Source of the DNA: Promethearchaeota archaeon
Lineage (GTDB): Archaea; Asgardarchaeota; Lokiarchaeia; Sigyniarchaeales; SOKP01
DNA length: 64,000 nucleotides
Reading direction: 5' to 3'
Assembly: GCA_048938025.1 (NCBI GenBank)
Contig: JBHLMP010000005.1
Span: 32,001-96,000, forward strand
Position 1 is the first letter of the stretch. Every line of letters begins with the position of its first letter. Under the pieces are notes generated by a model. That model was not told the DNA's origin and did not search any database. It worked only from the letters and a program-made list of their open reading frames with translations. Made by a program: the position numbers and the translations under genes. Below are positions 1 through 64,000 of the stretch, one piece after another.

Positions 1-232
1 GGAAGAATTTTCTTAAAGAATTTAGATTCAATTAAAATATTGAATTCGCCCTTAATAAAACTGTGGTTTTATTATTCCCTCTAATTTTGATTAAAAGATT
101 GAATAAATCTCCTTTTCTCTTTCTTTTAAAACCTATTTCAATTAATCTTTTAAGACTTTATTAACTTCTTTTAAGAGAAAATGAACTCAATAAAGCAAAA
201 TATAATAGCTTTTCTATATATTTTTAATTAGG

Positions 233-245
233 TGCAATAATTGCA
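233..245. promoter_or_regulatory. Palindromic operator TGCAATAATTGCA (copy 1 of the sulfur-cluster motif)
   Basis: TGCAA-N3-TTGCA, just upstream of TATA-like TATTAAATA before the 319 gene; same motif at 1980, 2407 and 5428. Confidence 0.65.
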
Positions 246-318
246 TATACTATTAAATAGATTTTTGTTAGAGTGACTCTATACACTTCAAAAACTAAAT
301 ATTTAACAAGAAGGTAAG

Positions 319-921
319 TTGACTAGTCAAATGGAAGAGAGATCTAATGAAACTTCTTTTGAAACTAAAGATTCAAAACCCAAAGCTAAATTGTATAAAA
401 AATATTCATTTTTGAGAGTATCTATTTATGAAATTTCAACAATTCTCCATTATTTAATAGGAGGATTGGGATTAATTATAGGGTATGCATTTTTATGGTT
501 GGGCTACCTATTTGGTTTAATTTATATTATTTTTGCATTTCTACAAATGTACATTCTTATGCCATTAACTGTGTGCCCAAATTGTGTGTATTACAGAATG
601 GAAGGTTCACGCTGTGTATCAGGCTTAAATAAGATCTCACGAAAAATAGCAAAGGAAGGAAAACCTGAAGTTTTTCCAAAACGAGCAGAGGGAGTATTTT
701 GCTACAATAATATATATATGGCTGCTTTATTTTTCCCAATCGTGGCATTAATCCCTGCTTTAATCTTAAATTTTTCTCTATTGTTGTTATTAATATTTTT
801 GATAGTTTTGGGCTTGCTGGTCTTTCGTTTTTTTGTAATTTTTCCTAAGATAGCATGTTTGCACTGTAACGCAAAATTTACATGCCCTATCGGTGAAAAA
901 ATTGGCGTTCGAGATAAATGA
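319..921 (+). CDS. Uncharacterised 4-TM membrane protein with Cys clusters (CPNC..C, CLHC..CP)
   Basis: 200-aa ORF, TTG start after AAGGT; two hydrophobic hairpins, each followed by a CxxC motif. Confidence 0.7.
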   Translation: MTSQMEERSNETSFETKDSKPKAKLYKKYSFLRVSIYEISTILHYLIGGLGLIIGYAFLWLGYLFGLIYIIFAFLQMYILMPLTVCPNCVYYRMEGSRCVSGLNKISRKIAKEGKPEVFPKRAEGVFCYNNIYMAALFFPIVALIPALILNFSLLLLLIFLIVLGLLVFRFFVIFPKIACLHCNAKFTCPIGEKIGVRDK

Positions 922-1007
922 TGCGAACAATATTTAATAATCACCAATAGAGATTTCACTCTTAATAAAAATCAGAATATAATTATTTCCTTCCTCTCTT
1001 ATTCTTT

Positions 1008-1958
1008 CTAATCCATGGAATAATGTTCTGGTTCTGGATGTAGTTTATTAATAAACCTATAATTAAAAATATCTTGTATTTTTAGATTTTTTTTTATATA
1101 TCCCAAATTATAAAGAGTCTTTACGAATTTCATTGTTGCTCTTATGTAGCCCTCTGAGAGAGCAATACAATATTTTGGGGATATTTTCAGAACAGCCTCA
1201 GCATAATTTTTATCAATTATTTTAAATGATTTTACAATTTTCTCTGCTGCGACTGCTGGTGATTCTCGAAGCAGATTTGATGCATTTTTATGATGGGTGA
1301 GAAATTTTAAAATTAATTCAGGATTGTTTTGAATGAGTTTTTTATGGACAAATATTCCATAGCTAGGATTATTTGGCCATAGCTCTTTAGCTTCGATAAT
1401 TAAATGAGATTCTAAAATTGTTGATGTAAATACAGCTAACGCAGGAGTTCCAACACCTGCTTCTAAAAGACCTTCTCTCATATCCAAAGCTATGAATTCT
1501 GCTTGCTCATAGTTCTTGATCTGAATTTCCTCTAACAAGTTGTATTTTTCTAAATAAAAATTTAATATAACATCATGAATAGAACCTTTACTCGGAACTC
1601 CTATTGTTTTTCCTTTAAACTGGGAAAAGACCCTATTTAAATCATTATCTAATTGTTGTTGTGTGTTGTATACTCTTTTAGCAACTACAATTGTTCCCTC
1701 AACATGTCCTCCAGCGACACATATGATTGGAACACTTTCAGCAATTCCTATTATAGCAGGAGGTAAACCCATATAACCGATATCTAGTTTATTTTCCTTG
1801 AATGCTTTAACCATAGCAGGTCCGGTTCCAAAAAGAACCCAATTTATATCTGCCTTTAAATCTTTGTTTAAATCTTCAGATTCCATCAAAATATAATTAG
1901 TATGATATGCAGTTGAAAGGTGTCCTATATTTAATCTATTTTTTTTAATATAAATCAC
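1008..1958 (-). CDS. ABC transporter substrate-binding protein, NitT/TauT/SsuA family
   Basis: FGTGPAMV..LDIGYMGLPPAIIG and GKTIGVPSKGSIHD motifs; the GTG lies inside the GGTGA SD, so the true start may be ATT at 1949. Confidence 0.8.
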   Translation of the reverse strand: MIYIKKNRLNIGHLSTAYHTNYILMESEDLNKDLKADINWVLFGTGPAMVKAFKENKLDIGYMGLPPAIIGIAESVPIICVAGGHVEGTIVVAKRVYNTQQQLDNDLNRVFSQFKGKTIGVPSKGSIHDVILNFYLEKYNLLEEIQIKNYEQAEFIALDMREGLLEAGVGTPALAVFTSTILESHLIIEAKELWPNNPSYGIFVHKKLIQNNPELILKFLTHHKNASNLLRESPAVAAEKIVKSFKIIDKNYAEAVLKISPKYCIALSEGYIRATMKFVKTLYNLGYIKKNLKIQDIFNYRFINKLHPEPEHYSMD

Positions 1959-1979
1959 CTTTTTGAGTACCTGATATTC

Positions 1980-1992
1980 TGCAAAAATTGCA
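1980..1992. promoter_or_regulatory. Palindromic operator TGCAAAAATTGCA (copy 2)
   Basis: Lies in the divergent intergenic region between the SBP and MoaD genes. Confidence 0.65.
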
Positions 1993-2082
1993 CTAATATT
2001 TAACTATTATAAACTAAATAAATAAATGCTATTTTTATTGACATAATATAGACACTTGTTATAAATTAAAATTAAAACACTA

Positions 2083-2382
2083 ATGATTTCCGCATTGATA
2101 AATATAAAAATCTTATTCTTTTCTTTATTGGCAGATAAATTTGGTAAAGATGAATTCACTTTAAATGTTGAACATGTTATAACTTTAAGAGATTTGCTAA
2201 ATCAACTGAGTTCTTTACTTGGAAGAGAATTTGAGGAGATGAATATTGTATCTGAGGATAAATTAAATAAATACGTAATTATAGGTTTAAATGGGAGAGA
2301 TATTCGACAATTTAATGGTTTAGATACTATTATTAAAGATAATGATGTGCTATCTTTTCTACCAGCTATTGCAGGTGGATAA
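2083..2382 (+). CDS. MoaD/ThiS/SAMP family ubiquitin-like sulfur carrier
   Basis: Beta-grasp-sized protein with LNGRDI motif and C-terminal PAIAGG diglycine. Confidence 0.9.
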   Translation: MISALINIKILFFSLLADKFGKDEFTLNVEHVITLRDLLNQLSSLLGREFEEMNIVSEDKLNKYVIIGLNGRDIRQFNGLDTIIKDNDVLSFLPAIAGG

Positions 2383-2406
2383 TGAACTTTTTTTTTTATA
2401 TTTAGA

Positions 2407-2419
2407 TGAAAAAATTGCA
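2407..2419. promoter_or_regulatory. Operator TGAAAAAATTGCA (copy 3, one mismatch) upstream of cysE
   Basis: 12/13 match to copies 2 and 4. Confidence 0.55.
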
Positions 2420-2483
2420 CTTAATTATTTATTTCACTAAATTATTTTCTCCAAGATAGAATATTAAAAATGGATAACTGACA

Positions 2484-3323
2484 ATGGAAGATTTTTTAAA
2501 CTGTCTAAATTGTGGCAAGACTTTAGGGGATAAAGAGAGAAATCATTATAATTTTTGTGCTGAATGTATTTTAAAATTAGACTTTCGATTAGAAGAGCTA
2601 AATCGTGAAGAGATAGATCAAAATTTACAAAAAATTTTAAATTTCTTTGTCTCTGATGTTAGTGCTGCCTTTAATAAGGATCCAGCTGCTCAATCTCTAT
2701 TGGAAGTTTTAACAAGTTATCCGGGAATTAAAGCAATTTTGTTACATCGTATTGCTCATTTTTTCTGGAAAATTAAAATGCCATTTGTGCCAAGGTATCT
2801 TTCAGAAATTACCCGGGAACTTACTGGAATAGAAATTCATCCTGGCGCTGAAATTGGAAAGGATTTTTTTATTGATCATGGAGGCGGTGTTGTTATTGGA
2901 GAGACTGCAAAGATTGGTGATAATGTAACTATTTATCAAGGCGTGGTCTTAGGAGGAACAATGACAGATCCAATCAAGAGACACCCAACCTTAGGAAACA
3001 ATATTGTTGTCGGCACAGGAGCAAAGTTATTAGGACCAATAACAATTGGAGACAATGTGAGAATTGGAGCAAATTCTGTAGTTGTTCAAGATATACCTCC
3101 TAATTCGGTAGTAGTCGGTGTTCCTGGAAAAATTATATCTCGTGATGGAAAAAAAATTAAAAAAATCGATCTTTCACATGGAGATTTACCCGATCCAATG
3201 TCAATAACTCTTTCTTCAATAAATCGAAGAATAGAATTCCTTGAAAAGCATTTAAAAATTAAATCGGATATAAAAAGAAATGATATTGAAATATATTTTG
3301 GTATCAATGGAGGAGGTATTTAA
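2484..3323 (+). CDS. cysE: Serine O-acetyltransferase with N-terminal CxxC-x14-CxxC extension
   Basis: DPAA..YPG, GIEIHPGA, FFIDHG, KRHPTLG and VVGVPG hexapeptide motifs; C-terminal GGGI. Confidence 0.95.
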   Translation: MEDFLNCLNCGKTLGDKERNHYNFCAECILKLDFRLEELNREEIDQNLQKILNFFVSDVSAAFNKDPAAQSLLEVLTSYPGIKAILLHRIAHFFWKIKMPFVPRYLSEITRELTGIEIHPGAEIGKDFFIDHGGGVVIGETAKIGDNVTIYQGVVLGGTMTDPIKRHPTLGNNIVVGTGAKLLGPITIGDNVRIGANSVVVQDIPPNSVVVGVPGKIISRDGKKIKKIDLSHGDLPDPMSITLSSINRRIEFLEKHLKIKSDIKRNDIEIYFGINGGGI

Positions 3324-3354
3324 TTAATACAATATAGAGAGGAGGTGAAAAGAC

Positions 3355-4284
3355 TTGGGAAGAATATTTAATAATATTATTGAAACCATTGGGAATACAC
3401 CGTTAGTAAGACTTAATAGGATTACTGAAAGAATTGAACCAAATATTTTTGTAAAAATTGAGGGTTTCAACCCTGGCGCAAGTGTTAAGGACCGAATTTG
3501 TATGTCGATGATTGATGCTGCTGAAAAAGCGAAAATCATTAAAAAGAATACAATAATTGTCGAACCCACCTCAGGTAATACAGGTATTGGTTTAGCATTA
3601 GTCTGTGCTGCTAAAGGGTACAAATTAATTCTTACAATGCCAGATAGTATGACAATTGAAAGAAGAAAAATATTAAAAGCATATGGTGCGGAATTAGTAT
3701 TAACTCCTGCTGATAAAGGAATGAAGGGAGCCATTGAAAAGGCTGAAGATTTAGCGAAAGACAACGATAAAGTTTTTATTCCTCAACAGTTTAAAAATGA
3801 AGCAAATCCTGAAATTCATCGTAAAACAACCGCAGAAGAGATATATAATGATTTAGATGGAAAAATTGACGGATTTGTGTCAGGAATAGGCACAGGTGGA
3901 ACTATAACAGGAGTAGGGGAAATACTTAAACAGAGAATTGGCAATCATGTGAAAATATATGCTGTAGAACCAAAAGATTCTCCTGTATTGTCAGGAGGTG
4001 AACCAGGATCACATAAAATCCAAGGAATTGGTGCCGGATTTGTACCTGATGTATTGAATACTGAAATTTATGATGATGTAATTCAAGTTAATTATGAGGA
4101 TGCTGTACAAACATCAAGAAAATTAGCTAAATTAGAAGGGATTTTTGTAGGGATTTCTGCGGGAGCAGCAGCGTGGGCAGGAATTTACATAGTTTCAAAA
4201 GAATTTAAAAAAGGAGATAATTTAGTTATAATTTTACCAGATACAGGAGAAAGATATTTATCTACAGATCTATTTGAAACATGA
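3355..4284 (+). CDS. cysK: Cysteine synthase A (O-acetylserine sulfhydrylase)
   Basis: SVKDR (PLP lysine), EPTSGNTG, GTGGT, HKIQGIG and DTGERYLST motifs; TTG start after GGAGGTGA. Confidence 0.95.
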   Translation: MGRIFNNIIETIGNTPLVRLNRITERIEPNIFVKIEGFNPGASVKDRICMSMIDAAEKAKIIKKNTIIVEPTSGNTGIGLALVCAAKGYKLILTMPDSMTIERRKILKAYGAELVLTPADKGMKGAIEKAEDLAKDNDKVFIPQQFKNEANPEIHRKTTAEEIYNDLDGKIDGFVSGIGTGGTITGVGEILKQRIGNHVKIYAVEPKDSPVLSGGEPGSHKIQGIGAGFVPDVLNTEIYDDVIQVNYEDAVQTSRKLAKLEGIFVGISAGAAAWAGIYIVSKEFKKGDNLVIILPDTGERYLSTDLFET

Positions 4285-4299
4285 TTTAAATTTTGATTG

Positions 4300-4530
4300 T
4301 TAAAGTTTCTTTAGTTTCATAAGCCAAACATCTTTTTCTGAATCTAATTCCTTTATTTCTAATAATTCCGCTAAAGATTGTCGTTTACAATTTTCAGGAA
4401 TATTTTTAAGAGCAGCAGGAAAGTCTAAAAGAACCTCTAAAATATCCCCTCTATCAAGTTCTTCAAGTTTTAATTTTGTGTAAACAAATGTCATTGGACA
4501 TACTTTCCCCCTTATGTCTAAATACTTCAT
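4300..4530 (-). CDS. tusA: TusA/SirA family sulfurtransferase
   Basis: LDIRGKVCPMT motif; ATG at 4530 preferred over the longer ORF overlapping moeB. Confidence 0.85.
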   Translation of the reverse strand: MKYLDIRGKVCPMTFVYTKLKLEELDRGDILEVLLDFPAALKNIPENCKRQSLAELLEIKELDSEKDVWLMKLKKL

Positions 4531-4559
4531 AATTTCTTTTTCAGATCCTCTTAAAATGT

Positions 4560-5366
4560 TTATTGACAAACGTCATCAATCCCATATTGTATAATTTCAA
4601 CTATATCTTTTGCATCATCCCCACATGCGATGCATCTTTCATTCCTATGAAGATCTATAAAATTAAAGGTATTTCTTAAAAGATCTATATATAAGATTTT
4701 ATTTTTTATTAAATCCCCGATACCTAGAATATATTTTAATGCTTCATTTGCTTCTATGCAGCCTAAAATTCCTGGTACAAATCCGATTACTCCAGCTTCG
4801 GAACATGACATTCCAGTTGGTCCTTCAATTATATCACCAAAAATGCATCGATAGCACGCAGTTTTTTCTTCAGGAATTACTGTCATAATTTGTCCATGAA
4901 ATCTTAAAACACCTGCTATTGTAAATGGTATTTTTAAATAAATGCATGTATCATTAACTAGCATCTTAGTTGGAAAATTATCAGACCCTTCTATAACAAA
5001 ATCGGAGTCCTTAAGAATTTCTTTAGCATTCTTAGCTGTAATTTTTTCATTTATGATTTCAATAATGGAATCAGGATTTAGCATATTTAACTTTTCAATT
5101 GCACTTTCTGTTTTCTTCCTATCGATATCTTTTGTGAAATGTAGAATCTGTCTATGCAAATTAGATGGCTCTACTTTATCATAGTCAATTAGTTTTAAAT
5201 GCCCAATTCCGGCTGCTGTTAGATAATATGCAACAGGGGATCCAAGAGCTCCTAGACCAACTAAAGAGATTTTTGACTTTAATAATTTCTTTTGACCTAT
5301 ACCCCCAACTTCTTTTAGGACGATTTGACGAGAATATCTCTTAATTTGCTCTTCAGTTAAATTCAT
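4560..5366 (-). CDS. moeB: MoeB/ThiF/HesA family E1-like adenylyltransferase
   Basis: RYSRQ, GLGALGS, SNLHRQ, CYRC and CIAC motifs; no rhodanese domain. Confidence 0.9.
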   Translation of the reverse strand: MNLTEEQIKRYSRQIVLKEVGGIGQKKLLKSKISLVGLGALGSPVAYYLTAAGIGHLKLIDYDKVEPSNLHRQILHFTKDIDRKKTESAIEKLNMLNPDSIIEIINEKITAKNAKEILKDSDFVIEGSDNFPTKMLVNDTCIYLKIPFTIAGVLRFHGQIMTVIPEEKTACYRCIFGDIIEGPTGMSCSEAGVIGFVPGILGCIEANEALKYILGIGDLIKNKILYIDLLRNTFNFIDLHRNERCIACGDDAKDIVEIIQYGIDDVCQ

Positions 5367-5427
5367 TTTTTACCATTTAAATTACAATAACTAACATAGA
5401 AATATCTTTAGTTTATATAAAATAAGA

Positions 5428-5440
5428 TGCAAAAATTGCA
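5428..5440. promoter_or_regulatory. Palindromic operator (A)TGCAAAAATTGCA(T) (copy 4) upstream of moeB-tusA
   Basis: A few nt upstream of a minus-strand TTTATATA box. Confidence 0.65.
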
Positions 5441-5470
5441 TTGAAATCTACTATAAGGTCTAAGAGGATC

Positions 5471-6016
5471 TTATTTACGAATTAATATTCCAATTTTTCC
5501 ACCTATTTTTTGAATAGAATTACCCTCAGCACCAATCAATACTTCTTCTTTAATTAAATTGATGATAGCTCGAGTTATCATGCTTAACGGATATTGTTGT
5601 ATTTCTTTAATGCCAATTAGCTCATCAATAGTTAAAGCTTCTCCAGGCACTATCATTGAAATTATTGCTCTTTTTACGTGATCTAAATTACTCACATTTT
5701 CTATTAATTCACGTGTTCCTCCCTTTTTGCTACTTTGTTTAAGTTCAGTTAAGGTAGATGTTAATAATTTAACTTGTTCTTCAAGTTTAGTAATACGTAT
5801 TTCTAATTCTCTTTTGGAACTTCTATTTATTTTACTTGGTTCTTCCTTTTCAGCTAAGAATTTAATTACAAGTTTTTCAAGGTGTTCTTTTGGAATATTA
5901 GCTTTTTTTATTTGTTGTATTTTTTCTGTTTTAGTGCTACTTTTCTTTAAGTTAATATTACATTCTTTTGCTAATTTTTCCAGGTAGTGCACTGTGAGAT
6001 CATTTAGATCTGCCAT
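5471..6016 (-). CDS. Hypothetical protein: helix-extension-helix-like N-terminus, coiled coil, possible C-terminal wHTH
   Basis: LNDLTVHYLEKLAKECNI resembles Rho-N/SAP-type HEH; central heptads; LTIDEL..ITRAIINLIKEEVL. Confidence 0.55.
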   Translation of the reverse strand: MADLNDLTVHYLEKLAKECNINLKKSSTKTEKIQQIKKANIPKEHLEKLVIKFLAEKEEPSKINRSSKRELEIRITKLEEQVKLLTSTLTELKQSSKKGGTRELIENVSNLDHVKRAIISMIVPGEALTIDELIGIKEIQQYPLSMITRAIINLIKEEVLIGAEGNSIQKIGGKIGILIRK

Positions 6017-6144
6017 ATCTAACCTCAATTGAAGAAATTTTTATGTAGTTTTAAAATCTTTTAAGAGGAATATTAATTAATTAAAAATTGATACAGCAAT
6101 TATTAAAAATATCATTATTAACCTCAAAATCAGAGTTGATTTAA

Positions 6145-6612
6145 ATTAATATAATTGAATTAGATGAATCAAATATCCCTGAAATTCTAGAACTATGGAA
6201 GGAACTTATTGATTTTCAAGCAAATTTGGATCTATTCTTTATTAGAAGAGAGGATGCGCATCTAAATTATGAATCATATATAAAAGAGTTAATGAAATCA
6301 GGAGATACAAAAATCTTTGGAGCATTAGAAGATAAGAATTTACTAGGTTTTATTGTAGCAAAATTAAGTTATTATCCTCCTATATATTTACAAGAAAAGT
6401 ATGGTTCAATTGATGATATTATAATCACTTCATCTTATAGGAGAATGGGAGTAGGTAGTATGTTATTGGAGAGAGCTTTTGGCTGGTTTAATTCTCGAGG
6501 ATTAATACGCGTTGAGTTAAATGTAGTAAAACAGAATCAAGGGGCATACTCCTTTTATTTAAAACACGGTTTTAAGGATTATATGCATAAATTATTTCTT
6601 GAAATTAAATAA
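6145..6612 (+). CDS. GNAT N-acetyltransferase (probable ATT start at 6145)
   Basis: YRRMGVGS and N..AYSFY.K.GF motifs; the N-terminal strand/helix lies upstream of the first TTG (6226). Confidence 0.85.
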   Translation: MNIIELDESNIPEILELWKELIDFQANLDLFFIRREDAHLNYESYIKELMKSGDTKIFGALEDKNLLGFIVAKLSYYPPIYLQEKYGSIDDIIITSSYRRMGVGSMLLERAFGWFNSRGLIRVELNVVKQNQGAYSFYLKHGFKDYMHKLFLEIK

Positions 6613-6684
6613 TTTCTTTTCTTTCAAAAGTAACTTTAAATATTTGTTAATATTGCCATAATAAATATTATTAAGGGGATAGAT

Positions 6685-8553
6685 ATGGAATTTGGTTATA
6701 CAGGGAATATCCTTAGAGTCAATTTATCTAAAGGAGATATATTTATTGAACATCCTGATGAAATTTTTTACCGCCGATATATCGGAGGTGAAGGTTTCGT
6801 AGCATACTATCTTTTAAAAGAAGTCCTGACAGGAATTGATCCATTAAGTTCTGAAAATAAATTGATTTTTGCTACAGGTCCATTAACTGGATTTGCAATT
6901 CCGGGAACAGGTAGAAATAGTGTAGGTGCAAAGTCTCCTTTAACAGGAGGATTTGGTGAAGCGGAAGTTGGTGGTCATTGGGGAGCCGAGTTAAAGCACG
7001 CAGGATTTGATGCAATAATAGTAGAGGGAAAAGCAAAAAAGCCTGTCTATTTATGGATTAAAGATGGAGAAATAGAAATAAAGGATGCAACTCATCTCTG
7101 GGGTAAAATTACTGGTGAAGCCGAGGTAATTATTAAAGAAGAATTAGGTGATAAATTTATCCGCGTCGCTCAAATTGGCCCTGGAGGAGAACGTTTAGTT
7201 CGTTATGCATGTGTTATTAATGATTTAAGAAATGCTGCAGGGCGTGGTGGAATGGGTGCTGTAATGGGATCTAAAAATCTAAAAGCTGTGGCTGTTAGAG
7301 GTCATAAAAGACTTGAAGTCAATAATAAAGAGAAATTGAGAGGACTAATAAAAGAGTACCATGATGTAGCGTACAAACCATATGCAAGTTATTTTGAGCA
7401 TGGTACAGGAGGGGGAATAATGGAGATGTTTGCGGAATCCGGAAACCTTCCAACAAGAAATTTTAGGGATGGTGATTTTTTGGGGGCAAAAGCTTTAGAT
7501 CCCAGTGTTATGAAGGAAGTAATTAACCTTAAAATGGATGCTTGCTATGCGTGTTCACTTCGGTGTAAAAAAGTTGTACAAATTGGAGAACCTTGGAATG
7601 TTGATCCAATATATGGAGGTCCTGAATATGAATCTATAGCTGCTTTTGGATCGAATTGTGGAGTAGATGATATAAAAGCTGTTTGTAAAGCAAATGAGCT
7701 CTGTAACAAATATTCATTAGATACAATATCTACTGGCGTTTCGATCGGATTTGGGATGGAATGTTATGAGAATGGAATATTGACCGATAAAGACACTAAT
7801 GGACTATCATTAAATTTTGGAAATAAAGAAGCAATGCTAGAGATGGTAAAAATGATTGCTAACCGAGAAGGTTTAGGAGATATTTTAGCTGATGGTGTCA
7901 AAAGAGCAGCTGAAAAAATACAAAATGGAGCAAAAGACTATGCTATGCATGTTAAAGGACAGGAGATTCCTATGCATGAACCACGTTTGAAGCAAGGAAT
8001 GGGTGTTGGTTATTCTGTTTCACCAACTGGTGCTGAACATATGGCAAATATTCATGATACTTCTTTTACTAGTGAAAGGGCAATGAGTCCTCATAATGCT
8101 ATAGGTTTATTAGAACCTCTTGAAACGAACGATTTGAGTGCGAAAAAAATTCGTATTTTAACTTATTATAGTAATTGGCAAAATGCATCTAATGCTATAT
8201 TAGTATGTTATTTTTTACCATGGGACTATAATGATATACCAGAAATTCTTAAAGCTGTAACTGGTTGGAATATAAATACATGGGAGATTATGAAATTAGG
8301 AGAACGGATTACAACTATGGCTAGAGCATTTAATATTAGGGAGGGTTTTTCTAAAGATGATGACTGGCTTCCTAAACGATTTTTCCAACCTACTACTTCA
8401 GGTGCTTTATCTAAAACTGCAATAAATCCCGATGAATTCAAGAATGCTCGATCTACCTATTACAGAATGATGGGCTGGGATGATAATGGAATTCCAACTA
8501 AAGCAAAACTAGAGGAATTAGATATCGAGTGGGTTTCTAAAATGCATCCATAA
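6685..8553 (+). CDS. aor: Tungsten-dependent aldehyde:ferredoxin oxidoreductase family protein
   Basis: KSPLTG, AAGRGGMGAVMGSKNLKA, CYACSLRC and GPEYES motifs. Confidence 0.93.
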   Translation: MEFGYTGNILRVNLSKGDIFIEHPDEIFYRRYIGGEGFVAYYLLKEVLTGIDPLSSENKLIFATGPLTGFAIPGTGRNSVGAKSPLTGGFGEAEVGGHWGAELKHAGFDAIIVEGKAKKPVYLWIKDGEIEIKDATHLWGKITGEAEVIIKEELGDKFIRVAQIGPGGERLVRYACVINDLRNAAGRGGMGAVMGSKNLKAVAVRGHKRLEVNNKEKLRGLIKEYHDVAYKPYASYFEHGTGGGIMEMFAESGNLPTRNFRDGDFLGAKALDPSVMKEVINLKMDACYACSLRCKKVVQIGEPWNVDPIYGGPEYESIAAFGSNCGVDDIKAVCKANELCNKYSLDTISTGVSIGFGMECYENGILTDKDTNGLSLNFGNKEAMLEMVKMIANREGLGDILADGVKRAAEKIQNGAKDYAMHVKGQEIPMHEPRLKQGMGVGYSVSPTGAEHMANIHDTSFTSERAMSPHNAIGLLEPLETNDLSAKKIRILTYYSNWQNASNAILVCYFLPWDYNDIPEILKAVTGWNINTWEIMKLGERITTMARAFNIREGFSKDDDWLPKRFFQPTTSGALSKTAINPDEFKNARSTYYRMMGWDDNGIPTKAKLEELDIEWVSKMHP

Positions 8554-8576
8554 GATGATAAAAATAATAAAAAACT

Positions 8577-9218
8577 TTATAATTCAAATTCTTCGCCAAT
8601 TGCCAAGAATTTCGAATTGATCTTATTTTCTTTTAAAAATTCTGCTAATTTTTTAGCGCTTTCATCTTTTTCTGTTGCGAAATGATAAGGAATTGCTGTA
8701 TTTGGTTTAAGATTCTTTAAAAATCCTAAATAATCATAAAAATTATCTTCAAAACATGCTACAAAACAATAATTAATCTCATGCTTAATTCTGTTCAATT
8801 CTCCGGAATAATCTGCTGAATCTGCTGTGTGCAGTATTTTTTTACCTTCAATTTCTACTAAATAAGCTACACACCCTTCAGCTTTCCAACAATTATTTTC
8901 AAAAACTTCTACAGAGCCATTATTAAGATCAATTTTTGAACCTGGTAAAATTAGGGTGAAATCAAGGTTAAACTCATCATGAATACATTCTGGACCGTAA
9001 ATCTCTAATTCCTTACCTTCTTTTAAAAAATTTATCCTGATTTCATTAATTTTTTCAAGGTTAACGTGATCTGAATGATGATGTGTCAAAAAGATTGATT
9101 CAATTCCTTTATTTGGTTGAGAGATAAATACTGGATCAATAATAATATGATCTTTTTCACTGATAAGCTCCAAACACGCATTTCCTAAAAATCGACACAA
9201 TACCATAGATTTTATCAT
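8577..9218 (-). CDS. MBL-fold metallo-hydrolase (UlaG-like)
   Basis: LTHHHSDH, IIIDP and IPYH motifs; start at ATG 9218 or 9206. Confidence 0.8.
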   Translation of the reverse strand: MIKSMVLCRFLGNACLELISEKDHIIIDPVFISQPNKGIESIFLTHHHSDHVNLEKINEIRINFLKEGKELEIYGPECIHDEFNLDFTLILPGSKIDLNNGSVEVFENNCWKAEGCVAYLVEIEGKKILHTADSADYSGELNRIKHEINYCFVACFEDNFYDYLGFLKNLKPNTAIPYHFATEKDESAKKLAEFLKENKINSKFLAIGEEFEL

Positions 9219-9266
9219 TTTAACTTTTTCTTTAAAATATAAATCATTTAATATTATAAAATAATT

Positions 9267-9611
9267 ATGGAAAAACATTATTGCCGAATCATTGAAGGGT
9301 ATAAAGCAGCTTACCCGGATCCACTAAGATTTACTAAAGGAGAGATTTTAAAAATTGAAATGAAAGAGAGTAAATGGAGTGGTTGGGTATGGTGCATAAA
9401 TGAATTGGGAAAAGGCCGTTGGATACCAGAAAATTATCTCGAAATTTATGAGGATACTTGTAAAGTTTTGAGAGATTATGAAGCTACCGAACTTACGGTA
9501 AAAGAAGGTGATAAATTAGAAATTAAAGAAATAGAAAGTGATTGGATTTGGGCTGTTAATAAGGAAGGGAAACAGGGCTGGGTTCCCTTAAAATGTGTCC
9601 AATTACTTTAA
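9267..9611 (+). CDS. Tandem SH3-domain protein
   Basis: Two SH3-like repeats: Y.A.Y..L.F.KGE..GW.W..GRWIPENYL and DYEATELTVKEGD..W..GWVP. Confidence 0.85.
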   Translation: MEKHYCRIIEGYKAAYPDPLRFTKGEILKIEMKESKWSGWVWCINELGKGRWIPENYLEIYEDTCKVLRDYEATELTVKEGDKLEIKEIESDWIWAVNKEGKQGWVPLKCVQLL

Positions 9612-9662
9612 AAATAAAGATATAGTAATTTTAAAAAGAAAATAAAAAGAAATTTATAATGT

Positions 9663-10496
9663 TTAACATACTATAGGTGGTTCTGGAGGATTACCTAACA
9701 GTTCCATCATCATCTGTTGGAAATTATCAAAATGCCCTGGTAGTGTTTTTTGGACAAAAAATGCCTCGGCTGCCTTTAGATTAACTTTCCTCCCTAGAGT
9801 AGTTGATATTGATTTTAAGAGTCGTTCAGCATAGTTAGTAAGTTTCTTTAATTCTTCTGGAGACACATTAGAAGGATCAATGTCAGATATAAATAATCGA
9901 GCTAAAAGTTCAAATGTAGCTTCAAATTTAAGTGCTGCTTTAACTTTTATTTCAATGGTCGAAGAAATGTCAACAAAACAGTTTGGTACATGCCCAAGTA
10001 ATCCCATAAACCAGACTTCAGAACAAGCATAAGGAATGATATCATTTTTAATTTGCTCGGAATATAATAATGGAAATGCCGCAAAAGCACCAGCTTCTGC
10101 TGCCATACGTCCTACTATTACATGATCTGGATGAACTTCATAAGAAACCCATGGATCAAAAGTAACAATTCTATCTGCTTTTAGTTTCCTAACATAATAA
10201 ACCAGTCTTTCACGTAATTTGGCACCATCTATAAATCCGGCATCTGGATAACCAAGCATTATAGTATCTTTCACTCCGAGTATCTCATTTGCAGCTCTTA
10301 GTTCCTTTTCTCTCATTTCAGCAACATCTTTCTTAGTTAAATCTGTTCTTAATGTACCCACATCGCCAGTGGTGACACAAAGGGTGTATATATTATGCCC
10401 CTCTTCTGCCCATTTGGCTATTGTTCCTGCACAGAATAAGGTTAAATCATCAGGATGAGCAAAAATGGCAAGAATATTCAATGGTTTTGGTTCTAT
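9663..10496 (-). CDS. PIG-L/LmbE family deacetylase
   Basis: AHPDD and HPDH motifs; start is TTG 10481 or ATA 10496 (5 nt after GGTGA). Confidence 0.88.
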   Translation of the reverse strand: MEPKPLNILAIFAHPDDLTLFCAGTIAKWAEEGHNIYTLCVTTGDVGTLRTDLTKKDVAEMREKELRAANEILGVKDTIMLGYPDAGFIDGAKLRERLVYYVRKLKADRIVTFDPWVSYEVHPDHVIVGRMAAEAGAFAAFPLLYSEQIKNDIIPYACSEVWFMGLLGHVPNCFVDISSTIEIKVKAALKFEATFELLARLFISDIDPSNVSPEELKKLTNYAERLLKSISTTLGRKVNLKAAEAFFVQKTLPGHFDNFQQMMMELLGNPPEPPIVC

Positions 10497-10618
10497 TTAA
10501 ATCACCTTTTTTTAAATTAAATTAAAGATCTATGAATGAAATAAAAATACTTTATAGATTTATAAATAATTATACTTGGGTACTTACAAATTATAGCAAA
10601 ATATACTATAATAAAAGT

Positions 10619-11362
10619 ATGAATAATAGCAATATTAAAGCTCTAATTAGTACATCAGGTTGGATGTATAATCATTGGAAAGGTCCTTTTTATCCAGAAA
10701 AATTTCCTAATAATAAAATGCTCAAATATTATGTAAATCATTTTGAAACTGTTGAAGTTAATAGTACATTCTATAGACTCCCGTCTATAAATACTGTCCA
10801 AAAATGGATGAATGAAACTCCAGAACATTTTATTTTTGCTATAAAAGCTAATCAATTTATTACACATAGAAAGTATCTTAAGGATGGCCAAGAAACTACT
10901 AAAAAATTTTTTGATGTTATTAAAATATTGAACCATAAGCTAGGGCCTATTTTATTCCAGCTCCCACCAAATTGGAGAATTAATATTGAAAGGTTAAAAG
11001 AGTTTATTGAAATTCTTCCAAAACAGTATTTATATACCTTCGAAATTAGGCATACAAGTTGGTATTTTCAAGAGGTCTTTGATTTATTTAAAAAACATAA
11101 CATTGCATTATGTATTCATGATTTTACAGGGGATTTATTACTAGAAAAAATTACTGCTGATTTTGTTTATATAAGATTTCATGGACCAATCAGTTACTAT
11201 TACGGGAAATATTCTCCTGATCATCTTAATCAATGGGCTGAGAAAATTTATGAATGGTTAAAACAAAAGATCAAAGTATTTGCTTACTTTAATAATGATG
11301 CTCATGGATGGGCTGTAGAAAATGCCTTAGAGATAAATAAAATACTAAATAAATATAGCTGA
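10619..11362 (+). CDS. DUF72 family protein
   Basis: TSGW.Y, VEVNSTFY, LFQLPP, YIRFHG and YFNND motifs. Confidence 0.9.
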   Translation: MNNSNIKALISTSGWMYNHWKGPFYPEKFPNNKMLKYYVNHFETVEVNSTFYRLPSINTVQKWMNETPEHFIFAIKANQFITHRKYLKDGQETTKKFFDVIKILNHKLGPILFQLPPNWRINIERLKEFIEILPKQYLYTFEIRHTSWYFQEVFDLFKKHNIALCIHDFTGDLLLEKITADFVYIRFHGPISYYYGKYSPDHLNQWAEKIYEWLKQKIKVFAYFNNDAHGWAVENALEINKILNKYS

Positions 11363-11466
11363 AGTTATAAAAGCATGTTATGAAGAATAAGAGTAAATAT
11401 ATTTACATAATTGTTAAAAGCGTAAAAAACCATAACCTTTTATAAAAGAAAAAACGAGAAAAAGTT

Positions 11467-12306
11467 ATGTTAGAAAAATTGAAAGAAACCTCTTTAACTA
11501 AATTATTATTGATAATAATACTTACCTGGATTATTTTAGCAATTATCTTCGGATTTACAGATTTAGAAATTTCTAAAGCAGTTGTAGATAGAGATTTCTT
11601 ATTAGCGAAATTCTTATATTTTTTTGAAGCCCCAGGTTGGGGTTTAGCCTTTGCAACTGGAGCACTATTGATAGGAAGCTATATTGAAGATATAAAAAAG
11701 CAAAAAATTCCAGCAATTGTATTTATTGGGATTGGATTGATCATAATCACAATTTCTATATTTCTTTGGAATTCGTGGTTGCTTAATTTGAGTGCAGGAA
11801 TGGCAATCGCCAATCTAATCCTTCTAATTATATTTCTAAATAAAGATTATAGAGAATATAGAAAAATTGCTACAATATTCGTAGCACTTTCTATTATCAA
11901 CTCATTATTATTTGTACAGGTTACTAAACTATTATGTGGAAGGATTCGTTTTAATAATTTAGCATCTGGTTATAACGATTATACTCCTTGGTTTCTTCCT
12001 CCCGGACCAGGTTTTGGTAATTTTAGTTTTCCAAGCGGTCATACTGCTCAAGCTTGGTTATTCTTACCTTTCTTAATCTTAGTAAAAGATCGAAAGTGGA
12101 AAGATCCTCTTAGAATTATTGTTACAATACTTACAATGACATGGGGCTCGTTAGTGGGGGTTAGTACCATTATAATTGGTGCTCATTTTGCATCAGATGT
12201 CCTATTTTCAACGGGAGTAGCAGCAGTTTTGACGATTTTACTCTATAGTAAATTTTATATTGCAAAAGGAAAAATATCTCAAATTATAAATGAAAAATCC
12301 AAATAG
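11467..12306 (+). CDS. PAP2 family membrane phosphatase
   Basis: K..GRIR, SFPSGH and AHFASDV motifs with TM helices. Confidence 0.88.
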   Translation: MLEKLKETSLTKLLLIIILTWIILAIIFGFTDLEISKAVVDRDFLLAKFLYFFEAPGWGLAFATGALLIGSYIEDIKKQKIPAIVFIGIGLIIITISIFLWNSWLLNLSAGMAIANLILLIIFLNKDYREYRKIATIFVALSIINSLLFVQVTKLLCGRIRFNNLASGYNDYTPWFLPPGPGFGNFSFPSGHTAQAWLFLPFLILVKDRKWKDPLRIIVTILTMTWGSLVGVSTIIIGAHFASDVLFSTGVAAVLTILLYSKFYIAKGKISQIINEKSK

Positions 12307-12314
12307 ATATATAA

Positions 12315-13421
12315 TTAAAGTTTTACCATCGTCCCACATTGGGGACAAGTATTTACTTTCTCTGTTAATTTCATCCCACAAAATCTACAGGTATAAGAAA
12401 ATTCTTTAGGTACTTCTTCTTCCTCTTTTATATGAGAAACCTCAATTATTGGCTTTTTTTCCTCTTTTTTTGAAATTGGTGGAGTAGGTTGCATTTCTAC
12501 AGTTTTTTTTTGAGGAACTTCTGTTATCACATTCTCTACTTTTGAGATTGGCGAAGTTGGTTGTACATCGTCAGTTTTTATCTGTGGGACTTCCATTATT
12601 GGCTTCTTTTCCTCTTTTTCTAAAAGTGGTGGAGTGGGTTGTATTTCTTCAAATTTTACACCACAATTATTACAAAATTTTGACTCTAAGGGTATTTTCT
12701 GTCCACAGTGAGGACAAGTTTTCATTGGTTTCTCTTCTATTTTCTCTGGGATTGATGGAATCGGTTCTAGCTCTTCTGCTTTTTTTTGATAAACATCAGC
12801 TACAAAATAATGAAGTTCTTCATTACGTAAAGTTGAATCTATTTTTCCATTGGTTATCAAATTATTTAAAATCATTCGAAGATTTTCTCTGATATATTTT
12901 CTTTCATTATGTGTTATTACAGAATTTTCTAATCTTACACCCAAAGCAGAAACTGTGAGCGCAGATCCTTTATTTTCTTTTAAATAATTATATACAATAT
13001 TTTCGATGTTTTTCATAGAGATTTCAGATTTTTGTTCTTGGCTTATAGGTGGTTTTGCACTTACAGCAGCAATAAATGTTACTATAGCACTCAAGACCCA
13101 AATTATTGTTTCCATACTATAATATAATCCCCCATAAGAATTAAAAAAAAAGAGAAATGATACAATAAGAATCACACCATTTATAAAATATAACATACGT
13201 GCGTTCCAAGGTAAATCTCTTCCTGTATCAAAAATGTTTTTACTAGTATATGCATAATCTGTAGAATCCCAATAAATCGCAATAAATTGTATGATAATAC
13301 AGACTATATATAATGTAATTACTGTGTTGATAATTGGGATATAATACAACAAATATTGTAAAAAAATTAAAATAAATAGTAGAAGAATGCCATAAAAAGC
13401 AAATTTAATTGATTCCTTAAT
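12315..13421 (-). CDS. Membrane protein with two zinc ribbons and a Pro/Glu-rich repeat linker
   Basis: N-terminal TMs; CPHCG..CNNCG and CRFCG..CPQCG; three QPTxP..EV repeats; the first TM lies upstream of TTG 13352 (ATT 13421 or ATA 13424). Confidence 0.7.
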   Translation of the reverse strand: MKESIKFAFYGILLLFILIFLQYLLYYIPIINTVITLYIVCIIIQFIAIYWDSTDYAYTSKNIFDTGRDLPWNARMLYFINGVILIVSFLFFFNSYGGLYYSMETIIWVLSAIVTFIAAVSAKPPISQEQKSEISMKNIENIVYNYLKENKGSALTVSALGVRLENSVITHNERKYIRENLRMILNNLITNGKIDSTLRNEELHYFVADVYQKKAEELEPIPSIPEKIEEKPMKTCPHCGQKIPLESKFCNNCGVKFEEIQPTPPLLEKEEKKPIMEVPQIKTDDVQPTSPISKVENVITEVPQKKTVEMQPTPPISKKEEKKPIIEVSHIKEEEEVPKEFSYTCRFCGMKLTEKVNTCPQCGTMVKL

Positions 13422-13586
13422 TATAAGTCAACTTTTATTATTTTGATTGTAGTCTATTTATATAATTACATTTTATATATCGAACGTTTTAGTATATAAA
13501 TTTTTATTAGGAGTAGTAAGTCATTGAGAAAAATATGTAAAAAAAAAATGACTTTTATTTAAATCAATAGATCGTGATTGATTACT

Positions 13587-14051
13587 TTATTTGTCTGTAA
13601 TTATATCGAATTCTATTAGATTTTCTAGTATTTTTTCTAAATAATTCTCGAAATCATCTATTTCTTCGTCGCTAAATTTGTTGTAGAATAATTTTCCCAT
13701 TTCACGAGAAACATCTACATATTTATCTTGTAATAATCTATTCTTTTCTGTTAAAGCAATTAGAATTTCTCGCCTATCTTTTTTTGATGGAACTCGTTTA
13801 ATAAATCCTGCCATTTCAAGATTATCCAGCATCGATGTTAAGGTAGATTTACTATATTGCGTTTTCTCTACAAGTTCATGAATAGGTATATTATCCTTCT
13901 GCCAAAGAACAAACATAATTCTACCTTGAGCAGGATTAAATTCATCAAGTTTATGATCCTTTAGAATCCTAGCAAATATTCTCTGAGATAATTGATGAAT
14001 TTTAGATATCAGAAAGCCGCCTTGTCGTTGTTGTTTCATTGTTTCCTTCAT
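13587..14051 (-). CDS. MarR family transcriptional regulator
   Basis: KSTLTSMLDNLE..GFIKR..DRR..LT motif. Confidence 0.9.
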   Translation of the reverse strand: MKETMKQQRQGGFLISKIHQLSQRIFARILKDHKLDEFNPAQGRIMFVLWQKDNIPIHELVEKTQYSKSTLTSMLDNLEMAGFIKRVPSKKDRREILIALTEKNRLLQDKYVDVSREMGKLFYNKFSDEEIDDFENYLEKILENLIEFDIITDK

Positions 14052-14509
14052 AATTCAAAATTAACTAGATTTAATTTGTAATAAAATCTGGCATGTTTTG
14101 GATTTAATATGAGTAATGTGTAATCTGGATCATCCACTCCCTCTTTATAATATCTTGTCCACCAATCAAGCCATATGGTTCTTTTAAGTTCTTTATCATT
14201 AACGATTTCCACTAATCCTCTGAACATAACCCCTTTAAAATCTTCTGGATCACAATAATAAACGTTAATTTTGGGGTTATTTTTTATATGAGCAACCTTG
14301 GACGACGATGTATTAGTTCCAATATAGATTGCAAATTTGTTTTCTTGCTCTTGAAAAAAAGTAGAAAATTCTGGAAATTGTTCCTTATTTCTAAGATTAA
14401 ACATTGCCCTTGTTATAGGAAAACCATCAGAATCGATTGTTGTAAGATATGCCGCTTTAGATGTTTCCATCAACTCTAAACTCTGTTTTTTTACTTCTTC
14501 AATATCCAT
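14048..14509 (-). CDS. Pyridoxamine 5'-phosphate oxidase-like FMN-binding protein (general stress protein 26 type)
   Basis: LTTID.DGFP.TR, SSKVAHIKNNP and GVDDPDY motifs. Confidence 0.85.
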   Translation of the reverse strand: MDIEEVKKQSLELMETSKAAYLTTIDSDGFPITRAMFNLRNKEQFPEFSTFFQEQENKFAIYIGTNTSSSKVAHIKNNPKINVYYCDPEDFKGVMFRGLVEIVNDKELKRTIWLDWWTRYYKEGVDDPDYTLLILNPKHARFYYKLNLVNFEL

Positions 14510-14536
14510 TTAAATTGCCTCCCAATTAAATAATTT

Positions 14537-14875
14537 TCATAGATTTTTTCGAATTTCTTCTAGATTTTGCTTGGCTGAAGGGCTTTTTTCAAAACACTTT
14601 TTTAAATTATCGCAGACGTACTCCTCGCAATAAGCACAATTTTCATAACCTTTCTCCCTACAGCAATTTCTTATATCGCATTCATTACACCAACTAAAAA
14701 TTCTTCCTTCACTATTACAACCGTCACAATAGATATCCTCTGGTTTAAAAGACATCGTCTCACCAGACCATTCTTTAGCAATTCTTTTTATTTCTTCTTT
14801 ATCTCCTTTTTGAGTAGCTATGTATGCGGGACATTCAGCACAATTAAGTCCGCAATATACTATTATTTTATCCAT
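14537..14875 (-). CDS. DUF3795 family Cys-rich protein
   Basis: CGLNCAECP, CDGC and C.IRNC..NCAYC motifs. Confidence 0.85.
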   Translation of the reverse strand: MDKIIVYCGLNCAECPAYIATQKGDKEEIKRIAKEWSGETMSFKPEDIYCDGCNSEGRIFSWCNECDIRNCCREKGYENCAYCEEYVCDNLKKCFEKSPSAKQNLEEIRKNL

Positions 14876-14907
14876 AATTCTATTCCTCTTTTTTTTTCTA
14901 TTTTTTA

Positions 14908-15474
14908 TTATTTTGTTTTATAACTATTTCCTATATCATAGGCATTTGCGAGATATTCTCCAACTCTCAAATACGGACCATCAGGCATTAAGAATATAAA
15001 TAAATCCATTTTTTTAAAATCTGGTTTATTTTCAGTTAGATATTTCTCTTCTGTGTAAACTTCAACAATTTCCCCTATAAATAATTCTGTTCTTTCAAGT
15101 TCTATTGTTCTAACCAATTTACACTCTATATTCAAAGGACAATCTTTTATCATCGGTGCCCTTTTAAGATCTCCATAAAATACTTCAAATACTTCGGATT
15201 TATCAACTTCAGAACCTGAATGTAAACCAACATAGTCGGTTACCATAACCATATCAGCAGAAGGTATATTAATGCTAAAAGCTTCATTTTCCTTAATACC
15301 CTTATTAGTATAATGTCTTTTTGACATTGCAACGCCAATCTGAGAAGGTGGAGAATTCAAAAGGTTAAACCAAACTATCGTGTTAAAATTTGGTTTACCA
15401 TCAACATGAGCCCCTATTATACATACTGGCAGTGGTAAAAGGGGCAATTCCATTCCTGTTTTTATCTTATTGAT
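14908..15474 (-). CDS. Flavin reductase family protein (flavoredoxin-like)
   Basis: GKPNF, FSINIP, APMIKDCPLNIEC and FIGEI motifs; start is ATG 15453 or ATC 15474. Confidence 0.88.
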   Translation of the reverse strand: MNKIKTGMELPLLPLPVCIIGAHVDGKPNFNTIVWFNLLNSPPSQIGVAMSKRHYTNKGIKENEAFSINIPSADMVMVTDYVGLHSGSEVDKSEVFEVFYGDLKRAPMIKDCPLNIECKLVRTIELERTELFIGEIVEVYTEEKYLTENKPDFKKMDLFIFLMPDGPYLRVGEYLANAYDIGNSYKTK

Positions 15475-15632
15475 TTTTCACACCTTAATCTATTATTAAC
15501 ATTGACTCTTGTCTTTTCAAACAGTTCAGAAACCCTTTTTCTCCTTATTTCAGTATCATTATCTTTCTGAGTTCTTCCATTATTGAGAAACTCAAAATAA
15601 ATATTTTCACAAGAATATCTAGTCTTATCCAT
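15462..15632 (-). CDS. 56-aa small ORF heading the MarR operon (MDKTRYSCENIY...CEKSIR)
   Basis: ATG at 15632, about 22 nt below the operator; open to TAA at 15462; below the ORF-track cutoff. Confidence 0.45.
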   Translation of the reverse strand: MDKTRYSCENIYFEFLNNGRTQKDNDTEIRRKRVSELFEKTRVNVNNRLRCEKSIR

Positions 15633-15654
15633 TTTTTTGATCTATTTTAATAAT

Positions 15655-15683
15655 GTTCTATATCGAACTGTTCTATATAGAAC
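15655..15683. promoter_or_regulatory. Tandem palindromic operator GTTCTATATCGAAC-T-GTTCTATATAGAAC
   Basis: Perfect 14-bp palindrome at 15670-15683 plus a 13/14 copy at 15655-15668, between a TTTAAATA box (~15700) and the operon. Confidence 0.75.
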
Positions 15684-15758
15684 TATATTATACTTTCATA
15701 TTTAAATATATCGATCTAAAAGGGAAAAACTCTTATATTCTACTTTGCTTTTTAGCAT

Positions 15759-17279
15759 TCATTTGAGAAAGTTTTCCCCATCCTTTAAAAGTAAAGTTTT
15801 ATCAAAATTTTCCGCAAACCACTCTGGATTATCCGTGTGTACTGGAATAATAACATCAGGATCAATTGTCTCAATTGCCCATCTAATGTCATTTTGTGAT
15901 GCATGTCCAGAAGCGTGAAATCCTCTACTGAATTCAGGTTTTAATCGACCTTCTTCTTTAATAATCTCAAACCCGAATATTTTAAATCCAAAGTGCTCAA
16001 GCCATTTACCTAATCTTATAAAATCAAATTCAGATTCTTCCTCAAATGCTTCACTTGAAGAATAGATATAAGTACCATTTGTTGGTTTTATGTCCAATAA
16101 GTTTTTTAAATCATAAAGAGAGAAACATAATATATATCTATTAGGCTCTTTCGCAACATTTATTGGGTTTATGTAATTAATATCTTCCTTATTTTTAAGA
16201 TATTTTTCCTCCCAATTCTGAGATTTTACTTTTAATGTATTAAAAATTAAGACATCTTTTAACCTTTTTATCCCATCAACCATCTCAAGAGCTTTTAGTA
16301 AGAAAGCATTCTTTGCGGTTATTACTAATTTTTTTTCTACTTTATTTGCTATCTCTCGAAAAGTTTCTAATCGTTCGAAATTCCTAGCAGAAAAATCTGC
16401 AACGATGAGATCTTTTGAATTTTCAACAACATCTAGGCAATTATTAAAAACTATATTTTCAGATTCATTAATATCTTCTCTCGTTGCTCTTGTTCCTTCA
16501 ATAATTAAAATTGAAGCATCCTTTGCGCTTTTAATGAAATTCTTGCTTTTATCACCCATTTTACCATGTAAGCGAAAATCACCAGTATAAGCAATAGAAT
16601 TATCCCCACTGACTATGAACCCTGTTGCCCCATAAATAGAATGATCCACCTCAAAAGCTTTAATTTCGAATGTAGTAGAGAGTTCATCTAAATAATATAG
16701 CTCTCCTCTTTCAAAATCTTTTCCTTTTTTAATACAAGTAGATAAGAACTTTTCCATAGAATCCAAATAATTATAAGTACTGTAAAATGTTCTACATTTT
16801 CCTGGTTTACTACCTGATTTTAAAATTCTATCATCATCTGCTGGAACTCTTTCAAAAAAATAAGTAACTTCATTATTCAGACTAGCTTTTGAGCTATCTA
16901 ATATACCCTTAAGTAATACTATAGTTGTAGGTGACGCAACAATGGGAATATTAGGATCAAGCAAAGAAATATTGCCAAAATGATCCATATGTGCATGGCT
17001 GAGTAAAACCGCATCAATTTTTAGTGAAGGATATAATGATACATTAAGATCAGAAGGAATGAGATCTTTTCGATAAATATTTAGCTTAGGAATAAGATCC
17101 AAATGGACAAGATCATGAATCCCGCGTGTAGGACGTTCTTTGAGAAATTCTTGAAAATATTCGCCATATTTCTTAAAATTCATACCGAAATCAAGAAATA
17201 AACCATTATCTCTTTCCTGCACATAAATCTTTGTCCCTCCAATTGTTTCTGACCCATCAAATACAGTTATTGATGTCAT
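15759..17279 (-). CDS. MBL/beta-CASP ribonuclease (RNase J-like)
   Basis: LDFG, SHAHMDH, VDHSI, YTGDFR, HASGH and PVH motifs. Confidence 0.85.
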   Translation of the reverse strand: MTSITVFDGSETIGGTKIYVQERDNGLFLDFGMNFKKYGEYFQEFLKERPTRGIHDLVHLDLIPKLNIYRKDLIPSDLNVSLYPSLKIDAVLLSHAHMDHFGNISLLDPNIPIVASPTTIVLLKGILDSSKASLNNEVTYFFERVPADDDRILKSGSKPGKCRTFYSTYNYLDSMEKFLSTCIKKGKDFERGELYYLDELSTTFEIKAFEVDHSIYGATGFIVSGDNSIAYTGDFRLHGKMGDKSKNFIKSAKDASILIIEGTRATREDINESENIVFNNCLDVVENSKDLIVADFSARNFERLETFREIANKVEKKLVITAKNAFLLKALEMVDGIKRLKDVLIFNTLKVKSQNWEEKYLKNKEDINYINPINVAKEPNRYILCFSLYDLKNLLDIKPTNGTYIYSSSEAFEEESEFDFIRLGKWLEHFGFKIFGFEIIKEEGRLKPEFSRGFHASGHASQNDIRWAIETIDPDVIIPVHTDNPEWFAENFDKTLLLKDGENFLK

Positions 17280-17380
17280 TTTTATAAAATCTTATAATCT
17301 TTAATTAAAAAATAAAATTAAAGAAATAAAAATTAAACCCTAAATTATTATTAATTTACAAATCTTATGGATGGGTAATT

Positions 17381-18184
17381 TTACTCTAAACCTTTAATTT
17401 CTTTCGGAGTTCGTGGTGGAGAGCGAACAAACTTAACGGCAGGATATCCTATTATGAAAGCCCCGATTCTTTTTCCATCAATATTAGCTAACTTTTTAAT
17501 TTCAGAATTAGAATTCATTGCAATTTGAGACCAACCATTCCAGCACGTACCTAGGCCAAGTGCTTGAGCAGCTAATCTTCCATATGTAATAATAATTCCT
17601 ATATTATTTGCCTCTACTTCATGATCATTGGGAGAATCTATGAAAATTACATGGGGAGCATCAAAAAATATAGGACTGCGAAATGCTTTTCCAAGAATTC
17701 GAAGAATTCGTGCGTCTCTTTCCTTTGTTAAAGGATGATTAGATAATTCTTCTTGAATAGCATCAGAAAGCTTTTTTATTAGTTCACTATCTGATATAAT
17801 CGAAAAGTTCTCTGTTCTTCTATTATCTCCAGTAGGAGCATTTTCCATTGCTTGAAAAACTTTCTTCAGTATTTCAAGTGGAACCTTTTTCTTTTTATAA
17901 AGCCGAACTGATCTATTCGCTCTAAGAAATTTATAAATAGTATCGTATGAAGCTATTGTTTCAGGTTTAGCAACACCTTCATATTCAAATGCTTCTCCCA
18001 TACCTTCGTGCTGAACAGCATCCTCAGGACATCTAGCAATGCAATGAGCGCATAAATTACATAAGTTATAAGGATCACTAAAGATAACTTTTTCTTGCTC
18101 CTTATCCCATCTAAACATATAGCATGTAGTTAAGCAGATTCTACAATTACTACATTTCTCATAATCTATTCCTAATATTGACAT
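17381..18184 (-). CDS. Nitroreductase with N-terminal 4Fe-4S ferredoxin domain
   Basis: CxxCxxCxxxC twice; RSVR, APTGDN and LGLGTCW motifs. Confidence 0.9.
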   Translation of the reverse strand: MSILGIDYEKCSNCRICLTTCYMFRWDKEQEKVIFSDPYNLCNLCAHCIARCPEDAVQHEGMGEAFEYEGVAKPETIASYDTIYKFLRANRSVRLYKKKKVPLEILKKVFQAMENAPTGDNRRTENFSIISDSELIKKLSDAIQEELSNHPLTKERDARILRILGKAFRSPIFFDAPHVIFIDSPNDHEVEANNIGIIITYGRLAAQALGLGTCWNGWSQIAMNSNSEIKKLANIDGKRIGAFIIGYPAVKFVRSPPRTPKEIKGLE

Positions 18185-18328
18185 AATTATTGAATTTTAA
18201 TTTTAAAATATAAAAATGAAAATCATACTTTAAATTAGTATTTTTACATCAAATAAATATTTTAATGAACCTGCTTATGACATGTGTTGTTGGTAATTAT
18301 ATTAGTCTAAAATTCTGAAAATTTCCTT

Positions 18329-18373
18329 TTTGATATATTCCTATTTGATATATTCTTATTTGATATACTAAAA
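18329..18373. repeat. Three 15-bp direct repeats (TTTGATATATTCCTA-like) in a divergent promoter region
   Basis: TTTGATATATTCCTA / TTTGATATATTCTTA / TTTGATATACTAAAA. Confidence 0.7.
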
Positions 18374-18473
18374 TAAGCCTTATTGAATATTTATTAATTT
18401 TTTTAGCTAATTTTAATAAGATTAATAAATTAGCAAGAATAGTTAAATACTTAATAGAGGAAAAGGTGTTTCC

Positions 18474-19745
18474 ATGGAAAAAGAACAAGTTTTTTTGAAA
18501 CTATTTGGAAGGAACCTCATAAGCTTCAAAATGCTCGACGATGGCGAGATTATTGGTACGGGCATTTTAAATCCTCTCATTAAAAAATTGCGTTTGCTTG
18601 TAATGCTTATTTTACAAGCAGGATTTTACAAGAACTATAATCTTGGAAGATGGAAAGGAAAAATAGTTCCAAATACCTTTGCACCTCCTGTTGGAAGTCG
18701 TCCGCAATTTCGTGCACTTAGAGGGCTTATAAAATCTCATTTATTACCATGGCGCGTTCCGATTGCAATGACATTCGCAGTAACTTATAGATGCCAGTGT
18801 AAGTGCGTTCATTGTAGTGCAGGAAAGAATTTAAGAAAAGATATACCAGAACTCACGACAGAAGAAGCAAAAAAACTCATTGATGATAGTCAAAAACTTG
18901 GTATAGCAATTTTGGCCTTCACGGGAGGAGAGCCTTTGTTAAGGGAGGACATTTTCGAACTTATTTCATATGTAGACAAGCGAAAGACTATGCCTATCAT
19001 GTTTACAAATGGACAATTTCTCACAGATGAAAATGTGGAAAAATTGGTAGATGCAGGGCTTTATTCAATATTTGTAAGTATTGATAGCCCCCTTCCTGAA
19101 GAACATGATAGTGTGAGAGGTGTGCCAGGAATTTTTGAAGCTGCTATAAAGGGACTAAAGAAATTGAAAGAAAGAGGAGTGTTTGTAGGTCTCTCTTCTT
19201 ATGCTATTCGTTCTAATACAGAACAAGGAATGTACAAAAAACTGCATGAACTTGGTCAGAAACTTGGTGTTCATAATATAATCCTTTTTGATGGTGTCCC
19301 CACAGGAAATATGTTGCATAATACAGACGAGTTGCTGACTTGGAAGCTGCGTGATGAAATTTTTGAATTTTCCGCTAATATATTCAGAAATAAGATAGTA
19401 CCTCCCTTGTCATCTCAATCATGGCAAAACTCTATAGAGGCAAATCTCGCAGGTATTGGGTGTTTAGCAGCAAATATCCAGTACTATGCCTCCGCTTATG
19501 GAGATATAGCACCATGTGATTTTACCCCAATATCATTTGGAAACATCCGTAAAGAGTCCCTAAAAAAGATCTGGATCAGAATGACGAAACATCCTGCCTA
19601 TAATCATCGAAGCACATTTTGCAGGATGCAGCATCATAAATTCCGTCATTTTTATATCGATCCGATTCCTGATGATGCAACACTTCCATACTCGATAGCA
19701 AAACTTCCAAATGTAGACTATCGAAAAGTTGAAATTTCTAAGTAG
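18474..19745 (+). CDS. Radical SAM protein with SPASM/twitch domain
   Basis: CQCKCVHC, FTGGEPL and GC..PC..GNI motifs. Confidence 0.9.
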   Translation: MEKEQVFLKLFGRNLISFKMLDDGEIIGTGILNPLIKKLRLLVMLILQAGFYKNYNLGRWKGKIVPNTFAPPVGSRPQFRALRGLIKSHLLPWRVPIAMTFAVTYRCQCKCVHCSAGKNLRKDIPELTTEEAKKLIDDSQKLGIAILAFTGGEPLLREDIFELISYVDKRKTMPIMFTNGQFLTDENVEKLVDAGLYSIFVSIDSPLPEEHDSVRGVPGIFEAAIKGLKKLKERGVFVGLSSYAIRSNTEQGMYKKLHELGQKLGVHNIILFDGVPTGNMLHNTDELLTWKLRDEIFEFSANIFRNKIVPPLSSQSWQNSIEANLAGIGCLAANIQYYASAYGDIAPCDFTPISFGNIRKESLKKIWIRMTKHPAYNHRSTFCRMQHHKFRHFYIDPIPDDATLPYSIAKLPNVDYRKVEISK

Positions 19746-19769
19746 AACTTTCAAAACCTATAACACTTT

Positions 19770-20414
19770 TCAACTTTCCTGGTGTTCTTCTAATACCCAT
19801 TTAACAGCTCTTTTTATTACTATTTGCAATATTTCTTCTTCTAATGATTTTGATTTATGTCCTAATGCACAGAAGAAAATTCTTCCTTTTCCATAAGTTT
19901 TAGTCCACATTATAGGGTTAGATTTAGGATCAACCTCATCATGATAATCAGCTTCAGCTAAAATATGAATATTTTCACCCATTGATAAATCATGCTGATA
20001 TTGCTCTTCTTTAATTATAAAATCTTCTAAACCTTGAGTTATTGGATGACTTTTATCAACGATTTTAACATGATAATCTTTAACTTTTTTATGACCAATA
20101 AATCGCCCCCCAAGCATTTCATAATATTTCGGATGAGCTTTAAAAGAAGCAGATGCTCCATGGATTCCTACGAATCCTTTTCCACTCGCAACAAAATCTA
20201 ATACATTTTTCTCTTGTACGTCAGTAATTTCATCAAACTGAGTAAAAAAAATAGTTGTATCATATTCAAAAAAGTCTCTATCACTAAATATTTTGGTATC
20301 TTCATATTTATCAACAATATAATCGCTTAAGATATTTCTAAAAGAAGCATTAATCTTATCTCTAAATAAATATCTACCTCTTTGTAACAGCAAAATTCTC
20401 TTTATGATTTTCAT
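19770..20414 (-). CDS. ThuA-domain (class I glutamine amidotransferase-like) protein
   Basis: GKGFVGIHGA, LGGRFIGH and GKGRIF..LGH motifs. Confidence 0.85.
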   Translation of the reverse strand: MKIIKRILLLQRGRYLFRDKINASFRNILSDYIVDKYEDTKIFSDRDFFEYDTTIFFTQFDEITDVQEKNVLDFVASGKGFVGIHGASASFKAHPKYYEMLGGRFIGHKKVKDYHVKIVDKSHPITQGLEDFIIKEEQYQHDLSMGENIHILAEADYHDEVDPKSNPIMWTKTYGKGRIFFCALGHKSKSLEEEILQIVIKRAVKWVLEEHQES

Positions 20415-20499
20415 AAATCATCATAAGAAAAAATGAAAAGTTCTTTATTAAGGGTTCTCTCTTATTACTGGGAAATTAGCAACTTTAATTTTGATTAAT

Positions 20500-21423
20500 A
20501 TGTCTGTTAAAAAAGGTGATGATTCTCTTTATCATATCGATTTAGAACAACCAAGAGCAGGTTTTAGGAATTTCATAAGTACATGGGTTTATAAAGATAA
20601 AAATTTATGTTTCATAGTGGATCCAGGCCCAACATCAACAATAAATTTTTTAAAGGAGAAGTTAGAATCTATTGGGATTAATAATAAGAATCTGAATTAC
20701 ATTCTTTTAACTCATGTTCACATTGACCATGCAGGAGGAACGGGAAAACTCCTCTCATTTTTCCCAAGAACTCAGATTATATGCCATCCACGAGGTATGA
20801 GACATCTTATTAACCCCAAGAATTTATGGAATGCTAGTAAGAAAGTGCTAGGTGAAGTAGCAGATATGTATGGTGAAATTATACCAGTACCAGAAAATAA
20901 AATAAAATTTCAGGAAGAAATCGGGAGACAAGAAATTAAAGCAATAGAAACAATAGGACATGCATCACATCATCTTTCTTATATGTTCAAAAAATATCTC
21001 TTTATAGGAGATGCGGCGGGCGTTCATTTTCCAATAAAAAATAATTTCTACATTAGACCAGCAACTCCACCCATCTTTAATTATGATAGTGCTATAACCT
21101 CAATTGACAAACTTCTTTCATTAAATTTAAAAGATTTTAAGATTTGTTATGCTCATTACGGAATTAGAAATAATGCGGAGAAAATGCTTAAAATAGCGAA
21201 AGAACAATTAACAATATGGAAGCAAGTTATAGAGAGTACATTAAGTGAATGCAGACAATTGGATTTTGAAGATCATGTAATTAAAGAATTAATGAAAAAA
21301 GATGTTTATTTTAGTAATGTAATCCTATTTGATGAAGAAATTAAGAATAGAGAAAAAAAATTTATATCAAATAGTATAAAAGGATTCAAGGAATATATTC
21401 AAAAATCTCTTAAAGAGGAATAA
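20500..21423 (+). CDS. MBL-fold metallo-hydrolase
   Basis: LTHVHIDHAGG, GHASHH and GDAAG motifs. Confidence 0.9.
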   Translation: MSVKKGDDSLYHIDLEQPRAGFRNFISTWVYKDKNLCFIVDPGPTSTINFLKEKLESIGINNKNLNYILLTHVHIDHAGGTGKLLSFFPRTQIICHPRGMRHLINPKNLWNASKKVLGEVADMYGEIIPVPENKIKFQEEIGRQEIKAIETIGHASHHLSYMFKKYLFIGDAAGVHFPIKNNFYIRPATPPIFNYDSAITSIDKLLSLNLKDFKICYAHYGIRNNAEKMLKIAKEQLTIWKQVIESTLSECRQLDFEDHVIKELMKKDVYFSNVILFDEEIKNREKKFISNSIKGFKEYIQKSLKEE

Positions 21424-21493
21424 TTTTATTTTTTATGGTTTTTCACAAAAATATAAGATTTAAATATTAAAAAATTAAAAAGAAATAACTATT

Positions 21494-22243
21494 TTATACA
21501 TATTGAACTTCTGTTCTTAAGTTTACTAATTTATCAGGAAAGTTTGTGAAGATTCCATCAACTGTATATCCCTTATAACTCAAATTAATGTATTTCTTCA
21601 TGAAATATTTAAAAAGCACAGCCCAAAGATAAAATTTAAAACCTGCTTTTTTAACTTGTTTAAAAACCTCAAGATTAAATCGATGGTGACTTAAATTTAC
21701 AATCTGAACATTTAATCCTTTCAGCTGTTTTAATACAGCATAATTGTTTTCCATTATTTGTTTTTCAGAATAGAAAGAGTTTACTAGAGTTACATCTTTG
21801 CTTTTCTCCCGTAAGGGTCTAAAAAAGGCATCAATTGAGCCTCTATCAGTTGCGGGCTTAGTAATCTCAATTCTTTCAAGTAGACCATATTCTTCTGCTA
21901 ATTCTATTATTTTTATCCCTGTTTCAACCTCTTTTATGTCAAAGGAATAAATTATTCTATTTTTAAATTCTTCAAACATTTCACGAAGGGTAGGAATCTC
22001 ATCACCATTCTCCAGCTTAACTTGTTTAATCTCTTTAAGGGTTAAATCTTTAATCGAAATTTTATTGTTATTGATTATTAGAAATGGTAAGAATTGAAGG
22101 ATTATTTCTCCATCTTTTGATAAATGAGCTTCTGTTTTAATACCATCAACTCCCATTTCAACAGCTTTTCTGAACGATGTTAATGTATTTTCAACTTCTC
22201 TTAATCCTGCACCCCTATGACCCCAAATTATTATATTTCTCAT
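21494..22243 (-). CDS. Glycerophosphodiester phosphodiesterase family protein
   Basis: GHRG..ENT, IPTL and DGIFTNFP motifs. Confidence 0.85.
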   Translation of the reverse strand: MRNIIIWGHRGAGLREVENTLTSFRKAVEMGVDGIKTEAHLSKDGEIILQFLPFLIINNNKISIKDLTLKEIKQVKLENGDEIPTLREMFEEFKNRIIYSFDIKEVETGIKIIELAEEYGLLERIEITKPATDRGSIDAFFRPLREKSKDVTLVNSFYSEKQIMENNYAVLKQLKGLNVQIVNLSHHRFNLEVFKQVKKAGFKFYLWAVLFKYFMKKYINLSYKGYTVDGIFTNFPDKLVNLRTEVQYV

Positions 22244-22395
22244 TTGTATCACTTAGATTATTAGCTAATTAAATTGATATTAAGGAGGTATTTAAATAAA
22301 TCGTTAAGATCTCAAAAAAGAACATTTCAAATGGGTTATACTTAATTTGGTTTTAAAGATAAAAATTTATAATCAATAAAAAATGTGATTTGGGA

Positions 22396-23214
22396 TCATG
22401 TAGAATTTATGATTTTTAGGAATTCCTCACGAAGATTTCCGTCTTCATCAAAAAACTTATATTTTCGTTTTCCAGCAGTCATAAATTTATACATAGCCTT
22501 ACTAAATTTAAGAAATCTAATATGTTTATTGGTTCCTTTAATATTTCTCATTCGAGGAACAAGGAACTTAACAACAGTTTCAGGGAGCTCCGCCAAAATA
22601 TTAAATATTTTTATTGCTTCAGGTGGAATATCTTGAACTAAAAGATCTGTAATAACCATACTGGGATTAATTGTATGAATACCAATCATAGTTCCCTCTA
22701 CTTCCTTGCTTAAGGTTTTCGTTAATTGAGGAATTGCTGCCTTTGTAGATCCATAAGCCAAAGCCATAAGAGTTACTCTCCCTTGTGAACCATATCCTTC
22801 TACATTGAATATTTTACCATGATTTTGAGGAAGCATTAGCTTAAGCGCTGCTTTACATCCATAAATAGTTCCTAATAAGTTAGTATCGACTATTTCTCTT
22901 AAAGCTTCGGGATCAAAATCTACCAAATATGCATTGATATAAGCATTAGTTCCCGCATTATTGACCCAAATATCAATTGTTTTAAAAAATTCTTGAGAAA
23001 ATTCTGCTAATTTTTTAACCTCTTGGTAATTTGTTACATCACATGAAATACCGTTGATCCTATTATTAGGAAATAACTCCTTTAATTTTTGTATTGCATT
23101 TCTGACTCTTTCCTCATTGCGGGAAGAAATGATTACATTATCACCCAGTTTTAAAAACTCTTTTGCTAAAGCAAATCCTATACCTTTCGTGCTTCCTGTT
23201 ATAACAATATTCAA
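22396..23214 (-). CDS. SDR family oxidoreductase
   Basis: TGSTKGIG, NNAG and YGSTK motifs. Confidence 0.9.
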   Translation of the reverse strand: MNIVITGSTKGIGFALAKEFLKLGDNVIISSRNEERVRNAIQKLKELFPNNRINGISCDVTNYQEVKKLAEFSQEFFKTIDIWVNNAGTNAYINAYLVDFDPEALREIVDTNLLGTIYGCKAALKLMLPQNHGKIFNVEGYGSQGRVTLMALAYGSTKAAIPQLTKTLSKEVEGTMIGIHTINPSMVITDLLVQDIPPEAIKIFNILAELPETVVKFLVPRMRNIKGTNKHIRFLKFSKAMYKFMTAGKRKYKFFDEDGNLREEFLKIINST

Positions 23215-23341
23215 CTTAATTCTCCTGCTTTTATAATATAATATAATTTTATTGAAACATCATAATTAACAATTAGCCTTATAAATTCTAATATAATCTT
23301 TATAACTATGTATTTTTAATTAAAAAAAGTGATATGATTAA

Positions 23342-24223
23342 ATGACTGCTAATAGAACACCAGGAAAAGTTAATAAGGATACAACATTAATCGACGCTGA
23401 GATGATGGGAATTCCAGGAATAATGTCTATATATTTTATAGAAGCAGGAAAAACATGTTTAATTGATTCAGGAACTCATATTGAAGCACGTAAAACTCTC
23501 AGAAAGTTAAAGGAATTGAATATTTTCCCCCCTGATATAATTATTATTACCCATTCCCATTGGGATCATGTTCAAGCGATACCTTTTCTAAGCCAGAGAG
23601 CTAAGAAGTTAGGAAAAAAAATTGAAATATATGCATCTGAAGCAGCAATTCCCAACTTAAGGGATCAATCCTTTAACAACGTTTTTGAAACTGGTCCTTT
23701 CAATAATATCGAAGAAGATATTATAACTCTTAAAGAAGGTGATACTGTCGATTTAGATGGTTTAATATTGAAAATTTTTGAGACACCAGGTCATATGAAT
23801 GATGATATTTCCATTCTTGATGAAAAAAATAAAAATTTGTTCGTAGGAGACATACTTGGGATGAAAGTTGCAGATAATGTATTCATCCCTCCATTTATGC
23901 CCCCTAAATGCAATCCTGAGGTTTATTTTAAAGCAATCGATAAACTCAAAAAAATTGATTATGAGACCATAAGTTTACATCATTTTGGATACATTTATGA
24001 AGAGGAGGCTAGAAGTATTCTTGACGAATCTCTAGCAAATAATGAGCTTTATTGGAAAGCATATGAGGAGAATACAGATCATATGGATGATATTCCTTAT
24101 TTAATTGAAAATGTTATTGAAAAATTAATTCCTAAATCTGCAATTGAAGGATATCCTGAAATGTTAGTTACAGGAGTTACATATTGGCTTAGCCAAGGCT
24201 TTAAAATCTATAAAGGTTTATAA
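23342..24223 (+). CDS. MBL-fold metallo-hydrolase
   Basis: THSHWDH, TPGH and GD motifs. Confidence 0.88.
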   Translation: MTANRTPGKVNKDTTLIDAEMMGIPGIMSIYFIEAGKTCLIDSGTHIEARKTLRKLKELNIFPPDIIIITHSHWDHVQAIPFLSQRAKKLGKKIEIYASEAAIPNLRDQSFNNVFETGPFNNIEEDIITLKEGDTVDLDGLILKIFETPGHMNDDISILDEKNKNLFVGDILGMKVADNVFIPPFMPPKCNPEVYFKAIDKLKKIDYETISLHHFGYIYEEEARSILDESLANNELYWKAYEENTDHMDDIPYLIENVIEKLIPKSAIEGYPEMLVTGVTYWLSQGFKIYKGL

Positions 24224-24273
24224 AAAAATTTATTTTCTAATTTTTCTGATTTTCTCATCAATTTTAGATATAG

Positions 24274-24750
24274 TCACCAACAGCTAGGATCAAAATATTC
24301 CTTGTATTTTCTTGCCCAGCTACAAAGGGTATATTTTGAGTAATCCTCGGTAATTTCCTCTCCTGGTTGAATGTCTCTTTGAGCTATGGCACAAAATCCA
24401 TTCTTATCTTCAGAAGCACCAGAATTCGCATTTGTGGAATGATTTACAAATTTTGAATTATCCAAGCAAAAAATTAGCGCATCAAGCTCTCTCTCATAAT
24501 AGGAATAAGTGAGCAAAATTTTCATAAAATTATCTATTAAAGGTGATTTTAGGGAATTATCAAGATTGAGAAATTGATCTTTTGTTATAATTAACACATC
24601 TTGTGGACGGGCATGCCACCATTTCGTACCCTTTGGAATAAATCTCTTGGCATACAATCCCGTTCCATGAATCTTGCTTGGTCGTACTTCAGTATATTCT
24701 TCAATTGGATTAATTGTAGTGAAATTGTTAATCAAATCGGTATTTATCAT
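24274..24750 (-). CDS. SET-domain protein (putative lysine methyltransferase)
   Basis: S.IHG.GLYA, FVNHS and RDIQPGEEITEDY motifs. Confidence 0.9.
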   Translation of the reverse strand: MINTDLINNFTTINPIEEYTEVRPSKIHGTGLYAKRFIPKGTKWWHARPQDVLIITKDQFLNLDNSLKSPLIDNFMKILLTYSYYERELDALIFCLDNSKFVNHSTNANSGASEDKNGFCAIAQRDIQPGEEITEDYSKYTLCSWARKYKEYFDPSCW

Positions 24751-24885
24751 TAATTACATTCAAATTTAAATAATTATTTATATTTTGAGTTAATACCTAA
24801 TTTTTTCTAATTTAAATTTGTGTTTTTTTTTTTTTGAAAAGGGAGGAAAAATCTAATTGAATAAAAGATGAAATTTAACATTCCA

Positions 24886-25629
24886 TTATATTACTAATTC
24901 TAAATCATCTGAAGCAGCAATTGTATTTTGAAATACTATTTTTGCCTTTTCCTCGGCACTTTTTCTGTCTTGGATTTTAATGTAAGAACTCGCATCAAAA
25001 TGAGTTAAAATTAATTTCTTTACATTTGATTTTATAGCAACCTCAGCAGCTTCTTCAGGTTTAAGGTGTGGCCATCCCCACTCTTCCTGTCCTAACTTAT
25101 ATGAACATTCTGTTATAAATATATCTGCATATTTAGCAAGTTCATATAAATTGGGACATATCCCTGTATCAGTACAGTATGTAATAATTTTATTTTCAAC
25201 CTTTATTCTATATCCCAAACATAGATCTGCATGAACTAAAAGTTTACATGTTATTGGGAACCCGATATTATGCTCGCCTTCCATTAAATCATGAATTTGT
25301 ATAGCTAATGGTAAATCTGCCAATAGGGAGGTATATGGATGTTTAATTATATTTTTTATTCCATTTTTCGTGCCTTTATATCCATATATGATTATCTCTT
25401 GATTAAAATGGAATTTTGCGAATGAGTGAAACCCTATTATATGATCAAGATGAAGATGACTTAGTAATATGATTATTGGTTTTTCTTTATCAATATATTG
25501 ATCAATTTTATAAATTCCATCACCCGCATCTAAAATAATATAATAATTTTCAGTTTCAATGAGAGTAGAAATCGTATTCCCTGAATCCGTCGCATACCAC
25601 CCATTTGTACCTAAAAATACAATACGCAT
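24886..25629 (-). CDS. Ribonuclease Z-like MBL-fold protein
   Basis: FLGTNG, SHLHLDH, TDT and LTHF motifs. Confidence 0.85.
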   Translation of the reverse strand: MRIVFLGTNGWYATDSGNTISTLIETENYYIILDAGDGIYKIDQYIDKEKPIIILLSHLHLDHIIGFHSFAKFHFNQEIIIYGYKGTKNGIKNIIKHPYTSLLADLPLAIQIHDLMEGEHNIGFPITCKLLVHADLCLGYRIKVENKIITYCTDTGICPNLYELAKYADIFITECSYKLGQEEWGWPHLKPEEAAEVAIKSNVKKLILTHFDASSYIKIQDRKSAEEKAKIVFQNTIAASDDLELVI

Positions 25630-25786
25630 ATTTTTTCTCAACCTCTTATCATAGAATTAACTTTAATATGAAAAATTTGTTTATAATAAAATATTAATTT
25701 CTAATGAAATTATGTTATAGTCTAAAATGAATTAAAACCAAATTAATTTTTTAAGAAAATCTGTAAAAAGATTTGATTATTAAGAG

Positions 25787-26722
25787 TTAGTTATCTTTAA
25801 AAAACACACTTAAATTTCGCGGGAATACTTCGAGATATTCTACTAAGTCATAATCTTTCAATTTTTTGACTGTATCTTCTGGAAGTTGTCCAATATTTTT
25901 TCTATCTAATAATAGTTTCGTTTCTCTTTCCGAAAATTCAGGACCTTGTTCAATCCAATTAAAAACTTTTTTATTTGCAGGGCAAACTCTTTGACAGTGA
26001 AGACATCCAACAAGACAGTTATGCCAAGAAGAATCCAACCATTCTGGGAAGGGTATATCTCCTCCATGCTCATTATGATAAGTGATACACCGTTCACCAT
26101 GTAATAAAAAACGATCAGATGCTATTGCTCCAGTAGGGCAATTTTGTCTACAAGCTGAGCAATTTTCACAAAGATCCATCATTTGTAAATCATGCCACTT
26201 ATCTTTCTTTATAGGAAAATCAGAGAAGAATCCTGCCAGACGATAAAAACTACCCATCTTTGGTATGTAACTAATGTTATTTTTCCCAAATTTCGCTAAT
26301 CCACTACGTACTGCTAAAGTTTTGAAAGGTATCCGTGCGTATACTACCTTATATCCTTCTGGTTTTAAAATATTTGTTAGGGTCTCCTCAACCTCATCAA
26401 TTACTTTTTGACCATACAAATACGTAGGGGGTATAAGTAAAGAGAGACTGTCATTCTGCCAATGGAAAATTGCTTTAAAACTAGGCTGTGGAACCGCAAC
26501 AATAAAGATTGATTTCATTTCAGTTAAATCTAATTCCGATTCGTAATCAAAATAGGAAAAACACTCTTCGTAAAAATCGGGGTCAAAAAGTCCTTGTTCA
26601 TGATGCTTTTCAATATCATTCCATAAATCGAATAAATGGCTAGCAGAAATAATTTTTGCTTTATATCTTTTTAACTCAAATTCTGAATATATTTTTTTTT
26701 CAAGTTTATCTCTATCAATCAT
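25787..26722 (-). CDS. Epoxyqueuosine reductase QueG-like 4Fe-4S protein
   Basis: SGLAKFGKNN, CENCSACRQNCPTGA and GCLHCQRVCP motifs. Confidence 0.8.
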   Translation of the reverse strand: MIDRDKLEKKIYSEFELKRYKAKIISASHLFDLWNDIEKHHEQGLFDPDFYEECFSYFDYESELDLTEMKSIFIVAVPQPSFKAIFHWQNDSLSLLIPPTYLYGQKVIDEVEETLTNILKPEGYKVVYARIPFKTLAVRSGLAKFGKNNISYIPKMGSFYRLAGFFSDFPIKKDKWHDLQMMDLCENCSACRQNCPTGAIASDRFLLHGERCITYHNEHGGDIPFPEWLDSSWHNCLVGCLHCQRVCPANKKVFNWIEQGPEFSERETKLLLDRKNIGQLPEDTVKKLKDYDLVEYLEVFPRNLSVFFKDN

Positions 26723-26976
26723 TTCTTAACATCTTAGTGAATGTATCTTAATTAAGGTAATTAACTATTAAAAAATCTTTTCTTTTGTTTTATTTAATAA
26801 ATTAATAAAATCCATAATCATCTTTATATATCCTATGTTAAATGAAGAATTTAGAAAGAAATACATAGATACAATTCCTTCTAATACTATATTACCATTT
26901 AAAATGTAATTTTAAAATTGAAATTCCTAATTATCTAAATTTATTAAAGAAAGAATTTTTTTGATTAATTTCAAAA

Positions 26977-28146
26977 TTAATCATCGTGTTTTAGCGCAAT
27001 TGCAGAATCTGGTGCGACTTCTTTTTGGAGCATTTTAAATGCGTTGTTCGAAGTTGAGAAGGTTTTTGCATTATAATTTTTAACCAAATCAATGAGTTCT
27101 TCATCAAAGATTCGCACATATACCTCAATGTGGGGATAGCGTAAGTTAAGCTTAGATGTTAGATAAAGTAATTCATCGAATTCGGACTCACGTTTCCAAC
27201 AAATAAATACTTGAGTAACTTCTTCTAAATTCACATGAGCACGTAAATCACTTAAAAAACACGCAAACTCGTTTATGATATGTAATTGTTCATTAATTAC
27301 AAACCCGATCCCATCATGCACATCATCAAAAAGAAAAACTTCACGTCCTGGCTGTTGAGAAACATGATAAGCAATTCGATGAGTTAAGCTGTCACGTCCA
27401 ATTACAATGACATTTCCCGTTTTAGCTTCAGTCCATCTTAGAATGCCCTCCATCGCCCATTTTGATGTGGAAAATGGGAATGCATTTAATGGGGGTTGTC
27501 TAAGATATTCCTGTACATGATCTTCAAATGCACGAACATAGATTTGACATTTTGGATTCACCTTACGGATCTTTTCTGTACAGATTATTGCAACTCTAAC
27601 GTCATCACTAATAATAAAAACTTCTTTAGCCCATTTTATATTTGCAAAATTAAGGTTAGTTGTCTCGGTTGCATCACCAACAACTATTGGATAACCTGCG
27701 TTGATTAAATCTTCTACTAATTCTTCATTATCCTCAATAAGACAGAATTGTTCGTTATTTTCAACACAATATTCTATAATCCTTTCAGAAAGATGATGAT
27801 GCCCGATAATTACTGTATGATTCCTTTTATGGCTAGCGAGAATTCTACTCGTAATAATAGGATTAAATTTTTCTAATAATTCTCCTATGATAAACCCAAA
27901 GACAATTACTTCTAATAAAATAGGCCACAATAAAGAATAAAGATTAGTAAAATCTCTAGCAGGCTCTGGACGTCGTACAGTCCATGAAAACAAAAATATT
28001 TCCCATAAATTGTAATCGGGTTCTATAATAAGAAAAGTAAGAAAACCACCAAACCAAAATAAAAAGAGAAATAGAAATGCTAATTTGTATTGCTTAAGTT
28101 TAAGATGAATTTCAATAAAAAAATTCAGGATATTCATACCATACAA
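26977..28146 (-). CDS. 2-TM channel-like protein with two RCK/TrkA-N domains and no K+ filter signature
   Basis: TM-helix-TM followed by NHTVIIG..VVGDAT and a second NVIVIG domain. Confidence 0.75.
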   Translation of the reverse strand: MYGMNILNFFIEIHLKLKQYKLAFLFLFLFWFGGFLTFLIIEPDYNLWEIFLFSWTVRRPEPARDFTNLYSLLWPILLEVIVFGFIIGELLEKFNPIITSRILASHKRNHTVIIGHHHLSERIIEYCVENNEQFCLIEDNEELVEDLINAGYPIVVGDATETTNLNFANIKWAKEVFIISDDVRVAIICTEKIRKVNPKCQIYVRAFEDHVQEYLRQPPLNAFPFSTSKWAMEGILRWTEAKTGNVIVIGRDSLTHRIAYHVSQQPGREVFLFDDVHDGIGFVINEQLHIINEFACFLSDLRAHVNLEEVTQVFICWKRESEFDELLYLTSKLNLRYPHIEVYVRIFDEELIDLVKNYNAKTFSTSNNAFKMLQKEVAPDSAIALKHDD

Positions 28147-28309
28147 TAAAACACTCCAATATAAAAAAAATTTGATCTAATGAGGATAATTCTAACGTTT
28201 CTTTTAAAAAAATTTTTAATGTATAGTTGTCAATTTTTAAATTAATCAAAAAATTCAATTTAATTTTATAGAATTCTATAGGTAAAATTTTAATTATTAG
28301 GGTAAGTCA

Positions 28310-29545
28310 ATGGCAATTGTAATGATTTGGGATCCCTTAGAGCGTCTCCTTTGGGGAATTGGTATCGCATTTGCACTAATGTGTGGAGTATATTTTATAT
28401 ATAAAGGGAGAAAGAGAGAAATTTTTAATGAAAGAATTATTATGTTTGGACTAGCAAGTCTACCCTTCAGTTTCGCATTTGGTTTACTTTTTACTTTTCT
28501 TCAGGTTTTTCAAGTTCAAGGGACTTTTGTTAATAATATTTTTTACGGCGATTATGATAATTATATATCACTTTATGAGCATCTTGGTAGAGCAAGTTAT
28601 ATTTCAATCGGAATTGGGGGTATATTCTTCATATTAGCCTTTGATATAGTAGTAAAACGTACGAAATATCTTCTTACAATAGCATTCATAATATTAACAG
28701 GAATAGAAATTTCTTCTCCGACCATATCAATGGCGAAAATTGTGTTTAATTTACCTATATTACTTGGATTATTAATATTAGTCCCACTTGTATTATATCT
28801 TTATACAAGATGGTCTCATCTAGAGTTTAAGGCCGTTTCTTCATTTCTATTGTTCGGTTTCTTATTATTCATAATGTCATTAAATCTCGCAAAAAGTGTC
28901 CATAAGGAGTTAAATGCATACCCATTAATTTTGGGTCCACTTTTTTTAATTTTAGGTTGTTGTATCACCATACTTCCAACAATTATTAACCCTAAAGTAG
29001 TTTCTCGAGCTTTAATTTATTGGGTAGGATATGCAATTATAACTTTTCCCTTATTCATAGTTATAATATATGTTGATATTGTCAAAGGCTTAAATCCTAT
29101 CTTTGTCGTTGAATTTTTTATAGCATTTGTATATATATACACATTGTTTTTTCTCGTTATAAGGGATATACGATCTGAAATAATAATTTCAGTAAAGCAT
29201 GAAGAAGATAAAGAAATACAATCCGATATTTTAGGAATATTCACCAGACCACTAGAAGTTACTGAAGAAGATGTAATATTTCATAGGGAACAAAAAATTT
29301 GCTTGGTATGTAAGGGAAAAACATTAAGAACGATATATCTTTGTCCAGAGTGTGATGCGCTCTATTGTAATAAATGTTCAACTGCACTAAGTAATTTAGA
29401 AAATGCGTGCTGGGCATGTAATACCCCATTTGACCCATTAAAACCCGTGAAACCATACAAGGGAGTAGAAGAAGCACTAATGAAAAAAGGATCGAAAAAA
29501 TCCCCGAAAAAGCATAAGATTCGTGATATTCCTCCTATGACATAA
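28310..29545 (+). CDS. Multi-TM membrane protein with C-terminal Cys8 zinc finger (Lokiarchaeal type)
   Basis: About 9 TM segments, then FTRP..VTEEDV..ICLVCKG..CPEC..YCNKC..CWAC. Confidence 0.75.
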   Translation: MAIVMIWDPLERLLWGIGIAFALMCGVYFIYKGRKREIFNERIIMFGLASLPFSFAFGLLFTFLQVFQVQGTFVNNIFYGDYDNYISLYEHLGRASYISIGIGGIFFILAFDIVVKRTKYLLTIAFIILTGIEISSPTISMAKIVFNLPILLGLLILVPLVLYLYTRWSHLEFKAVSSFLLFGFLLFIMSLNLAKSVHKELNAYPLILGPLFLILGCCITILPTIINPKVVSRALIYWVGYAIITFPLFIVIIYVDIVKGLNPIFVVEFFIAFVYIYTLFFLVIRDIRSEIIISVKHEEDKEIQSDILGIFTRPLEVTEEDVIFHREQKICLVCKGKTLRTIYLCPECDALYCNKCSTALSNLENACWACNTPFDPLKPVKPYKGVEEALMKKGSKKSPKKHKIRDIPPMT

Positions 29546-29611
29546 ATCGGATTTTTCGAAATTTTTATCCAATAATATTTATATTTTAGTACAAACTAAG
29601 TACAATAGGAA

Positions 29612-29633
29612 CATGCGACAATATTGTCGAATG
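29612..29633. promoter_or_regulatory. Palindrome CATGCGACAATATTGTCGAATG
   Basis: Perfect 14-bp core CGACAATATTGTCG about 20 nt before the ATG at 29653. Confidence 0.5.
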
Positions 29634-29652
29634 CGAAGAAAGAATATATATT

Positions 29653-30084
29653 ATGTATAGTAATATAGATGATCCTGAATCCGATTATGAGACTATAATC
29701 GATAAATTATCAAAGCAAATCACAAAATTATACAATCAAATTCAATATTATCAAGTACTTGTTACTCAACAAGAGAATCAAATAACAAAATTACTAAATG
29801 AGAACAATCAATTAAAAGCCCAAATTCAAAATATATCACTCCAACCAACAGCACCATCTTACCCAAGCCAGCAATCTTACACCCCTTCAGTGCCTAAACA
29901 ACAAACAACCTCTACTTCTCCTTCCGGTATAGTTACTAGCACGCTGAAAAGGGTATGTCCTAACTGTGGTGCGTCGGGGTTTGCTATTAGAGAAGAGGAT
30001 GATAAATCTAAGATTATTAGCTATATCCCAAGACGCATCTATGCAAAAAAGAGAGTATGTACTAAGTGTAGGTTTGAATTTTAA
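29653..30084 (+). CDS. Coiled-coil protein with low-complexity linker and C-terminal zinc ribbon
   Basis: Heptad repeats, Q/S/P/T-rich linker, CPNCG..DKSKIISY.P..YAKK..CTKC. Confidence 0.75.
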   Translation: MYSNIDDPESDYETIIDKLSKQITKLYNQIQYYQVLVTQQENQITKLLNENNQLKAQIQNISLQPTAPSYPSQQSYTPSVPKQQTTSTSPSGIVTSTLKRVCPNCGASGFAIREEDDKSKIISYIPRRIYAKKRVCTKCRFEF

Positions 30085-30107
30085 TTCAGATTCATAATTG
30101 ACTCATT

Positions 30108-30905
30108 TTAATTATCTTTAAGAAATTTAATTATTTCATCGATAAACTTTCTAGGTTCTTCCATAAATATCATATGTGCAACATTCTCAAAATAAATGAG
30201 TTTTGCACCAATTATTTTTTCTGCAAGTAATTCAGCATTTCCAGGGGGGAGAAGAATATCTTCCTTACCATGTAATATTAATGTGGGCACTTTAATGTTT
30301 TTCAATCGCCTATAGGAATTAAATCCAGTACTTATTTGCCGCATAAAAACTTCTGGTTCTGTTGGAATTGTGAGGATATCCTCTATTTTCTTCTTTATAT
30401 ATTCAGAATTATTCTTTATGAAATCTTCTGAGAACATATGTGACATCCCTTCTTCAATCACTTTTCTTGTATGCTCTCGTCGAGACAATTTCATTAAAAA
30501 ACGCATCGTTTTAGGATTTATTAGAGGTGCTTTTGATCCACCAAAACCTGAAGAACAAAGAATAAGCTTTTCAACTCGTTCAGGATAATTAAGAACTAAC
30601 TCTTGAGCGATAAATCCGCCCATAGAATGACCAAAAATATGTGCTTTATTGATATCTAAAGCATCCATTAATCCATCTGTATCATCAGCCATCATTTTAC
30701 AGGTAAATTCACCCTCCGTTCTGTCACTCCGCCCAACGTCTCTATTATCAAATATAATTATTTTAAAACTCTTTGAAAGTTCTTCTATAAGCGGAGGATC
30801 CACCCAGTAAATATTTTCAGACAAACCTAGAATCATTAAAAGTGGAAAACCGTTACCATGGATTTCGTAATATAAATTAAAACCATTAACTTTAGCTTTT
30901 GGCAT
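30108..30905 (-). CDS. Alpha/beta hydrolase
   Basis: GHSMGG nucleophile elbow, HGKED and catalytic His. Confidence 0.9.
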   Translation of the reverse strand: MPKAKVNGFNLYYEIHGNGFPLLMILGLSENIYWVDPPLIEELSKSFKIIIFDNRDVGRSDRTEGEFTCKMMADDTDGLMDALDINKAHIFGHSMGGFIAQELVLNYPERVEKLILCSSGFGGSKAPLINPKTMRFLMKLSRREHTRKVIEEGMSHMFSEDFIKNNSEYIKKKIEDILTIPTEPEVFMRQISTGFNSYRRLKNIKVPTLILHGKEDILLPPGNAELLAEKIIGAKLIYFENVAHMIFMEEPRKFIDEIIKFLKDN

Positions 30906-31074
30906 ATCATATCAATTTTAATCCTTAACTCTATTTTAAATAAATTAATGTAATATATAATTCTTATTCATAGAATTTTTTTACTAATGGATTTAAAATT
31001 TCTCTTGTGGCATTAACATCAAGGAGTTAATTAAATCGTCTTGAATCAATAGAAAAAAGATAAAAAGCATGTCT

Positions 31075-31998
31075 TTAAGGATTAAATTCTTGGGTTCTAA
31101 CTCCAAGTTCTTCTAATAATGGTATTAGGAACTCCTTATAAAACTCTCTTATAGGTAGCACGTTCCCTAAATATAAATGCAAAAACTCTTGAATTTCATA
31201 ATTAATTTTATTTATGTCAATAAAGGAATATTCAGGTTCAATCTCAATCTTATTCAAATTTAGAGGTTTTAATTGTTTCATTACCAAATAATGCATAAAT
31301 TGAATAAATGTTCTTTCCACTAAATTCTCCTCTTCCTCATTTAGTTCATAAACTTCATGAGCTATTTTATTCCTTAATTCTCCTACTTTTTTAATTAATA
31401 ATTCCAGACTTTTAGGTAAATTTAATTCCTCTATTTTCTGTACCACTGTTTTATTATTATAATCATTAACTTGGGAGTCTAAATAGTCTAATAAAATTGA
31501 ATAAAAGTGTATTAAGAATTTGAATGAGTCAATAGATTTATCCCCTTTCCATGTACTATAGGAACTTCCCCATTGGGCAAAATTCACTTCATCTAAAGCA
31601 TTTTTAATATCTTTTTTAATATTATCAACTTTTTCTATAAAATAATCTGAAAAATCCATATAGGGTTTCTCACGGCGGTCAAACTTATATTTATATGATT
31701 TCCCAAATTCCTTAAATGACCCCCATTTTTTTATTCGAGATGGTTCTTCTACTATTTCTTTTCTACCAATTTCTGCTGCAAATTTTATCAGATATCCACA
31801 TTGAGGACAATATGTTACAAATGAACCCTGGATAGAAGTAAATGGCTTAACTTCAAGTTGATGTGAGCCCTTTGGAAATTCAACAACCTCTCCTTTGGAT
31901 TCTATATGATCAAAACTCGTTTTTTCAAAATGAAATGATTCTGGAATAAACTTAGAATTACATACAGGACATTTGACTTTTTCTTTTTTTAGTGTCAT
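31075..31998 (-). CDS. Zinc-finger protein with HEPN-like C-terminal domain
   Basis: CPVC..CPQC; RNKIAH (R-x4-H) in a helical region. Confidence 0.55.
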   Translation of the reverse strand: MTLKKEKVKCPVCNSKFIPESFHFEKTSFDHIESKGEVVEFPKGSHQLEVKPFTSIQGSFVTYCPQCGYLIKFAAEIGRKEIVEEPSRIKKWGSFKEFGKSYKYKFDRREKPYMDFSDYFIEKVDNIKKDIKNALDEVNFAQWGSSYSTWKGDKSIDSFKFLIHFYSILLDYLDSQVNDYNNKTVVQKIEELNLPKSLELLIKKVGELRNKIAHEVYELNEEEENLVERTFIQFMHYLVMKQLKPLNLNKIEIEPEYSFIDINKINYEIQEFLHLYLGNVLPIREFYKEFLIPLLEELGVRTQEFNP

Positions 31999-32159
31999 AT
32001 TATTTCACTATTTTTTTTTTAACCTAAAACTAAGTTACCAAATAATAAAGCCTTATATTTTAGGTTTACTAAAAACAATTCAAGTAATATGTATTTTTAT
32101 TTTAGGAAATTATTAGAATAAAGCTTCCTTAATAGTTTAAAATTAAAAGGAAAATTAAG

Positions 32160-32969
32160 ATGCCAATAATTGGAATTGATTATAATAGATGTACAAATTG
32201 TGGATTATGTGTAAGGGTATGTCCAAGAAGATATAGTGAAGATAAAGAACAAGAGAAAATTATCTTTAATGATGCTTTTGGATCTTGTTCGTTATGTGGT
32301 CACTGCATTGCAGTATGCCCTCAAGAAGCAATCCTACATGAAAATTTAGGAGATGAACCTTATACATTTGATGGAATAGCAAATTTACCAAATTATATAC
32401 CATATGAAAAAATGTATAATTTTCTACGTGCAAATCGTTCGATTCGACTTTATAAACACAAAAAAGTACCTGAAGATACATTACAAAAAGTAATTAGAGC
32501 AATGGAATGTGCACCTACTGCTGCAAATCTAAGAGGGGAGAAATTTGTAATTTTGTCTGACCCAGAACAATTAAAAGCTTTATCTGATGCAGTTATAGAA
32601 GAACTTCTAAAAAATCCATCAACAAGGTCACATTTTGCGGAATCATTTGAAATTAGAAAGAAAATTTATAACTATCCTATTTATTATGATGCACCACATA
32701 TAATAATCGTATATTCTACAGGCAAAACTACTTTTGAACATTTTAATATAGGAAATATAATTACTTATGGACGATTAGCTGCTCAAACACTAGGTTTAGG
32801 TACATGTTGGATTGGTTGGATGCAAATAGCTTTAGAAATTAATCCTAAATTAACAAAATTAGCAGGCATCAGGGGTAGAAGCTGGGGTGTTATGACAATC
32901 GGTTATCCTAATATCGAATACTTATACTGTCCTCCTCGTTCTCATAAAAACGTAAAAGGATTAATTTAA
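32160..32969 (+). CDS. Nitroreductase with 4Fe-4S ferredoxin domain (paralog of 17381-18184)
   Basis: Same architecture; shared YGRLAAQ.LGLGTCW.GW motif. Confidence 0.9.
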   Translation: MPIIGIDYNRCTNCGLCVRVCPRRYSEDKEQEKIIFNDAFGSCSLCGHCIAVCPQEAILHENLGDEPYTFDGIANLPNYIPYEKMYNFLRANRSIRLYKHKKVPEDTLQKVIRAMECAPTAANLRGEKFVILSDPEQLKALSDAVIEELLKNPSTRSHFAESFEIRKKIYNYPIYYDAPHIIIVYSTGKTTFEHFNIGNIITYGRLAAQTLGLGTCWIGWMQIALEINPKLTKLAGIRGRSWGVMTIGYPNIEYLYCPPRSHKNVKGLI

Positions 32970-33085
32970 CCAGCCAATATGATATAAACATATACAATTT
33001 ATTGAATATAAACTATAATAATAAGATATATTTTATTTTAACTATTAAATAAATCTCATAATTACAAATTAAATATGATATTCAG

Positions 33086-33733
33086 ATGCCAAGCGGCGTA
33101 TTATCTCACCAAGCACCTGGATTGATATTAAAGGTAAAATATCCGAATAAATTTGATGGAACAGCTTTATGCATTAGTACAATAGTTCCTGATGTCAATA
33201 TAATTTTTGACCCGTTTTTATCTTTCACATTTAGAAATATTACTCATAGTTTATTGGGGCTAATATTAATTACCTTACCTTTAACACTTATTTTAACCAT
33301 GCTATTTTGTACATATATTGGACCATTTTACGCTAATCTTGCGAAGAGAAATGGAATTTTTGCTAAACCTTTAAAATATTTTGGTATAGATCAATGGGAT
33401 AACTTAAAGAAAAAAAAATATAATAGAAAATTTTTTATTGTTGCGTCATATTCTGCATTGATTGGAGGATTAACACATCTTTTACTCGATCTTCCCGCAC
33501 ATGAAAACATAGAGATCTTTTTTCCGATAATTATGCAATCTCCCGATATATTACTTTACTCTATAAAAGATTTTGGTACCATTAATATCGGACGTCACCA
33601 AATAGATGCTGATTTAACAGTATATCAACTTATATGGTTTATTGAAACTTTAATAACGGCTGTTATCGCTGTTTATCTTCTTAGATATATTAAAAAGCAT
33701 AATTTAATTAGTAAATGGTATAAAGAAATTTGA
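33086..33733 (+). CDS. DUF4184-like membrane-bound metal-dependent hydrolase
   Basis: SH, PD, THSLLG and THLLLD motifs. Confidence 0.75.
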   Translation: MPSGVLSHQAPGLILKVKYPNKFDGTALCISTIVPDVNIIFDPFLSFTFRNITHSLLGLILITLPLTLILTMLFCTYIGPFYANLAKRNGIFAKPLKYFGIDQWDNLKKKKYNRKFFIVASYSALIGGLTHLLLDLPAHENIEIFFPIIMQSPDILLYSIKDFGTINIGRHQIDADLTVYQLIWFIETLITAVIAVYLLRYIKKHNLISKWYKEI

Positions 33734-33842
33734 CTTTTTTTTCTTTCCAATTTATCCAACAAAAAATATTATATGTTTATTCATAATCTTTTTACATAAA
33801 AATCTATTTACGTCTGACGAAAAAAATAATTGGTAATATAGA

Positions 33843-34067
33843 ATGAAAAAGAAGAATATAGGATTTATTTTGTTAGGGGTAGCAGGTATGGAAATTGTAT
33901 TTACGCTTATATCTCTCACCGTAGCGCCTCATGTATTTGAACAGATGGAATGGCCAACAAAGCGAATAAAATTTATTACCATTTCTTATTTAATAATTGG
34001 TATAGTAATTACTATTGTTCTTGTTTGTATAGGATTGATATTGATAATAAAATTCCGCGAAGAATAA
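33843..34067 (+). CDS. Small 2-TM hypothetical protein
   Basis: 74-aa ORF with two hydrophobic helices. Confidence 0.55.
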   Translation: MKKKNIGFILLGVAGMEIVFTLISLTVAPHVFEQMEWPTKRIKFITISYLIIGIVITIVLVCIGLILIIKFREE

Positions 34068-34123
34068 TTTTAACCTAATCCTATTGTTCTAATAAAAAAA
34101 ATAAAAATAGGAGGAAAAAAATA

Positions 34124-34507
34124 TTGAAAGATTTAACAGTTATTTTAAAAAATCAACCGGGTATGTTAGCTGATATGGGGGAGACCCTAGGAAAAAATGG
34201 CATCAATATGGAAGGGATATGTGGATTTCCCCTAAAAAATGAAGGTATTATTCATCTTTTAGTAGAAGATGAAACCACAACTCAATGGGTACTCGAAGAC
34301 GCTGGTTTTGAAGTACGCGCTGTGCGTGAAGTACTCGTTATGGATATTGGTAATATTGCAGGAAAACCGGGCACAGGAGGGAAAATGGCGCGTAAAATAG
34401 GTAATGTAGGAGTTAATATTGACCTAATCTATCTTGCCGAGAATAACAGAATAGTTCTCGGAGTTGACGACTTAGATAAAGCACGCGCTGCTTTGGGGAT
34501 AGAATGA
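34124..34507 (+). CDS. ACT-domain protein (tandem ACT)
   Basis: NQPGML..LG..GINM and KPG..GVNI.LIY motifs; TTG after GGAGG. Confidence 0.85.
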   Translation: MKDLTVILKNQPGMLADMGETLGKNGINMEGICGFPLKNEGIIHLLVEDETTTQWVLEDAGFEVRAVREVLVMDIGNIAGKPGTGGKMARKIGNVGVNIDLIYLAENNRIVLGVDDLDKARAALGIE

Positions 34508-34668
34508 AAAAGAACCTGTTTAAATAAGAATATATACTCATTTTTATAATAATCAAATTTTTTTACCTCTTTTTTGTAAAGATTTAATAATTTGTTTAGC
34601 ATAATTAAATACTTGTACATTTATGTGCAAAATATAAAATATTTACAAAAGTAAAAGGGTGATAACAA

Positions 34669-34965
34669 ATGGGAAAATATTTGCTTCTTTGGGAAATAGA
34701 TTCAACACGATTACCAGTTAGTCGTAAAGAACGAGCAGTAGGATGGAGTGCTTTACTGAAATTTGTAAAAGAAGATATAAAAAGTGGAAGAACTCTTCAT
34801 TGGGGTTCCTTTGTAGGCGAACTGAGAGGATTTAGCATTATAGAAGGGGACGAAGTAGAGATTAACATTCAATTGCAACAATACTCTCCATTTGTACATT
34901 TTGAAACTCACGCTATTATTGGAGTTGAAGAGGTGGAGAAAGTTATCGAAGCAATGCAAAAATAA
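34669..34965 (+). CDS. DUF3303-like small protein
   Basis: KYLLLWE and WGSFVGE..GFSI motifs; GGTGA SD. Confidence 0.6.
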   Translation: MGKYLLLWEIDSTRLPVSRKERAVGWSALLKFVKEDIKSGRTLHWGSFVGELRGFSIIEGDEVEINIQLQQYSPFVHFETHAIIGVEEVEKVIEAMQK

Positions 34966-35125
34966 ATAAAATTGTTCTCTAATTAACAGTAATTTATAAT
35001 AAAATCTAAATAAGCTTCTTTTTATTTTTAACTAATCAATTATTTTTAATAATTAGATTTTATAGATCTACCAAATAATAGATCTTTTTAATTTTTAACT
35101 ATTTGAGATATTTTGTGATGCAACA

Positions 35126-35569
35126 ATGAGTTGGAGGGATATAAGACCAATTGTTATATGCTTATTTTACCATAATGAAAGGATTCTTGTTTTCGAAGGA
35201 TATGATAAAGGAAAGGATCAAACCTTTTATAGACCAATAGGTGGAGCAATAGAATTTGGTGAATATTGGGAACAAGCATTGAAAAGAGAAATTAGAGAAG
35301 AAATCCAAGCAGAAATTAAAGATATAAAGTTCTTAACCATGTTTGAAAATATTTTTATGTATGAGGGAAAGATGGGTCATGAAATTGTATTGGTTTTTGA
35401 TGCGACTTTGATTGATAATACTTTATATGGAAAAACTCTCATAGTGCAAGAGGATGATGAGAATCAAACTAAATTTAACGCTTACTGGAAAAGTTTAGAA
35501 GAAATCAAACAAGAAAGTCGACCTTTATATCCTGATGGACTTTATAGTTTTATTGAAAAATATTATTAA
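35126..35569 (+). CDS. NUDIX hydrolase
   Basis: GGAIEFGE..ALKREIREE Nudix box. Confidence 0.9.
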   Translation: MSWRDIRPIVICLFYHNERILVFEGYDKGKDQTFYRPIGGAIEFGEYWEQALKREIREEIQAEIKDIKFLTMFENIFMYEGKMGHEIVLVFDATLIDNTLYGKTLIVQEDDENQTKFNAYWKSLEEIKQESRPLYPDGLYSFIEKYY

Positions 35570-35588
35570 AAAAAAATTATGATAAAAA

Positions 35589-36128
35589 TCATACTTGAAT
35601 AAAGATGCTTGCAAATCTCTTTCCAACCTTTACTAATCCCATCTTAATGAATTGTGCTTTTGAGATTTCTCCGTCTTTACATCTTTGCCAAGCATTCTTT
35701 AAAATCTTCCAATCGGAACCTAGATTTTCTTTCATATAAGTTTCAATATTATCGATTTTTTCCATCATAGGTTCAATCAACGAAGCAACTTCAGACACTT
35801 TCAATTTAATCTCTTTAGTGTCGTCTTTTATTTCAGATAGTTTATATTCCATCTTTTCTAATTTGTAACAGAGTCTCTTGTATCGCTTATATTTAGGATC
35901 ACTCTCTTTTAAATTTTTCATCATCTTCTTCAATGAACCTTTCATTTTCCTCAAATTATTAGAAAAATTTTTATTCACTTGTAAGAAGAATTTTCCTGAT
36001 TTTTCAGAAAATCCTTTAAAACCCTTTTTCAAGTCAATAAAAAATTGGCTGAATGGATTTCTTTTCTTTTTCTTTCGTATTATAACTGTATCCTCTTGAG
36101 CTGGATCATCATTTTTAGACTTTTCCAT
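35589..36128 (-). CDS. Basic coiled-coil protein with LGSDW..K.GEISK C-terminal motif
   Basis: ATG 36128 after GGAGTG; Lys-rich amphipathic helix plus heptads. Confidence 0.65.
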   Translation of the reverse strand: MEKSKNDDPAQEDTVIIRKKKKRNPFSQFFIDLKKGFKGFSEKSGKFFLQVNKNFSNNLRKMKGSLKKMMKNLKESDPKYKRYKRLCYKLEKMEYKLSEIKDDTKEIKLKVSEVASLIEPMMEKIDNIETYMKENLGSDWKILKNAWQRCKDGEISKAQFIKMGLVKVGKRFASIFIQV

Positions 36129-36446
36129 ATTTGTTTTCACTCCTAGGAATTCTATTCTAACTATCAGAAGATTAAATAAGAATTTAAAATTATTCATAAA
36201 TAATTCTTATCCTTATTTATCGTGGGGTGTTATTATAGAAAATAATAAAAACTTAACATTTAGAGCCAAATCCTTATTGTCAATTTTGATCTTTATAATA
36301 TTCAAAAAGTGAGGATTAATAATTTGTTTGTAGATACTCCTTAGTATTTTTTTAAGTAATTACTCTGCAAGAATAACCTTTTTTTATTAAGATAGTTTAA
36401 TTTAATTTTCTTAAATTTAAAATAAAATTATCAAATGGTAATAGAT

Positions 36447-37235
36447 ATGAAGATTATAGATCTTGAGGATAAATATTTACAAGAATATTTTATGTGTCTT
36501 GAGGAATGGTCAGATGAGATACGAGAAGCAGGAAATCATAAACAGGAATGGTTTAATAAGATGAAGGATAAAGGGCTTGGAGTTAAGCTTGCTGTTGATG
36601 ATGAAGGAGTCGCTGGTGGAATGATTCAATATATCCCAATAGAATATTCTAATGCTGAAGGGGTTGATCTCTATTTCATAAATTGTATCTGGGTTCATGG
36701 ATATAAAGAAGGGAGAGGCGATTTTCAAAAAATGGGTTATGGAAAGGCTCTACTTCAAGCCGCTGAAGAAGATGTTAAGAAAAGAGGTGCTAAAGGAATA
36801 GTTGCATGGGGTCTTTCCCTTCCTTTTTGGATGAAAGCTTCATGGTTTAAAAAGAATGGTTATTCAAGAATAGATAAAGATAGCATAGCTTCATTGTTAT
36901 GGAAACCATTTACCGATGGTGCGATTCCCCCTAAGTGGATAAAAGAAAAAAAGCGACCTCAACCAATATTGGGTAAAGTTTTAGTAACTTCTTTTCTTAA
37001 TGGATGGTGTCCCGCTCAAAATCTAATAAGAGAGAGAGCTAAAAAGGCTGCAAGTGAATTAGGAGATAAAGTTATTTATCAAGAAATTGATACATTTGAA
37101 CGAGAAAAGCTGTTAGAATGGGGGATTTTAGATGCTTTATATATTGATGACCAACAAATAAGAACTGGTCCTCCACCCTCTTATGAAAAAATAAAAAAAA
37201 AAATTATTAAAAAACTTAAAAAGTTAGATAAGTAA
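36447..37235 (+). CDS. GNAT acetyltransferase with C-terminal thioredoxin-like/YoaP domain
   Basis: INCIWV, QKMGYGKALL and GWCP motifs. Confidence 0.8.
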   Translation: MKIIDLEDKYLQEYFMCLEEWSDEIREAGNHKQEWFNKMKDKGLGVKLAVDDEGVAGGMIQYIPIEYSNAEGVDLYFINCIWVHGYKEGRGDFQKMGYGKALLQAAEEDVKKRGAKGIVAWGLSLPFWMKASWFKKNGYSRIDKDSIASLLWKPFTDGAIPPKWIKEKKRPQPILGKVLVTSFLNGWCPAQNLIRERAKKAASELGDKVIYQEIDTFEREKLLEWGILDALYIDDQQIRTGPPPSYEKIKKKIIKKLKKLDK

Positions 37236-37262
37236 AAGTTATGGTCCCGGAGTTCTGTAATT

Positions 37263-37451
37263 TTATTCATATGTGCGATATGTTTTCAGAGCAAGTACAA
37301 AGATATATTGTCCATTAGCTATAATGACAAACCGTTCAGCCAAACCCATTATCTCACTTCCAGTTACAAAAAAGCAAAGAATGAAACCACAACCGTAGAA
37401 GCAAACATTACTAAAGCTATAATTAATAAAAACATCCCAATTTAACACCAT
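37263..37451 (-). pseudogene. 3' remnant of a membrane protein (DUF998-like)
   Basis: GLAERF C-terminal helix; the preceding TM (IGMFLLIIALVMFASTVVVSFF) is in another frame; no N-terminal part. Confidence 0.4.
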
Positions 37452-37585
37452 TGATATTAGGTTTAAAATTAAATATAAAGAGATTGCTTTCTAGGGACTT
37501 ATTCAGAGTAAGAAATTAAGTAGATATCTTGAAATGTTATTAATTAAGATTAAACATTTATAATTTTAAATGTTTAACCAATATT

Positions 37586-38653
37586 ATGAATCGAGTTCAT
37601 ATTTCTAGATTTCTTTTTTCAATTTTAGTTGGAAGTTTAATTTTTTCTTCAATTGTTAGAACTGATCTATCTTATACAAGATCTCAACCTATTCAAAATA
37701 CTTTTATTCCTGGATCTTGTACTATTTTTACTGTAAATATTAGCGATACAATATATTTTGGAAATAATGAGGATTATCGCTTGCCTAAGACATATATGTG
37801 GTTGGTTCCTTCTCAAGAGATTACACCATTATTCGAAACTATTACTACATATGGTTTTGTAGCTTTTGGGTTCAGATATAATGATGATCCGGCAGATGGC
37901 TATGCCCAAGGAGGCATGAATGATCAAGGTTTGTGTGTAGATGGTAATGGACTTCCCGCAATACCTATGAATCCTCACCCCGAGCGAGAAGTTCCTTATA
38001 CAAATGTATTAGAACAAACCCTTTTTGAATGTGCAAATGTTAGTGAAGTAATCCATTGGTACCAAACTCATTATCTGGGTAGTGTTTGGAGTTGTCAGAT
38101 CCATTATGCGGATGCTTCAGGAGATGCTGTTGTCATAAGCGTGGGTTTAGATGGAGAATTTGCATTTACTCGCAAAAATTCATCTCATTATCTAGTATCA
38201 ACTAATTTTAACTTAGCAAATCCAGCCAATGGATATTACCCCTGTAGCCGATATAGTACCGCTACAAGTATGCTTGCAAGTATAACGGATGAGGCAGATC
38301 TTACTCTTGGTGCTTGCAGAGATGTCTTAGATGCTGTACATCAAGAAGGGGAATATGGCACAAAGTATAGTAATATTTTTGATCCCGTCAATTTAGAATT
38401 CCATCTGTTCTATAACCATAATTTCGATAAAATTGTATCATTAGATCTTCTATCTGAACTTGGAAACGTTCATCGTGGAGGATTAGGTGTACAAGAGATA
38501 CCAGATTGGATATATTTCAAAGAAGTTCGGATATCTTCTCTATTTTCAGAAAGTATTATTCCAGGGTATCCCATTATTATTCTTATCTCATCTATCGCTT
38601 TAATAGTATCGATATTTATAATTTTTAACTTAAAACGATATAAGGTAAATTAA
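37586..38653 (+). CDS. Secreted Ntn-hydrolase (C45/choloylglycine hydrolase-like) with Loki-CTERM-type anchor
   Basis: Signal helix; SCT..GNNED, GMND.GL and STNF motifs; C-terminal IPGY + TM + basic tail. Confidence 0.8.
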   Translation: MNRVHISRFLFSILVGSLIFSSIVRTDLSYTRSQPIQNTFIPGSCTIFTVNISDTIYFGNNEDYRLPKTYMWLVPSQEITPLFETITTYGFVAFGFRYNDDPADGYAQGGMNDQGLCVDGNGLPAIPMNPHPEREVPYTNVLEQTLFECANVSEVIHWYQTHYLGSVWSCQIHYADASGDAVVISVGLDGEFAFTRKNSSHYLVSTNFNLANPANGYYPCSRYSTATSMLASITDEADLTLGACRDVLDAVHQEGEYGTKYSNIFDPVNLEFHLFYNHNFDKIVSLDLLSELGNVHRGGLGVQEIPDWIYFKEVRISSLFSESIIPGYPIIILISSIALIVSIFIIFNLKRYKVN

Positions 38654-38687
38654 ATTTTGTAATTTAATAACTATTTTCTTTGCAATT

Positions 38688-39467
38688 ATGCCAGAACTTC
38701 CAGAAGTGGAAACATTTAAACGATATTTAGATGAAACATCTTTAAAGCAAGTAATTAAAGAAGTTAAAATAATTGACGTTAGAGTTTTGAATATCGATGA
38801 TTCTTATCTAATAAAATCAGTAAAAGATAAACAATTCGAATCATCCACGCGACATGGTAAATATCTTCTTGTTCATCTCAAGCCAAAATATCTTGTATTT
38901 CATTTTGGCATGACTGGAGAATTAGAATATTATAATAAAAAAGAGGTGGACCCTAACTACAGTAAAGTCATATTTCAATTCAAGAATGATTATAATTTAG
39001 CTTATATCTCTCGTAGAATGTTTGGAAAATTAGATATCGTTGATTCAATTCAGGAATTTACCACCAAGAAAAAATTAGGACCAGATGCTTTCAAAATGAG
39101 CCTTGAAGAATTTAAAGAGGCAACTAAGAGAAGAACTGCTATTCTTAAAAATGCTTTATTAAATCAGAGCTTTGTTGCTGGTATTGGTAATATTTATTCT
39201 GATGAAATTTTATTCAGAACAAAATTACATCCAAAAACTAAAATTGATGCCTTAAATGAAAGTAAAATAAAAGAATTGTATGATAATATTAAGGGAGTTT
39301 TGAAGTTTGGAATAGAAAAACAAGGTGATTTAAGTAGCTATCCAACAAGTTTTTTAATACCGCACCGCAAGAAAGAGGAACAATGTCCAATCTGTAATGC
39401 TGAAATCGAACGTTTTGAACTTTCTGGAAGGCATGGATTCTATTGTCCAAGTTGCCAAAAATTATAA
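38688..39467 (+). CDS. mutM: Fpg/Nei family DNA glycosylase
   Basis: PELPEVE, HFGMTG, GIGNIYSDE and C-terminal zinc finger. Confidence 0.92.
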   Translation: MPELPEVETFKRYLDETSLKQVIKEVKIIDVRVLNIDDSYLIKSVKDKQFESSTRHGKYLLVHLKPKYLVFHFGMTGELEYYNKKEVDPNYSKVIFQFKNDYNLAYISRRMFGKLDIVDSIQEFTTKKKLGPDAFKMSLEEFKEATKRRTAILKNALLNQSFVAGIGNIYSDEILFRTKLHPKTKIDALNESKIKELYDNIKGVLKFGIEKQGDLSSYPTSFLIPHRKKEEQCPICNAEIERFELSGRHGFYCPSCQKL

Positions 39468-39475
39468 AGGAAAAT

Positions 39476-39604
39476 TTAGTGTTGGGTTTTACTTGTAAAT
39501 CTAAAATTATTCACTTTTATTGGTGCTACTATACTTGGAACACCATAAACGTCCACAATAGGTTGTCTAAATTCTTTTCCAACTTCGCTAACTAGCTTAT
39601 AGAC
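39476..39604 (-). pseudogene. 3' remnant of a TldD/PmbA-family gene
   Basis: Reads VYKLVSEVGKEFRQPIVDVYGVPSIVAPIKVNNFRFTSKTQH*; no start; begins at the stop of the Rab-like gene. Confidence 0.5.
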
Positions 39605-39605
39605 T

Positions 39606-40181
39606 TTATAATTCTGTAGATATCGATTTATGTTTATAATATAAATTTTCAATTAGTGAATTAAAAGCCTCATGGACTCCTTGCCCTGTTTTAGCGGAAG
39701 TTATGTAATACCCAAGAAAATTTCGTTTTTTTACAATCTCTTGAATCCCAGAGTGATCTAAACTATCCTCTTTGATCAAATCGACTTTATTAGCAAAAAT
39801 CACTATAGGAATTTCACCACAGAATTGTATAGTATCTTCATGCCACTTTTTAATATTTTTGAAGCTCCGTTTACCCAAATCATTTTCTTCGAGACTATAT
39901 ACAATAATGGCGGCATTACTTGCTCTATAAAAAGAAGGACGTAAAAAATGAAAATCGTCTTGCCCAGCTATATCCCAAAATAATAATCTAATCTTATCTC
40001 CACTAATTTCTGCATCAAACTCAGAAAGTTGCGCACCAACAGTTTTAAGATAATCCTTTTGAAAAGTTCCTTGAGTAAATTTCAGAATCAAGGTAGTTTT
40101 TCCTACGAAACCATCCCCTATAACCACAATCTTAAATTTCCGAAATTTTTCTGAATCTTTCTTTGAATCGCTAATTGGTAT
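39606..40181 (-). CDS. Rab-like small GTPase
   Basis: GDGFVGKT, T, WDIAGQ, NKVD and TSAK motifs; the FKI part of beta-1 lies upstream of GTG 40127, suggesting ATA 40181 or ATT 40175. Confidence 0.92.
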   Translation of the reverse strand: MPISDSKKDSEKFRKFKIVVIGDGFVGKTTLILKFTQGTFQKDYLKTVGAQLSEFDAEISGDKIRLLFWDIAGQDDFHFLRPSFYRASNAAIIVYSLEENDLGKRSFKNIKKWHEDTIQFCGEIPIVIFANKVDLIKEDSLDHSGIQEIVKKRNFLGYYITSAKTGQGVHEAFNSLIENLYYKHKSISTEL

Positions 40182-40314
40182 TCACATCACACCATTTTTC
40201 TTTTTAATAGAAGATTAGATTTTTCTAAATATAAAATTTTAGTCTTAATAACCAATATAATTCTAAAAGAAAAAAAAGAATCCTATAAAGGATTTTAATA
40301 TTTAATCTTTAATT

Positions 40315-40536
40315 TTATGATAAACCATCTAGTATTGCACATATTACAACTATTATTCCATAAAGTACTTCTGGGGCCCCAATCAAAAGACCAATTACCG
40401 CAAGAACAATACCTACAATTAATAAATCTCCTGAAAGTGAAAAATCACTGAGATAGCATACAGATAAAATTATAAAACCAATTATATTTATTATTCCTCC
40501 AGTTGCTCTTGCTTGCCATGGATAATTCCAACCCAT
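40315..40536 (-). CDS. Small hydrophobic membrane protein
   Basis: 73 aa, GGTGA SD, 2-3 hydrophobic segments. Confidence 0.6.
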   Translation of the reverse strand: MGWNYPWQARATGGIINIIGFIILSVCYLSDFSLSGDLLIVGIVLAVIGLLIGAPEVLYGIIVVICAILDGLS

Positions 40537-40600
40537 TATTCACAATCACCTTTTTTTTACTTTTTTTTATTTTTTTTTCTTTAATTGAAATATCAATTTA

Positions 40601-40645
40601 CTTCGTTTTATAGTTAAATTGTGGCAACTTTTTACGAAGTTCGAA
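40601..40645 (-). promoter_or_regulatory. Promoter module TTCGAACTTCG-N19-AACTATAAA (copy 1)
   Basis: Same 11-mer and spacing recur at 44938-44981. Confidence 0.55.
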
Positions 40646-40714
40646 TCTTATAAATAGAAGAAAAACCTAACTATAATTATAGAATCAAAAAAATAAGTAA
40701 AAAGCAAAGAAATC

Positions 40715-43198
40715 ATGAGCATAATAAATTATCCTCCTGAAGAGATATATAACCCTCCTAAATTCGAAAATAAAAATTTTGAACTTATAATTCTTTGGAT
40801 GCTATTTAATAACGAAGAATGTACATGGGCTAGTTTTACTAAAGAACCTCTTGGATTTAGTACTTCTACTTTATCCAAATATTTTAACATCCTAAAAAGT
40901 AAAGGATATGTCGATAATTATTCTCGAGGATATTATAAGATTACAGATGATGGCAAAAAGAGATTTCACGAGATATCTAGAGAAAGTAAAAAGAAGAGAA
41001 AATTAAATTATCCTCCCAAAGTAATTAGAAGGAAAAGAAATTATGATGATTGGATTCTTTGGATGGTATACAATAATACTTATTGTAAATGGTCGAATTT
41101 TCTTGAACCTCCTCTCTCCATTAATCAATCGTCATTATCAAAAAAAATGAATTTCTTATTAGAAAACGGTCTTGTAATTAAAGAAAATAAAGAGTACAGA
41201 ATTACTCACTCAGGTAAAGTAGAATATTCTAGAATGTTACAAAATTATGATTTAGACAGGCAGTCAATTTTAAATGAAGAAAGCAAAAGAATTGAAGAGA
41301 TTACTAAAAAAACATTAGAATTTTTTGAAGATTATAATATAATAGATGAAGATATTCAATTTCGGTTTCTCACAAACGTCATAAAATTAGATTATGATCG
41401 AGTTAAATCTATGCTAACAGACCAATTGGATTTTAAAAAGATTTTATTATTTCTTTCGATAAATCATCCAAATCAATATCCTGATCATATTGCACCTGAA
41501 GATTTTTCGAAGAAATATAGGATAGATATCAAGAAACTGGGGTATTACATTGATGAAATTGTAGAGAATAAGATATATCCAATTAAATTCTTCAAATTAA
41601 AAGTATCACCAGATATCTATTATTACTTTCAAGAAAATGAAACTTTAGAATTAATGCTACGAGCAATTACTGAAAAATATATTACTAAATTTACATATTT
41701 AACCAGGTTATTTTCAAGACCCTTCGATATAAATAGTATTCAAAATCATATTCTAGCAGATATATGTGATATATTATTTAACAAAGCCCTAAAGGAATCT
41801 CTGAAAAAATTTCTCCCTAATTATATCAATTATTTAGCTTATAAAATTGAAGCAAAAGTTGAATTAAAGGAAACATATGATAAGTTAGACGCTATTATTT
41901 GGCAAAATATGATAGATATATTTCAATTAAGAAATCCTGAGGACTTGGAATATCAATTTATTGGTCAGAATGAAATTAATTATCAATTAGATACTGTAAT
42001 ATTAGAAATACTAAAACCATATTATAAATCTAAATTAGATTCAACAAGTAAGGTAATACAACACTTAATCGATAAGAAAGAATATAATAAAGCCTTAGAA
42101 ACGGTAAATCCTGCTATAGAGTCAAATCAAGATTATACAATCTTAATCATTCAAAAAGCAATCATACTGTGCTATTTAAATCGTTTTAAAGATGTAAGGG
42201 ATTTTTTAAATGAAGAGTTAGAATCATCAGAGAGTAAGGAAATGGATCAAACTAACATTTTAATTTTCTTTCTTTCTGTTTTTTCAAGTATGACTATTGG
42301 AGATTTTGAAAGCGCATTAATTAATACAAATAGAATTTTTAAAAATTTTCCAAACCATCCTCTTTCTTATGCTACAAAAGGATTAACTCTTGGATATAAT
42401 CGTATTTATAAATTTGATAATGAAAAAACGCAAGAAGATTCCGGTTTAAATGATCTTGATAATGCAATTAATTTAGATTCTATCAAGTTGAATAAAGCAC
42501 TATATTATCAATTAAAAAGCCGTATTTTTCTCGAGATGAAAAAATTTGAAGATTCGATTGAAGTGATTGATAAAGCTATTACGCTAACTCCTAAGAGAAT
42601 TGACTTATATAACTCTAAAAGTGCTATTCTATTGTATTACAACCAGTATGACGATTTATTACAATTTCTTGATAAGATGCTTGAAACCTTTCCTAAAATG
42701 GAAAAGGACATTAAAATGAAAAAAGCATCTGTTTATAGGCAATTAGGAAATATAGATGCAGGATTTAAAATTATCGATGAATTGCTTGAAAAAAATCCTG
42801 AGGATTATAATATTCTTAATTATAAAGCTTATTGGTATCAGTATGCAAACAAAAAAGAAGAAGCAGTAAAAATTATTGAGCAAGTAATTGAGAATGAGCC
42901 TAATAATGGGGCATATTATGATTCATATGGTGAAATTCTCATGAATTTTGAAGAATATGAAAAAGCGGTGGAGCAATTTCAAAAAGCAATCAAAATGAGT
43001 AGTTTTGGATGGTTCATCTATCAGACTTATATTAAACTAGGCATTTGTTATAAAGAACTCGAAAACTATAAATTAGCCCTTAAAAATCTAAAGAGGGGCA
43101 AAGAATATACTAATAAATGTTTTTGTGATTATGAGACGAAGCGGAAATGGTTAACAATTGCAGATCTTTTTATTACAGAAACCGAATATTACTTATAA
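40715..43198 (+). CDS. Tandem winged-helix plus TPR protein
   Basis: Duplicated NYPP..ILWM..NN..C.W..F..P..S.LSK wHTH unit; C-terminal TPRs (YYDSYGEIL..YEKAVEQFQKAI). Confidence 0.8.
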   Translation: MSIINYPPEEIYNPPKFENKNFELIILWMLFNNEECTWASFTKEPLGFSTSTLSKYFNILKSKGYVDNYSRGYYKITDDGKKRFHEISRESKKKRKLNYPPKVIRRKRNYDDWILWMVYNNTYCKWSNFLEPPLSINQSSLSKKMNFLLENGLVIKENKEYRITHSGKVEYSRMLQNYDLDRQSILNEESKRIEEITKKTLEFFEDYNIIDEDIQFRFLTNVIKLDYDRVKSMLTDQLDFKKILLFLSINHPNQYPDHIAPEDFSKKYRIDIKKLGYYIDEIVENKIYPIKFFKLKVSPDIYYYFQENETLELMLRAITEKYITKFTYLTRLFSRPFDINSIQNHILADICDILFNKALKESLKKFLPNYINYLAYKIEAKVELKETYDKLDAIIWQNMIDIFQLRNPEDLEYQFIGQNEINYQLDTVILEILKPYYKSKLDSTSKVIQHLIDKKEYNKALETVNPAIESNQDYTILIIQKAIILCYLNRFKDVRDFLNEELESSESKEMDQTNILIFFLSVFSSMTIGDFESALINTNRIFKNFPNHPLSYATKGLTLGYNRIYKFDNEKTQEDSGLNDLDNAINLDSIKLNKALYYQLKSRIFLEMKKFEDSIEVIDKAITLTPKRIDLYNSKSAILLYYNQYDDLLQFLDKMLETFPKMEKDIKMKKASVYRQLGNIDAGFKIIDELLEKNPEDYNILNYKAYWYQYANKKEEAVKIIEQVIENEPNNGAYYDSYGEILMNFEEYEKAVEQFQKAIKMSSFGWFIYQTYIKLGICYKELENYKLALKNLKRGKEYTNKCFCDYETKRKWLTIADLFITETEYYL

Positions 43199-43223
43199 AT
43201 CTCTTTTTATTCAAACCAATTTG

Positions 43224-43910
43224 TTAAATTAAAAATCCTTTAAATATTGCTAAACTTCCTACATCAATTGCGATTAATGCCATAACTTCAATTACTGTTT
43301 CAATTGGGCGGAAAAACCCTGCAGTTACGTTGATAAAAAGAGCTATAACGACTATAATTACTCCTATAGAAAACCATTGTATTCTCTTTTTCGTTTTTTT
43401 CTCTATTTTTCTGGTCATCATAATATATTTGTACACAACATAAAGGCTCATTACTATCCTGAGAACATTAACGAAAATAAACCAACCACGAGGAGTTGTA
43501 GTATTGACAATATCCTGTTCATAACTATCCATATCTAATTTTGGAACCCAGATAAAATATCCCAAACTCATTACTAAAAATAGCACCATCATTGTTCCAA
43601 AGTATTGAAGACTCATTGCAACTTTCGCAAATTTTTCCAATATAAAAACTGTCATCATTAAAGAGACAATGGCAAAATTGAAAAAAATATGGGCAGTTAC
43701 CATAAGAGGAATAATAATATCTGAGTTATTTGTAATCAAATGGTAAATTGTATAGGTTAAAAACCCTAAAGAAGAGGAAATAAAGAACAACATAAACCAC
43801 CTATTTAACCAATTAGCGGGATTTAAAGTTAAGACCCGAAATCCTACAACCAATGCCATTATTGTTGTTATTACAGCAGTAATCGCTTTAATTAAATTAA
43901 CAATATCCAT
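43224..43910 (-). CDS. Stand-alone 7-TM protein (HisKA_7TM-like sensor fold)
   Basis: Seven hydrophobic helices; LNRWF after TM1; basic loop before TM6; ends at TM7. Confidence 0.7.
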   Translation of the reverse strand: MDIVNLIKAITAVITTIMALVVGFRVLTLNPANWLNRWFMLFFISSSLGFLTYTIYHLITNNSDIIIPLMVTAHIFFNFAIVSLMMTVFILEKFAKVAMSLQYFGTMMVLFLVMSLGYFIWVPKLDMDSYEQDIVNTTTPRGWFIFVNVLRIVMSLYVVYKYIMMTRKIEKKTKKRIQWFSIGVIIVVIALFINVTAGFFRPIETVIEVMALIAIDVGSLAIFKGFLI

Positions 43911-43961
43911 ATAATTTCACCCATCATAATCATTTAAAAAGTTTTTATATTAGGATAGGAA

Positions 43962-44915
43962 CTAGTTTGGATTATAATTGTCTACAATTTCAACAGTGTA
44001 TTCTTGTTCAGATAAAGAGCGAGACCCTATAAAAGTCCAATCAACTTTACCAATTAGCCATTTACCCTCCAAGTTTCTTCCTATGTTAATTTTCACTACA
44101 ATTCCATATTTATGCATCTTATTTTCAATACCAATACAAAAATTTCCTAAAGAATACGCAATTAATTTATTAACATTATCAACGGTGAAAACTGATACCG
44201 GTTGTGGACAGTGCGAATGATGCCCAATCAAACCATCAAATTCATGTAATAAAATTCTACCATGATTAATAGTTTTTATACGCGGATATAATTCCATTTC
44301 ATAACCCCAATGGGGGAATAATAAATTAAATGAATCCGTTTTAAGAAATTGTACTGAATCTTCAAATTTTGTTAAATAATTGCAAGGTTTGTTTGACCAT
44401 TGAGTACTTCCAATAACTCTTAACTCATTCGTTATATCTTGAAAAGGGGTTTCTTTATTACCAAAAACGTTAAAACCTCGTTCTTTTAATTGATCTATCG
44501 AATTTGAAAACCATAGTTGACCATAATCACCGCTATGATTATTTGCTGTTGATAAATATGTGTTTTTTGATTGGAATAAAGTTTCAAGAGCGTCCATTAT
44601 TTGAGGTTTATGTCTTTTTTTCGCAAATTTTTTTTCTGAAGTTAGAGTTGCCTCAAAATTACCAATAAGAAAGTCTGATCCTCTTACGAAATTTTTAACA
44701 CTCTTATCAATTATTAAATCTTTTGAACTCATGTCCATAATGTCCCCTATAAAAGAAATGGTGTATTTTGGGGTAATATTGTTTAATAAATAGCTTTTGG
44801 ATATGTAGTTAATATTACCCTCATTCTTTATAGCAGGACCAACAATAAAACGTTTAATCCAAGACATGTTCTCCTTTAATGGATAAGGAGAGAAATTAAT
44901 TTTATCTGCGAGCAT
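43962..44915 (-). CDS. CapA family metallophosphoesterase
   Basis: GDIM, NFE, ANNHS.D, HWG.E, GHHSH and YSLGNF motifs. Confidence 0.88.
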   Translation of the reverse strand: MLADKINFSPYPLKENMSWIKRFIVGPAIKNEGNINYISKSYLLNNITPKYTISFIGDIMDMSSKDLIIDKSVKNFVRGSDFLIGNFEATLTSEKKFAKKRHKPQIMDALETLFQSKNTYLSTANNHSGDYGQLWFSNSIDQLKERGFNVFGNKETPFQDITNELRVIGSTQWSNKPCNYLTKFEDSVQFLKTDSFNLLFPHWGYEMELYPRIKTINHGRILLHEFDGLIGHHSHCPQPVSVFTVDNVNKLIAYSLGNFCIGIENKMHKYGIVVKINIGRNLEGKWLIGKVDWTFIGSRSLSEQEYTVEIVDNYNPN

Positions 44916-44937
44916 TATAAATTTTTATACGAAAGAA

Positions 44938-44981
44938 CTTCATTTATAGTTTCCATCACGAGATTTTCAGCGAAGTTCGAA
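44938..44981 (-). promoter_or_regulatory. Promoter module TTCGAACTTCG-N19-AACTATAAA (copy 2)
   Basis: TATA-like element about 28 nt above the CapA ATG; same spacing as copy 1. Confidence 0.55.
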
Positions 44982-45083
44982 GAAGATAAAAGGTCTTGGA
45001 ATATTAAAAGATACACAAATTTTTTATGAGAATTACAAATATTTTAAATGAAATTTCAAAATAAAGAAAAAAAAATTTGAAAA

Positions 45084-45542
45084 ATGGCAGTTTTAGAGGT
45101 TGGGATTAATCTAGGCCCAAAAAATTTAGTTGAAATCAAGTATTATTCATCTGTAGATAAGGTCCTAGATCCTAAAATACGTGCTAAATTTTTAACTGGA
45201 CTAGAAGATTACATTTCTGAGGTATATGATGATAAAATAAATGTAATATCCTTTGCAAACTTCCAAATTGTCTGTTATTATAAAATGATTGAAGTTCCAA
45301 GTAAAGAACAAGATCCTGCTCAACCATTATTATCATTTGCCATTATTGAAAAAGGTACAAATACAACTTTTGTAAAACAACATTTAAAGAAAATTATCTC
45401 ATCTTTTCGAAAACAATTTGATCTTCATGAGATTTTTTCAAAAAAACCTATTACTTTTAAACGTTTTGAGCCCGAAATTGATGAAATTTTAGGAGATTTG
45501 AAATTGAAAATAGAAGACCGTATTGGATCACTCTTCCGATAA
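45084..45542 (+). CDS. Longin-like domain protein
   Basis: Predicted beta-beta-alpha-beta-beta-beta-alpha-alpha pattern, FLTGL..Y..EV helix and F..F...IDEIL tail; adjacent to a GTPase. Confidence 0.6.
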   Translation: MAVLEVGINLGPKNLVEIKYYSSVDKVLDPKIRAKFLTGLEDYISEVYDDKINVISFANFQIVCYYKMIEVPSKEQDPAQPLLSFAIIEKGTNTTFVKQHLKKIISSFRKQFDLHEIFSKKPITFKRFEPEIDEILGDLKLKIEDRIGSLFR

Positions 45543-45726
45543 TGGTCCCTTAAAGTCTTAAAGGAGTATTATTACAGAAAAAAATTAAATATTATCTAAT
45601 AAAATTGAAATTATTAGAAAGTTTTCTAAAACTTATAAGTAAATATTAAATATATTTTCTGCATAAACTTACATCTAGAAAAAAAAGTTTGCGATTTGGA
45701 AACCACAAATTCTAAAGGAGTATTCA

Positions 45727-46356
45727 ATGGTTCGATTTACGGAAGATAATAGGGCGCATATAAAAATCCTCTATTGGGGAATGGCTAGTTCAGGAAAAAC
45801 AACAATCGTAGATACGCTTTATAGATTAACAAAAGAAGATGAAAAAGATATTAAACCTGTTGGAAATTTAACTAAAATTTCTACGGCTAGCGGTGCTACT
45901 TTATATTTTGATCGTGGAACCTTTCAATCAACCAACCAAGAAAGTAGAAAAAATCTAACTTTCCATGTGTACACCGTGGCAGGTCAAAGAAAATTCTCTC
46001 CCTTAAGAAAAAAGATATACACAGGTACAGATGGTGTTATTTTTACTGTTGATTCCCAAACACACTTATTCGAAGATAATATAGAATCCCTAAAGGAATT
46101 AAAAAATATGGCGCGAGGAGATTTATTAACAAAAATACCCCTCATAGTCATTTTAAATAAGCAAGATTTGAAAAATGTAATTGATATAGAAGATTTTAAA
46201 CATGTCTTAAAAGATGAAAATCTATGGCATGAACCAGATCATGAATTATACCATCAAAATCCCATCATTTATAAAACCTGTGCTTTATATGAGAAAAGGA
46301 AAAATATATATCGTAGCTTTTATGAATGTGTAAGACGGACACTAAACGGTAATTGA
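45727..46356 (+). CDS. MglA-family small GTPase
   Basis: KILYWG..SGKTT, TLYFD, YTVAGQ, DGVIF.VDSQ and NKQD motifs. Confidence 0.88.
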   Translation: MVRFTEDNRAHIKILYWGMASSGKTTIVDTLYRLTKEDEKDIKPVGNLTKISTASGATLYFDRGTFQSTNQESRKNLTFHVYTVAGQRKFSPLRKKIYTGTDGVIFTVDSQTHLFEDNIESLKELKNMARGDLLTKIPLIVILNKQDLKNVIDIEDFKHVLKDENLWHEPDHELYHQNPIIYKTCALYEKRKNIYRSFYECVRRTLNGN

Positions 46357-46466
46357 TATCTTCCATTCCTTATAGTTTCAAGTCCCCACTCCACCTAAAA
46401 GCCTAGGATTAACGGGTCAACTACATGCCAAATGTTATTTCAATGAAAATTTTTCTTATTTAAAAG

Positions 46467-47735
46467 TTGATGATGATACAAAAAGGATATTCTAAAATAA
46501 TTGGAAATGATTTGGTCTTACGAGTAGCTATTGATGATCCAGATGAATTACAAAGGCTTCTCTCATTTAATCTAACTGTGCATCAAGAAGAATCCTTAAA
46601 AAAATATATAAATCGCTTATATTTGGAACATCCTGAGAGAGATAAAATCTATTGGATTTATATAGAAAAAAAGGATTCCAATAAAATAGTTTCTTCTATT
46701 ACACTAATGCCATTAGAATGGAATTTTAATGGAATACCAATTCCTATATGTGAAATGGGGCTTGTAGGTACTCTACCTAAATATAGAAATAGGGGGCTTA
46801 TGGGAATTATGAATAATTTATATGAAGAAATCATGAGACAAGAAGGATACCTCCTTTCTGTAATTAGAGGGATTCCCTATTATTATCGAAGATTTGGATA
46901 TGAATTTGCTTTAAATCTAGATGAACACATAGTATTAAATAAAAATCAAGTCCCTTCAAGAAAGCTTGAAATGATATCTTTTCAAAAAGCTACAAAACAA
47001 GATTTAGCTTTCATTAAATCGATTTATAATAAAGAACAAGAAGAATTTTTTATATCAAACAGATTTAATTCAGATAATTTTATGTATAAATTCATGAATG
47101 ATGATTTTGATAATAATTTTTTAAGTACATTTCTTATAAAGATAAAAGGAAAGCCAATTTCTTATTTTTCTATTGGTCTATCTTATGATAATGTTGCTTT
47201 TTCACTTATAGTTCCGGAAGTCAATGAAGAAATTATGATTAAGATTTTACAATACGTTGAAATCCTTAATGAGAAAAAGGATCAAATTGTCTTTCACGTA
47301 AATTCTGACACTAAATTTGCCCAATATATTTGCTCAATAGGTGGAAAGAGAGATTTAGGTTATGGCTGGCAAATCAGAATCCCAAATATCAAAGATTTTT
47401 TGCATGCTATTAGTCCGGTATTAGAACAAAGAATAGAAAGATCTTCATATAAAGGATTATCTCAAGATATTGTAATTAGTGATTATAGAGAGATTTTTAC
47501 TTTAAGATTCAAAAATGGGAAAGTTGAAGATTTTGAGGCAAAAAAGGGATATCCTTTTCCAGGAAGTTGCGATGTTCAAATACCTAGCTCAACTCTAATA
47601 AAATTACTTCTTTCAGATAAAACTTTTGAAGAAATTAAATATATTCTCAAAGATTCAATTTTGAAACCAGAGTCAGAAAAATTGATCAAAATTCTATTTC
47701 CAAAAAAAGCATCTATTCCTGATACATATTACTAA
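46467..47735 (+). CDS. Eis-like GNAT acetyltransferase with SCP2-like C-terminus
   Basis: VGTLPKYRNRGL and GIPYYYRRFGYE motifs. Confidence 0.85.
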   Translation: MMMIQKGYSKIIGNDLVLRVAIDDPDELQRLLSFNLTVHQEESLKKYINRLYLEHPERDKIYWIYIEKKDSNKIVSSITLMPLEWNFNGIPIPICEMGLVGTLPKYRNRGLMGIMNNLYEEIMRQEGYLLSVIRGIPYYYRRFGYEFALNLDEHIVLNKNQVPSRKLEMISFQKATKQDLAFIKSIYNKEQEEFFISNRFNSDNFMYKFMNDDFDNNFLSTFLIKIKGKPISYFSIGLSYDNVAFSLIVPEVNEEIMIKILQYVEILNEKKDQIVFHVNSDTKFAQYICSIGGKRDLGYGWQIRIPNIKDFLHAISPVLEQRIERSSYKGLSQDIVISDYREIFTLRFKNGKVEDFEAKKGYPFPGSCDVQIPSSTLIKLLLSDKTFEEIKYILKDSILKPESEKLIKILFPKKASIPDTYY

Positions 47736-47736
47736 A

Positions 47737-47856
47737 ATATTCTGCTGCCTTTCTCTCGACTTCCACTCCTTTTTCACTTAATCTAAACGCTGCAGAGATA
47801 ATTACCAGCTTTCTTATAATATCGGAATGTTCGGTAGCTAAATAATGAACAATTTC
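47737..47856 (-). pseudogene. Internal remnant of an alpha/beta hydrolase gene
   Basis: Reads EIVHYLATEHSDIIRKLVIISAAFRLSEKGVEVERKAAEY (post-nucleophile helix and strand). Confidence 0.45.
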
Positions 47857-47909
47857 GTATTTTATTATTAGGATAATTAATAGGAATCATTATTTAAATT
47901 CTACTTTAA

Positions 47910-48245
47910 TTACTTTTCGCTTAAGCTACCTAATACCTGCTCCATTTTTTTTCGATATAGTTCAAATGCTTCTCGACCTTTTACACTAAGTTTCAGCATT
48001 GTTTGAGGTTTTTTTCCTTTGAATTTCTTTTCAATATCTACATATCCAGCAGATTCGAGCTTACTTAAATGAGAAGATAGATTTCCATCAGTAAGACCCG
48101 TTTGATTTCTTAAGAAAACAAAATCAGCACTCTCAACTACATATAAATATGACATTATCATTAACCTTGCCGGTTCATGAATAATTTTATCAATATCACT
48201 GAGAGGTCGGACGAATTCTTTTGATTCTGTTTTCTTTTTTACGAT
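47910..48245 (-). CDS. Winged-helix transcriptional regulator (HTH_34-type), probable ATC start
   Basis: DKIIHEPARL..F..LTDGNLSSHLSKLE..GYV; the HEPARL helix lies upstream of the first ATG. Confidence 0.85.
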   Translation of the reverse strand: MVKKKTESKEFVRPLSDIDKIIHEPARLMIMSYLYVVESADFVFLRNQTGLTDGNLSSHLSKLESAGYVDIEKKFKGKKPQTMLKLSVKGREAFELYRKKMEQVLGSLSEK

Positions 48246-48248
48246 TTC

Positions 48249-48896
48249 TTATGGCACCTCGTTTTTAGATAATGGATACTTTTTTAGAAAATGAATAAAA
48301 AAATATAATCCGATTACTATAATTATCCCTCCTATGAACCCAAAAATAATAATAAAATCTAAAGGATTACCTACAATTGGATTTAGTAAATCGGTAAGAA
48401 AAAATCCTAATCCCCCTGAAAAAGCATAATAATATAATCTTGTAAAATCTAAGTAATAAGCTATGACACAAAACGGAATAGTAAATATTCCAAAACCTAA
48501 CAATATTGTTATAAGGAAAGGTTGAATTTGGCTATAATCTATTATACCTATAAGGCGCAACAGAAATAAAATCAAATTTACAATAAATACACCTAGTAAA
48601 AAAATTTTTAACTTTAATTGTTTTGACTTGCGTTTTGGTCCAAATTTAACGTATCCAACGCGAGGAGTTGTTATATATTTTTTACCTAAAATAAATATTA
48701 GTAAAGTTATGATGTTCCATACTAAAGAGGAAATAAGGACAGCTAAGAAACCAAGCGATTCAAAAACAAAATTAAATAATGGCCCCATTCCAACATTTAA
48801 AATTAGCATTCCAGTGAATAAATCCCATAAACCATCATTGAATACAGATCTATATGCTTTTTTCTCAATTTCCTTTAAATCAACTTTTTCGGTCAT
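48249..48896 (-). CDS. Membrane protein (DGLWD..PR.GYVKF type) of the wHTH/ABC operon
   Basis: Several TMs; ATG 5 nt after GGTGA. Confidence 0.75.
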   Translation of the reverse strand: MTEKVDLKEIEKKAYRSVFNDGLWDLFTGMLILNVGMGPLFNFVFESLGFLAVLISSLVWNIITLLIFILGKKYITTPRVGYVKFGPKRKSKQLKLKIFLLGVFIVNLILFLLRLIGIIDYSQIQPFLITILLGFGIFTIPFCVIAYYLDFTRLYYYAFSGGLGFFLTDLLNPIVGNPLDFIIIFGFIGGIIIVIGLYFFIHFLKKYPLSKNEVP

Positions 48897-49035
48897 TTTT
48901 TTCACCTTAAATTCTTAAGATATGATTCTTAAAAATATCCTTTTCATATATTTCTCCTCCCTTGATTTATTTTTTTTTATTTCTTAATTGATAAATAGAA
49001 AAAAAAATGAAAAATAAATAAAATCTTAGAAATAT

Positions 49036-50715
49036 TTACTCCATTTTATTCAGTTTTTTCATACCATAATATAGAAGTGGTATACTCACTCCAATATTAT
49101 AAAGAAATATTGGAACCTGGATTATTAATCTCAATGATTCAACGCTTCCGGGATTAAGAAACATCAGCATTCCTATAGGTATAAACATTAAAGGTTGTAA
49201 GAGCAACATAGAGATCATGACATTACTTTTCATGCTAGAGTCTTTTTCTCCAAATGCAGGAGAAATGCATTGGAAACCCATAGCTTGACACATTGATATT
49301 TGCGCAAAGATTAAAAATTCCACAAAGAAAAGCACAGTATTAAAATGATCAATATTAGAGAAAATATTAAGCATTATAGTGACAAAAATTGCCAAGAAAA
49401 TATTGAAGATAAACATCATAAGCAGATAAGAGTATACAATTGCTTTAATACCTCTAGGAGATCGCTTATAAACCCAAATTAAATCCTTAGAATCAACAAA
49501 AGCAAGATGTCCAATAATTATACTGCTTATACCCCCTCCTATTGCTATTAATATAGTGGTGCTATAGACTATTCCAAATGCATCATCATCCATTACTGAT
49601 ATAAAATAACTCATAAATCCTATAAGCCCTACTACGTAAGCAACTCTAGCTATATTCGCTTTTTTTCTAAAAAACCTCTTTAGTTGCATTACAATTAAGC
49701 CACCCCATTTACGTCCAGAAACTTTTCTTACAAATTTATAAAAGGGATTTTCAACTGCGATGATTGTAACATTATTTTTTTCAATACCTCCTTCTAAAGT
49801 ATAAAACGATTCAGCTTTTTTGTAAGAAACATATAAAGTAATAATTGGGATACTAACAGCTAATAGAATGCTTATCCATATGTTTAAAATAAATGTACTA
49901 AGAAAAGTCGGATCTATTGAATAAACTATGATATTTGAATACCAAAGAGAAGGGTAAAGTGCTAACCAATTTTTTAATTCAGGGTGTTCCAGCAAGAAAT
50001 TAAAGAAAAACACTACCGCATACATTATCACTACTAAGAGAATTGTAAATATCCATACCAAAGCCTTTCCTAAGTCTCTTGCTCTTTCATTTTTAAAGAT
50101 TTTATGTTCAATCCAACCTGAGATGATTGAACCTATCAGATTGGCAAAATAAACATGACAGAAAACAGTCCCATATATTATGATATATTGAATTATCGAT
50201 AAATGAACTATAGGATTTATCACCCCTATTATTATGGGAGCAATGATTAAGACTGCTGTTGAATACAGTGGAGATTTACCTATAAATTCCCCTATAAAAA
50301 TATCATTCGCCCTAACTGGTGTTGCCAATAACGTTTCTTTTGATGCAATTTCGTTTTCCTTATATACATTGTTTAAAGGATATATTACAAATGCTAAGAA
50401 TACCATCATCATAATAGATTCGATGGCAATAGCAACTACGGGCTTGAATACATCGGAGAATTGTTCTGCTAAAGTTGGCATAAATAAATCGAATAAGTAA
50501 GGAGCTATAAACACTGCCCATATTAATAAAAGCGAATATAATGCTATAAAAAACACTTTACGATAATTTCTAAAATAACTGGTTCTAATTCTTATCTCAT
50601 TCTTCGCGATTGTCATCCATAAACTCTTTTTTCGATGAATTAGCTCTGGTAACTCTTTCTTTGTTATTTCAGATGCTGGTTTTTCAATTATTTCTTCAGT
50701 TGTGAGAATCCTCAT
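49036..50715 (-). CDS. ABC-2 type exporter permease
   Basis: Many TMs, LLATPV..GEF motif; adjacent to the ATPase. Confidence 0.75.
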   Translation of the reverse strand: MRILTTEEIIEKPASEITKKELPELIHRKKSLWMTIAKNEIRIRTSYFRNYRKVFFIALYSLLLIWAVFIAPYLFDLFMPTLAEQFSDVFKPVVAIAIESIMMMVFLAFVIYPLNNVYKENEIASKETLLATPVRANDIFIGEFIGKSPLYSTAVLIIAPIIIGVINPIVHLSIIQYIIIYGTVFCHVYFANLIGSIISGWIEHKIFKNERARDLGKALVWIFTILLVVIMYAVVFFFNFLLEHPELKNWLALYPSLWYSNIIVYSIDPTFLSTFILNIWISILLAVSIPIITLYVSYKKAESFYTLEGGIEKNNVTIIAVENPFYKFVRKVSGRKWGGLIVMQLKRFFRKKANIARVAYVVGLIGFMSYFISVMDDDAFGIVYSTTILIAIGGGISSIIIGHLAFVDSKDLIWVYKRSPRGIKAIVYSYLLMMFIFNIFLAIFVTIMLNIFSNIDHFNTVLFFVEFLIFAQISMCQAMGFQCISPAFGEKDSSMKSNVMISMLLLQPLMFIPIGMLMFLNPGSVESLRLIIQVPIFLYNIGVSIPLLYYGMKKLNKME

Positions 50716-50722
50716 TTATATC

Positions 50723-51550
50723 TTACCTCGATTTATTGCGTTTATTTCTTTTTTTACTTACGAGTTCATGACTATTTGTAATCTCCTCTCTCCAACCAAG
50801 CAAATCCTCGATTCGAGAAGCTCCAGTAATTTTTAAATATGCTTCCTCTAAATCTTTAGCACCAACAGATTCAATTATTTCTTTCGGAGTTCCCTCAATT
50901 TTTATCTCGCCATTAACTATGATACCAATTATATCACATAATTCTTCAGCAGTATCAAGAAGATGAGTGCATATAAATATTGTTTTATCTGCTTTCTTTG
51001 CTAATTGAGAGATTAAATCTTTCACCATTCTAGTCGCTGCAGGATCTAAATTCGACGTAGGTTCATCTAAAAATAAAATTTCGGGATCCTGAATCAATGC
51101 AGCACATAGACAGACTTTTTGCTTCATTCCTCTTGAATAGCCCTCTAGAAGATCATTTTCACGACCTGTCAAATTAAATAACTCTATTAATTCATTAATT
51201 CTCGCGGATATAACGTCTTTTGGCAAATAATATAATTCTCCAATAAATTCCAAGAACTCTTTTGCAGTTAGTTTAGAATATAGACCAGGAGATTCGGGTA
51301 GAAATCCACATATCATTTTCACTTTCTGACTTTCAGTTACAATATCATACCCTCCAACTGAAGCGTTTCCTGAGGTTTTCGATATAATTGCATTAAGCAT
51401 CCTTACTGTTGTAGTTTTTCCAGCACCATTTGGCCCGAGTAGCCCATAAGTTTTTCCAAAAGGGATGTTTAAATTTACTTTATTAACAGCAAGAATATTA
51501 CCAAAATTTTTAGTAAGATTCTGGGTTTTGATTGCTTGTACTTTACTCAA
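50723..51550 (-). CDS. ABC transporter ATP-binding protein
   Basis: GPNGAGKT, YSRGMKQ and LFLDEP motifs. Confidence 0.93.
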   Translation of the reverse strand: MSKVQAIKTQNLTKNFGNILAVNKVNLNIPFGKTYGLLGPNGAGKTTTVRMLNAIISKTSGNASVGGYDIVTESQKVKMICGFLPESPGLYSKLTAKEFLEFIGELYYLPKDVISARINELIELFNLTGRENDLLEGYSRGMKQKVCLCAALIQDPEILFLDEPTSNLDPAATRMVKDLISQLAKKADKTIFICTHLLDTAEELCDIIGIIVNGEIKIEGTPKEIIESVGAKDLEEAYLKITGASRIEDLLGWREEITNSHELVSKKRNKRNKSR

Positions 51551-51597
51551 ATTTTTTTACCTCCATTTTTTTTTTAAATTTTTATTTTAAGTTTTAA

Positions 51598-52713
51598 TTA
51601 AATTATTTTCAATTCGTAAATTTTTCTAGTTCCTAACCATAAAAAAAGGACGAGAAATGCACCATAGCATATTATTAGGACAAAAAAGTACAATAAAACA
51701 CTATAAATTGCGATTTCTAAATCTATTACAACATTCTGAATAATAAAAGGAATAAAAATTCCAATTATACCCATGATTAGAAAGCCAAAAGAACCAGCTA
51801 AAATCGGAACCGTGTTTTTTTTTCTTATAAGACTAACCCACTCAGCATTACGCTTTCTATAGTATTGCCATAAACCCACAAATAATACTCCACATCCAAT
51901 AGTAAAAATAGTCCAATATATTATGTCAAAAGTTAAACTTAGTGTACTCTCTGATATCAATATTACTAAGGGTCTTGAGAAAGAAATAAAATTCAGCACT
52001 CCATGAATTAATATTGCATAAAACACATTTCGGGTAAGAATATAAATAAAACCTAAGGCAATTCCAATTATAAATACAGTTGATATATGCATTATAGTCC
52101 CTGCAAAATTTGCACTCATTAAATCATCAGGTAAATGCGCGAGAGCAAATAGAAGACTTGAAGATAATACCGCGGGTGATGGGCTCATACCTCTTTGTTC
52201 TAATAAGGGAATTAATAATCTACGATAGATTAATTCCTCGTAGACTGCTGCTCCAATTGTGAGTGGAAGATAATATATCAAGATATTTAAAGGATTAGCC
52301 AAGTGTTCTAGGCTTAATAAAATAGTTGTATATCCACTCTGAGGATTTAAATCAAGCAGTCCAAAAACGTAATATAAAATAAAATTTATACTAACGACGA
52401 TAGTCAATGTTACACATATCAGGAGTATAGTTCTAAACGAATTGAAGAGTGTGAAAGGAGGGTTTTCTGCATCTTTTGCTTTGAATAGCGGAATAAATAC
52501 AAAATAGATCATAAATGCTCCTATAAACTGAGAAAGAAACAGAATAAAAAGATTTAAGATTATATAATCAAAGGGTAAACTGAAATCACTGAATACAATG
52601 AATAAAGATATTGTAATAATAAGAAAATTTAATAATGTCCCTCCAAGTGCGACCACCATCGAAGCTTTAAAGAAATTTAAAAAACTCCCATTTTTTTCTT
52701 TAATTTGTATCAT
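51598..52713 (-). CDS. CPBP (Abi/CAAX) intramembrane metalloprotease
   Basis: EELIYR, FALAH and H..LN motifs; ATG 52713 preferred. Confidence 0.85.
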   Translation of the reverse strand: MIQIKEKNGSFLNFFKASMVVALGGTLLNFLIITISLFIVFSDFSLPFDYIILNLFILFLSQFIGAFMIYFVFIPLFKAKDAENPPFTLFNSFRTILLICVTLTIVVSINFILYYVFGLLDLNPQSGYTTILLSLEHLANPLNILIYYLPLTIGAAVYEELIYRRLLIPLLEQRGMSPSPAVLSSSLLFALAHLPDDLMSANFAGTIMHISTVFIIGIALGFIYILTRNVFYAILIHGVLNFISFSRPLVILISESTLSLTFDIIYWTIFTIGCGVLFVGLWQYYRKRNAEWVSLIRKKNTVPILAGSFGFLIMGIIGIFIPFIIQNVVIDLEIAIYSVLLYFFVLIICYGAFLVLFLWLGTRKIYELKII

Positions 52714-52864
52714 TTTTTTAAACCTAAATTGAACTAATTGATATGTTTTAAATTTAATTAACTGAATTGAACTAAGAGTATAAAATATGAATTTGATTTT
52801 TCTTCTCTTATCCAGTAGGACTTTCTTAAGTCCTATTAAAATTATATTAAAGAAAGTATTTAAA

Positions 52865-52881
52865 GCTTTGTATCGCAAAGT
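52865..52881. promoter_or_regulatory. Inverted repeat (G)CTTTG-N5-CAAAG(T) upstream of the CPBP/ABC/wHTH operon
   Basis: GCTTTGTATCGCAAAGT next to an AT-rich TATA-like segment. Confidence 0.4.
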
Positions 52882-53034
52882 GCTTTATGGATCCAAATCG
52901 CGAAAAGGTATCTCTAAATATTAATTATGTTAAAATTGTAAACTATTTTAAATATAATTACGAATCTAATGAATTAAAAAGAATGTGTGGAGTCCTTTCT
53001 TGAACAATAATACTTCAATATTCGGAAAAAAATA

Positions 53035-53322
53035 ATTTTTGCAAAAATACCTGTTCTATTAGAAAAAGTGAAGAAAGAGGATTTAGATAAACAAATATTA
53101 AGAACAGCAATCTTAGCTGAATTAGATGCTATTAATCTCTATGAACAAATGGCGAACCTTACAGATAATAAAAACTTGAAAATGGTACTTCTAGACGTAG
53201 CTAAAGAAGAAAAAGAACATGTAGGGGAATTTCAATATCTTTTATTAAAGCATGATCCTCAACAACAAGAAGAATTAGAAGAGGGCAAAGAGGAAGTCTA
53301 AGAATTAATAGGAGAAAAATAA
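53035..53322 (+). CDS. Short ferritin-like (encapsulated-ferritin/rubrerythrin type) protein with non-ATG start and possibly premature TAA
   Basis: AELDAINLYEQ and EEKEHVGEF ferroxidase motifs; TAA at 53299 is followed in frame by ELIGEK*. Confidence 0.75.
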
Positions 53323-53549
53323 AAAAATCAATAAAAATCAAACTTTCTTTATTTTTTATTTATAAACTGAAAGGAAGAGTTTCCTTATTTAATTATATTA
53401 ATAATAATTGTTAATAATTTATAACCTATAGATAAATAAATAAAAGGGTATATTTGTTATTTAAGATAAATTTATGAGAAATCTTTAAATTAATGAATAA
53501 TGGCAAGCTTGTATTTTAAAATGTATAAAGGAGTGTTAAGTAAAAAAAA

Positions 53550-54743
53550 ATGACAAATTATAATTATAACTATTTAATTATTGGTGGAGGAATGACTGCT
53601 GATGCAGCAGCTCATAGCATCCGAGAAGCTGATCCCAAGGGAACTATTGGTTTGATTAGTAGTGAAAATGATCCTCCTTATGCACGTCCTCCCCTTTCTA
53701 AATCCCTTTGGAAGGGAGAAGATAGTCTCGATGATATTGATTTAGAGACTAAAGAGAGTAATATTGAAATGCATCTTAATCGAACCGTTACAAAAATCAA
53801 TAGATCTAATAAAACTGTTATTGACAATCAAAAGAATTTATATAAGTATGAAAAATTGCTAATCGCAACTGGTGGTATTCCCAAAAAACTTCCTAATATT
53901 GAAGAACCAGGTATAATATATTATCGTACTCTCTCAGATTATAAAAAATTAAAACAATTGGTTGATAAAAATAAGACATTCGGAGTCTTGGGTGGTGGAT
54001 TTATTGGATCGGAAATAGCAGCGGCTATAAAAATTTACAAACCTAAGGTAGAAGTTACTATGTTGTTTCTCGAGAGTGGAATTGGTGGACTAATCTTTCC
54101 TAAGAAATTAAGTAATTATTTAAATGACTATTATCAAAAAAAAGGCATTAAAGTATTAGCGGGTGAGATGGTAACCAGTATCAAGAAAGAAGGTAAAGGT
54201 TATATGGTTGAAACTAAAAGTGGTAAAAAACTCAAGTTTGATGTTGTAATTGCAGGACTAGGCATTAAACCCAATATAGAATTAGCAAAAGAAGCAGATC
54301 TAAAAGTTGAGGATGGAATTGTAGTAAACAAATACCTCCAAACAACCGATTCTGATATTTATGCTGCTGGAGATGTAGCATTTTACCATAATCCTTCACT
54401 TGATAAATATATTCGTGTTGAGCATGAAGATAATGCGCTCATGATGGGAGAGATTGCCGGACAAAATATGACGGGAAAAGAAATATCCTTTGATCATTTA
54501 TCATTGTTCTACTCTGATTTATTTGAACTCGGTTATGAGGCTGTGGGTATTTTAAGCTCAAAGTTAGAAACTGTAGAAGATTTTGACGAATCATTAGAAG
54601 AAGGCGTCGTATATTATTTAAAGGAAGGTCGTGTTCAGGGGGTCCTTTTGTGGAATGTTTGGGAAAAAGTTGATGAAGCTAGAGAATTAATCGCTGAACC
54701 TGGAGCTTTCTCCCGAGAGGATTTGAAAGGTAGAATCCAGTAA
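53550..54743 (+). CDS. FAD-dependent NAD(P)H oxidoreductase (ferredoxin/rubredoxin reductase-like)
   Basis: IIGGG, PYARPPLSK, GGGFIGSE, AAGDVA and RVEH motifs. Confidence 0.9.
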   Translation: MTNYNYNYLIIGGGMTADAAAHSIREADPKGTIGLISSENDPPYARPPLSKSLWKGEDSLDDIDLETKESNIEMHLNRTVTKINRSNKTVIDNQKNLYKYEKLLIATGGIPKKLPNIEEPGIIYYRTLSDYKKLKQLVDKNKTFGVLGGGFIGSEIAAAIKIYKPKVEVTMLFLESGIGGLIFPKKLSNYLNDYYQKKGIKVLAGEMVTSIKKEGKGYMVETKSGKKLKFDVVIAGLGIKPNIELAKEADLKVEDGIVVNKYLQTTDSDIYAAGDVAFYHNPSLDKYIRVEHEDNALMMGEIAGQNMTGKEISFDHLSLFYSDLFELGYEAVGILSSKLETVEDFDESLEEGVVYYLKEGRVQGVLLWNVWEKVDEARELIAEPGAFSREDLKGRIQ

Positions 54744-54830
54744 TTATTTTTTATATTCAATAAACAAATTTTATATTTAAATTAGAAGAAATCTAATTAA
54801 GTAGCTAAAAGAAATATTACGTTTTATTAA

Positions 54831-56072
54831 TTAATAATCCTCATCTTTAATTTTAGAAGGCATATCTTTAACTTGACAAGCCAATTCCTTTGCTAATTCT
54901 TCACCTTTTTCAAGCTCTTCTACTGTAGGATGGCCTTTAAATGTAAGTGGTTCTAGAATATCCCAATGCATATTTTCTGCTAAATTATCAAAATCCTTCT
55001 TAGCTCCCCCACTCCATCCATATGATCCAAAGTAGAGCACTTTTTTATACCATATGTGTTTTTTTTGTAATAATTCCATAAAATATTTCATTGGTGGAAA
55101 CATGCTATATTCGTAAGTGGGGGCTCCGATTATTAGACCTGCGGATTTAAAAGCATCAGCTAGAATAAAAGATACATCTTCATTTGGAACCCGATGAACA
55201 CTGACCGGTACTCCTTCAGAGGATATCCCTTTTAAAACAGCATTTAACATGACTTCTGTATTTCCATACATACTTCCCCAAACTACACATATTTCAGGTT
55301 CAGCAAAATTTTTATTATAATTAGCATAACGGCGATATTTTTTAATAACTACTTCTGGTTTACTTCTCCAAATTAATCCATGAGATGGAGCAATCGTTTT
55401 AATCTCTAAAGGAGAAAGCGAATCAATAGCTTTAATAACATTTGGAGAGAACATTGCTATGATATTTGCATAATATCTTAACATTTCTTCTTCCCAATAG
55501 GGTTTGTTTACATCTGGAGTCTCATCATCAAAAATACTTCCTTTATGAACTCCAAATGCCCCAAAAGCATCACCAGAAAATAATATTTTTGAATTTGGTT
55601 CATAGGTTACCATTGTTTCTGGCCAATGAACGTGTGGAATCTCAGTAAAAATAAGCTTCTTATTTTGACCTAAGTCTATTTCATCTCCCGTTTTTACTAT
55701 TTGAATATTTTCTTTTATCCCATAGAACCCATCAATCAAGGCTGCTCCTTTCTTAGTAGTTACTATTCGAGATTTAGGTGCTAAAGAACGTAAAATATAT
55801 GTAAAACCAGTGTGATCTGGTTCAAGATGATTGAGTACAATATAATCAATATCTTGTAAAGATACCGAAAGTGATTTGAGATTCTCTAATAATGTCATAG
55901 CAGCACCTCCCCATTCTCTAACAAGTTCAATGATAGCAATTTTATCTCCTATAACAACATAAGCATTTAGAGCTACTCCAGTAGGTATAGGCCAAATACC
56001 TTCAAATAAATCTTCTGTGTGAACGTTTGCACCTACCCAATATATATTTTCAGCTAATTTTGTTGCTTGCAT
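54831..56072 (-). CDS. fprA: Flavodiiron protein (FprA/A-type flavoprotein)
   Basis: NHLEPDH, HWPE, DAFG, PSHG, SMYGNT and FGSYGWSG motifs. Confidence 0.92.
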   Translation of the reverse strand: MQATKLAENIYWVGANVHTEDLFEGIWPIPTGVALNAYVVIGDKIAIIELVREWGGAAMTLLENLKSLSVSLQDIDYIVLNHLEPDHTGFTYILRSLAPKSRIVTTKKGAALIDGFYGIKENIQIVKTGDEIDLGQNKKLIFTEIPHVHWPETMVTYEPNSKILFSGDAFGAFGVHKGSIFDDETPDVNKPYWEEEMLRYYANIIAMFSPNVIKAIDSLSPLEIKTIAPSHGLIWRSKPEVVIKKYRRYANYNKNFAEPEICVVWGSMYGNTEVMLNAVLKGISSEGVPVSVHRVPNEDVSFILADAFKSAGLIIGAPTYEYSMFPPMKYFMELLQKKHIWYKKVLYFGSYGWSGGAKKDFDNLAENMHWDILEPLTFKGHPTVEELEKGEELAKELACQVKDMPSKIKDEDY

Positions 56073-56133
56073 AAATTAATCACTTAATTTTTTTTCATTT
56101 TTATAATATATAAAGATTTCATGAAATCATTAT

Positions 56134-56955
56134 TTAAATATATTCAAATTCCATCCCAATAATTTCTTCTGTTTTTTTCCAGAGTTTTTTCTGAATCTCT
56201 TTATCATAAGTAATATCTTTCGAGGGCTCTGAGCGATTATTTACAAAATACTTGCCAGATATATTTTCCAATTCTGGTGCTATGGCAGCAAACATTAAGG
56301 TCTTAGCACCATCTAATAGCGGTGCTCCATAAGATCTAGAAGCAGATCTCAATAATTTTGTCCTTATTACTCCTGGATGAAGACAATTTACAGCAATATC
56401 TGTATTTTTCAATTTTTCAGCGAGGAGATATGTAAACAATACTAGAGCTGTTTTTGATTTTGCATATGCTTTCACACCAGTGTATCCCTTTTCAAAATTT
56501 AAATTTTTGAAATCAAAATGATTAGATTGAACTCGTGAAACTACATTAACTATTCTACTTGATTTAGTGTTTCTCAATAAATCAATTAAAAGATTCGTAA
56601 GAAGAAAGGGCGCGACATAATTTATCGCGAAAGTTTCTTCTAATCCATCTTGCGTTATACTTCGCTCTGATCTATATACTCCAGCATTATTAATTAACAC
56701 ATCCAATCTATTAAAACGATTGTAAATATCAGAAACCATTTCTTTTATTTGAGTGAAAGAACCTAGATCGGCATAAACAAAACTTAAATTTTGATTATTG
56801 GTTTGTTTTTCAATACCTTTCATTGTTAATTGAGCTTTTTCCAGATTTCTTCCATGCACTATTACCTGATAACCAGATTTAGCAAGTTCAATTGCAGTTT
56901 GGTATCCTATCCCATCAGTAGATCCAGTAATTAGAATTATTTTACCTTCTTTCAT
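56134..56955 (-). CDS. SDR family oxidoreductase (retinol dehydrogenase-like)
   Basis: TGSTDGIG, NNAG, YAKSK and LHPG motifs. Confidence 0.9.
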   Translation of the reverse strand: MKEGKIILITGSTDGIGYQTAIELAKSGYQVIVHGRNLEKAQLTMKGIEKQTNNQNLSFVYADLGSFTQIKEMVSDIYNRFNRLDVLINNAGVYRSERSITQDGLEETFAINYVAPFLLTNLLIDLLRNTKSSRIVNVVSRVQSNHFDFKNLNFEKGYTGVKAYAKSKTALVLFTYLLAEKLKNTDIAVNCLHPGVIRTKLLRSASRSYGAPLLDGAKTLMFAAIAPELENISGKYFVNNRSEPSKDITYDKEIQKKLWKKTEEIIGMEFEYI

Positions 56956-57082
56956 AACTGACCAACGATTTATTTTACATTCTTAAAATAGCTAAATGAG
57001 TTTTAGAATCTATCTATAATATTTTATTGAATTTCTTCTAATATTTGTTATAAAGTAAAAATTAAGTTCGAAAATACTTTTT

Positions 57083-57937
57083 TTAGAGTTTTCTTATTTC
57101 TTTAATGATATCAGAACCTTCTTTCATTTTGGTCTCTAAAATATTAATGACTTCTAATAAATCTCTTTCTTTACTCGTATCAATTTTACATATAATCAAT
57201 TGCTGAGCAGTATCTACAGCTTGTAAAATATTTCCAAGATTATGGGAGTATTTATCCTTTAGATCTTTCTTATGTTCATAAGAGATATTATATTCTAAAT
57301 GAATTAAAAAGATAATAATTAACACTGAAGAGATTATCCCCGGCAACCAATACCACATTATTAGATGCATATCGCTTGAATTATAGATCTCTATCGATTC
57401 CCCGTGAAGAGCAATAAACACTGTCAACGGAATGTACATGCTTAAAAAAAATCCGGTAATGTAATACCATCTAATGCTTTTTCCGAGTTTATCTTTTAAG
57501 GGCTTAAACCTTAGAAAAAGAACAAGATAGATGCTGATTATTGATAAAATTAATACTGAGCTTGCAAATAATGAACCTATGTTCTTTCCTATGAATATAA
57601 AAAGAATTAGTGGAAGAATGACAATTAAAATTGTGAGAATTACTATTATTTTATTTTGTATCTCAATGAAATAGGAAAAAACTCCAGCCAAAATATATAA
57701 TCCGGCTAATGCAGCAAAGATTGAATTAAAAAATACATAATTTTCTAAAAAGTTCCCCTCCTCTAAAACAGCACCTATAATGGTTAATACCCCAGCAATT
57801 ACCCAACTAAACCACCCAATAATGAGATAAATAAATTCCTTTTTCTTATTATCATAAAAAAAGTCAAAAGAAACTATTACTGCTATTATTCTTATAATTG
57901 TTAATATAATTAAACTGTTAAATGCCATTACATTCAT
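57083..57937 (-). CDS. 7-TM protein ending in a HisKA-like H-box hairpin with no ATPase domain
   Basis: Seven TMs, then KYSHNLGNILQ and a second helix; stop immediately after. Confidence 0.7.
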   Translation of the reverse strand: MNVMAFNSLIILTIIRIIAVIVSFDFFYDNKKKEFIYLIIGWFSWVIAGVLTIIGAVLEEGNFLENYVFFNSIFAALAGLYILAGVFSYFIEIQNKIIVILTILIVILPLILFIFIGKNIGSLFASSVLILSIISIYLVLFLRFKPLKDKLGKSIRWYYITGFFLSMYIPLTVFIALHGESIEIYNSSDMHLIMWYWLPGIISSVLIIIFLIHLEYNISYEHKKDLKDKYSHNLGNILQAVDTAQQLIICKIDTSKERDLLEVINILETKMKEGSDIIKEIRKL

Positions 57938-57950
57938 AATATATAGCCTC

Positions 57951-58844
57951 TTAATTATTTACTAATCCACTTATTATATAACTTATCCATAGACCTGGTT
58001 TTTTTGGAATATCAAAATCTATCCATGCTGATTTCATATAAGATATATCTGCTTGCCAAAATCCGTCAGATCGTTGTTTCTTCTTTAATATTTGGATCGC
58101 ATCTTTACAGCGCTCATCCTCAATCAAACCATTTGCTTTAAGTAATGATAAGATTTCTATGATATTCGACCTATAAGTATAAGGGTAAAAATTTAAGATA
58201 ATAGAACTCTCTATTGGTTTATCTGAAGATAATTTCTTATATACTCTATGCTTAAGGATATATTCCAATCCTTGATTTAACTTGTTACCGAATTTTTCCG
58301 AGGCTCCAAATTTTTTCTTATATTCAGTAAGAGTATTCATAGATTTGACCACACCATAATAACAAGGAATTTTTTTCATACAACCTCCAAATCTCGTGTA
58401 AAGATCTGCCCCCGGCCATGTACATTCTTTACCTCTCTCAATGGATTGGTACTTTAATATCCAATCTATCCCAGCATCAATTTTTTCTTTATCATCATAA
58501 TCCATCTTTAAAAGGATTGTTGTAATCAAGGCATTGTGGCAAGCAAGTAAATTGTCTTTAGTTCCTTCTAAAGAGAAGCCTTCTTTAATATAAGACTTAT
58601 CTATCAGGAGTTTAAGCCAACTTTGAACTTTTTCTAAGGTTTTCGTAAACGGAATTTCTGAGAGCTCCAGTAAACGCCATTCATAGGCTCGGATACCGAC
58701 AAAAGTATCAGGACTCCGTTTGGGAGTTTCTAAAAGTTTACTTATTAGCTCTGATTGTTCAAGCATTTTCTGTGCTTCTTTCATAGGTACATTCTCACCT
58801 TTTTCATAAGCTTTCTTCAATGATAAAGCTGAATCCTCAATCAT
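57951..58844 (-). CDS. Prenyltransferase/squalene-cyclase repeat (alpha-alpha barrel) hypothetical protein
   Basis: AGIDWILKYQ, KKQRSDGFW QW-like repeats and PC..G..K motif. Confidence 0.6.
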   Translation of the reverse strand: MIEDSALSLKKAYEKGENVPMKEAQKMLEQSELISKLLETPKRSPDTFVGIRAYEWRLLELSEIPFTKTLEKVQSWLKLLIDKSYIKEGFSLEGTKDNLLACHNALITTILLKMDYDDKEKIDAGIDWILKYQSIERGKECTWPGADLYTRFGGCMKKIPCYYGVVKSMNTLTEYKKKFGASEKFGNKLNQGLEYILKHRVYKKLSSDKPIESSIILNFYPYTYRSNIIEILSLLKANGLIEDERCKDAIQILKKKQRSDGFWQADISYMKSAWIDFDIPKKPGLWISYIISGLVNN

Positions 58845-59025
58845 AAGTATAAATTTAATAAGCTTTTAGTTAAATCTAACATAAGAATAGTAAAAATATT
58901 TCTTAAACTTATATTAATTACATAAGTTTGTCCAGTATAAACCTATTGATAAAAATATTTTCATTCTATACTTGATGATATGCCTTTAAAAATGATGTCC
59001 TTAAAGGGATAGAGGGATATAAAAT

Positions 59026-60423
59026 ATGGTTAAAGAAAAATTGCCCTTGAAATCGAAGCTCGCTTATGGGGGTCTTGGAGCAGGTATCAATTTACCATCC
59101 CAGATTGCTTTTTCAGCCATAACCTTTTTCTATAACACTATATTAGGATTAGATGCCACACTTATTGGAATTGCATGGCTCATTTTTTCATTCTGGAATG
59201 CCTTTAATGACCCATTATTTGGTTTTATCGAAGACCACACAAAATCAGAAAAGTATGGTAGAAGAATCCCATATATCCGATTTGGAGCGCCCTTGTATGG
59301 GTTAGCTTTTATTATTTGTTGGATTCCCTTCGCGGACTTAGATAGCCAAATAGCAATATTCTTCAACTTTATTGTTGTTTTATTCATTTTTGATACATTA
59401 TTCACAATTTTAGGGCTTATTAATTTCACTTTGCCTGCTGAAATGGCAATAACCTCAAAAGAAAGAACTAATTTGTTAATATATAGCACGGTTATTAGTT
59501 CCACTTCATATTTAATTTCCTTTCTATTACCTATTTTCCTATTAACCGGAAGTGAGGCACCAAATGACCCATTAATCTTTCTAATTGCGATGATTGTAGT
59601 AGGGATCATTGCTACTGCAATTATATTCACAAGTAGTTATTATCTAAAAGAAAATAAATATACTCAATTGGAAGAGACTCTTCCTGTTATACAGGGAATA
59701 AAAGAAACTTTTAAGAATAAACCCTTTATGGTTTTTGAGGTTGCGAACTTTTCCTTTACCATCGCCCAAACAATACTTACAACTGCAATATATTATTATG
59801 CTGATTATATGCTAAGATTACCTGGTTTTCTGAATTCGGTTCCATTAATTCTGGTGTTCCTTATGATATTTGCATTTTTAACAATATTTAATAAATTGGT
59901 GGGAAAAATAGGAGTGAAAAGAACCTTTATTTTCTCGATATTATTGACTGGACTGGGCTTTCTTTTAACCTTTATTTTCGGCTGGACATTTCATTTAGCT
60001 ATAATTGGATTCATAATCATTGGTATCGGATTCTCAGGGTATCTGCTAACAAATCAAGTTGTCGTAGCCGATATCGTAGATTATGATGAAATAAGAACAG
60101 GAAAGCGGAGGGAAACAACTTACTCTGGAATAAACGCATTAATTACTAAACCAGCCATTTCTATTGCAAATTGGCTCTTTTTAGTGATAATTGACTTTTT
60201 TGAATTTGATCCAGACCAAAATGCTCAAGAGTTTCCTGCTCAATTTGGAATCATGATGGGTTTTGCGCTTATTCCTTCGATTTTTTTGATACTAGGCGCA
60301 CTTGTCATGTTTTATTACTCATTGGATGGAGCTCATTGGCTAGCTCAAAAAGAGGAAATTATTAAAATTCATGAAGAAAAGGAACGGGCATATCTAGAGT
60401 ATTTGGAAAAGAAAAAGAGGTAA
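59026..60423 (+). CDS. MFS transporter, GPH (MelB-like) family
   Basis: WNAFNDPLFG..D.T..GRR.P and ADIVDYDE..TG.RRE motifs. Confidence 0.92.
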   Translation: MVKEKLPLKSKLAYGGLGAGINLPSQIAFSAITFFYNTILGLDATLIGIAWLIFSFWNAFNDPLFGFIEDHTKSEKYGRRIPYIRFGAPLYGLAFIICWIPFADLDSQIAIFFNFIVVLFIFDTLFTILGLINFTLPAEMAITSKERTNLLIYSTVISSTSYLISFLLPIFLLTGSEAPNDPLIFLIAMIVVGIIATAIIFTSSYYLKENKYTQLEETLPVIQGIKETFKNKPFMVFEVANFSFTIAQTILTTAIYYYADYMLRLPGFLNSVPLILVFLMIFAFLTIFNKLVGKIGVKRTFIFSILLTGLGFLLTFIFGWTFHLAIIGFIIIGIGFSGYLLTNQVVVADIVDYDEIRTGKRRETTYSGINALITKPAISIANWLFLVIIDFFEFDPDQNAQEFPAQFGIMMGFALIPSIFLILGALVMFYYSLDGAHWLAQKEEIIKIHEEKERAYLEYLEKKKR

Positions 60424-60605
60424 ATATTTCGTGTTTCTTTAATTTATCTAATAAATGGTGTTGCGTTGACGATAATTCAAATTTTTAGCTTGTTTTAAAG
60501 TATTATAGGAATATTTAATTAACTTTTTTTTAATAGGAGTAATATATTAAAAACAGTTTATTCTTTAATTATTTGTTAGTATAAAATAGGTTCCCCTTTA
60601 AAGAT

Positions 60606-61424
60606 ATGAAAGAGAATGAAAATAAGACGAAAAAAATGCCTGTCCTTTTCATCGGACACGGTTCACCAATGAATATCATCTCTGACAATGAATTTACTCG
60701 CAGTTTACAAACTCTGGGAAAAACTCTACCTAAACCAAAAGCAATACTTGTAATATCTGCTCATTGGCTAACATCTGGAACTAAAATATTATGCAATGAA
60801 CAACCAAGAACTATATACGACTTTTATGGCTTCCCCGAAGAACTTTATAAACTTAAATATTCAAGCCCAGGATCTCCTGAATTTGCAGAAAAAATTTGCC
60901 AAAAACTTACTGCCTATAATGTTAAATGTGATTATGATTGGGGTTATGATCATGCTTCTTGGTCAATTTTACAGCATATATATCCAAAAGCGAATATCCC
61001 TATGATAGAATTAAGCTTAGATTATGGGTTTAATGACTGGCAAATCAAACCAATTGAATATCATTATCAAATAGCTCAGAATTTAGCGTTTCTGCGGAGA
61101 GAAGGTGTTTTAATTATTGGGAGTGGAAACATTGTTCATAACCTAAGAATCATAGATTATAATGTAAATGCCCCCATAATGGAGTGGGCTAAAAAGCTTG
61201 ATGCGATAGTTAAAGAAAAAATTATTAACAAGAATTATGATGATTTAATCCACATTGAAAAGTTAGGAGCCAATTCAAGGATAGGAATTCCCACATGGGA
61301 TCATTATCTTCCTATGATTTATACATTGGCGCTTCAAGATGAGGAGGATTCCGTGACATTTATTCATGAGGGTTTTCAACACGGATCAGTATCAATGAGA
61401 TGTTTCCAAATAGGATTTCAATGA
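60606..61424 (+). CDS. DODA-type (YgiD/LigB-like) extradiol ring-cleavage dioxygenase
   Basis: FIGHGSPMN, SAHW, YDFYGFP, DH, GSGNIVHNL and DHYLP motifs. Confidence 0.92.
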   Translation: MKENENKTKKMPVLFIGHGSPMNIISDNEFTRSLQTLGKTLPKPKAILVISAHWLTSGTKILCNEQPRTIYDFYGFPEELYKLKYSSPGSPEFAEKICQKLTAYNVKCDYDWGYDHASWSILQHIYPKANIPMIELSLDYGFNDWQIKPIEYHYQIAQNLAFLRREGVLIIGSGNIVHNLRIIDYNVNAPIMEWAKKLDAIVKEKIINKNYDDLIHIEKLGANSRIGIPTWDHYLPMIYTLALQDEEDSVTFIHEGFQHGSVSMRCFQIGFQ

Positions 61425-61550
61425 TTATATAATATAAGCTTCCATCATAAAATAGGAAAAAATTTTATTTTATTTTGTTAAGTTTTTTCTAAATTCTTTG
61501 CATTTTGGAAGGTCTTCATCCGTTATTCTTTTAGTTTTCTCAAAACAAAT

Positions 61551-62225
61551 TCATGCAACCATGACAAGAGCGCCTAGGACATGACAAAGGATACCCCACC
61601 AAATTGTACCAGTCCATTTAGCTAAAGAAGCTAAATATATTCCAAAAAATGCTGCTCCAATAACTAAAACTAAAATATTGGAATTTGGGGACAATGATCC
61701 CGATGCAAAGTGAAACAGTGCATACCAGATTGTGGAATAGATAATTCTCAAAAAGTTATTATTTGGATATAATTCCATGTATACTCCTCTCCATAATATC
61801 TCTTCAAAAGTGCCATTTCCAAACGCGGTTATCACCAGACCTATAACTACCAATATGTTTACTTTAGCGTATAATGTTCCTGAAAATATCCTATAAATAA
61901 GCGCCATTAGCATTGGGAATAAGATGAATGGAAGCATTTTTATTTTCAATCTCCGAGGGGAGCTCAATTCTTTAATCTTTTTAATACCAATAAGCCATGC
62001 TGAAAATATAAACCCACAAAGCATCCAATATACGAACAATCCCAAATACCAGCCAAGCTCACTTCCAAAAATTCCACCAAATAATTGATAAATGACAAAT
62101 ATCACTAACATCAAAATCGGAGGTCCAATAATTCCTGCTATTACCTTAATTTTTTGTTTTGATTGCTGATTTACGTTTTTCTGGCCTATGTTTTCTTTCA
62201 AAATTTCAAAATCCAACTTATTCAT
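61551..62225 (-). CDS. CPBP (Abi/CAAX) intramembrane metalloprotease
   Basis: EEILWRG, YALFH and H motifs. Confidence 0.8.
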   Translation of the reverse strand: MNKLDFEILKENIGQKNVNQQSKQKIKVIAGIIGPPILMLVIFVIYQLFGGIFGSELGWYLGLFVYWMLCGFIFSAWLIGIKKIKELSSPRRLKIKMLPFILFPMLMALIYRIFSGTLYAKVNILVVIGLVITAFGNGTFEEILWRGVYMELYPNNNFLRIIYSTIWYALFHFASGSLSPNSNILVLVIGAAFFGIYLASLAKWTGTIWWGILCHVLGALVMVA

Positions 62226-62450
62226 TTTGTATCACAAGATTAGATTGGAAATCATCTTGATATAAATCGATGTTTACCCTGATTCGTACAGAATGAATGA
62301 GAAATAGATGATGAAGACCATAGTCTTTACATTAAAGAGGGTAAGAAATAATGATAAGATGATAAATTTTTCAACTAAAAGGGAGAAAAAGAATCAAAAA
62401 TCTTTTATTGAATTAAGTTCTTGTCTTCTTTAACAAAATAGCCTATAAAT

Positions 62451-62819
62451 GTGAGAAAAATAGTTCTTTTAATAATTAGTGGAATATACGCAATAATAAT
62501 AGGAATAGGGATTATAGGACTTTGGACCATGTTACTTTTAACAAAACAAGTACCAGAATTAAATACAGAACCCGTATCAATAGCATTTCATATAACTGCT
62601 GAAATTATAATGGGAATTCTCTCTCTATTAAGTGGCATTTTACTTCTTATTGATCTCTCTTGGGCTCCCTATTTCTTTATTCTGGCAATGGGATTAGTAA
62701 TTTACGCCGTAATCAATTCAGCAGGTTACTATGGACAAAAAAAACAGTGGACATTCGTGATTATGTTTGGAATAATTCTTGTTGCTTCAGTTAGCCTTGT
62801 GATATTAAATTTATTCTAA
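62451..62819 (+). CDS. 4-TM hypothetical membrane protein (FHITAE, S.GYY motifs)
   Basis: 122-aa hydrophobic ORF. Confidence 0.7.
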   Translation: MRKIVLLIISGIYAIIIGIGIIGLWTMLLLTKQVPELNTEPVSIAFHITAEIIMGILSLLSGILLLIDLSWAPYFFILAMGLVIYAVINSAGYYGQKKQWTFVIMFGIILVASVSLVILNLF

Positions 62820-62847
62820 TATTTTTTTTATTATTATGGTGCTCTAT

Positions 62848-63159
62848 CTAAACTTTTTTAGGAAATGTCCTCAATTTTAGAATAGTTTCATCTCCCTTAG
62901 CCCAGTTCTTCAGATTAGCCAATCTTTCACCATGATCACCATGTTCAGGATGATCGAATGCTTTTTGAAGCTCCGTACAAGGTAGATCTGGGCAAAAACC
63001 ACAATGAAGATAACCTTTATCATAACAGCATTTTGCTACCCTGCATTCTCCATAGAACATCTCTCCTTTACATTTTTGGCATCCCAAGCAGTTAGTTTTC
63101 TCTTTCCATTCGCATATCCCACAATATGCTCCACACATGCCTATTAATTCTTTATCCAT
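62848..63159 (-). CDS. DUF3795 family Cys-rich protein
   Basis: CGAYCGIC, CLGC and C..AKCC..HCGFC..PC motifs. Confidence 0.85.
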   Translation of the reverse strand: MDKELIGMCGAYCGICEWKEKTNCLGCQKCKGEMFYGECRVAKCCYDKGYLHCGFCPDLPCTELQKAFDHPEHGDHGERLANLKNWAKGDETILKLRTFPKKV

Positions 63160-63232
63160 TAGTCAAAAACACTTCTTTCAGTTATTAGCCTTTTTAACAA
63201 ATTTCGATTTTGTTATGAAAAATTAAATAAGA

Positions 63233-63793
63233 TTAAGTTGGGTTTTTGTTTTTTTCGAATAAGCTTGGTAAAAAATTGACAAATTCACTCATCTCTTCTT
63301 TACTATGCTTGCGTAGCGCTTCGATAAATTGTTTTGGAACTCTGGCAGGTAATCGAAATGTTGTGCGTAATCTTGTTCCATTTTCAATTGATTCATATTC
63401 GTGTAAAGCCCAACTTGTTGGATTGTCATTGTGATTAAGAATACTCATTACTAATGCATGGTCATATTCAATTGGTATAGGTGAAGTACTCGGATCTTCC
63501 CATCGGATTCTTAAAGTGGTGGGGAGCCCCCCAATATTTTCATTAATCCTTTGTATCGCCCCTATATGACCTTTTTTAGGGGAAACTTCCCATTGAAAAG
63601 ATTGATGGTCTTTCGGATGCCATAATTTATAGCGCTTGTTTGTATCTATATTATCCCACCACCAATCTATCATTTCTGGTGTAACTCCATTCAATATGTG
63701 ATCGACTACTAAATCCATCGTTTGACCTTTTGACATTTTATGTATTTGTTCCATAATCTTATCTGATTCGTTACTCGGTGGTTCTTTTGACAT
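63233..63793 (-). CDS. DAPG hydrolase PhlG-family protein (C-terminal domain)
   Basis: GVTPEMIDWWW, RYKLWHP.DH and H..EEM..FLP motifs. Confidence 0.75.
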   Translation of the reverse strand: MSKEPPSNESDKIMEQIHKMSKGQTMDLVVDHILNGVTPEMIDWWWDNIDTNKRYKLWHPKDHQSFQWEVSPKKGHIGAIQRINENIGGLPTTLRIRWEDPSTSPIPIEYDHALVMSILNHNDNPTSWALHEYESIENGTRLRTTFRLPARVPKQFIEALRKHSKEEMSEFVNFLPSLFEKNKNPT

Positions 63794-64000
63794 ATTTTCA
63801 ATTACTAATTCAATAAAAATAAATTAATAATAATAACTAATGATTTGTTGTTTTTATTTGATACTTTATTAATTACTTCAGAAATTTAAACAATACTTCG
63901 ATTGACTAATTATAAGTTAAACATAAAAATGCTTTAATTCATTAAAAAGAGCTAAATTTATCCACACTTTTCTGCTTATAATTTAATTGATTTTTTATGA

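What the first reader, a model, noticed from the sequence alone, without database searches (positions are those of the whole stretch)
1947..53037. Recurrent probable non-AUG initiation (AUU/AUA/AUC) in otherwise intact genes
Seen in sequence: about 8 genes have coding-like or family-typical N-terminal sequence upstream of their first ATG/GTG/TTG, or an SD that points to an ATH codon. Cases: GNAT ATT 6145 (GAGTTGA-5 nt, in-frame TAA directly before); PIG-L ATA 10496 (GGTGA-5 nt, TAA directly before); membrane Zn-ribbon protein ATT 13421 or ATA 13424 (AAGTTGA, in-frame TGA); flavin reductase ATC 15474 (AAGGTGT-5 nt, in-frame TGA); Rab-like ATA 40181 or ATT 40175 (in-frame TGA); wHTH ATC 48245 (GAGGTG, in-frame TAA); SBP ATT 1949 (GGTGA-5 nt); ferritin-like ATT 53035 or ATA 53032. 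Canonical starts in this window sit at similar 5-9 nt spacing from GGTGA (3355, 34669, 40536, 43910, 48896). Inference: this organism routinely initiates at AUH codons, i.e. relaxed third-position start selection, a step normally policed by aIF1/eIF1. Random decay would not be expected to hit only the third base of start codons. Caveat: ATH codons are common in AT-rich DNA.
Basis: partly seen in the sequence, partly recalled or inferred. Interest (0 to 1): 0.85.

Follow-up and report, generated by a model that had tools for sequence, protein, structure and literature searches.

The report
ATT/ATA/ATC start codons in Lokiarchaea
This uncultured Asgard (Loki-type) archaeon and its relatives appear to begin several percent of their genes, including ribosomal protein genes and the gene for the start-codon proofreading factor aIF1, at ATT, ATA or ATC instead of ATG, so standard gene callers cut off many of their protein beginnings.

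Summary
All 8 loci read as described. Two are ambiguous (Rab-like, ferritin-like). One, SBP, is served by a canonical GTG at 1958.

Across the 3.5 Mb genome, in-frame ATH codons at least 5 codons upstream of the first ATG/GTG/TTG carry a Shine-Dalgarno motif 6-7 nt upstream in 57 of 2057 cases. Out-of-frame ATH do so in 11 of 3136 and other in-frame codons in 75 of 11518. The 76 extensions have coding-grade codon usage, and Pfam domains reach into 9 of 10 sampled.

Independent contigs and other species carry the same codons, so this is not an assembly error. The initiator tRNA is canonical (CAU).

Unexpectedly, the aIF1 gene has no canonical start and begins at a conserved ATT/ATC in 76 of 78 readable loci. 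This recalls bacterial infC.

I estimate 3-10% of genes start at ATH. No protein or RNA data exist. One single-gene ATT precedent is in print, and NCBI already annotates the aIF1 ATT.

The parts
47910..48245 (-). Winged-helix (HTH_34) regulator gene read from ATC 48245..48243. First canonical ATG is at 48161.
   Evidence: The HTH_34 domain begins 2 residues before the ATG. Among 13 same-genus orthologs, the codon aligned with the ATC is ATC in 2, ATG in 9 and TTG in 2, and all are followed by (A/T)KKK(T/A)ES.
48255..48260 (-). SD GAGGTG, with the GGTGA-register base 8 nt before ATC 48245. An in-frame TAA lies at 48251..48249.
   Evidence: The same gaggtg(t/c)caTAA context is present in the two other species that have ATC.
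14908..15474 (-). Flavin reductase gene read from ATC 15474..15472. A downstream ATG lies at 15453.
   Evidence: Across 19 orthologs the codon aligned with the ATC is ATC in 2, ATG in 2, GTG in 1, TTA in 1 and ATA in 13. Four of the ATA cases have an in-frame TGA just upstream (part of the GGTGA, or GGGTGA in one) and no canonical codon before the conserved KVKTGWKLP. Most orthologs have TGG where this clade has ATG 15453.
15481..15486 (-). SD AAGGTG, 5 nt (in GGTGA register) before ATC 15474. An in-frame TGA lies at 15480..15478.
9663..10496 (-). PIG-L family deacetylase gene read from ATA 10496..10494. An alternative TTG lies at 10481.
   Evidence: The ATA aligns with ATG in 4 orthologs (G018, G037, G044, G012), with the same GTGAttTAA context in G018. 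Other orthologs start at the position of the TTG.
10502..10506 (-). SD GGTGA, 5 nt before ATA 10496 and 20 nt before TTG 10481.
12315..13421 (-). Membrane zinc-ribbon protein gene read from ATT 13421..13419. First canonical TTG is at 13352, inside the first membrane segment.
   Evidence: ATT is conserved in G012 (82% identity), whereas ATA 13424 is not. Neither species' first canonical codon is conserved in the other. A 33%-identical G006 homolog reads GGTGAaatTAA ATT AAA.
13428..13434 (-). SD-like AAGTTGA, 6 nt before ATT 13421. Its TGA is the in-frame stop.
   Evidence: This is not a 5-mer match to the SD template, so it was not counted in the statistics.
6145..6612 (+). GNAT acetyltransferase gene read from ATT 6145. 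First canonical TTG is at 6226.
   Evidence: Strand beta1 and helix alpha1 of the family lie in the 27-codon extension. Among 12 genus homologs the start-aligned codon is ATG in 4, ATA in 2 and ATT in 3. Two are ambiguous (GTG or ATT) and one has an ATG further upstream. G013 ATG versus G002/G049 ATA share the context aaggtgtt(c/t)TAA.
6133..6139 (+). SD-like GAGTTGA, 5 nt before ATT 6145. An in-frame TAA lies at 6142-6144.
   Evidence: In G044 the TAA is GAA and an in-frame GTG lies two codons upstream.
39606..40181 (-). Rab/Ras-like small GTPase gene. Candidate starts are ATA 40181 (SD GGTGTGATG at 40193..40185), the former ATG that is now AAG at 40163..40161, and GTG 40127 inside strand beta1.
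   Evidence: The Ras domain starts 2 residues before the GTG. G044, G043 and G001 have ATG where this genome, G051 and G015 have AAG. An in-frame 3-nt indel and synonymous changes show the region is translated. AAG shows no SD enrichment genome-wide, 2 of 325.
53032..53301 (+). Ferritin-like (EncFtn-like) gene. ATA 53032 or GTG 53068 could be the start.
   Evidence: ATA aligns with ATG of all 3 orthologs and GTG 53068 is GTA in all 3. However, this genome lacks their SD. Ambiguous.
1008..1958 (-). NMT1-type substrate-binding protein gene. The canonical GTG 1958 is sufficient.
   Evidence: GTG is conserved in G044 and G051 (TAA GTG in G051). G008 has GGG there and no canonical start at all.

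Best explanation
ATT, ATA and ATC are genuine, routinely used translation start codons in this Loki-type Asgard genus (record titles: 'Promethearchaeota archaeon').

Inferred mechanism: a Shine-Dalgarno pairing (consensus GGAGGTGA, about 6-7 nt upstream) places the codon in the P site. The ordinary initiator Met-tRNA (anticodon CAU) is accepted despite a third-position mismatch. Under strong A+T mutation pressure (29% G+C), ATG starts drift to ATH and back without loss of the gene.

Shown here:
- the SD-anchored, frame-specific signal;
- the coding nature of the extensions;
- the interchange of ATG and ATH between orthologs;
- a canonical initiator tRNA.

Inferred, not shown: that Met-tRNAi reads these codons, and that stringency is set by aIF1.

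My rough estimate is that 3-10% of genes start this way, and about one in five of the SD-led genes. The set includes ribosomal proteins L21e, L34e and L7Ae.
For: (1) SD signal. There are 2963 non-overlapping ORFs of 100 or more codons. The SD consensus was derived from 1026 unambiguous ATG starts: AGGTGA 24 versus 0, and aligned spacing of 4-9 nt in 145 of 183.
- In-frame ATH codons at least 5 codons before the first canonical codon have an SD at 6-7 nt in 57 of 2057 cases.
- Out-of-frame ATH: 11 of 3136. Other in-frame codons: 75 of 11518.
- The spacing profile peaks at 6-7 nt, as it does for ATG.
- Per codon at 5-8 nt: ATT 38/1014, ATC 14/242, ATA 22/801. AT-rich control codons score 0.5-1.1%.

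(2) Codon usage. The 88 SD-ATH codons lie in 76 ORFs. Their 2897 extension codons score 0.48 bits per codon. Real coding sequence scores 0.43-0.50 and non-coding baselines 0.07-0.14.

(3) Pfam. Domains reach upstream of the first canonical codon in 9 of 10 sampled SD-ATH ORFs. Ribosomal_L21e profile position 2 falls at residue 2, and HpaB_N profile position 1 at residue 3. In 10 control window ORFs none does.

(4) Orthologs. ATH aligns with ATG/GTG/TTG, or is conserved, in wHTH, GNAT, Zn-ribbon, PIG-L and flavin reductase.

(5) Replication. A second genome of the genus, G006, gives 8 of 276 in-frame versus 0 of 508 out-of-frame at 4-9 nt.

(6) Unbiased ortholog screen. 14 of 217 own-versus-G006 pairs have 8 or more aligned residues upstream of the first canonical codon. 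By eye about 5 of these are clearly coding.

(7) Not an assembly artefact. Other species' assemblies share the codons. Independent contigs of other runs cover the sites; for example X2 record 5 spans 15443-16064 with 0 differences.

(8) Independent precedent. A Sci Adv 2026 paper inferred 'a rare ATT start codon' with an RBS for a lokiarchaeial tubulin (PMC13394414, Methods passage read).
Against: - There is no protein or RNA evidence. No RNA run holds the region.
- SD-less cases cannot be settled from sequence. The ferritin-like gene has no SD, and GNAT and the Zn-ribbon gene have only SD-like motifs outside the 5-mer template.
- The frequency estimate is loose. The lower bound is about 50 SD-anchored genes above background. 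The upper figure assumes ATH starts use the SD as rarely as ATG starts do.
- In the ortholog screen, about 6 of the 14 'conserved extensions' look like conserved promoter or UTR DNA. Protein-level conservation within the genus can therefore mislead.
- The comparison genome G053 (another class-level lineage, aIF1 with ATG) shows a weak trend in the same direction: 8 of 422 versus 5 of 641, p = 0.09. No known-negative genome outside Asgard could be tested.
- For the flavin reductase and PIG-L genes a nearby canonical codon could also serve.
- The contig table left 595 difference rows unshown. Absence of a variant at each ATH codon was read directly only where a piece had 0 differences.
Confidence: 0.85

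Rival explanations
1. The genes start at the downstream ATG/GTG/TTG. The upstream 'extensions' are conserved untranslated leaders or promoters that happen to be open.
For: About 6 of the 14 conserved extensions in the own-versus-G006 screen look like conserved AT-rich promoter or SD DNA before a shared canonical start. SBP is fully explained by GTG 1958. The ferritin-like gene has gained GTG 53068 and lost the SD. Flavin reductase and PIG-L each have a canonical codon 5-7 codons downstream.
Against: Pfam domains begin inside the extension in 9 of 10 sampled cases. Half of L21e and a whole AAA domain lie upstream of the first canonical codon. Extensions have coding-grade codon usage. Orthologs show synonymous changes and in-frame indels. 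Four flavin reductase orthologs have no canonical codon before the conserved N-terminus.
Confidence: 0.07
2. The ATH codons are sequencing or assembly errors, or these are decaying pseudogenes of a metagenome-assembled genome.
For: The genome is a MAG (88 contigs, 5.1% contamination). Some start regions have lost both SD and ATG (ferritin-like gene; Rab ATG to AAG).
Against: The same ATH codons recur in separately assembled species: wHTH ATC in 3 species, flavin reductase ATA or ATC in many, and aIF1 ATT/ATC in 76 of 78 loci. Contigs from runs of other studies cover the sites at 1-5 differences per 540-800 bases, and a run of another sample of the likely source study covers one site with 0 differences in 622 bases. 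Downstream reading frames are intact and conserved. The SD sits at the right spacing.
Confidence: 0.02
3. Translation starts at a canonical codon further upstream and reads through the in-frame stop, by recoding or an altered code. Examples would be GTG-TGA before the flavin reductase ATC, ATG-TGA before the Rab ATA, and TTG-ATT-TAA before the GNAT ATT.
For: In three of the eight loci a canonical codon lies 1-2 codons before the in-frame stop. The lineage uses selenocysteine: a TGA in G006 aligns with a TGT Cys codon here.
Against: The upstream stops are a mix of TAA, TGA and TAG. The 'canonical codon' is the GTG of the SD core itself and would sit 0-2 nt from the SD. In orthologs the stop moves or changes type while the ATH stays. 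ORF lengths genome-wide fit the standard stops.
Confidence: 0.02
4. ATH initiation is real but uses another route than SD-guided Met-tRNAi. Options are leaderless transcripts that begin at the ATH, re-initiation after an upstream ORF, or an elongator Ile-tRNA acting as initiator.
For: Most starts in this genome lack a 5-mer SD: only 146 of 1029 unambiguous ATG starts have one at 4-9 nt. Several ATH follow a stop codon directly. The aIF1 upstream region has TATA-like A/T runs about 20-45 nt before the ATT.
Against: The statistical signal is by construction SD-anchored, with the same spacing optimum as ATG. Only one initiator-like tRNA, with anticodon CAT, was found. Nothing here tests the leaderless or Ile options.
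Confidence: 0.04

Closest known systems
Bacterial non-canonical initiation at AUU/AUA/AUC policed by IF3, with infC (IF3) autoregulated through its own AUU start
   Same: The codons are the same and initiation is SD-led. The fidelity factor's own gene starts at AUU (here aIF1). The infC logic is described in PMC4705826 (passages read). The codon classes are described in PMC4611024 (passage read).
   Different: This is an archaeon. The factor is aIF1 (SUI1 fold), which is unrelated to IF3. Use is at the percent level and includes ribosomal proteins, whereas bacteria have a handful of genes (the bacterial frequency is recalled, not taken from a call). Autoregulation is not tested here.
Eukaryotic eIF1 autoregulation through a poor start context, and near-cognate (CUG, ACG, AUU and others) initiation
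   Same: aIF1 is the homolog of eIF1. The gatekeeper gene carries a deliberately weak start site. CTG and ACG also show hints of use. The eIF1 loop is described in PMC6237735 and PMC4705826 (passages read).
   Different: The weak element is the codon itself, not the Kozak context. Positioning is by SD, not by scanning.
Sulfolobus solfataricus aIF1 discriminating against AUU in vitro
   Same: It is the same factor family. According to the review PMC4705826 (passage read), the 30S complex binds AUG and AUU mRNAs without aIF1 but only AUG with it.
   Different: That work shows rejection of AUU. Here AUU appears to be accepted widely, which implies lower stringency or lower aIF1 occupancy in this lineage.
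The 'rare ATT start codon' inferred for lokiarchaeial tubulin AtubA (Kariarchaeaceae), Sci Adv 2026, PMC13394414
   Same: The class of archaea and the reasoning are the same: a truncated fold, an RBS at the right distance, and an ATT (Methods passage read).
   Different: That was a single gene, called rare, with no genome-wide or comparative analysis.
Deinococcus deserti proteogenomics showing unusual non-canonical start use (PMC2830850)
   Same: It is a lineage with more non-canonical starts than expected (title and start of abstract seen in the listing only).
   Different: It is a bacterium. The evidence there is N-terminal proteomics, which is missing here.
Mitochondrial genetic codes with ATH starts (NCBI tables 2, 5 and others)
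   Same: ATT, ATA and ATC serve as regular initiators in A+T-rich genomes (recalled knowledge).
   Different: Those systems rely on a modified C34 in tRNA-Met and also read AUA as Met internally. Here ATA/ATT/ATC remain Ile codons, and no tRNA modification can be read from DNA.

Membership tests
SD-led non-canonical (AUH) initiation codons | The codon lies at the SD spacing used by canonical starts | tested here: met
   The spacing profile of in-frame ATH peaks at 6-7 nt (1.60% and 1.17%), as for ATG (4.57% and 2.92%). Out-of-frame ATH stays at 0-0.38%.
SD-led non-canonical (AUH) initiation codons | Sequence downstream of the codon and upstream of any canonical codon is translated | tested here: met
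   Codon-usage score is 0.48, against 0.43-0.50 for coding and 0.07-0.14 for non-coding sequence. Pfam domains reach into the extension in 9 of 10 cases versus 0 of 10 controls. This is indirect evidence; no peptides are available.
SD-led non-canonical (AUH) initiation codons | The codon is orthologous to canonical start codons in relatives | tested here: met
   wHTH: ATC versus 9 ATG and 2 TTG. Flavin reductase: ATC/ATA versus ATG and GTG. PIG-L: ATA versus 4 ATG. GNAT family: ATA/ATT versus ATG.
SD-led non-canonical (AUH) initiation codons | The protein N-terminus is Met, decoded by the initiator tRNA | not testable with these tools
   The only relevant observation is that the single initiator-like tRNA has anticodon CAT, A1:U72 and an intact GGG/CCC stem.
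infC-type autoregulation of a start-codon fidelity factor | The factor's own gene begins with a non-canonical codon conserved across species | tested here: met
   There is no ATG/GTG/TTG between the in-frame stop and the first Cys codon in 76 of 78 readable loci. The codon is ATT in 73 and ATC in 3, while the next Ile codon varies among ATT, ATC and ATA. All 15 readable same-genus loci agree.
infC-type autoregulation of a start-codon fidelity factor | The factor discriminates against that codon | not tested
   This is reported for S. solfataricus aIF1 in a review passage (PMC4705826). It is unknown for this lineage.
infC-type autoregulation of a start-codon fidelity factor | Changing the codon to AUG abolishes the feedback | not testable with these tools
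   This needs a reporter or an in-vitro translation experiment.
Altered genetic code or stop-codon recoding | One stop codon type is consistently read through upstream of these genes | tested here: not met
   The stops before the ATH are TAA, TGA and TAG in mixture, and they change type between orthologs.

The most novel reading that the evidence does not exclude
Loki-type Asgard archaea run translation initiation at a lowered, tunable stringency. aIF1, the homolog of eukaryotic eIF1, is made from an invariant AUU start, so that low aIF1 raises its own synthesis. That set-point lets AUU/AUA/AUC, and some CUG/ACG, serve as everyday start codons for several percent of the proteome.

This would be a third, archaeal instance of 'the start-site proofreader is translated from a bad start site'. 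It would sit in the lineage closest to eukaryotes. Weak aIF1 starts (ATT, ATA, TTG, GTG, perhaps CTG) recur in several Asgard families.
Probability: 0.35. Interest if true: 0.9.

Novelty: new variant of a known kind. Interest (0 to 1): 0.8.

Why it matters
(1) Annotation. Gene callers restricted to ATG/GTG/TTG truncate or lose these proteins.
- For aIF1, public calls from JGI, ENA and Logan are 70-90 aa pieces. NCBI's pipeline gives 105-113 aa proteins starting 'MKDDDICP'.
- The affected genes include eukaryote-like signature proteins that Asgard research depends on: a Rab-like GTPase, a ubiquitin E2-like and an E1-like protein, and tubulin in the published case.
- Wrong N-termini mislead structure prediction, expression constructs and phylogenies.

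(2) Mechanism. Archaeal initiation is thought to accept AUG, GUG and UUG and to reject AUU through aIF1. A lineage that uses AUH for ribosomal proteins would show how far that check can be relaxed.

(3) Evolution. A conserved AUU start on aIF1 would place the autoregulatory logic known from bacterial IF3 and eukaryotic eIF1 in archaea next to the eukaryotic stem. This can now be tested in cultured Lokiarchaeia.

Tried and rejected
- **Initiator tRNA.** ARAGORN with and without introns, a motif search, Rfam tRNA in the own genome (25 hits) and an acceptor-stem scan did not find it. It was found only through similarity to the G026 gene. It is canonical, so an altered anticodon is rejected as the mechanism. 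A second initiator-like tRNA was not found.
- **aIF1 protein.** The alignment across the order shows no obvious genus-specific change in the RKWG loop region. I draw no conclusion from it.
- **Rfam on the window.** No family matched.
- **The 80 aIF1 loci as an SD/ATH replicate.** I dropped this. The loci are the same syntenic neighbourhood in about 80 species and are not independent. Their 'other codon' rate was inflated, 129 of 7547.
- **Genomes of other families.** G026 gave 8/407 versus 3/643, and G027 gave 4/177 versus 1/363. These are weak signals of low power. G053 gave 8/422 versus 5/641 and is not significant. I could not obtain a genome from outside the Asgard phylum as a strict negative control.
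- **RNA evidence.** No RNA holder is listed for window 6000-15900.
- **Contigs laid on window 1-20000.** No listed difference falls on an ATH codon, but 595 difference rows were not shown. This is only partial support.
- **AAG as the Rab start.** There is no genome-wide SD enrichment for AAG, 2 of 325.
- **Literature searches**. The terms were: Asgard/start codon/non-canonical; archaea/AUU/AUA/initiation codon/Shine-Dalgarno; aIF1/autoregulation/start codon; Lokiarchae/start codon; 'ATT start codon'/archaea. They found no genome-wide description and no report of a non-AUG aIF1 gene. Supplements are closed and subscription journals are not covered.

Full report
**What the window is**

The window is G000:C52:32001-96000 of a 3.52 Mb, 88-contig genome. 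Its G+C content is 27-32% (29.3% for the whole genome). Relatives found by sequence carry record titles such as 'MAG: Promethearchaeota archaeon'. That places it among the Loki-type Asgard archaea. The genus is large: 40 species were sampled.

**Check of the eight loci**

The five canonical comparison starts have GGTGA at 6, 6, 9, 6 and 5 nt.

Two descriptive corrections are needed:
- The PIG-L gene is on the minus strand (9663..10496). The plus-strand ORF starting at 10532 is a DUF72 protein.
- The SBP 'SD' AAGGTGA contains an in-frame GTG at 1958.

Pfam places family sequence upstream of the first canonical codon for four genes:
- GNAT: beta1 and alpha1 lie in the 27-codon extension.
- wHTH: HTH_34 starts 2 residues before the ATG.
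- Rab-like protein: the Ras domain starts 2 residues before the GTG.
- Ferritin-like protein: marginally.

The first canonical TTG of the Zn-ribbon protein falls inside its first membrane segment. The flavin reductase and SBP domains fit the canonical starts.

**Orthologs**

*wHTH.* Among 13 same-genus orthologs, the codon aligned with ATC 48245 is ATG in 9, TTG in 2 and ATC in 2. The two ATC species share the gaggtg..TAA context. The following residues, (A/T)KKK(T/A)ES, are conserved.

*Flavin reductase.* Nineteen orthologs share a conserved N-terminus: start, then N/G-K-V-K-T-G-W-K-L-P.
- The start-aligned codon is ATC in 2 (plus this genome), ATG in 2, GTG in 1, TTA in 1 and ATA in 13.
- In 4 of the ATA cases (G050, G045, G005, G016) the TGA inside the GGTGA (GGGTGA in G045) is an in-frame stop. 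No canonical codon exists before the conserved domain.
- Most orthologs have TGG (Trp) where this clade has the ATG at 15453.

*PIG-L.* ATA 10496 aligns with ATG in 4 orthologs. Others start at the position of TTG 10481. Both sites are therefore used in the genus. Here the SD points to the ATA, at 5 nt versus 20 nt.

*Zn-ribbon protein.* ATT 13421 is conserved in G012. Each species' first canonical codon is absent from the other. A distant G006 homolog reads GGTGAaatTAA ATT.

*GNAT.* Within the genus family the start-aligned codon is ATG in 4, ATA in 2 and ATT in 3. Two loci are ambiguous and one has an ATG further upstream. G013 (ATG) and G002/G049 (ATA) share the context aaggtgtt(c/t)TAA.

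*Ferritin-like.* ATA 53032 aligns with ATG in all 3 orthologs and GTG 53068 is GTA in all 3. This genome has lost their SD, so I leave it open.

*Rab-like.* The ancestral ATG (present in G044, G043, G001) is AAG in this genome, G051 and G015. The region stays open and evolves like coding sequence, with an in-frame 3-nt indel and synonymous changes. This genome has a new SD, 5-7 nt before ATA 40181. The downstream GTG cannot be excluded.

*SBP.* GTG 1958 is conserved in 2 of 3 orthologs and is sufficient. The third ortholog (G008) has GGG there and no canonical start.

**Genome-wide test**

I listed 2963 non-overlapping stop-to-stop ORFs of 100 or more codons. I derived the SD from 1026 ATG starts that lie within 4 codons of the upstream stop:
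- AGGTGA occurs 24 times near those starts and 0 times in the control region.
- 183 of the 1026 have a 5-mer of the template.
- 145 of those 183 have an aligned spacing of 4-9 nt.

I then looked only at codons lying at least 5 codons upstream of the first ATG/GTG/TTG. An SD before such a codon cannot serve the canonical codon.

| Class | SD at 6-7 nt | SD at 4-9 nt |
|---|---|---|
| In-frame ATH | 57 of 2057 | 88 of 2057 |
| Out-of-frame ATH | 11 of 3136 (p = 5.6e-14) | 51 of 3136 |
| Other in-frame codons | 75 of 11518 (p = 8.4e-15) | 221 of 11518 |

The spacing profile has the same 6-7 nt peak as ATG.

Per codon at 5-8 nt:
- ATT 38/1014, ATC 14/242, ATA 22/801.
- CTG 4/53, ACG 3/38, AGG 2/79, AAG 2/325.
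- AAT, TAT, AAA, TTA and TTT score 0.5-0.8%.

An SD whose own TGA is the in-frame stop fixes the frame. That gives at most a small bias in the 6-7 window and none in the 4-9 window. It does not affect the comparison with other in-frame codons.

**Are the extensions coding?**

The 88 SD-ATH codons fall in 76 ORFs. Their 2897 extension codons score 0.48 bits per codon on a frame-0 versus frames-1/2 codon-usage ratio. Other values:
- gene interiors: 0.50;
- the first 20 codons of genes: 0.43;
- leaders upstream of SD-plus-canonical starts: 0.07;
- open runs in intergenic DNA: 0.14;
- the remaining 1101 pre-canonical regions of 6 or more codons: 0.21, which suggests a mixture.

For a Pfam check I drew 20 at random from the 60 ORFs with an extension of 12 or more codons. 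I chose the 10 that looked like known families and scanned them.
- In 9 of 10 a domain reaches upstream of the first canonical codon.
- Ribosomal_L21e: profile position 2 falls at residue 2, and the first canonical codon is at residue 53.
- HpaB_N: profile position 1 falls at residue 3.
- Two Fer4 proteins, UQ_con, ThiF and HhH-GPD also extend upstream.
- An AAA domain lies wholly upstream of a first canonical codon at residue 219.
- CoA_transf_3 starts at profile position 30, so the real start may lie still further up.

As a control I scanned ten other window ORFs with 10-21 pre-canonical codons but no SD-ATH. In none did a domain reach upstream. In five (Arf, AFOR_N, adh_short, Fapy_DNA_glyco, DUF3795) the domain starts 0-6 residues after the first canonical codon.

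**How common is it?**

Four estimates:
- *SD-anchored ORFs.* Among ORFs with an SD 5-8 nt before an in-frame codon near their 5' end, the codon is ATG 230, TTG 70, GTG 28, ATT 69, ATA 50, ATC 22, CTG 4, ACG 6 and other 311. At a control spacing of 14-17 nt the counts are 26, 12, 10, 45, 43, 15, 1, 4 and 596. After scaling the background by the 'other' class, ATH makes up roughly a fifth of SD-led starts.
- *The window.* 12 ORFs have an SD at the first canonical codon and 4 have an SD-anchored ATH.
- *An SD-independent screen.* I compared 217 ortholog pairs with 400 kb of the complete same-genus genome G006. In 14 (6.5%) at least 8 aligned residues lie upstream of the first canonical codon. By eye about 5 are clearly coding: L34e with AAGGTAA plus ATT, an M48 peptidase with GGTGAtaa ATT, L7Ae, one ATC directly after a stop, and one ACG aligned to ATG behind GAGGTG plus 6 nt. 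About 6 look like conserved promoter or leader DNA. One is a Sec/Cys pair.
- *Supported cases in the window.* 5 to 7 of 69 ORFs.

I therefore put the share of ATH-started genes at about 3-10%, with wide uncertainty.

**Spread**

- G006 (same genus, 400 kb) repeats the signal: 8/276 versus 0/508 at 4-9 nt.
- G026 (another family, 800 kb) shows it weakly: 8/407 versus 3/643 at 6-7 nt, p = 0.023.
- G027 (53% G+C) gives 4/177 versus 1/363.
- G053 (a small-genome Asgard lineage, 38% G+C) gives 8/422 versus 5/641, p = 0.09.

Kin are not independent and G+C content is confounded with lineage. I claim the trait firmly only for the genus.

**Not an artefact**

The same ATH codons stand in separately assembled species. 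Twenty public runs from 13 studies hold the stretch. Contigs from runs other than the likely source sample cover the sites:
- X2 record 5: 15443-16064, 0 differences.
- X4 record 9: 6008-6643, 3 differences.
- X7 record 23: 5577-6373, 5 differences.
- X7 record 27: 13286-13829, 1 difference.

X2 is another sample of the study that may be the source, while X4 and X7 belong to other studies. The difference table was truncated, so only the first piece is a direct reading.

**Mechanism: what could be examined**

*Initiator tRNA.* The own genome holds one, on contig C55. It has A1:U72, an intact GGG/CCC anticodon stem and anticodon CAT. One intron follows position 37 and a second lies in the T-loop. 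No second initiator-like tRNA was found. The anticodon does not explain AUH reading.

*The aIF1 gene.* The single SUI1/aIF1 gene (C24:2575-2913, minus strand) has no ATG/GTG/TTG before its conserved CPxC...CxC knuckle.
- All 15 readable same-genus loci, and this genome, read ...GGTTGTGA(T/A)AA..AGy ATT AAA GAm GAC.. directly after an in-frame stop.
- Among the 80 loci from named records, 78 are readable. Of these, 76 lack any canonical codon there.
- The conserved codon is ATT in 73 and ATC in 3. The next Ile codon varies freely among ATT, ATC and ATA.

In a 70-genome sample of the phylum the homologous start varies by family:
- ATT in three genera of the same family;
- ATA in families f11, f17 and f2-g5, where f11 and f17 have AGGAGG 9 nt upstream;
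- apparently CTG in f6 (GGAAGGTG plus 7 nt);
- TTG in f2-g2 and f2-g9;
- GTG in f12;
- ATG in f3, f4, f5, f10, f15, f22 and most of f20.

The ATT lies where other families have ATG: M-A-E-D-I-C versus (M)-K-D-D-D-I-C.

Review passages describe three relevant facts:
- Bacterial IF3 is made from an AUU start, which gives negative feedback.
- eIF1 is made from a poor-context AUG with the same logic.
- S. solfataricus aIF1 rejects AUU in vitro (PMC4705826; PMC6237735).

The natural inference is an aIF1 feedback loop that sets a permissive stringency. It is untested. I rate it at about 35%.

**What is known**

Five full-text searches found no genome-wide account and no report of a non-AUG aIF1 gene.

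One paper on lokiarchaeial tubulins infers 'a rare ATT start codon' plus an RBS for a single gene (PMC13394414, Methods passage).

NCBI's annotation already starts these aIF1 proteins at the ATT. They appear as 'MKDDDICP', 105-113 aa, named YciH. JGI, ENA and Logan calls are 70-90 aa fragments.

The phenomenon is thus implicit in some database records but, as far as I could search, not described. Supplements and subscription journals were not searchable.

**Verdict**

This is a new variant of a known kind: AUH initiation with a fidelity-factor gene on an AUU start, here in Asgard archaea and at unusual frequency. It has direct consequences for annotating Asgard proteins.

Noticed in passing
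G000:C24:2575-2913 (minus strand; outside the window); loci L106-L121, L214-L293, L296-L323: The only aIF1 (SUI1) gene has no ATG/GTG/TTG before its zinc knuckle. It starts at a conserved ATT (73 loci) or ATC (3 loci), together 76 of 78 readable loci. Other Asgard families use ATA, TTG, GTG, perhaps CTG, or ATG at the same place.
   Followed up: yes
G000 contigs C5 (+ oriented index 48791), C48 (ORF C48_-_102401) and C3 (ORF C3_+_6756): The ribosomal protein genes L21e (ATC behind AAAGGTGA), L34e (ATT behind AAGGTAA, conserved in G006) and L7Ae lack a usable canonical start. Non-canonical starts are therefore not confined to weakly expressed genes.
   Followed up: partly
G000 contig C52, oriented index 16165 (upstream of the window): A small membrane protein has ACG behind GAGGTG plus 6 nt, exactly where the G006 ortholog has ATG. 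Together with CTG (4 of 53 with an SD) this hints that other near-cognate codons are used too.
   Followed up: partly
G000 contig C15 (ORF C15_-_21348) versus G006: In an HdrA-like FAD protein, a TGA in G006 aligns with a TGT (Cys) codon in this genome inside conserved coding sequence. This is a likely selenocysteine/cysteine pair.
   Followed up: no
G000 contig C55, about 10639-10790 (+): The initiator tRNA gene carries two introns: one after position 37 and a second of about 30 nt in the T-loop. The T-loop intron is absent from G044 and G035. The G026 initiator has an intron in the D-arm region instead. Only 25 tRNA matches were found in the genome with Rfam's model.
   Followed up: partly
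window 48896-48905 (minus strand): The ORF finder starts this gene at GTG 48905. That GTG is the core of the SD AAGGTGA, which lies 5 nt before ATG 48896. SD-internal GTGs are a general trap for start calling in this genome.
   Followed up: partly
window 13515 and 13539: Contigs of three runs from other studies (X4, X5, X7) carry a 12-nt insertion behind 13515 and a 1-nt deletion at 13539, upstream of the Zn-ribbon gene. This is strain variation in an intergenic stretch.
   Followed up: no
loci L215, L219, L239, L242, L270 and others: Records whose aIF1 is 80-97% identical to this genome's carry submitter labels of other Asgard phyla (Hod-, Hermod-, Thor-, Odinarchaeota). One is labelled as a Nanopelagicaceae bacterium. 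These labels look unreliable.
   Followed up: no
G053 (loci L365, L366): Two tRNA-like sites have the initiator-type anticodon arm but anticodon TAT (GGGCTTATAACCC). No such site exists in the three same-genus genomes searched.
   Followed up: no
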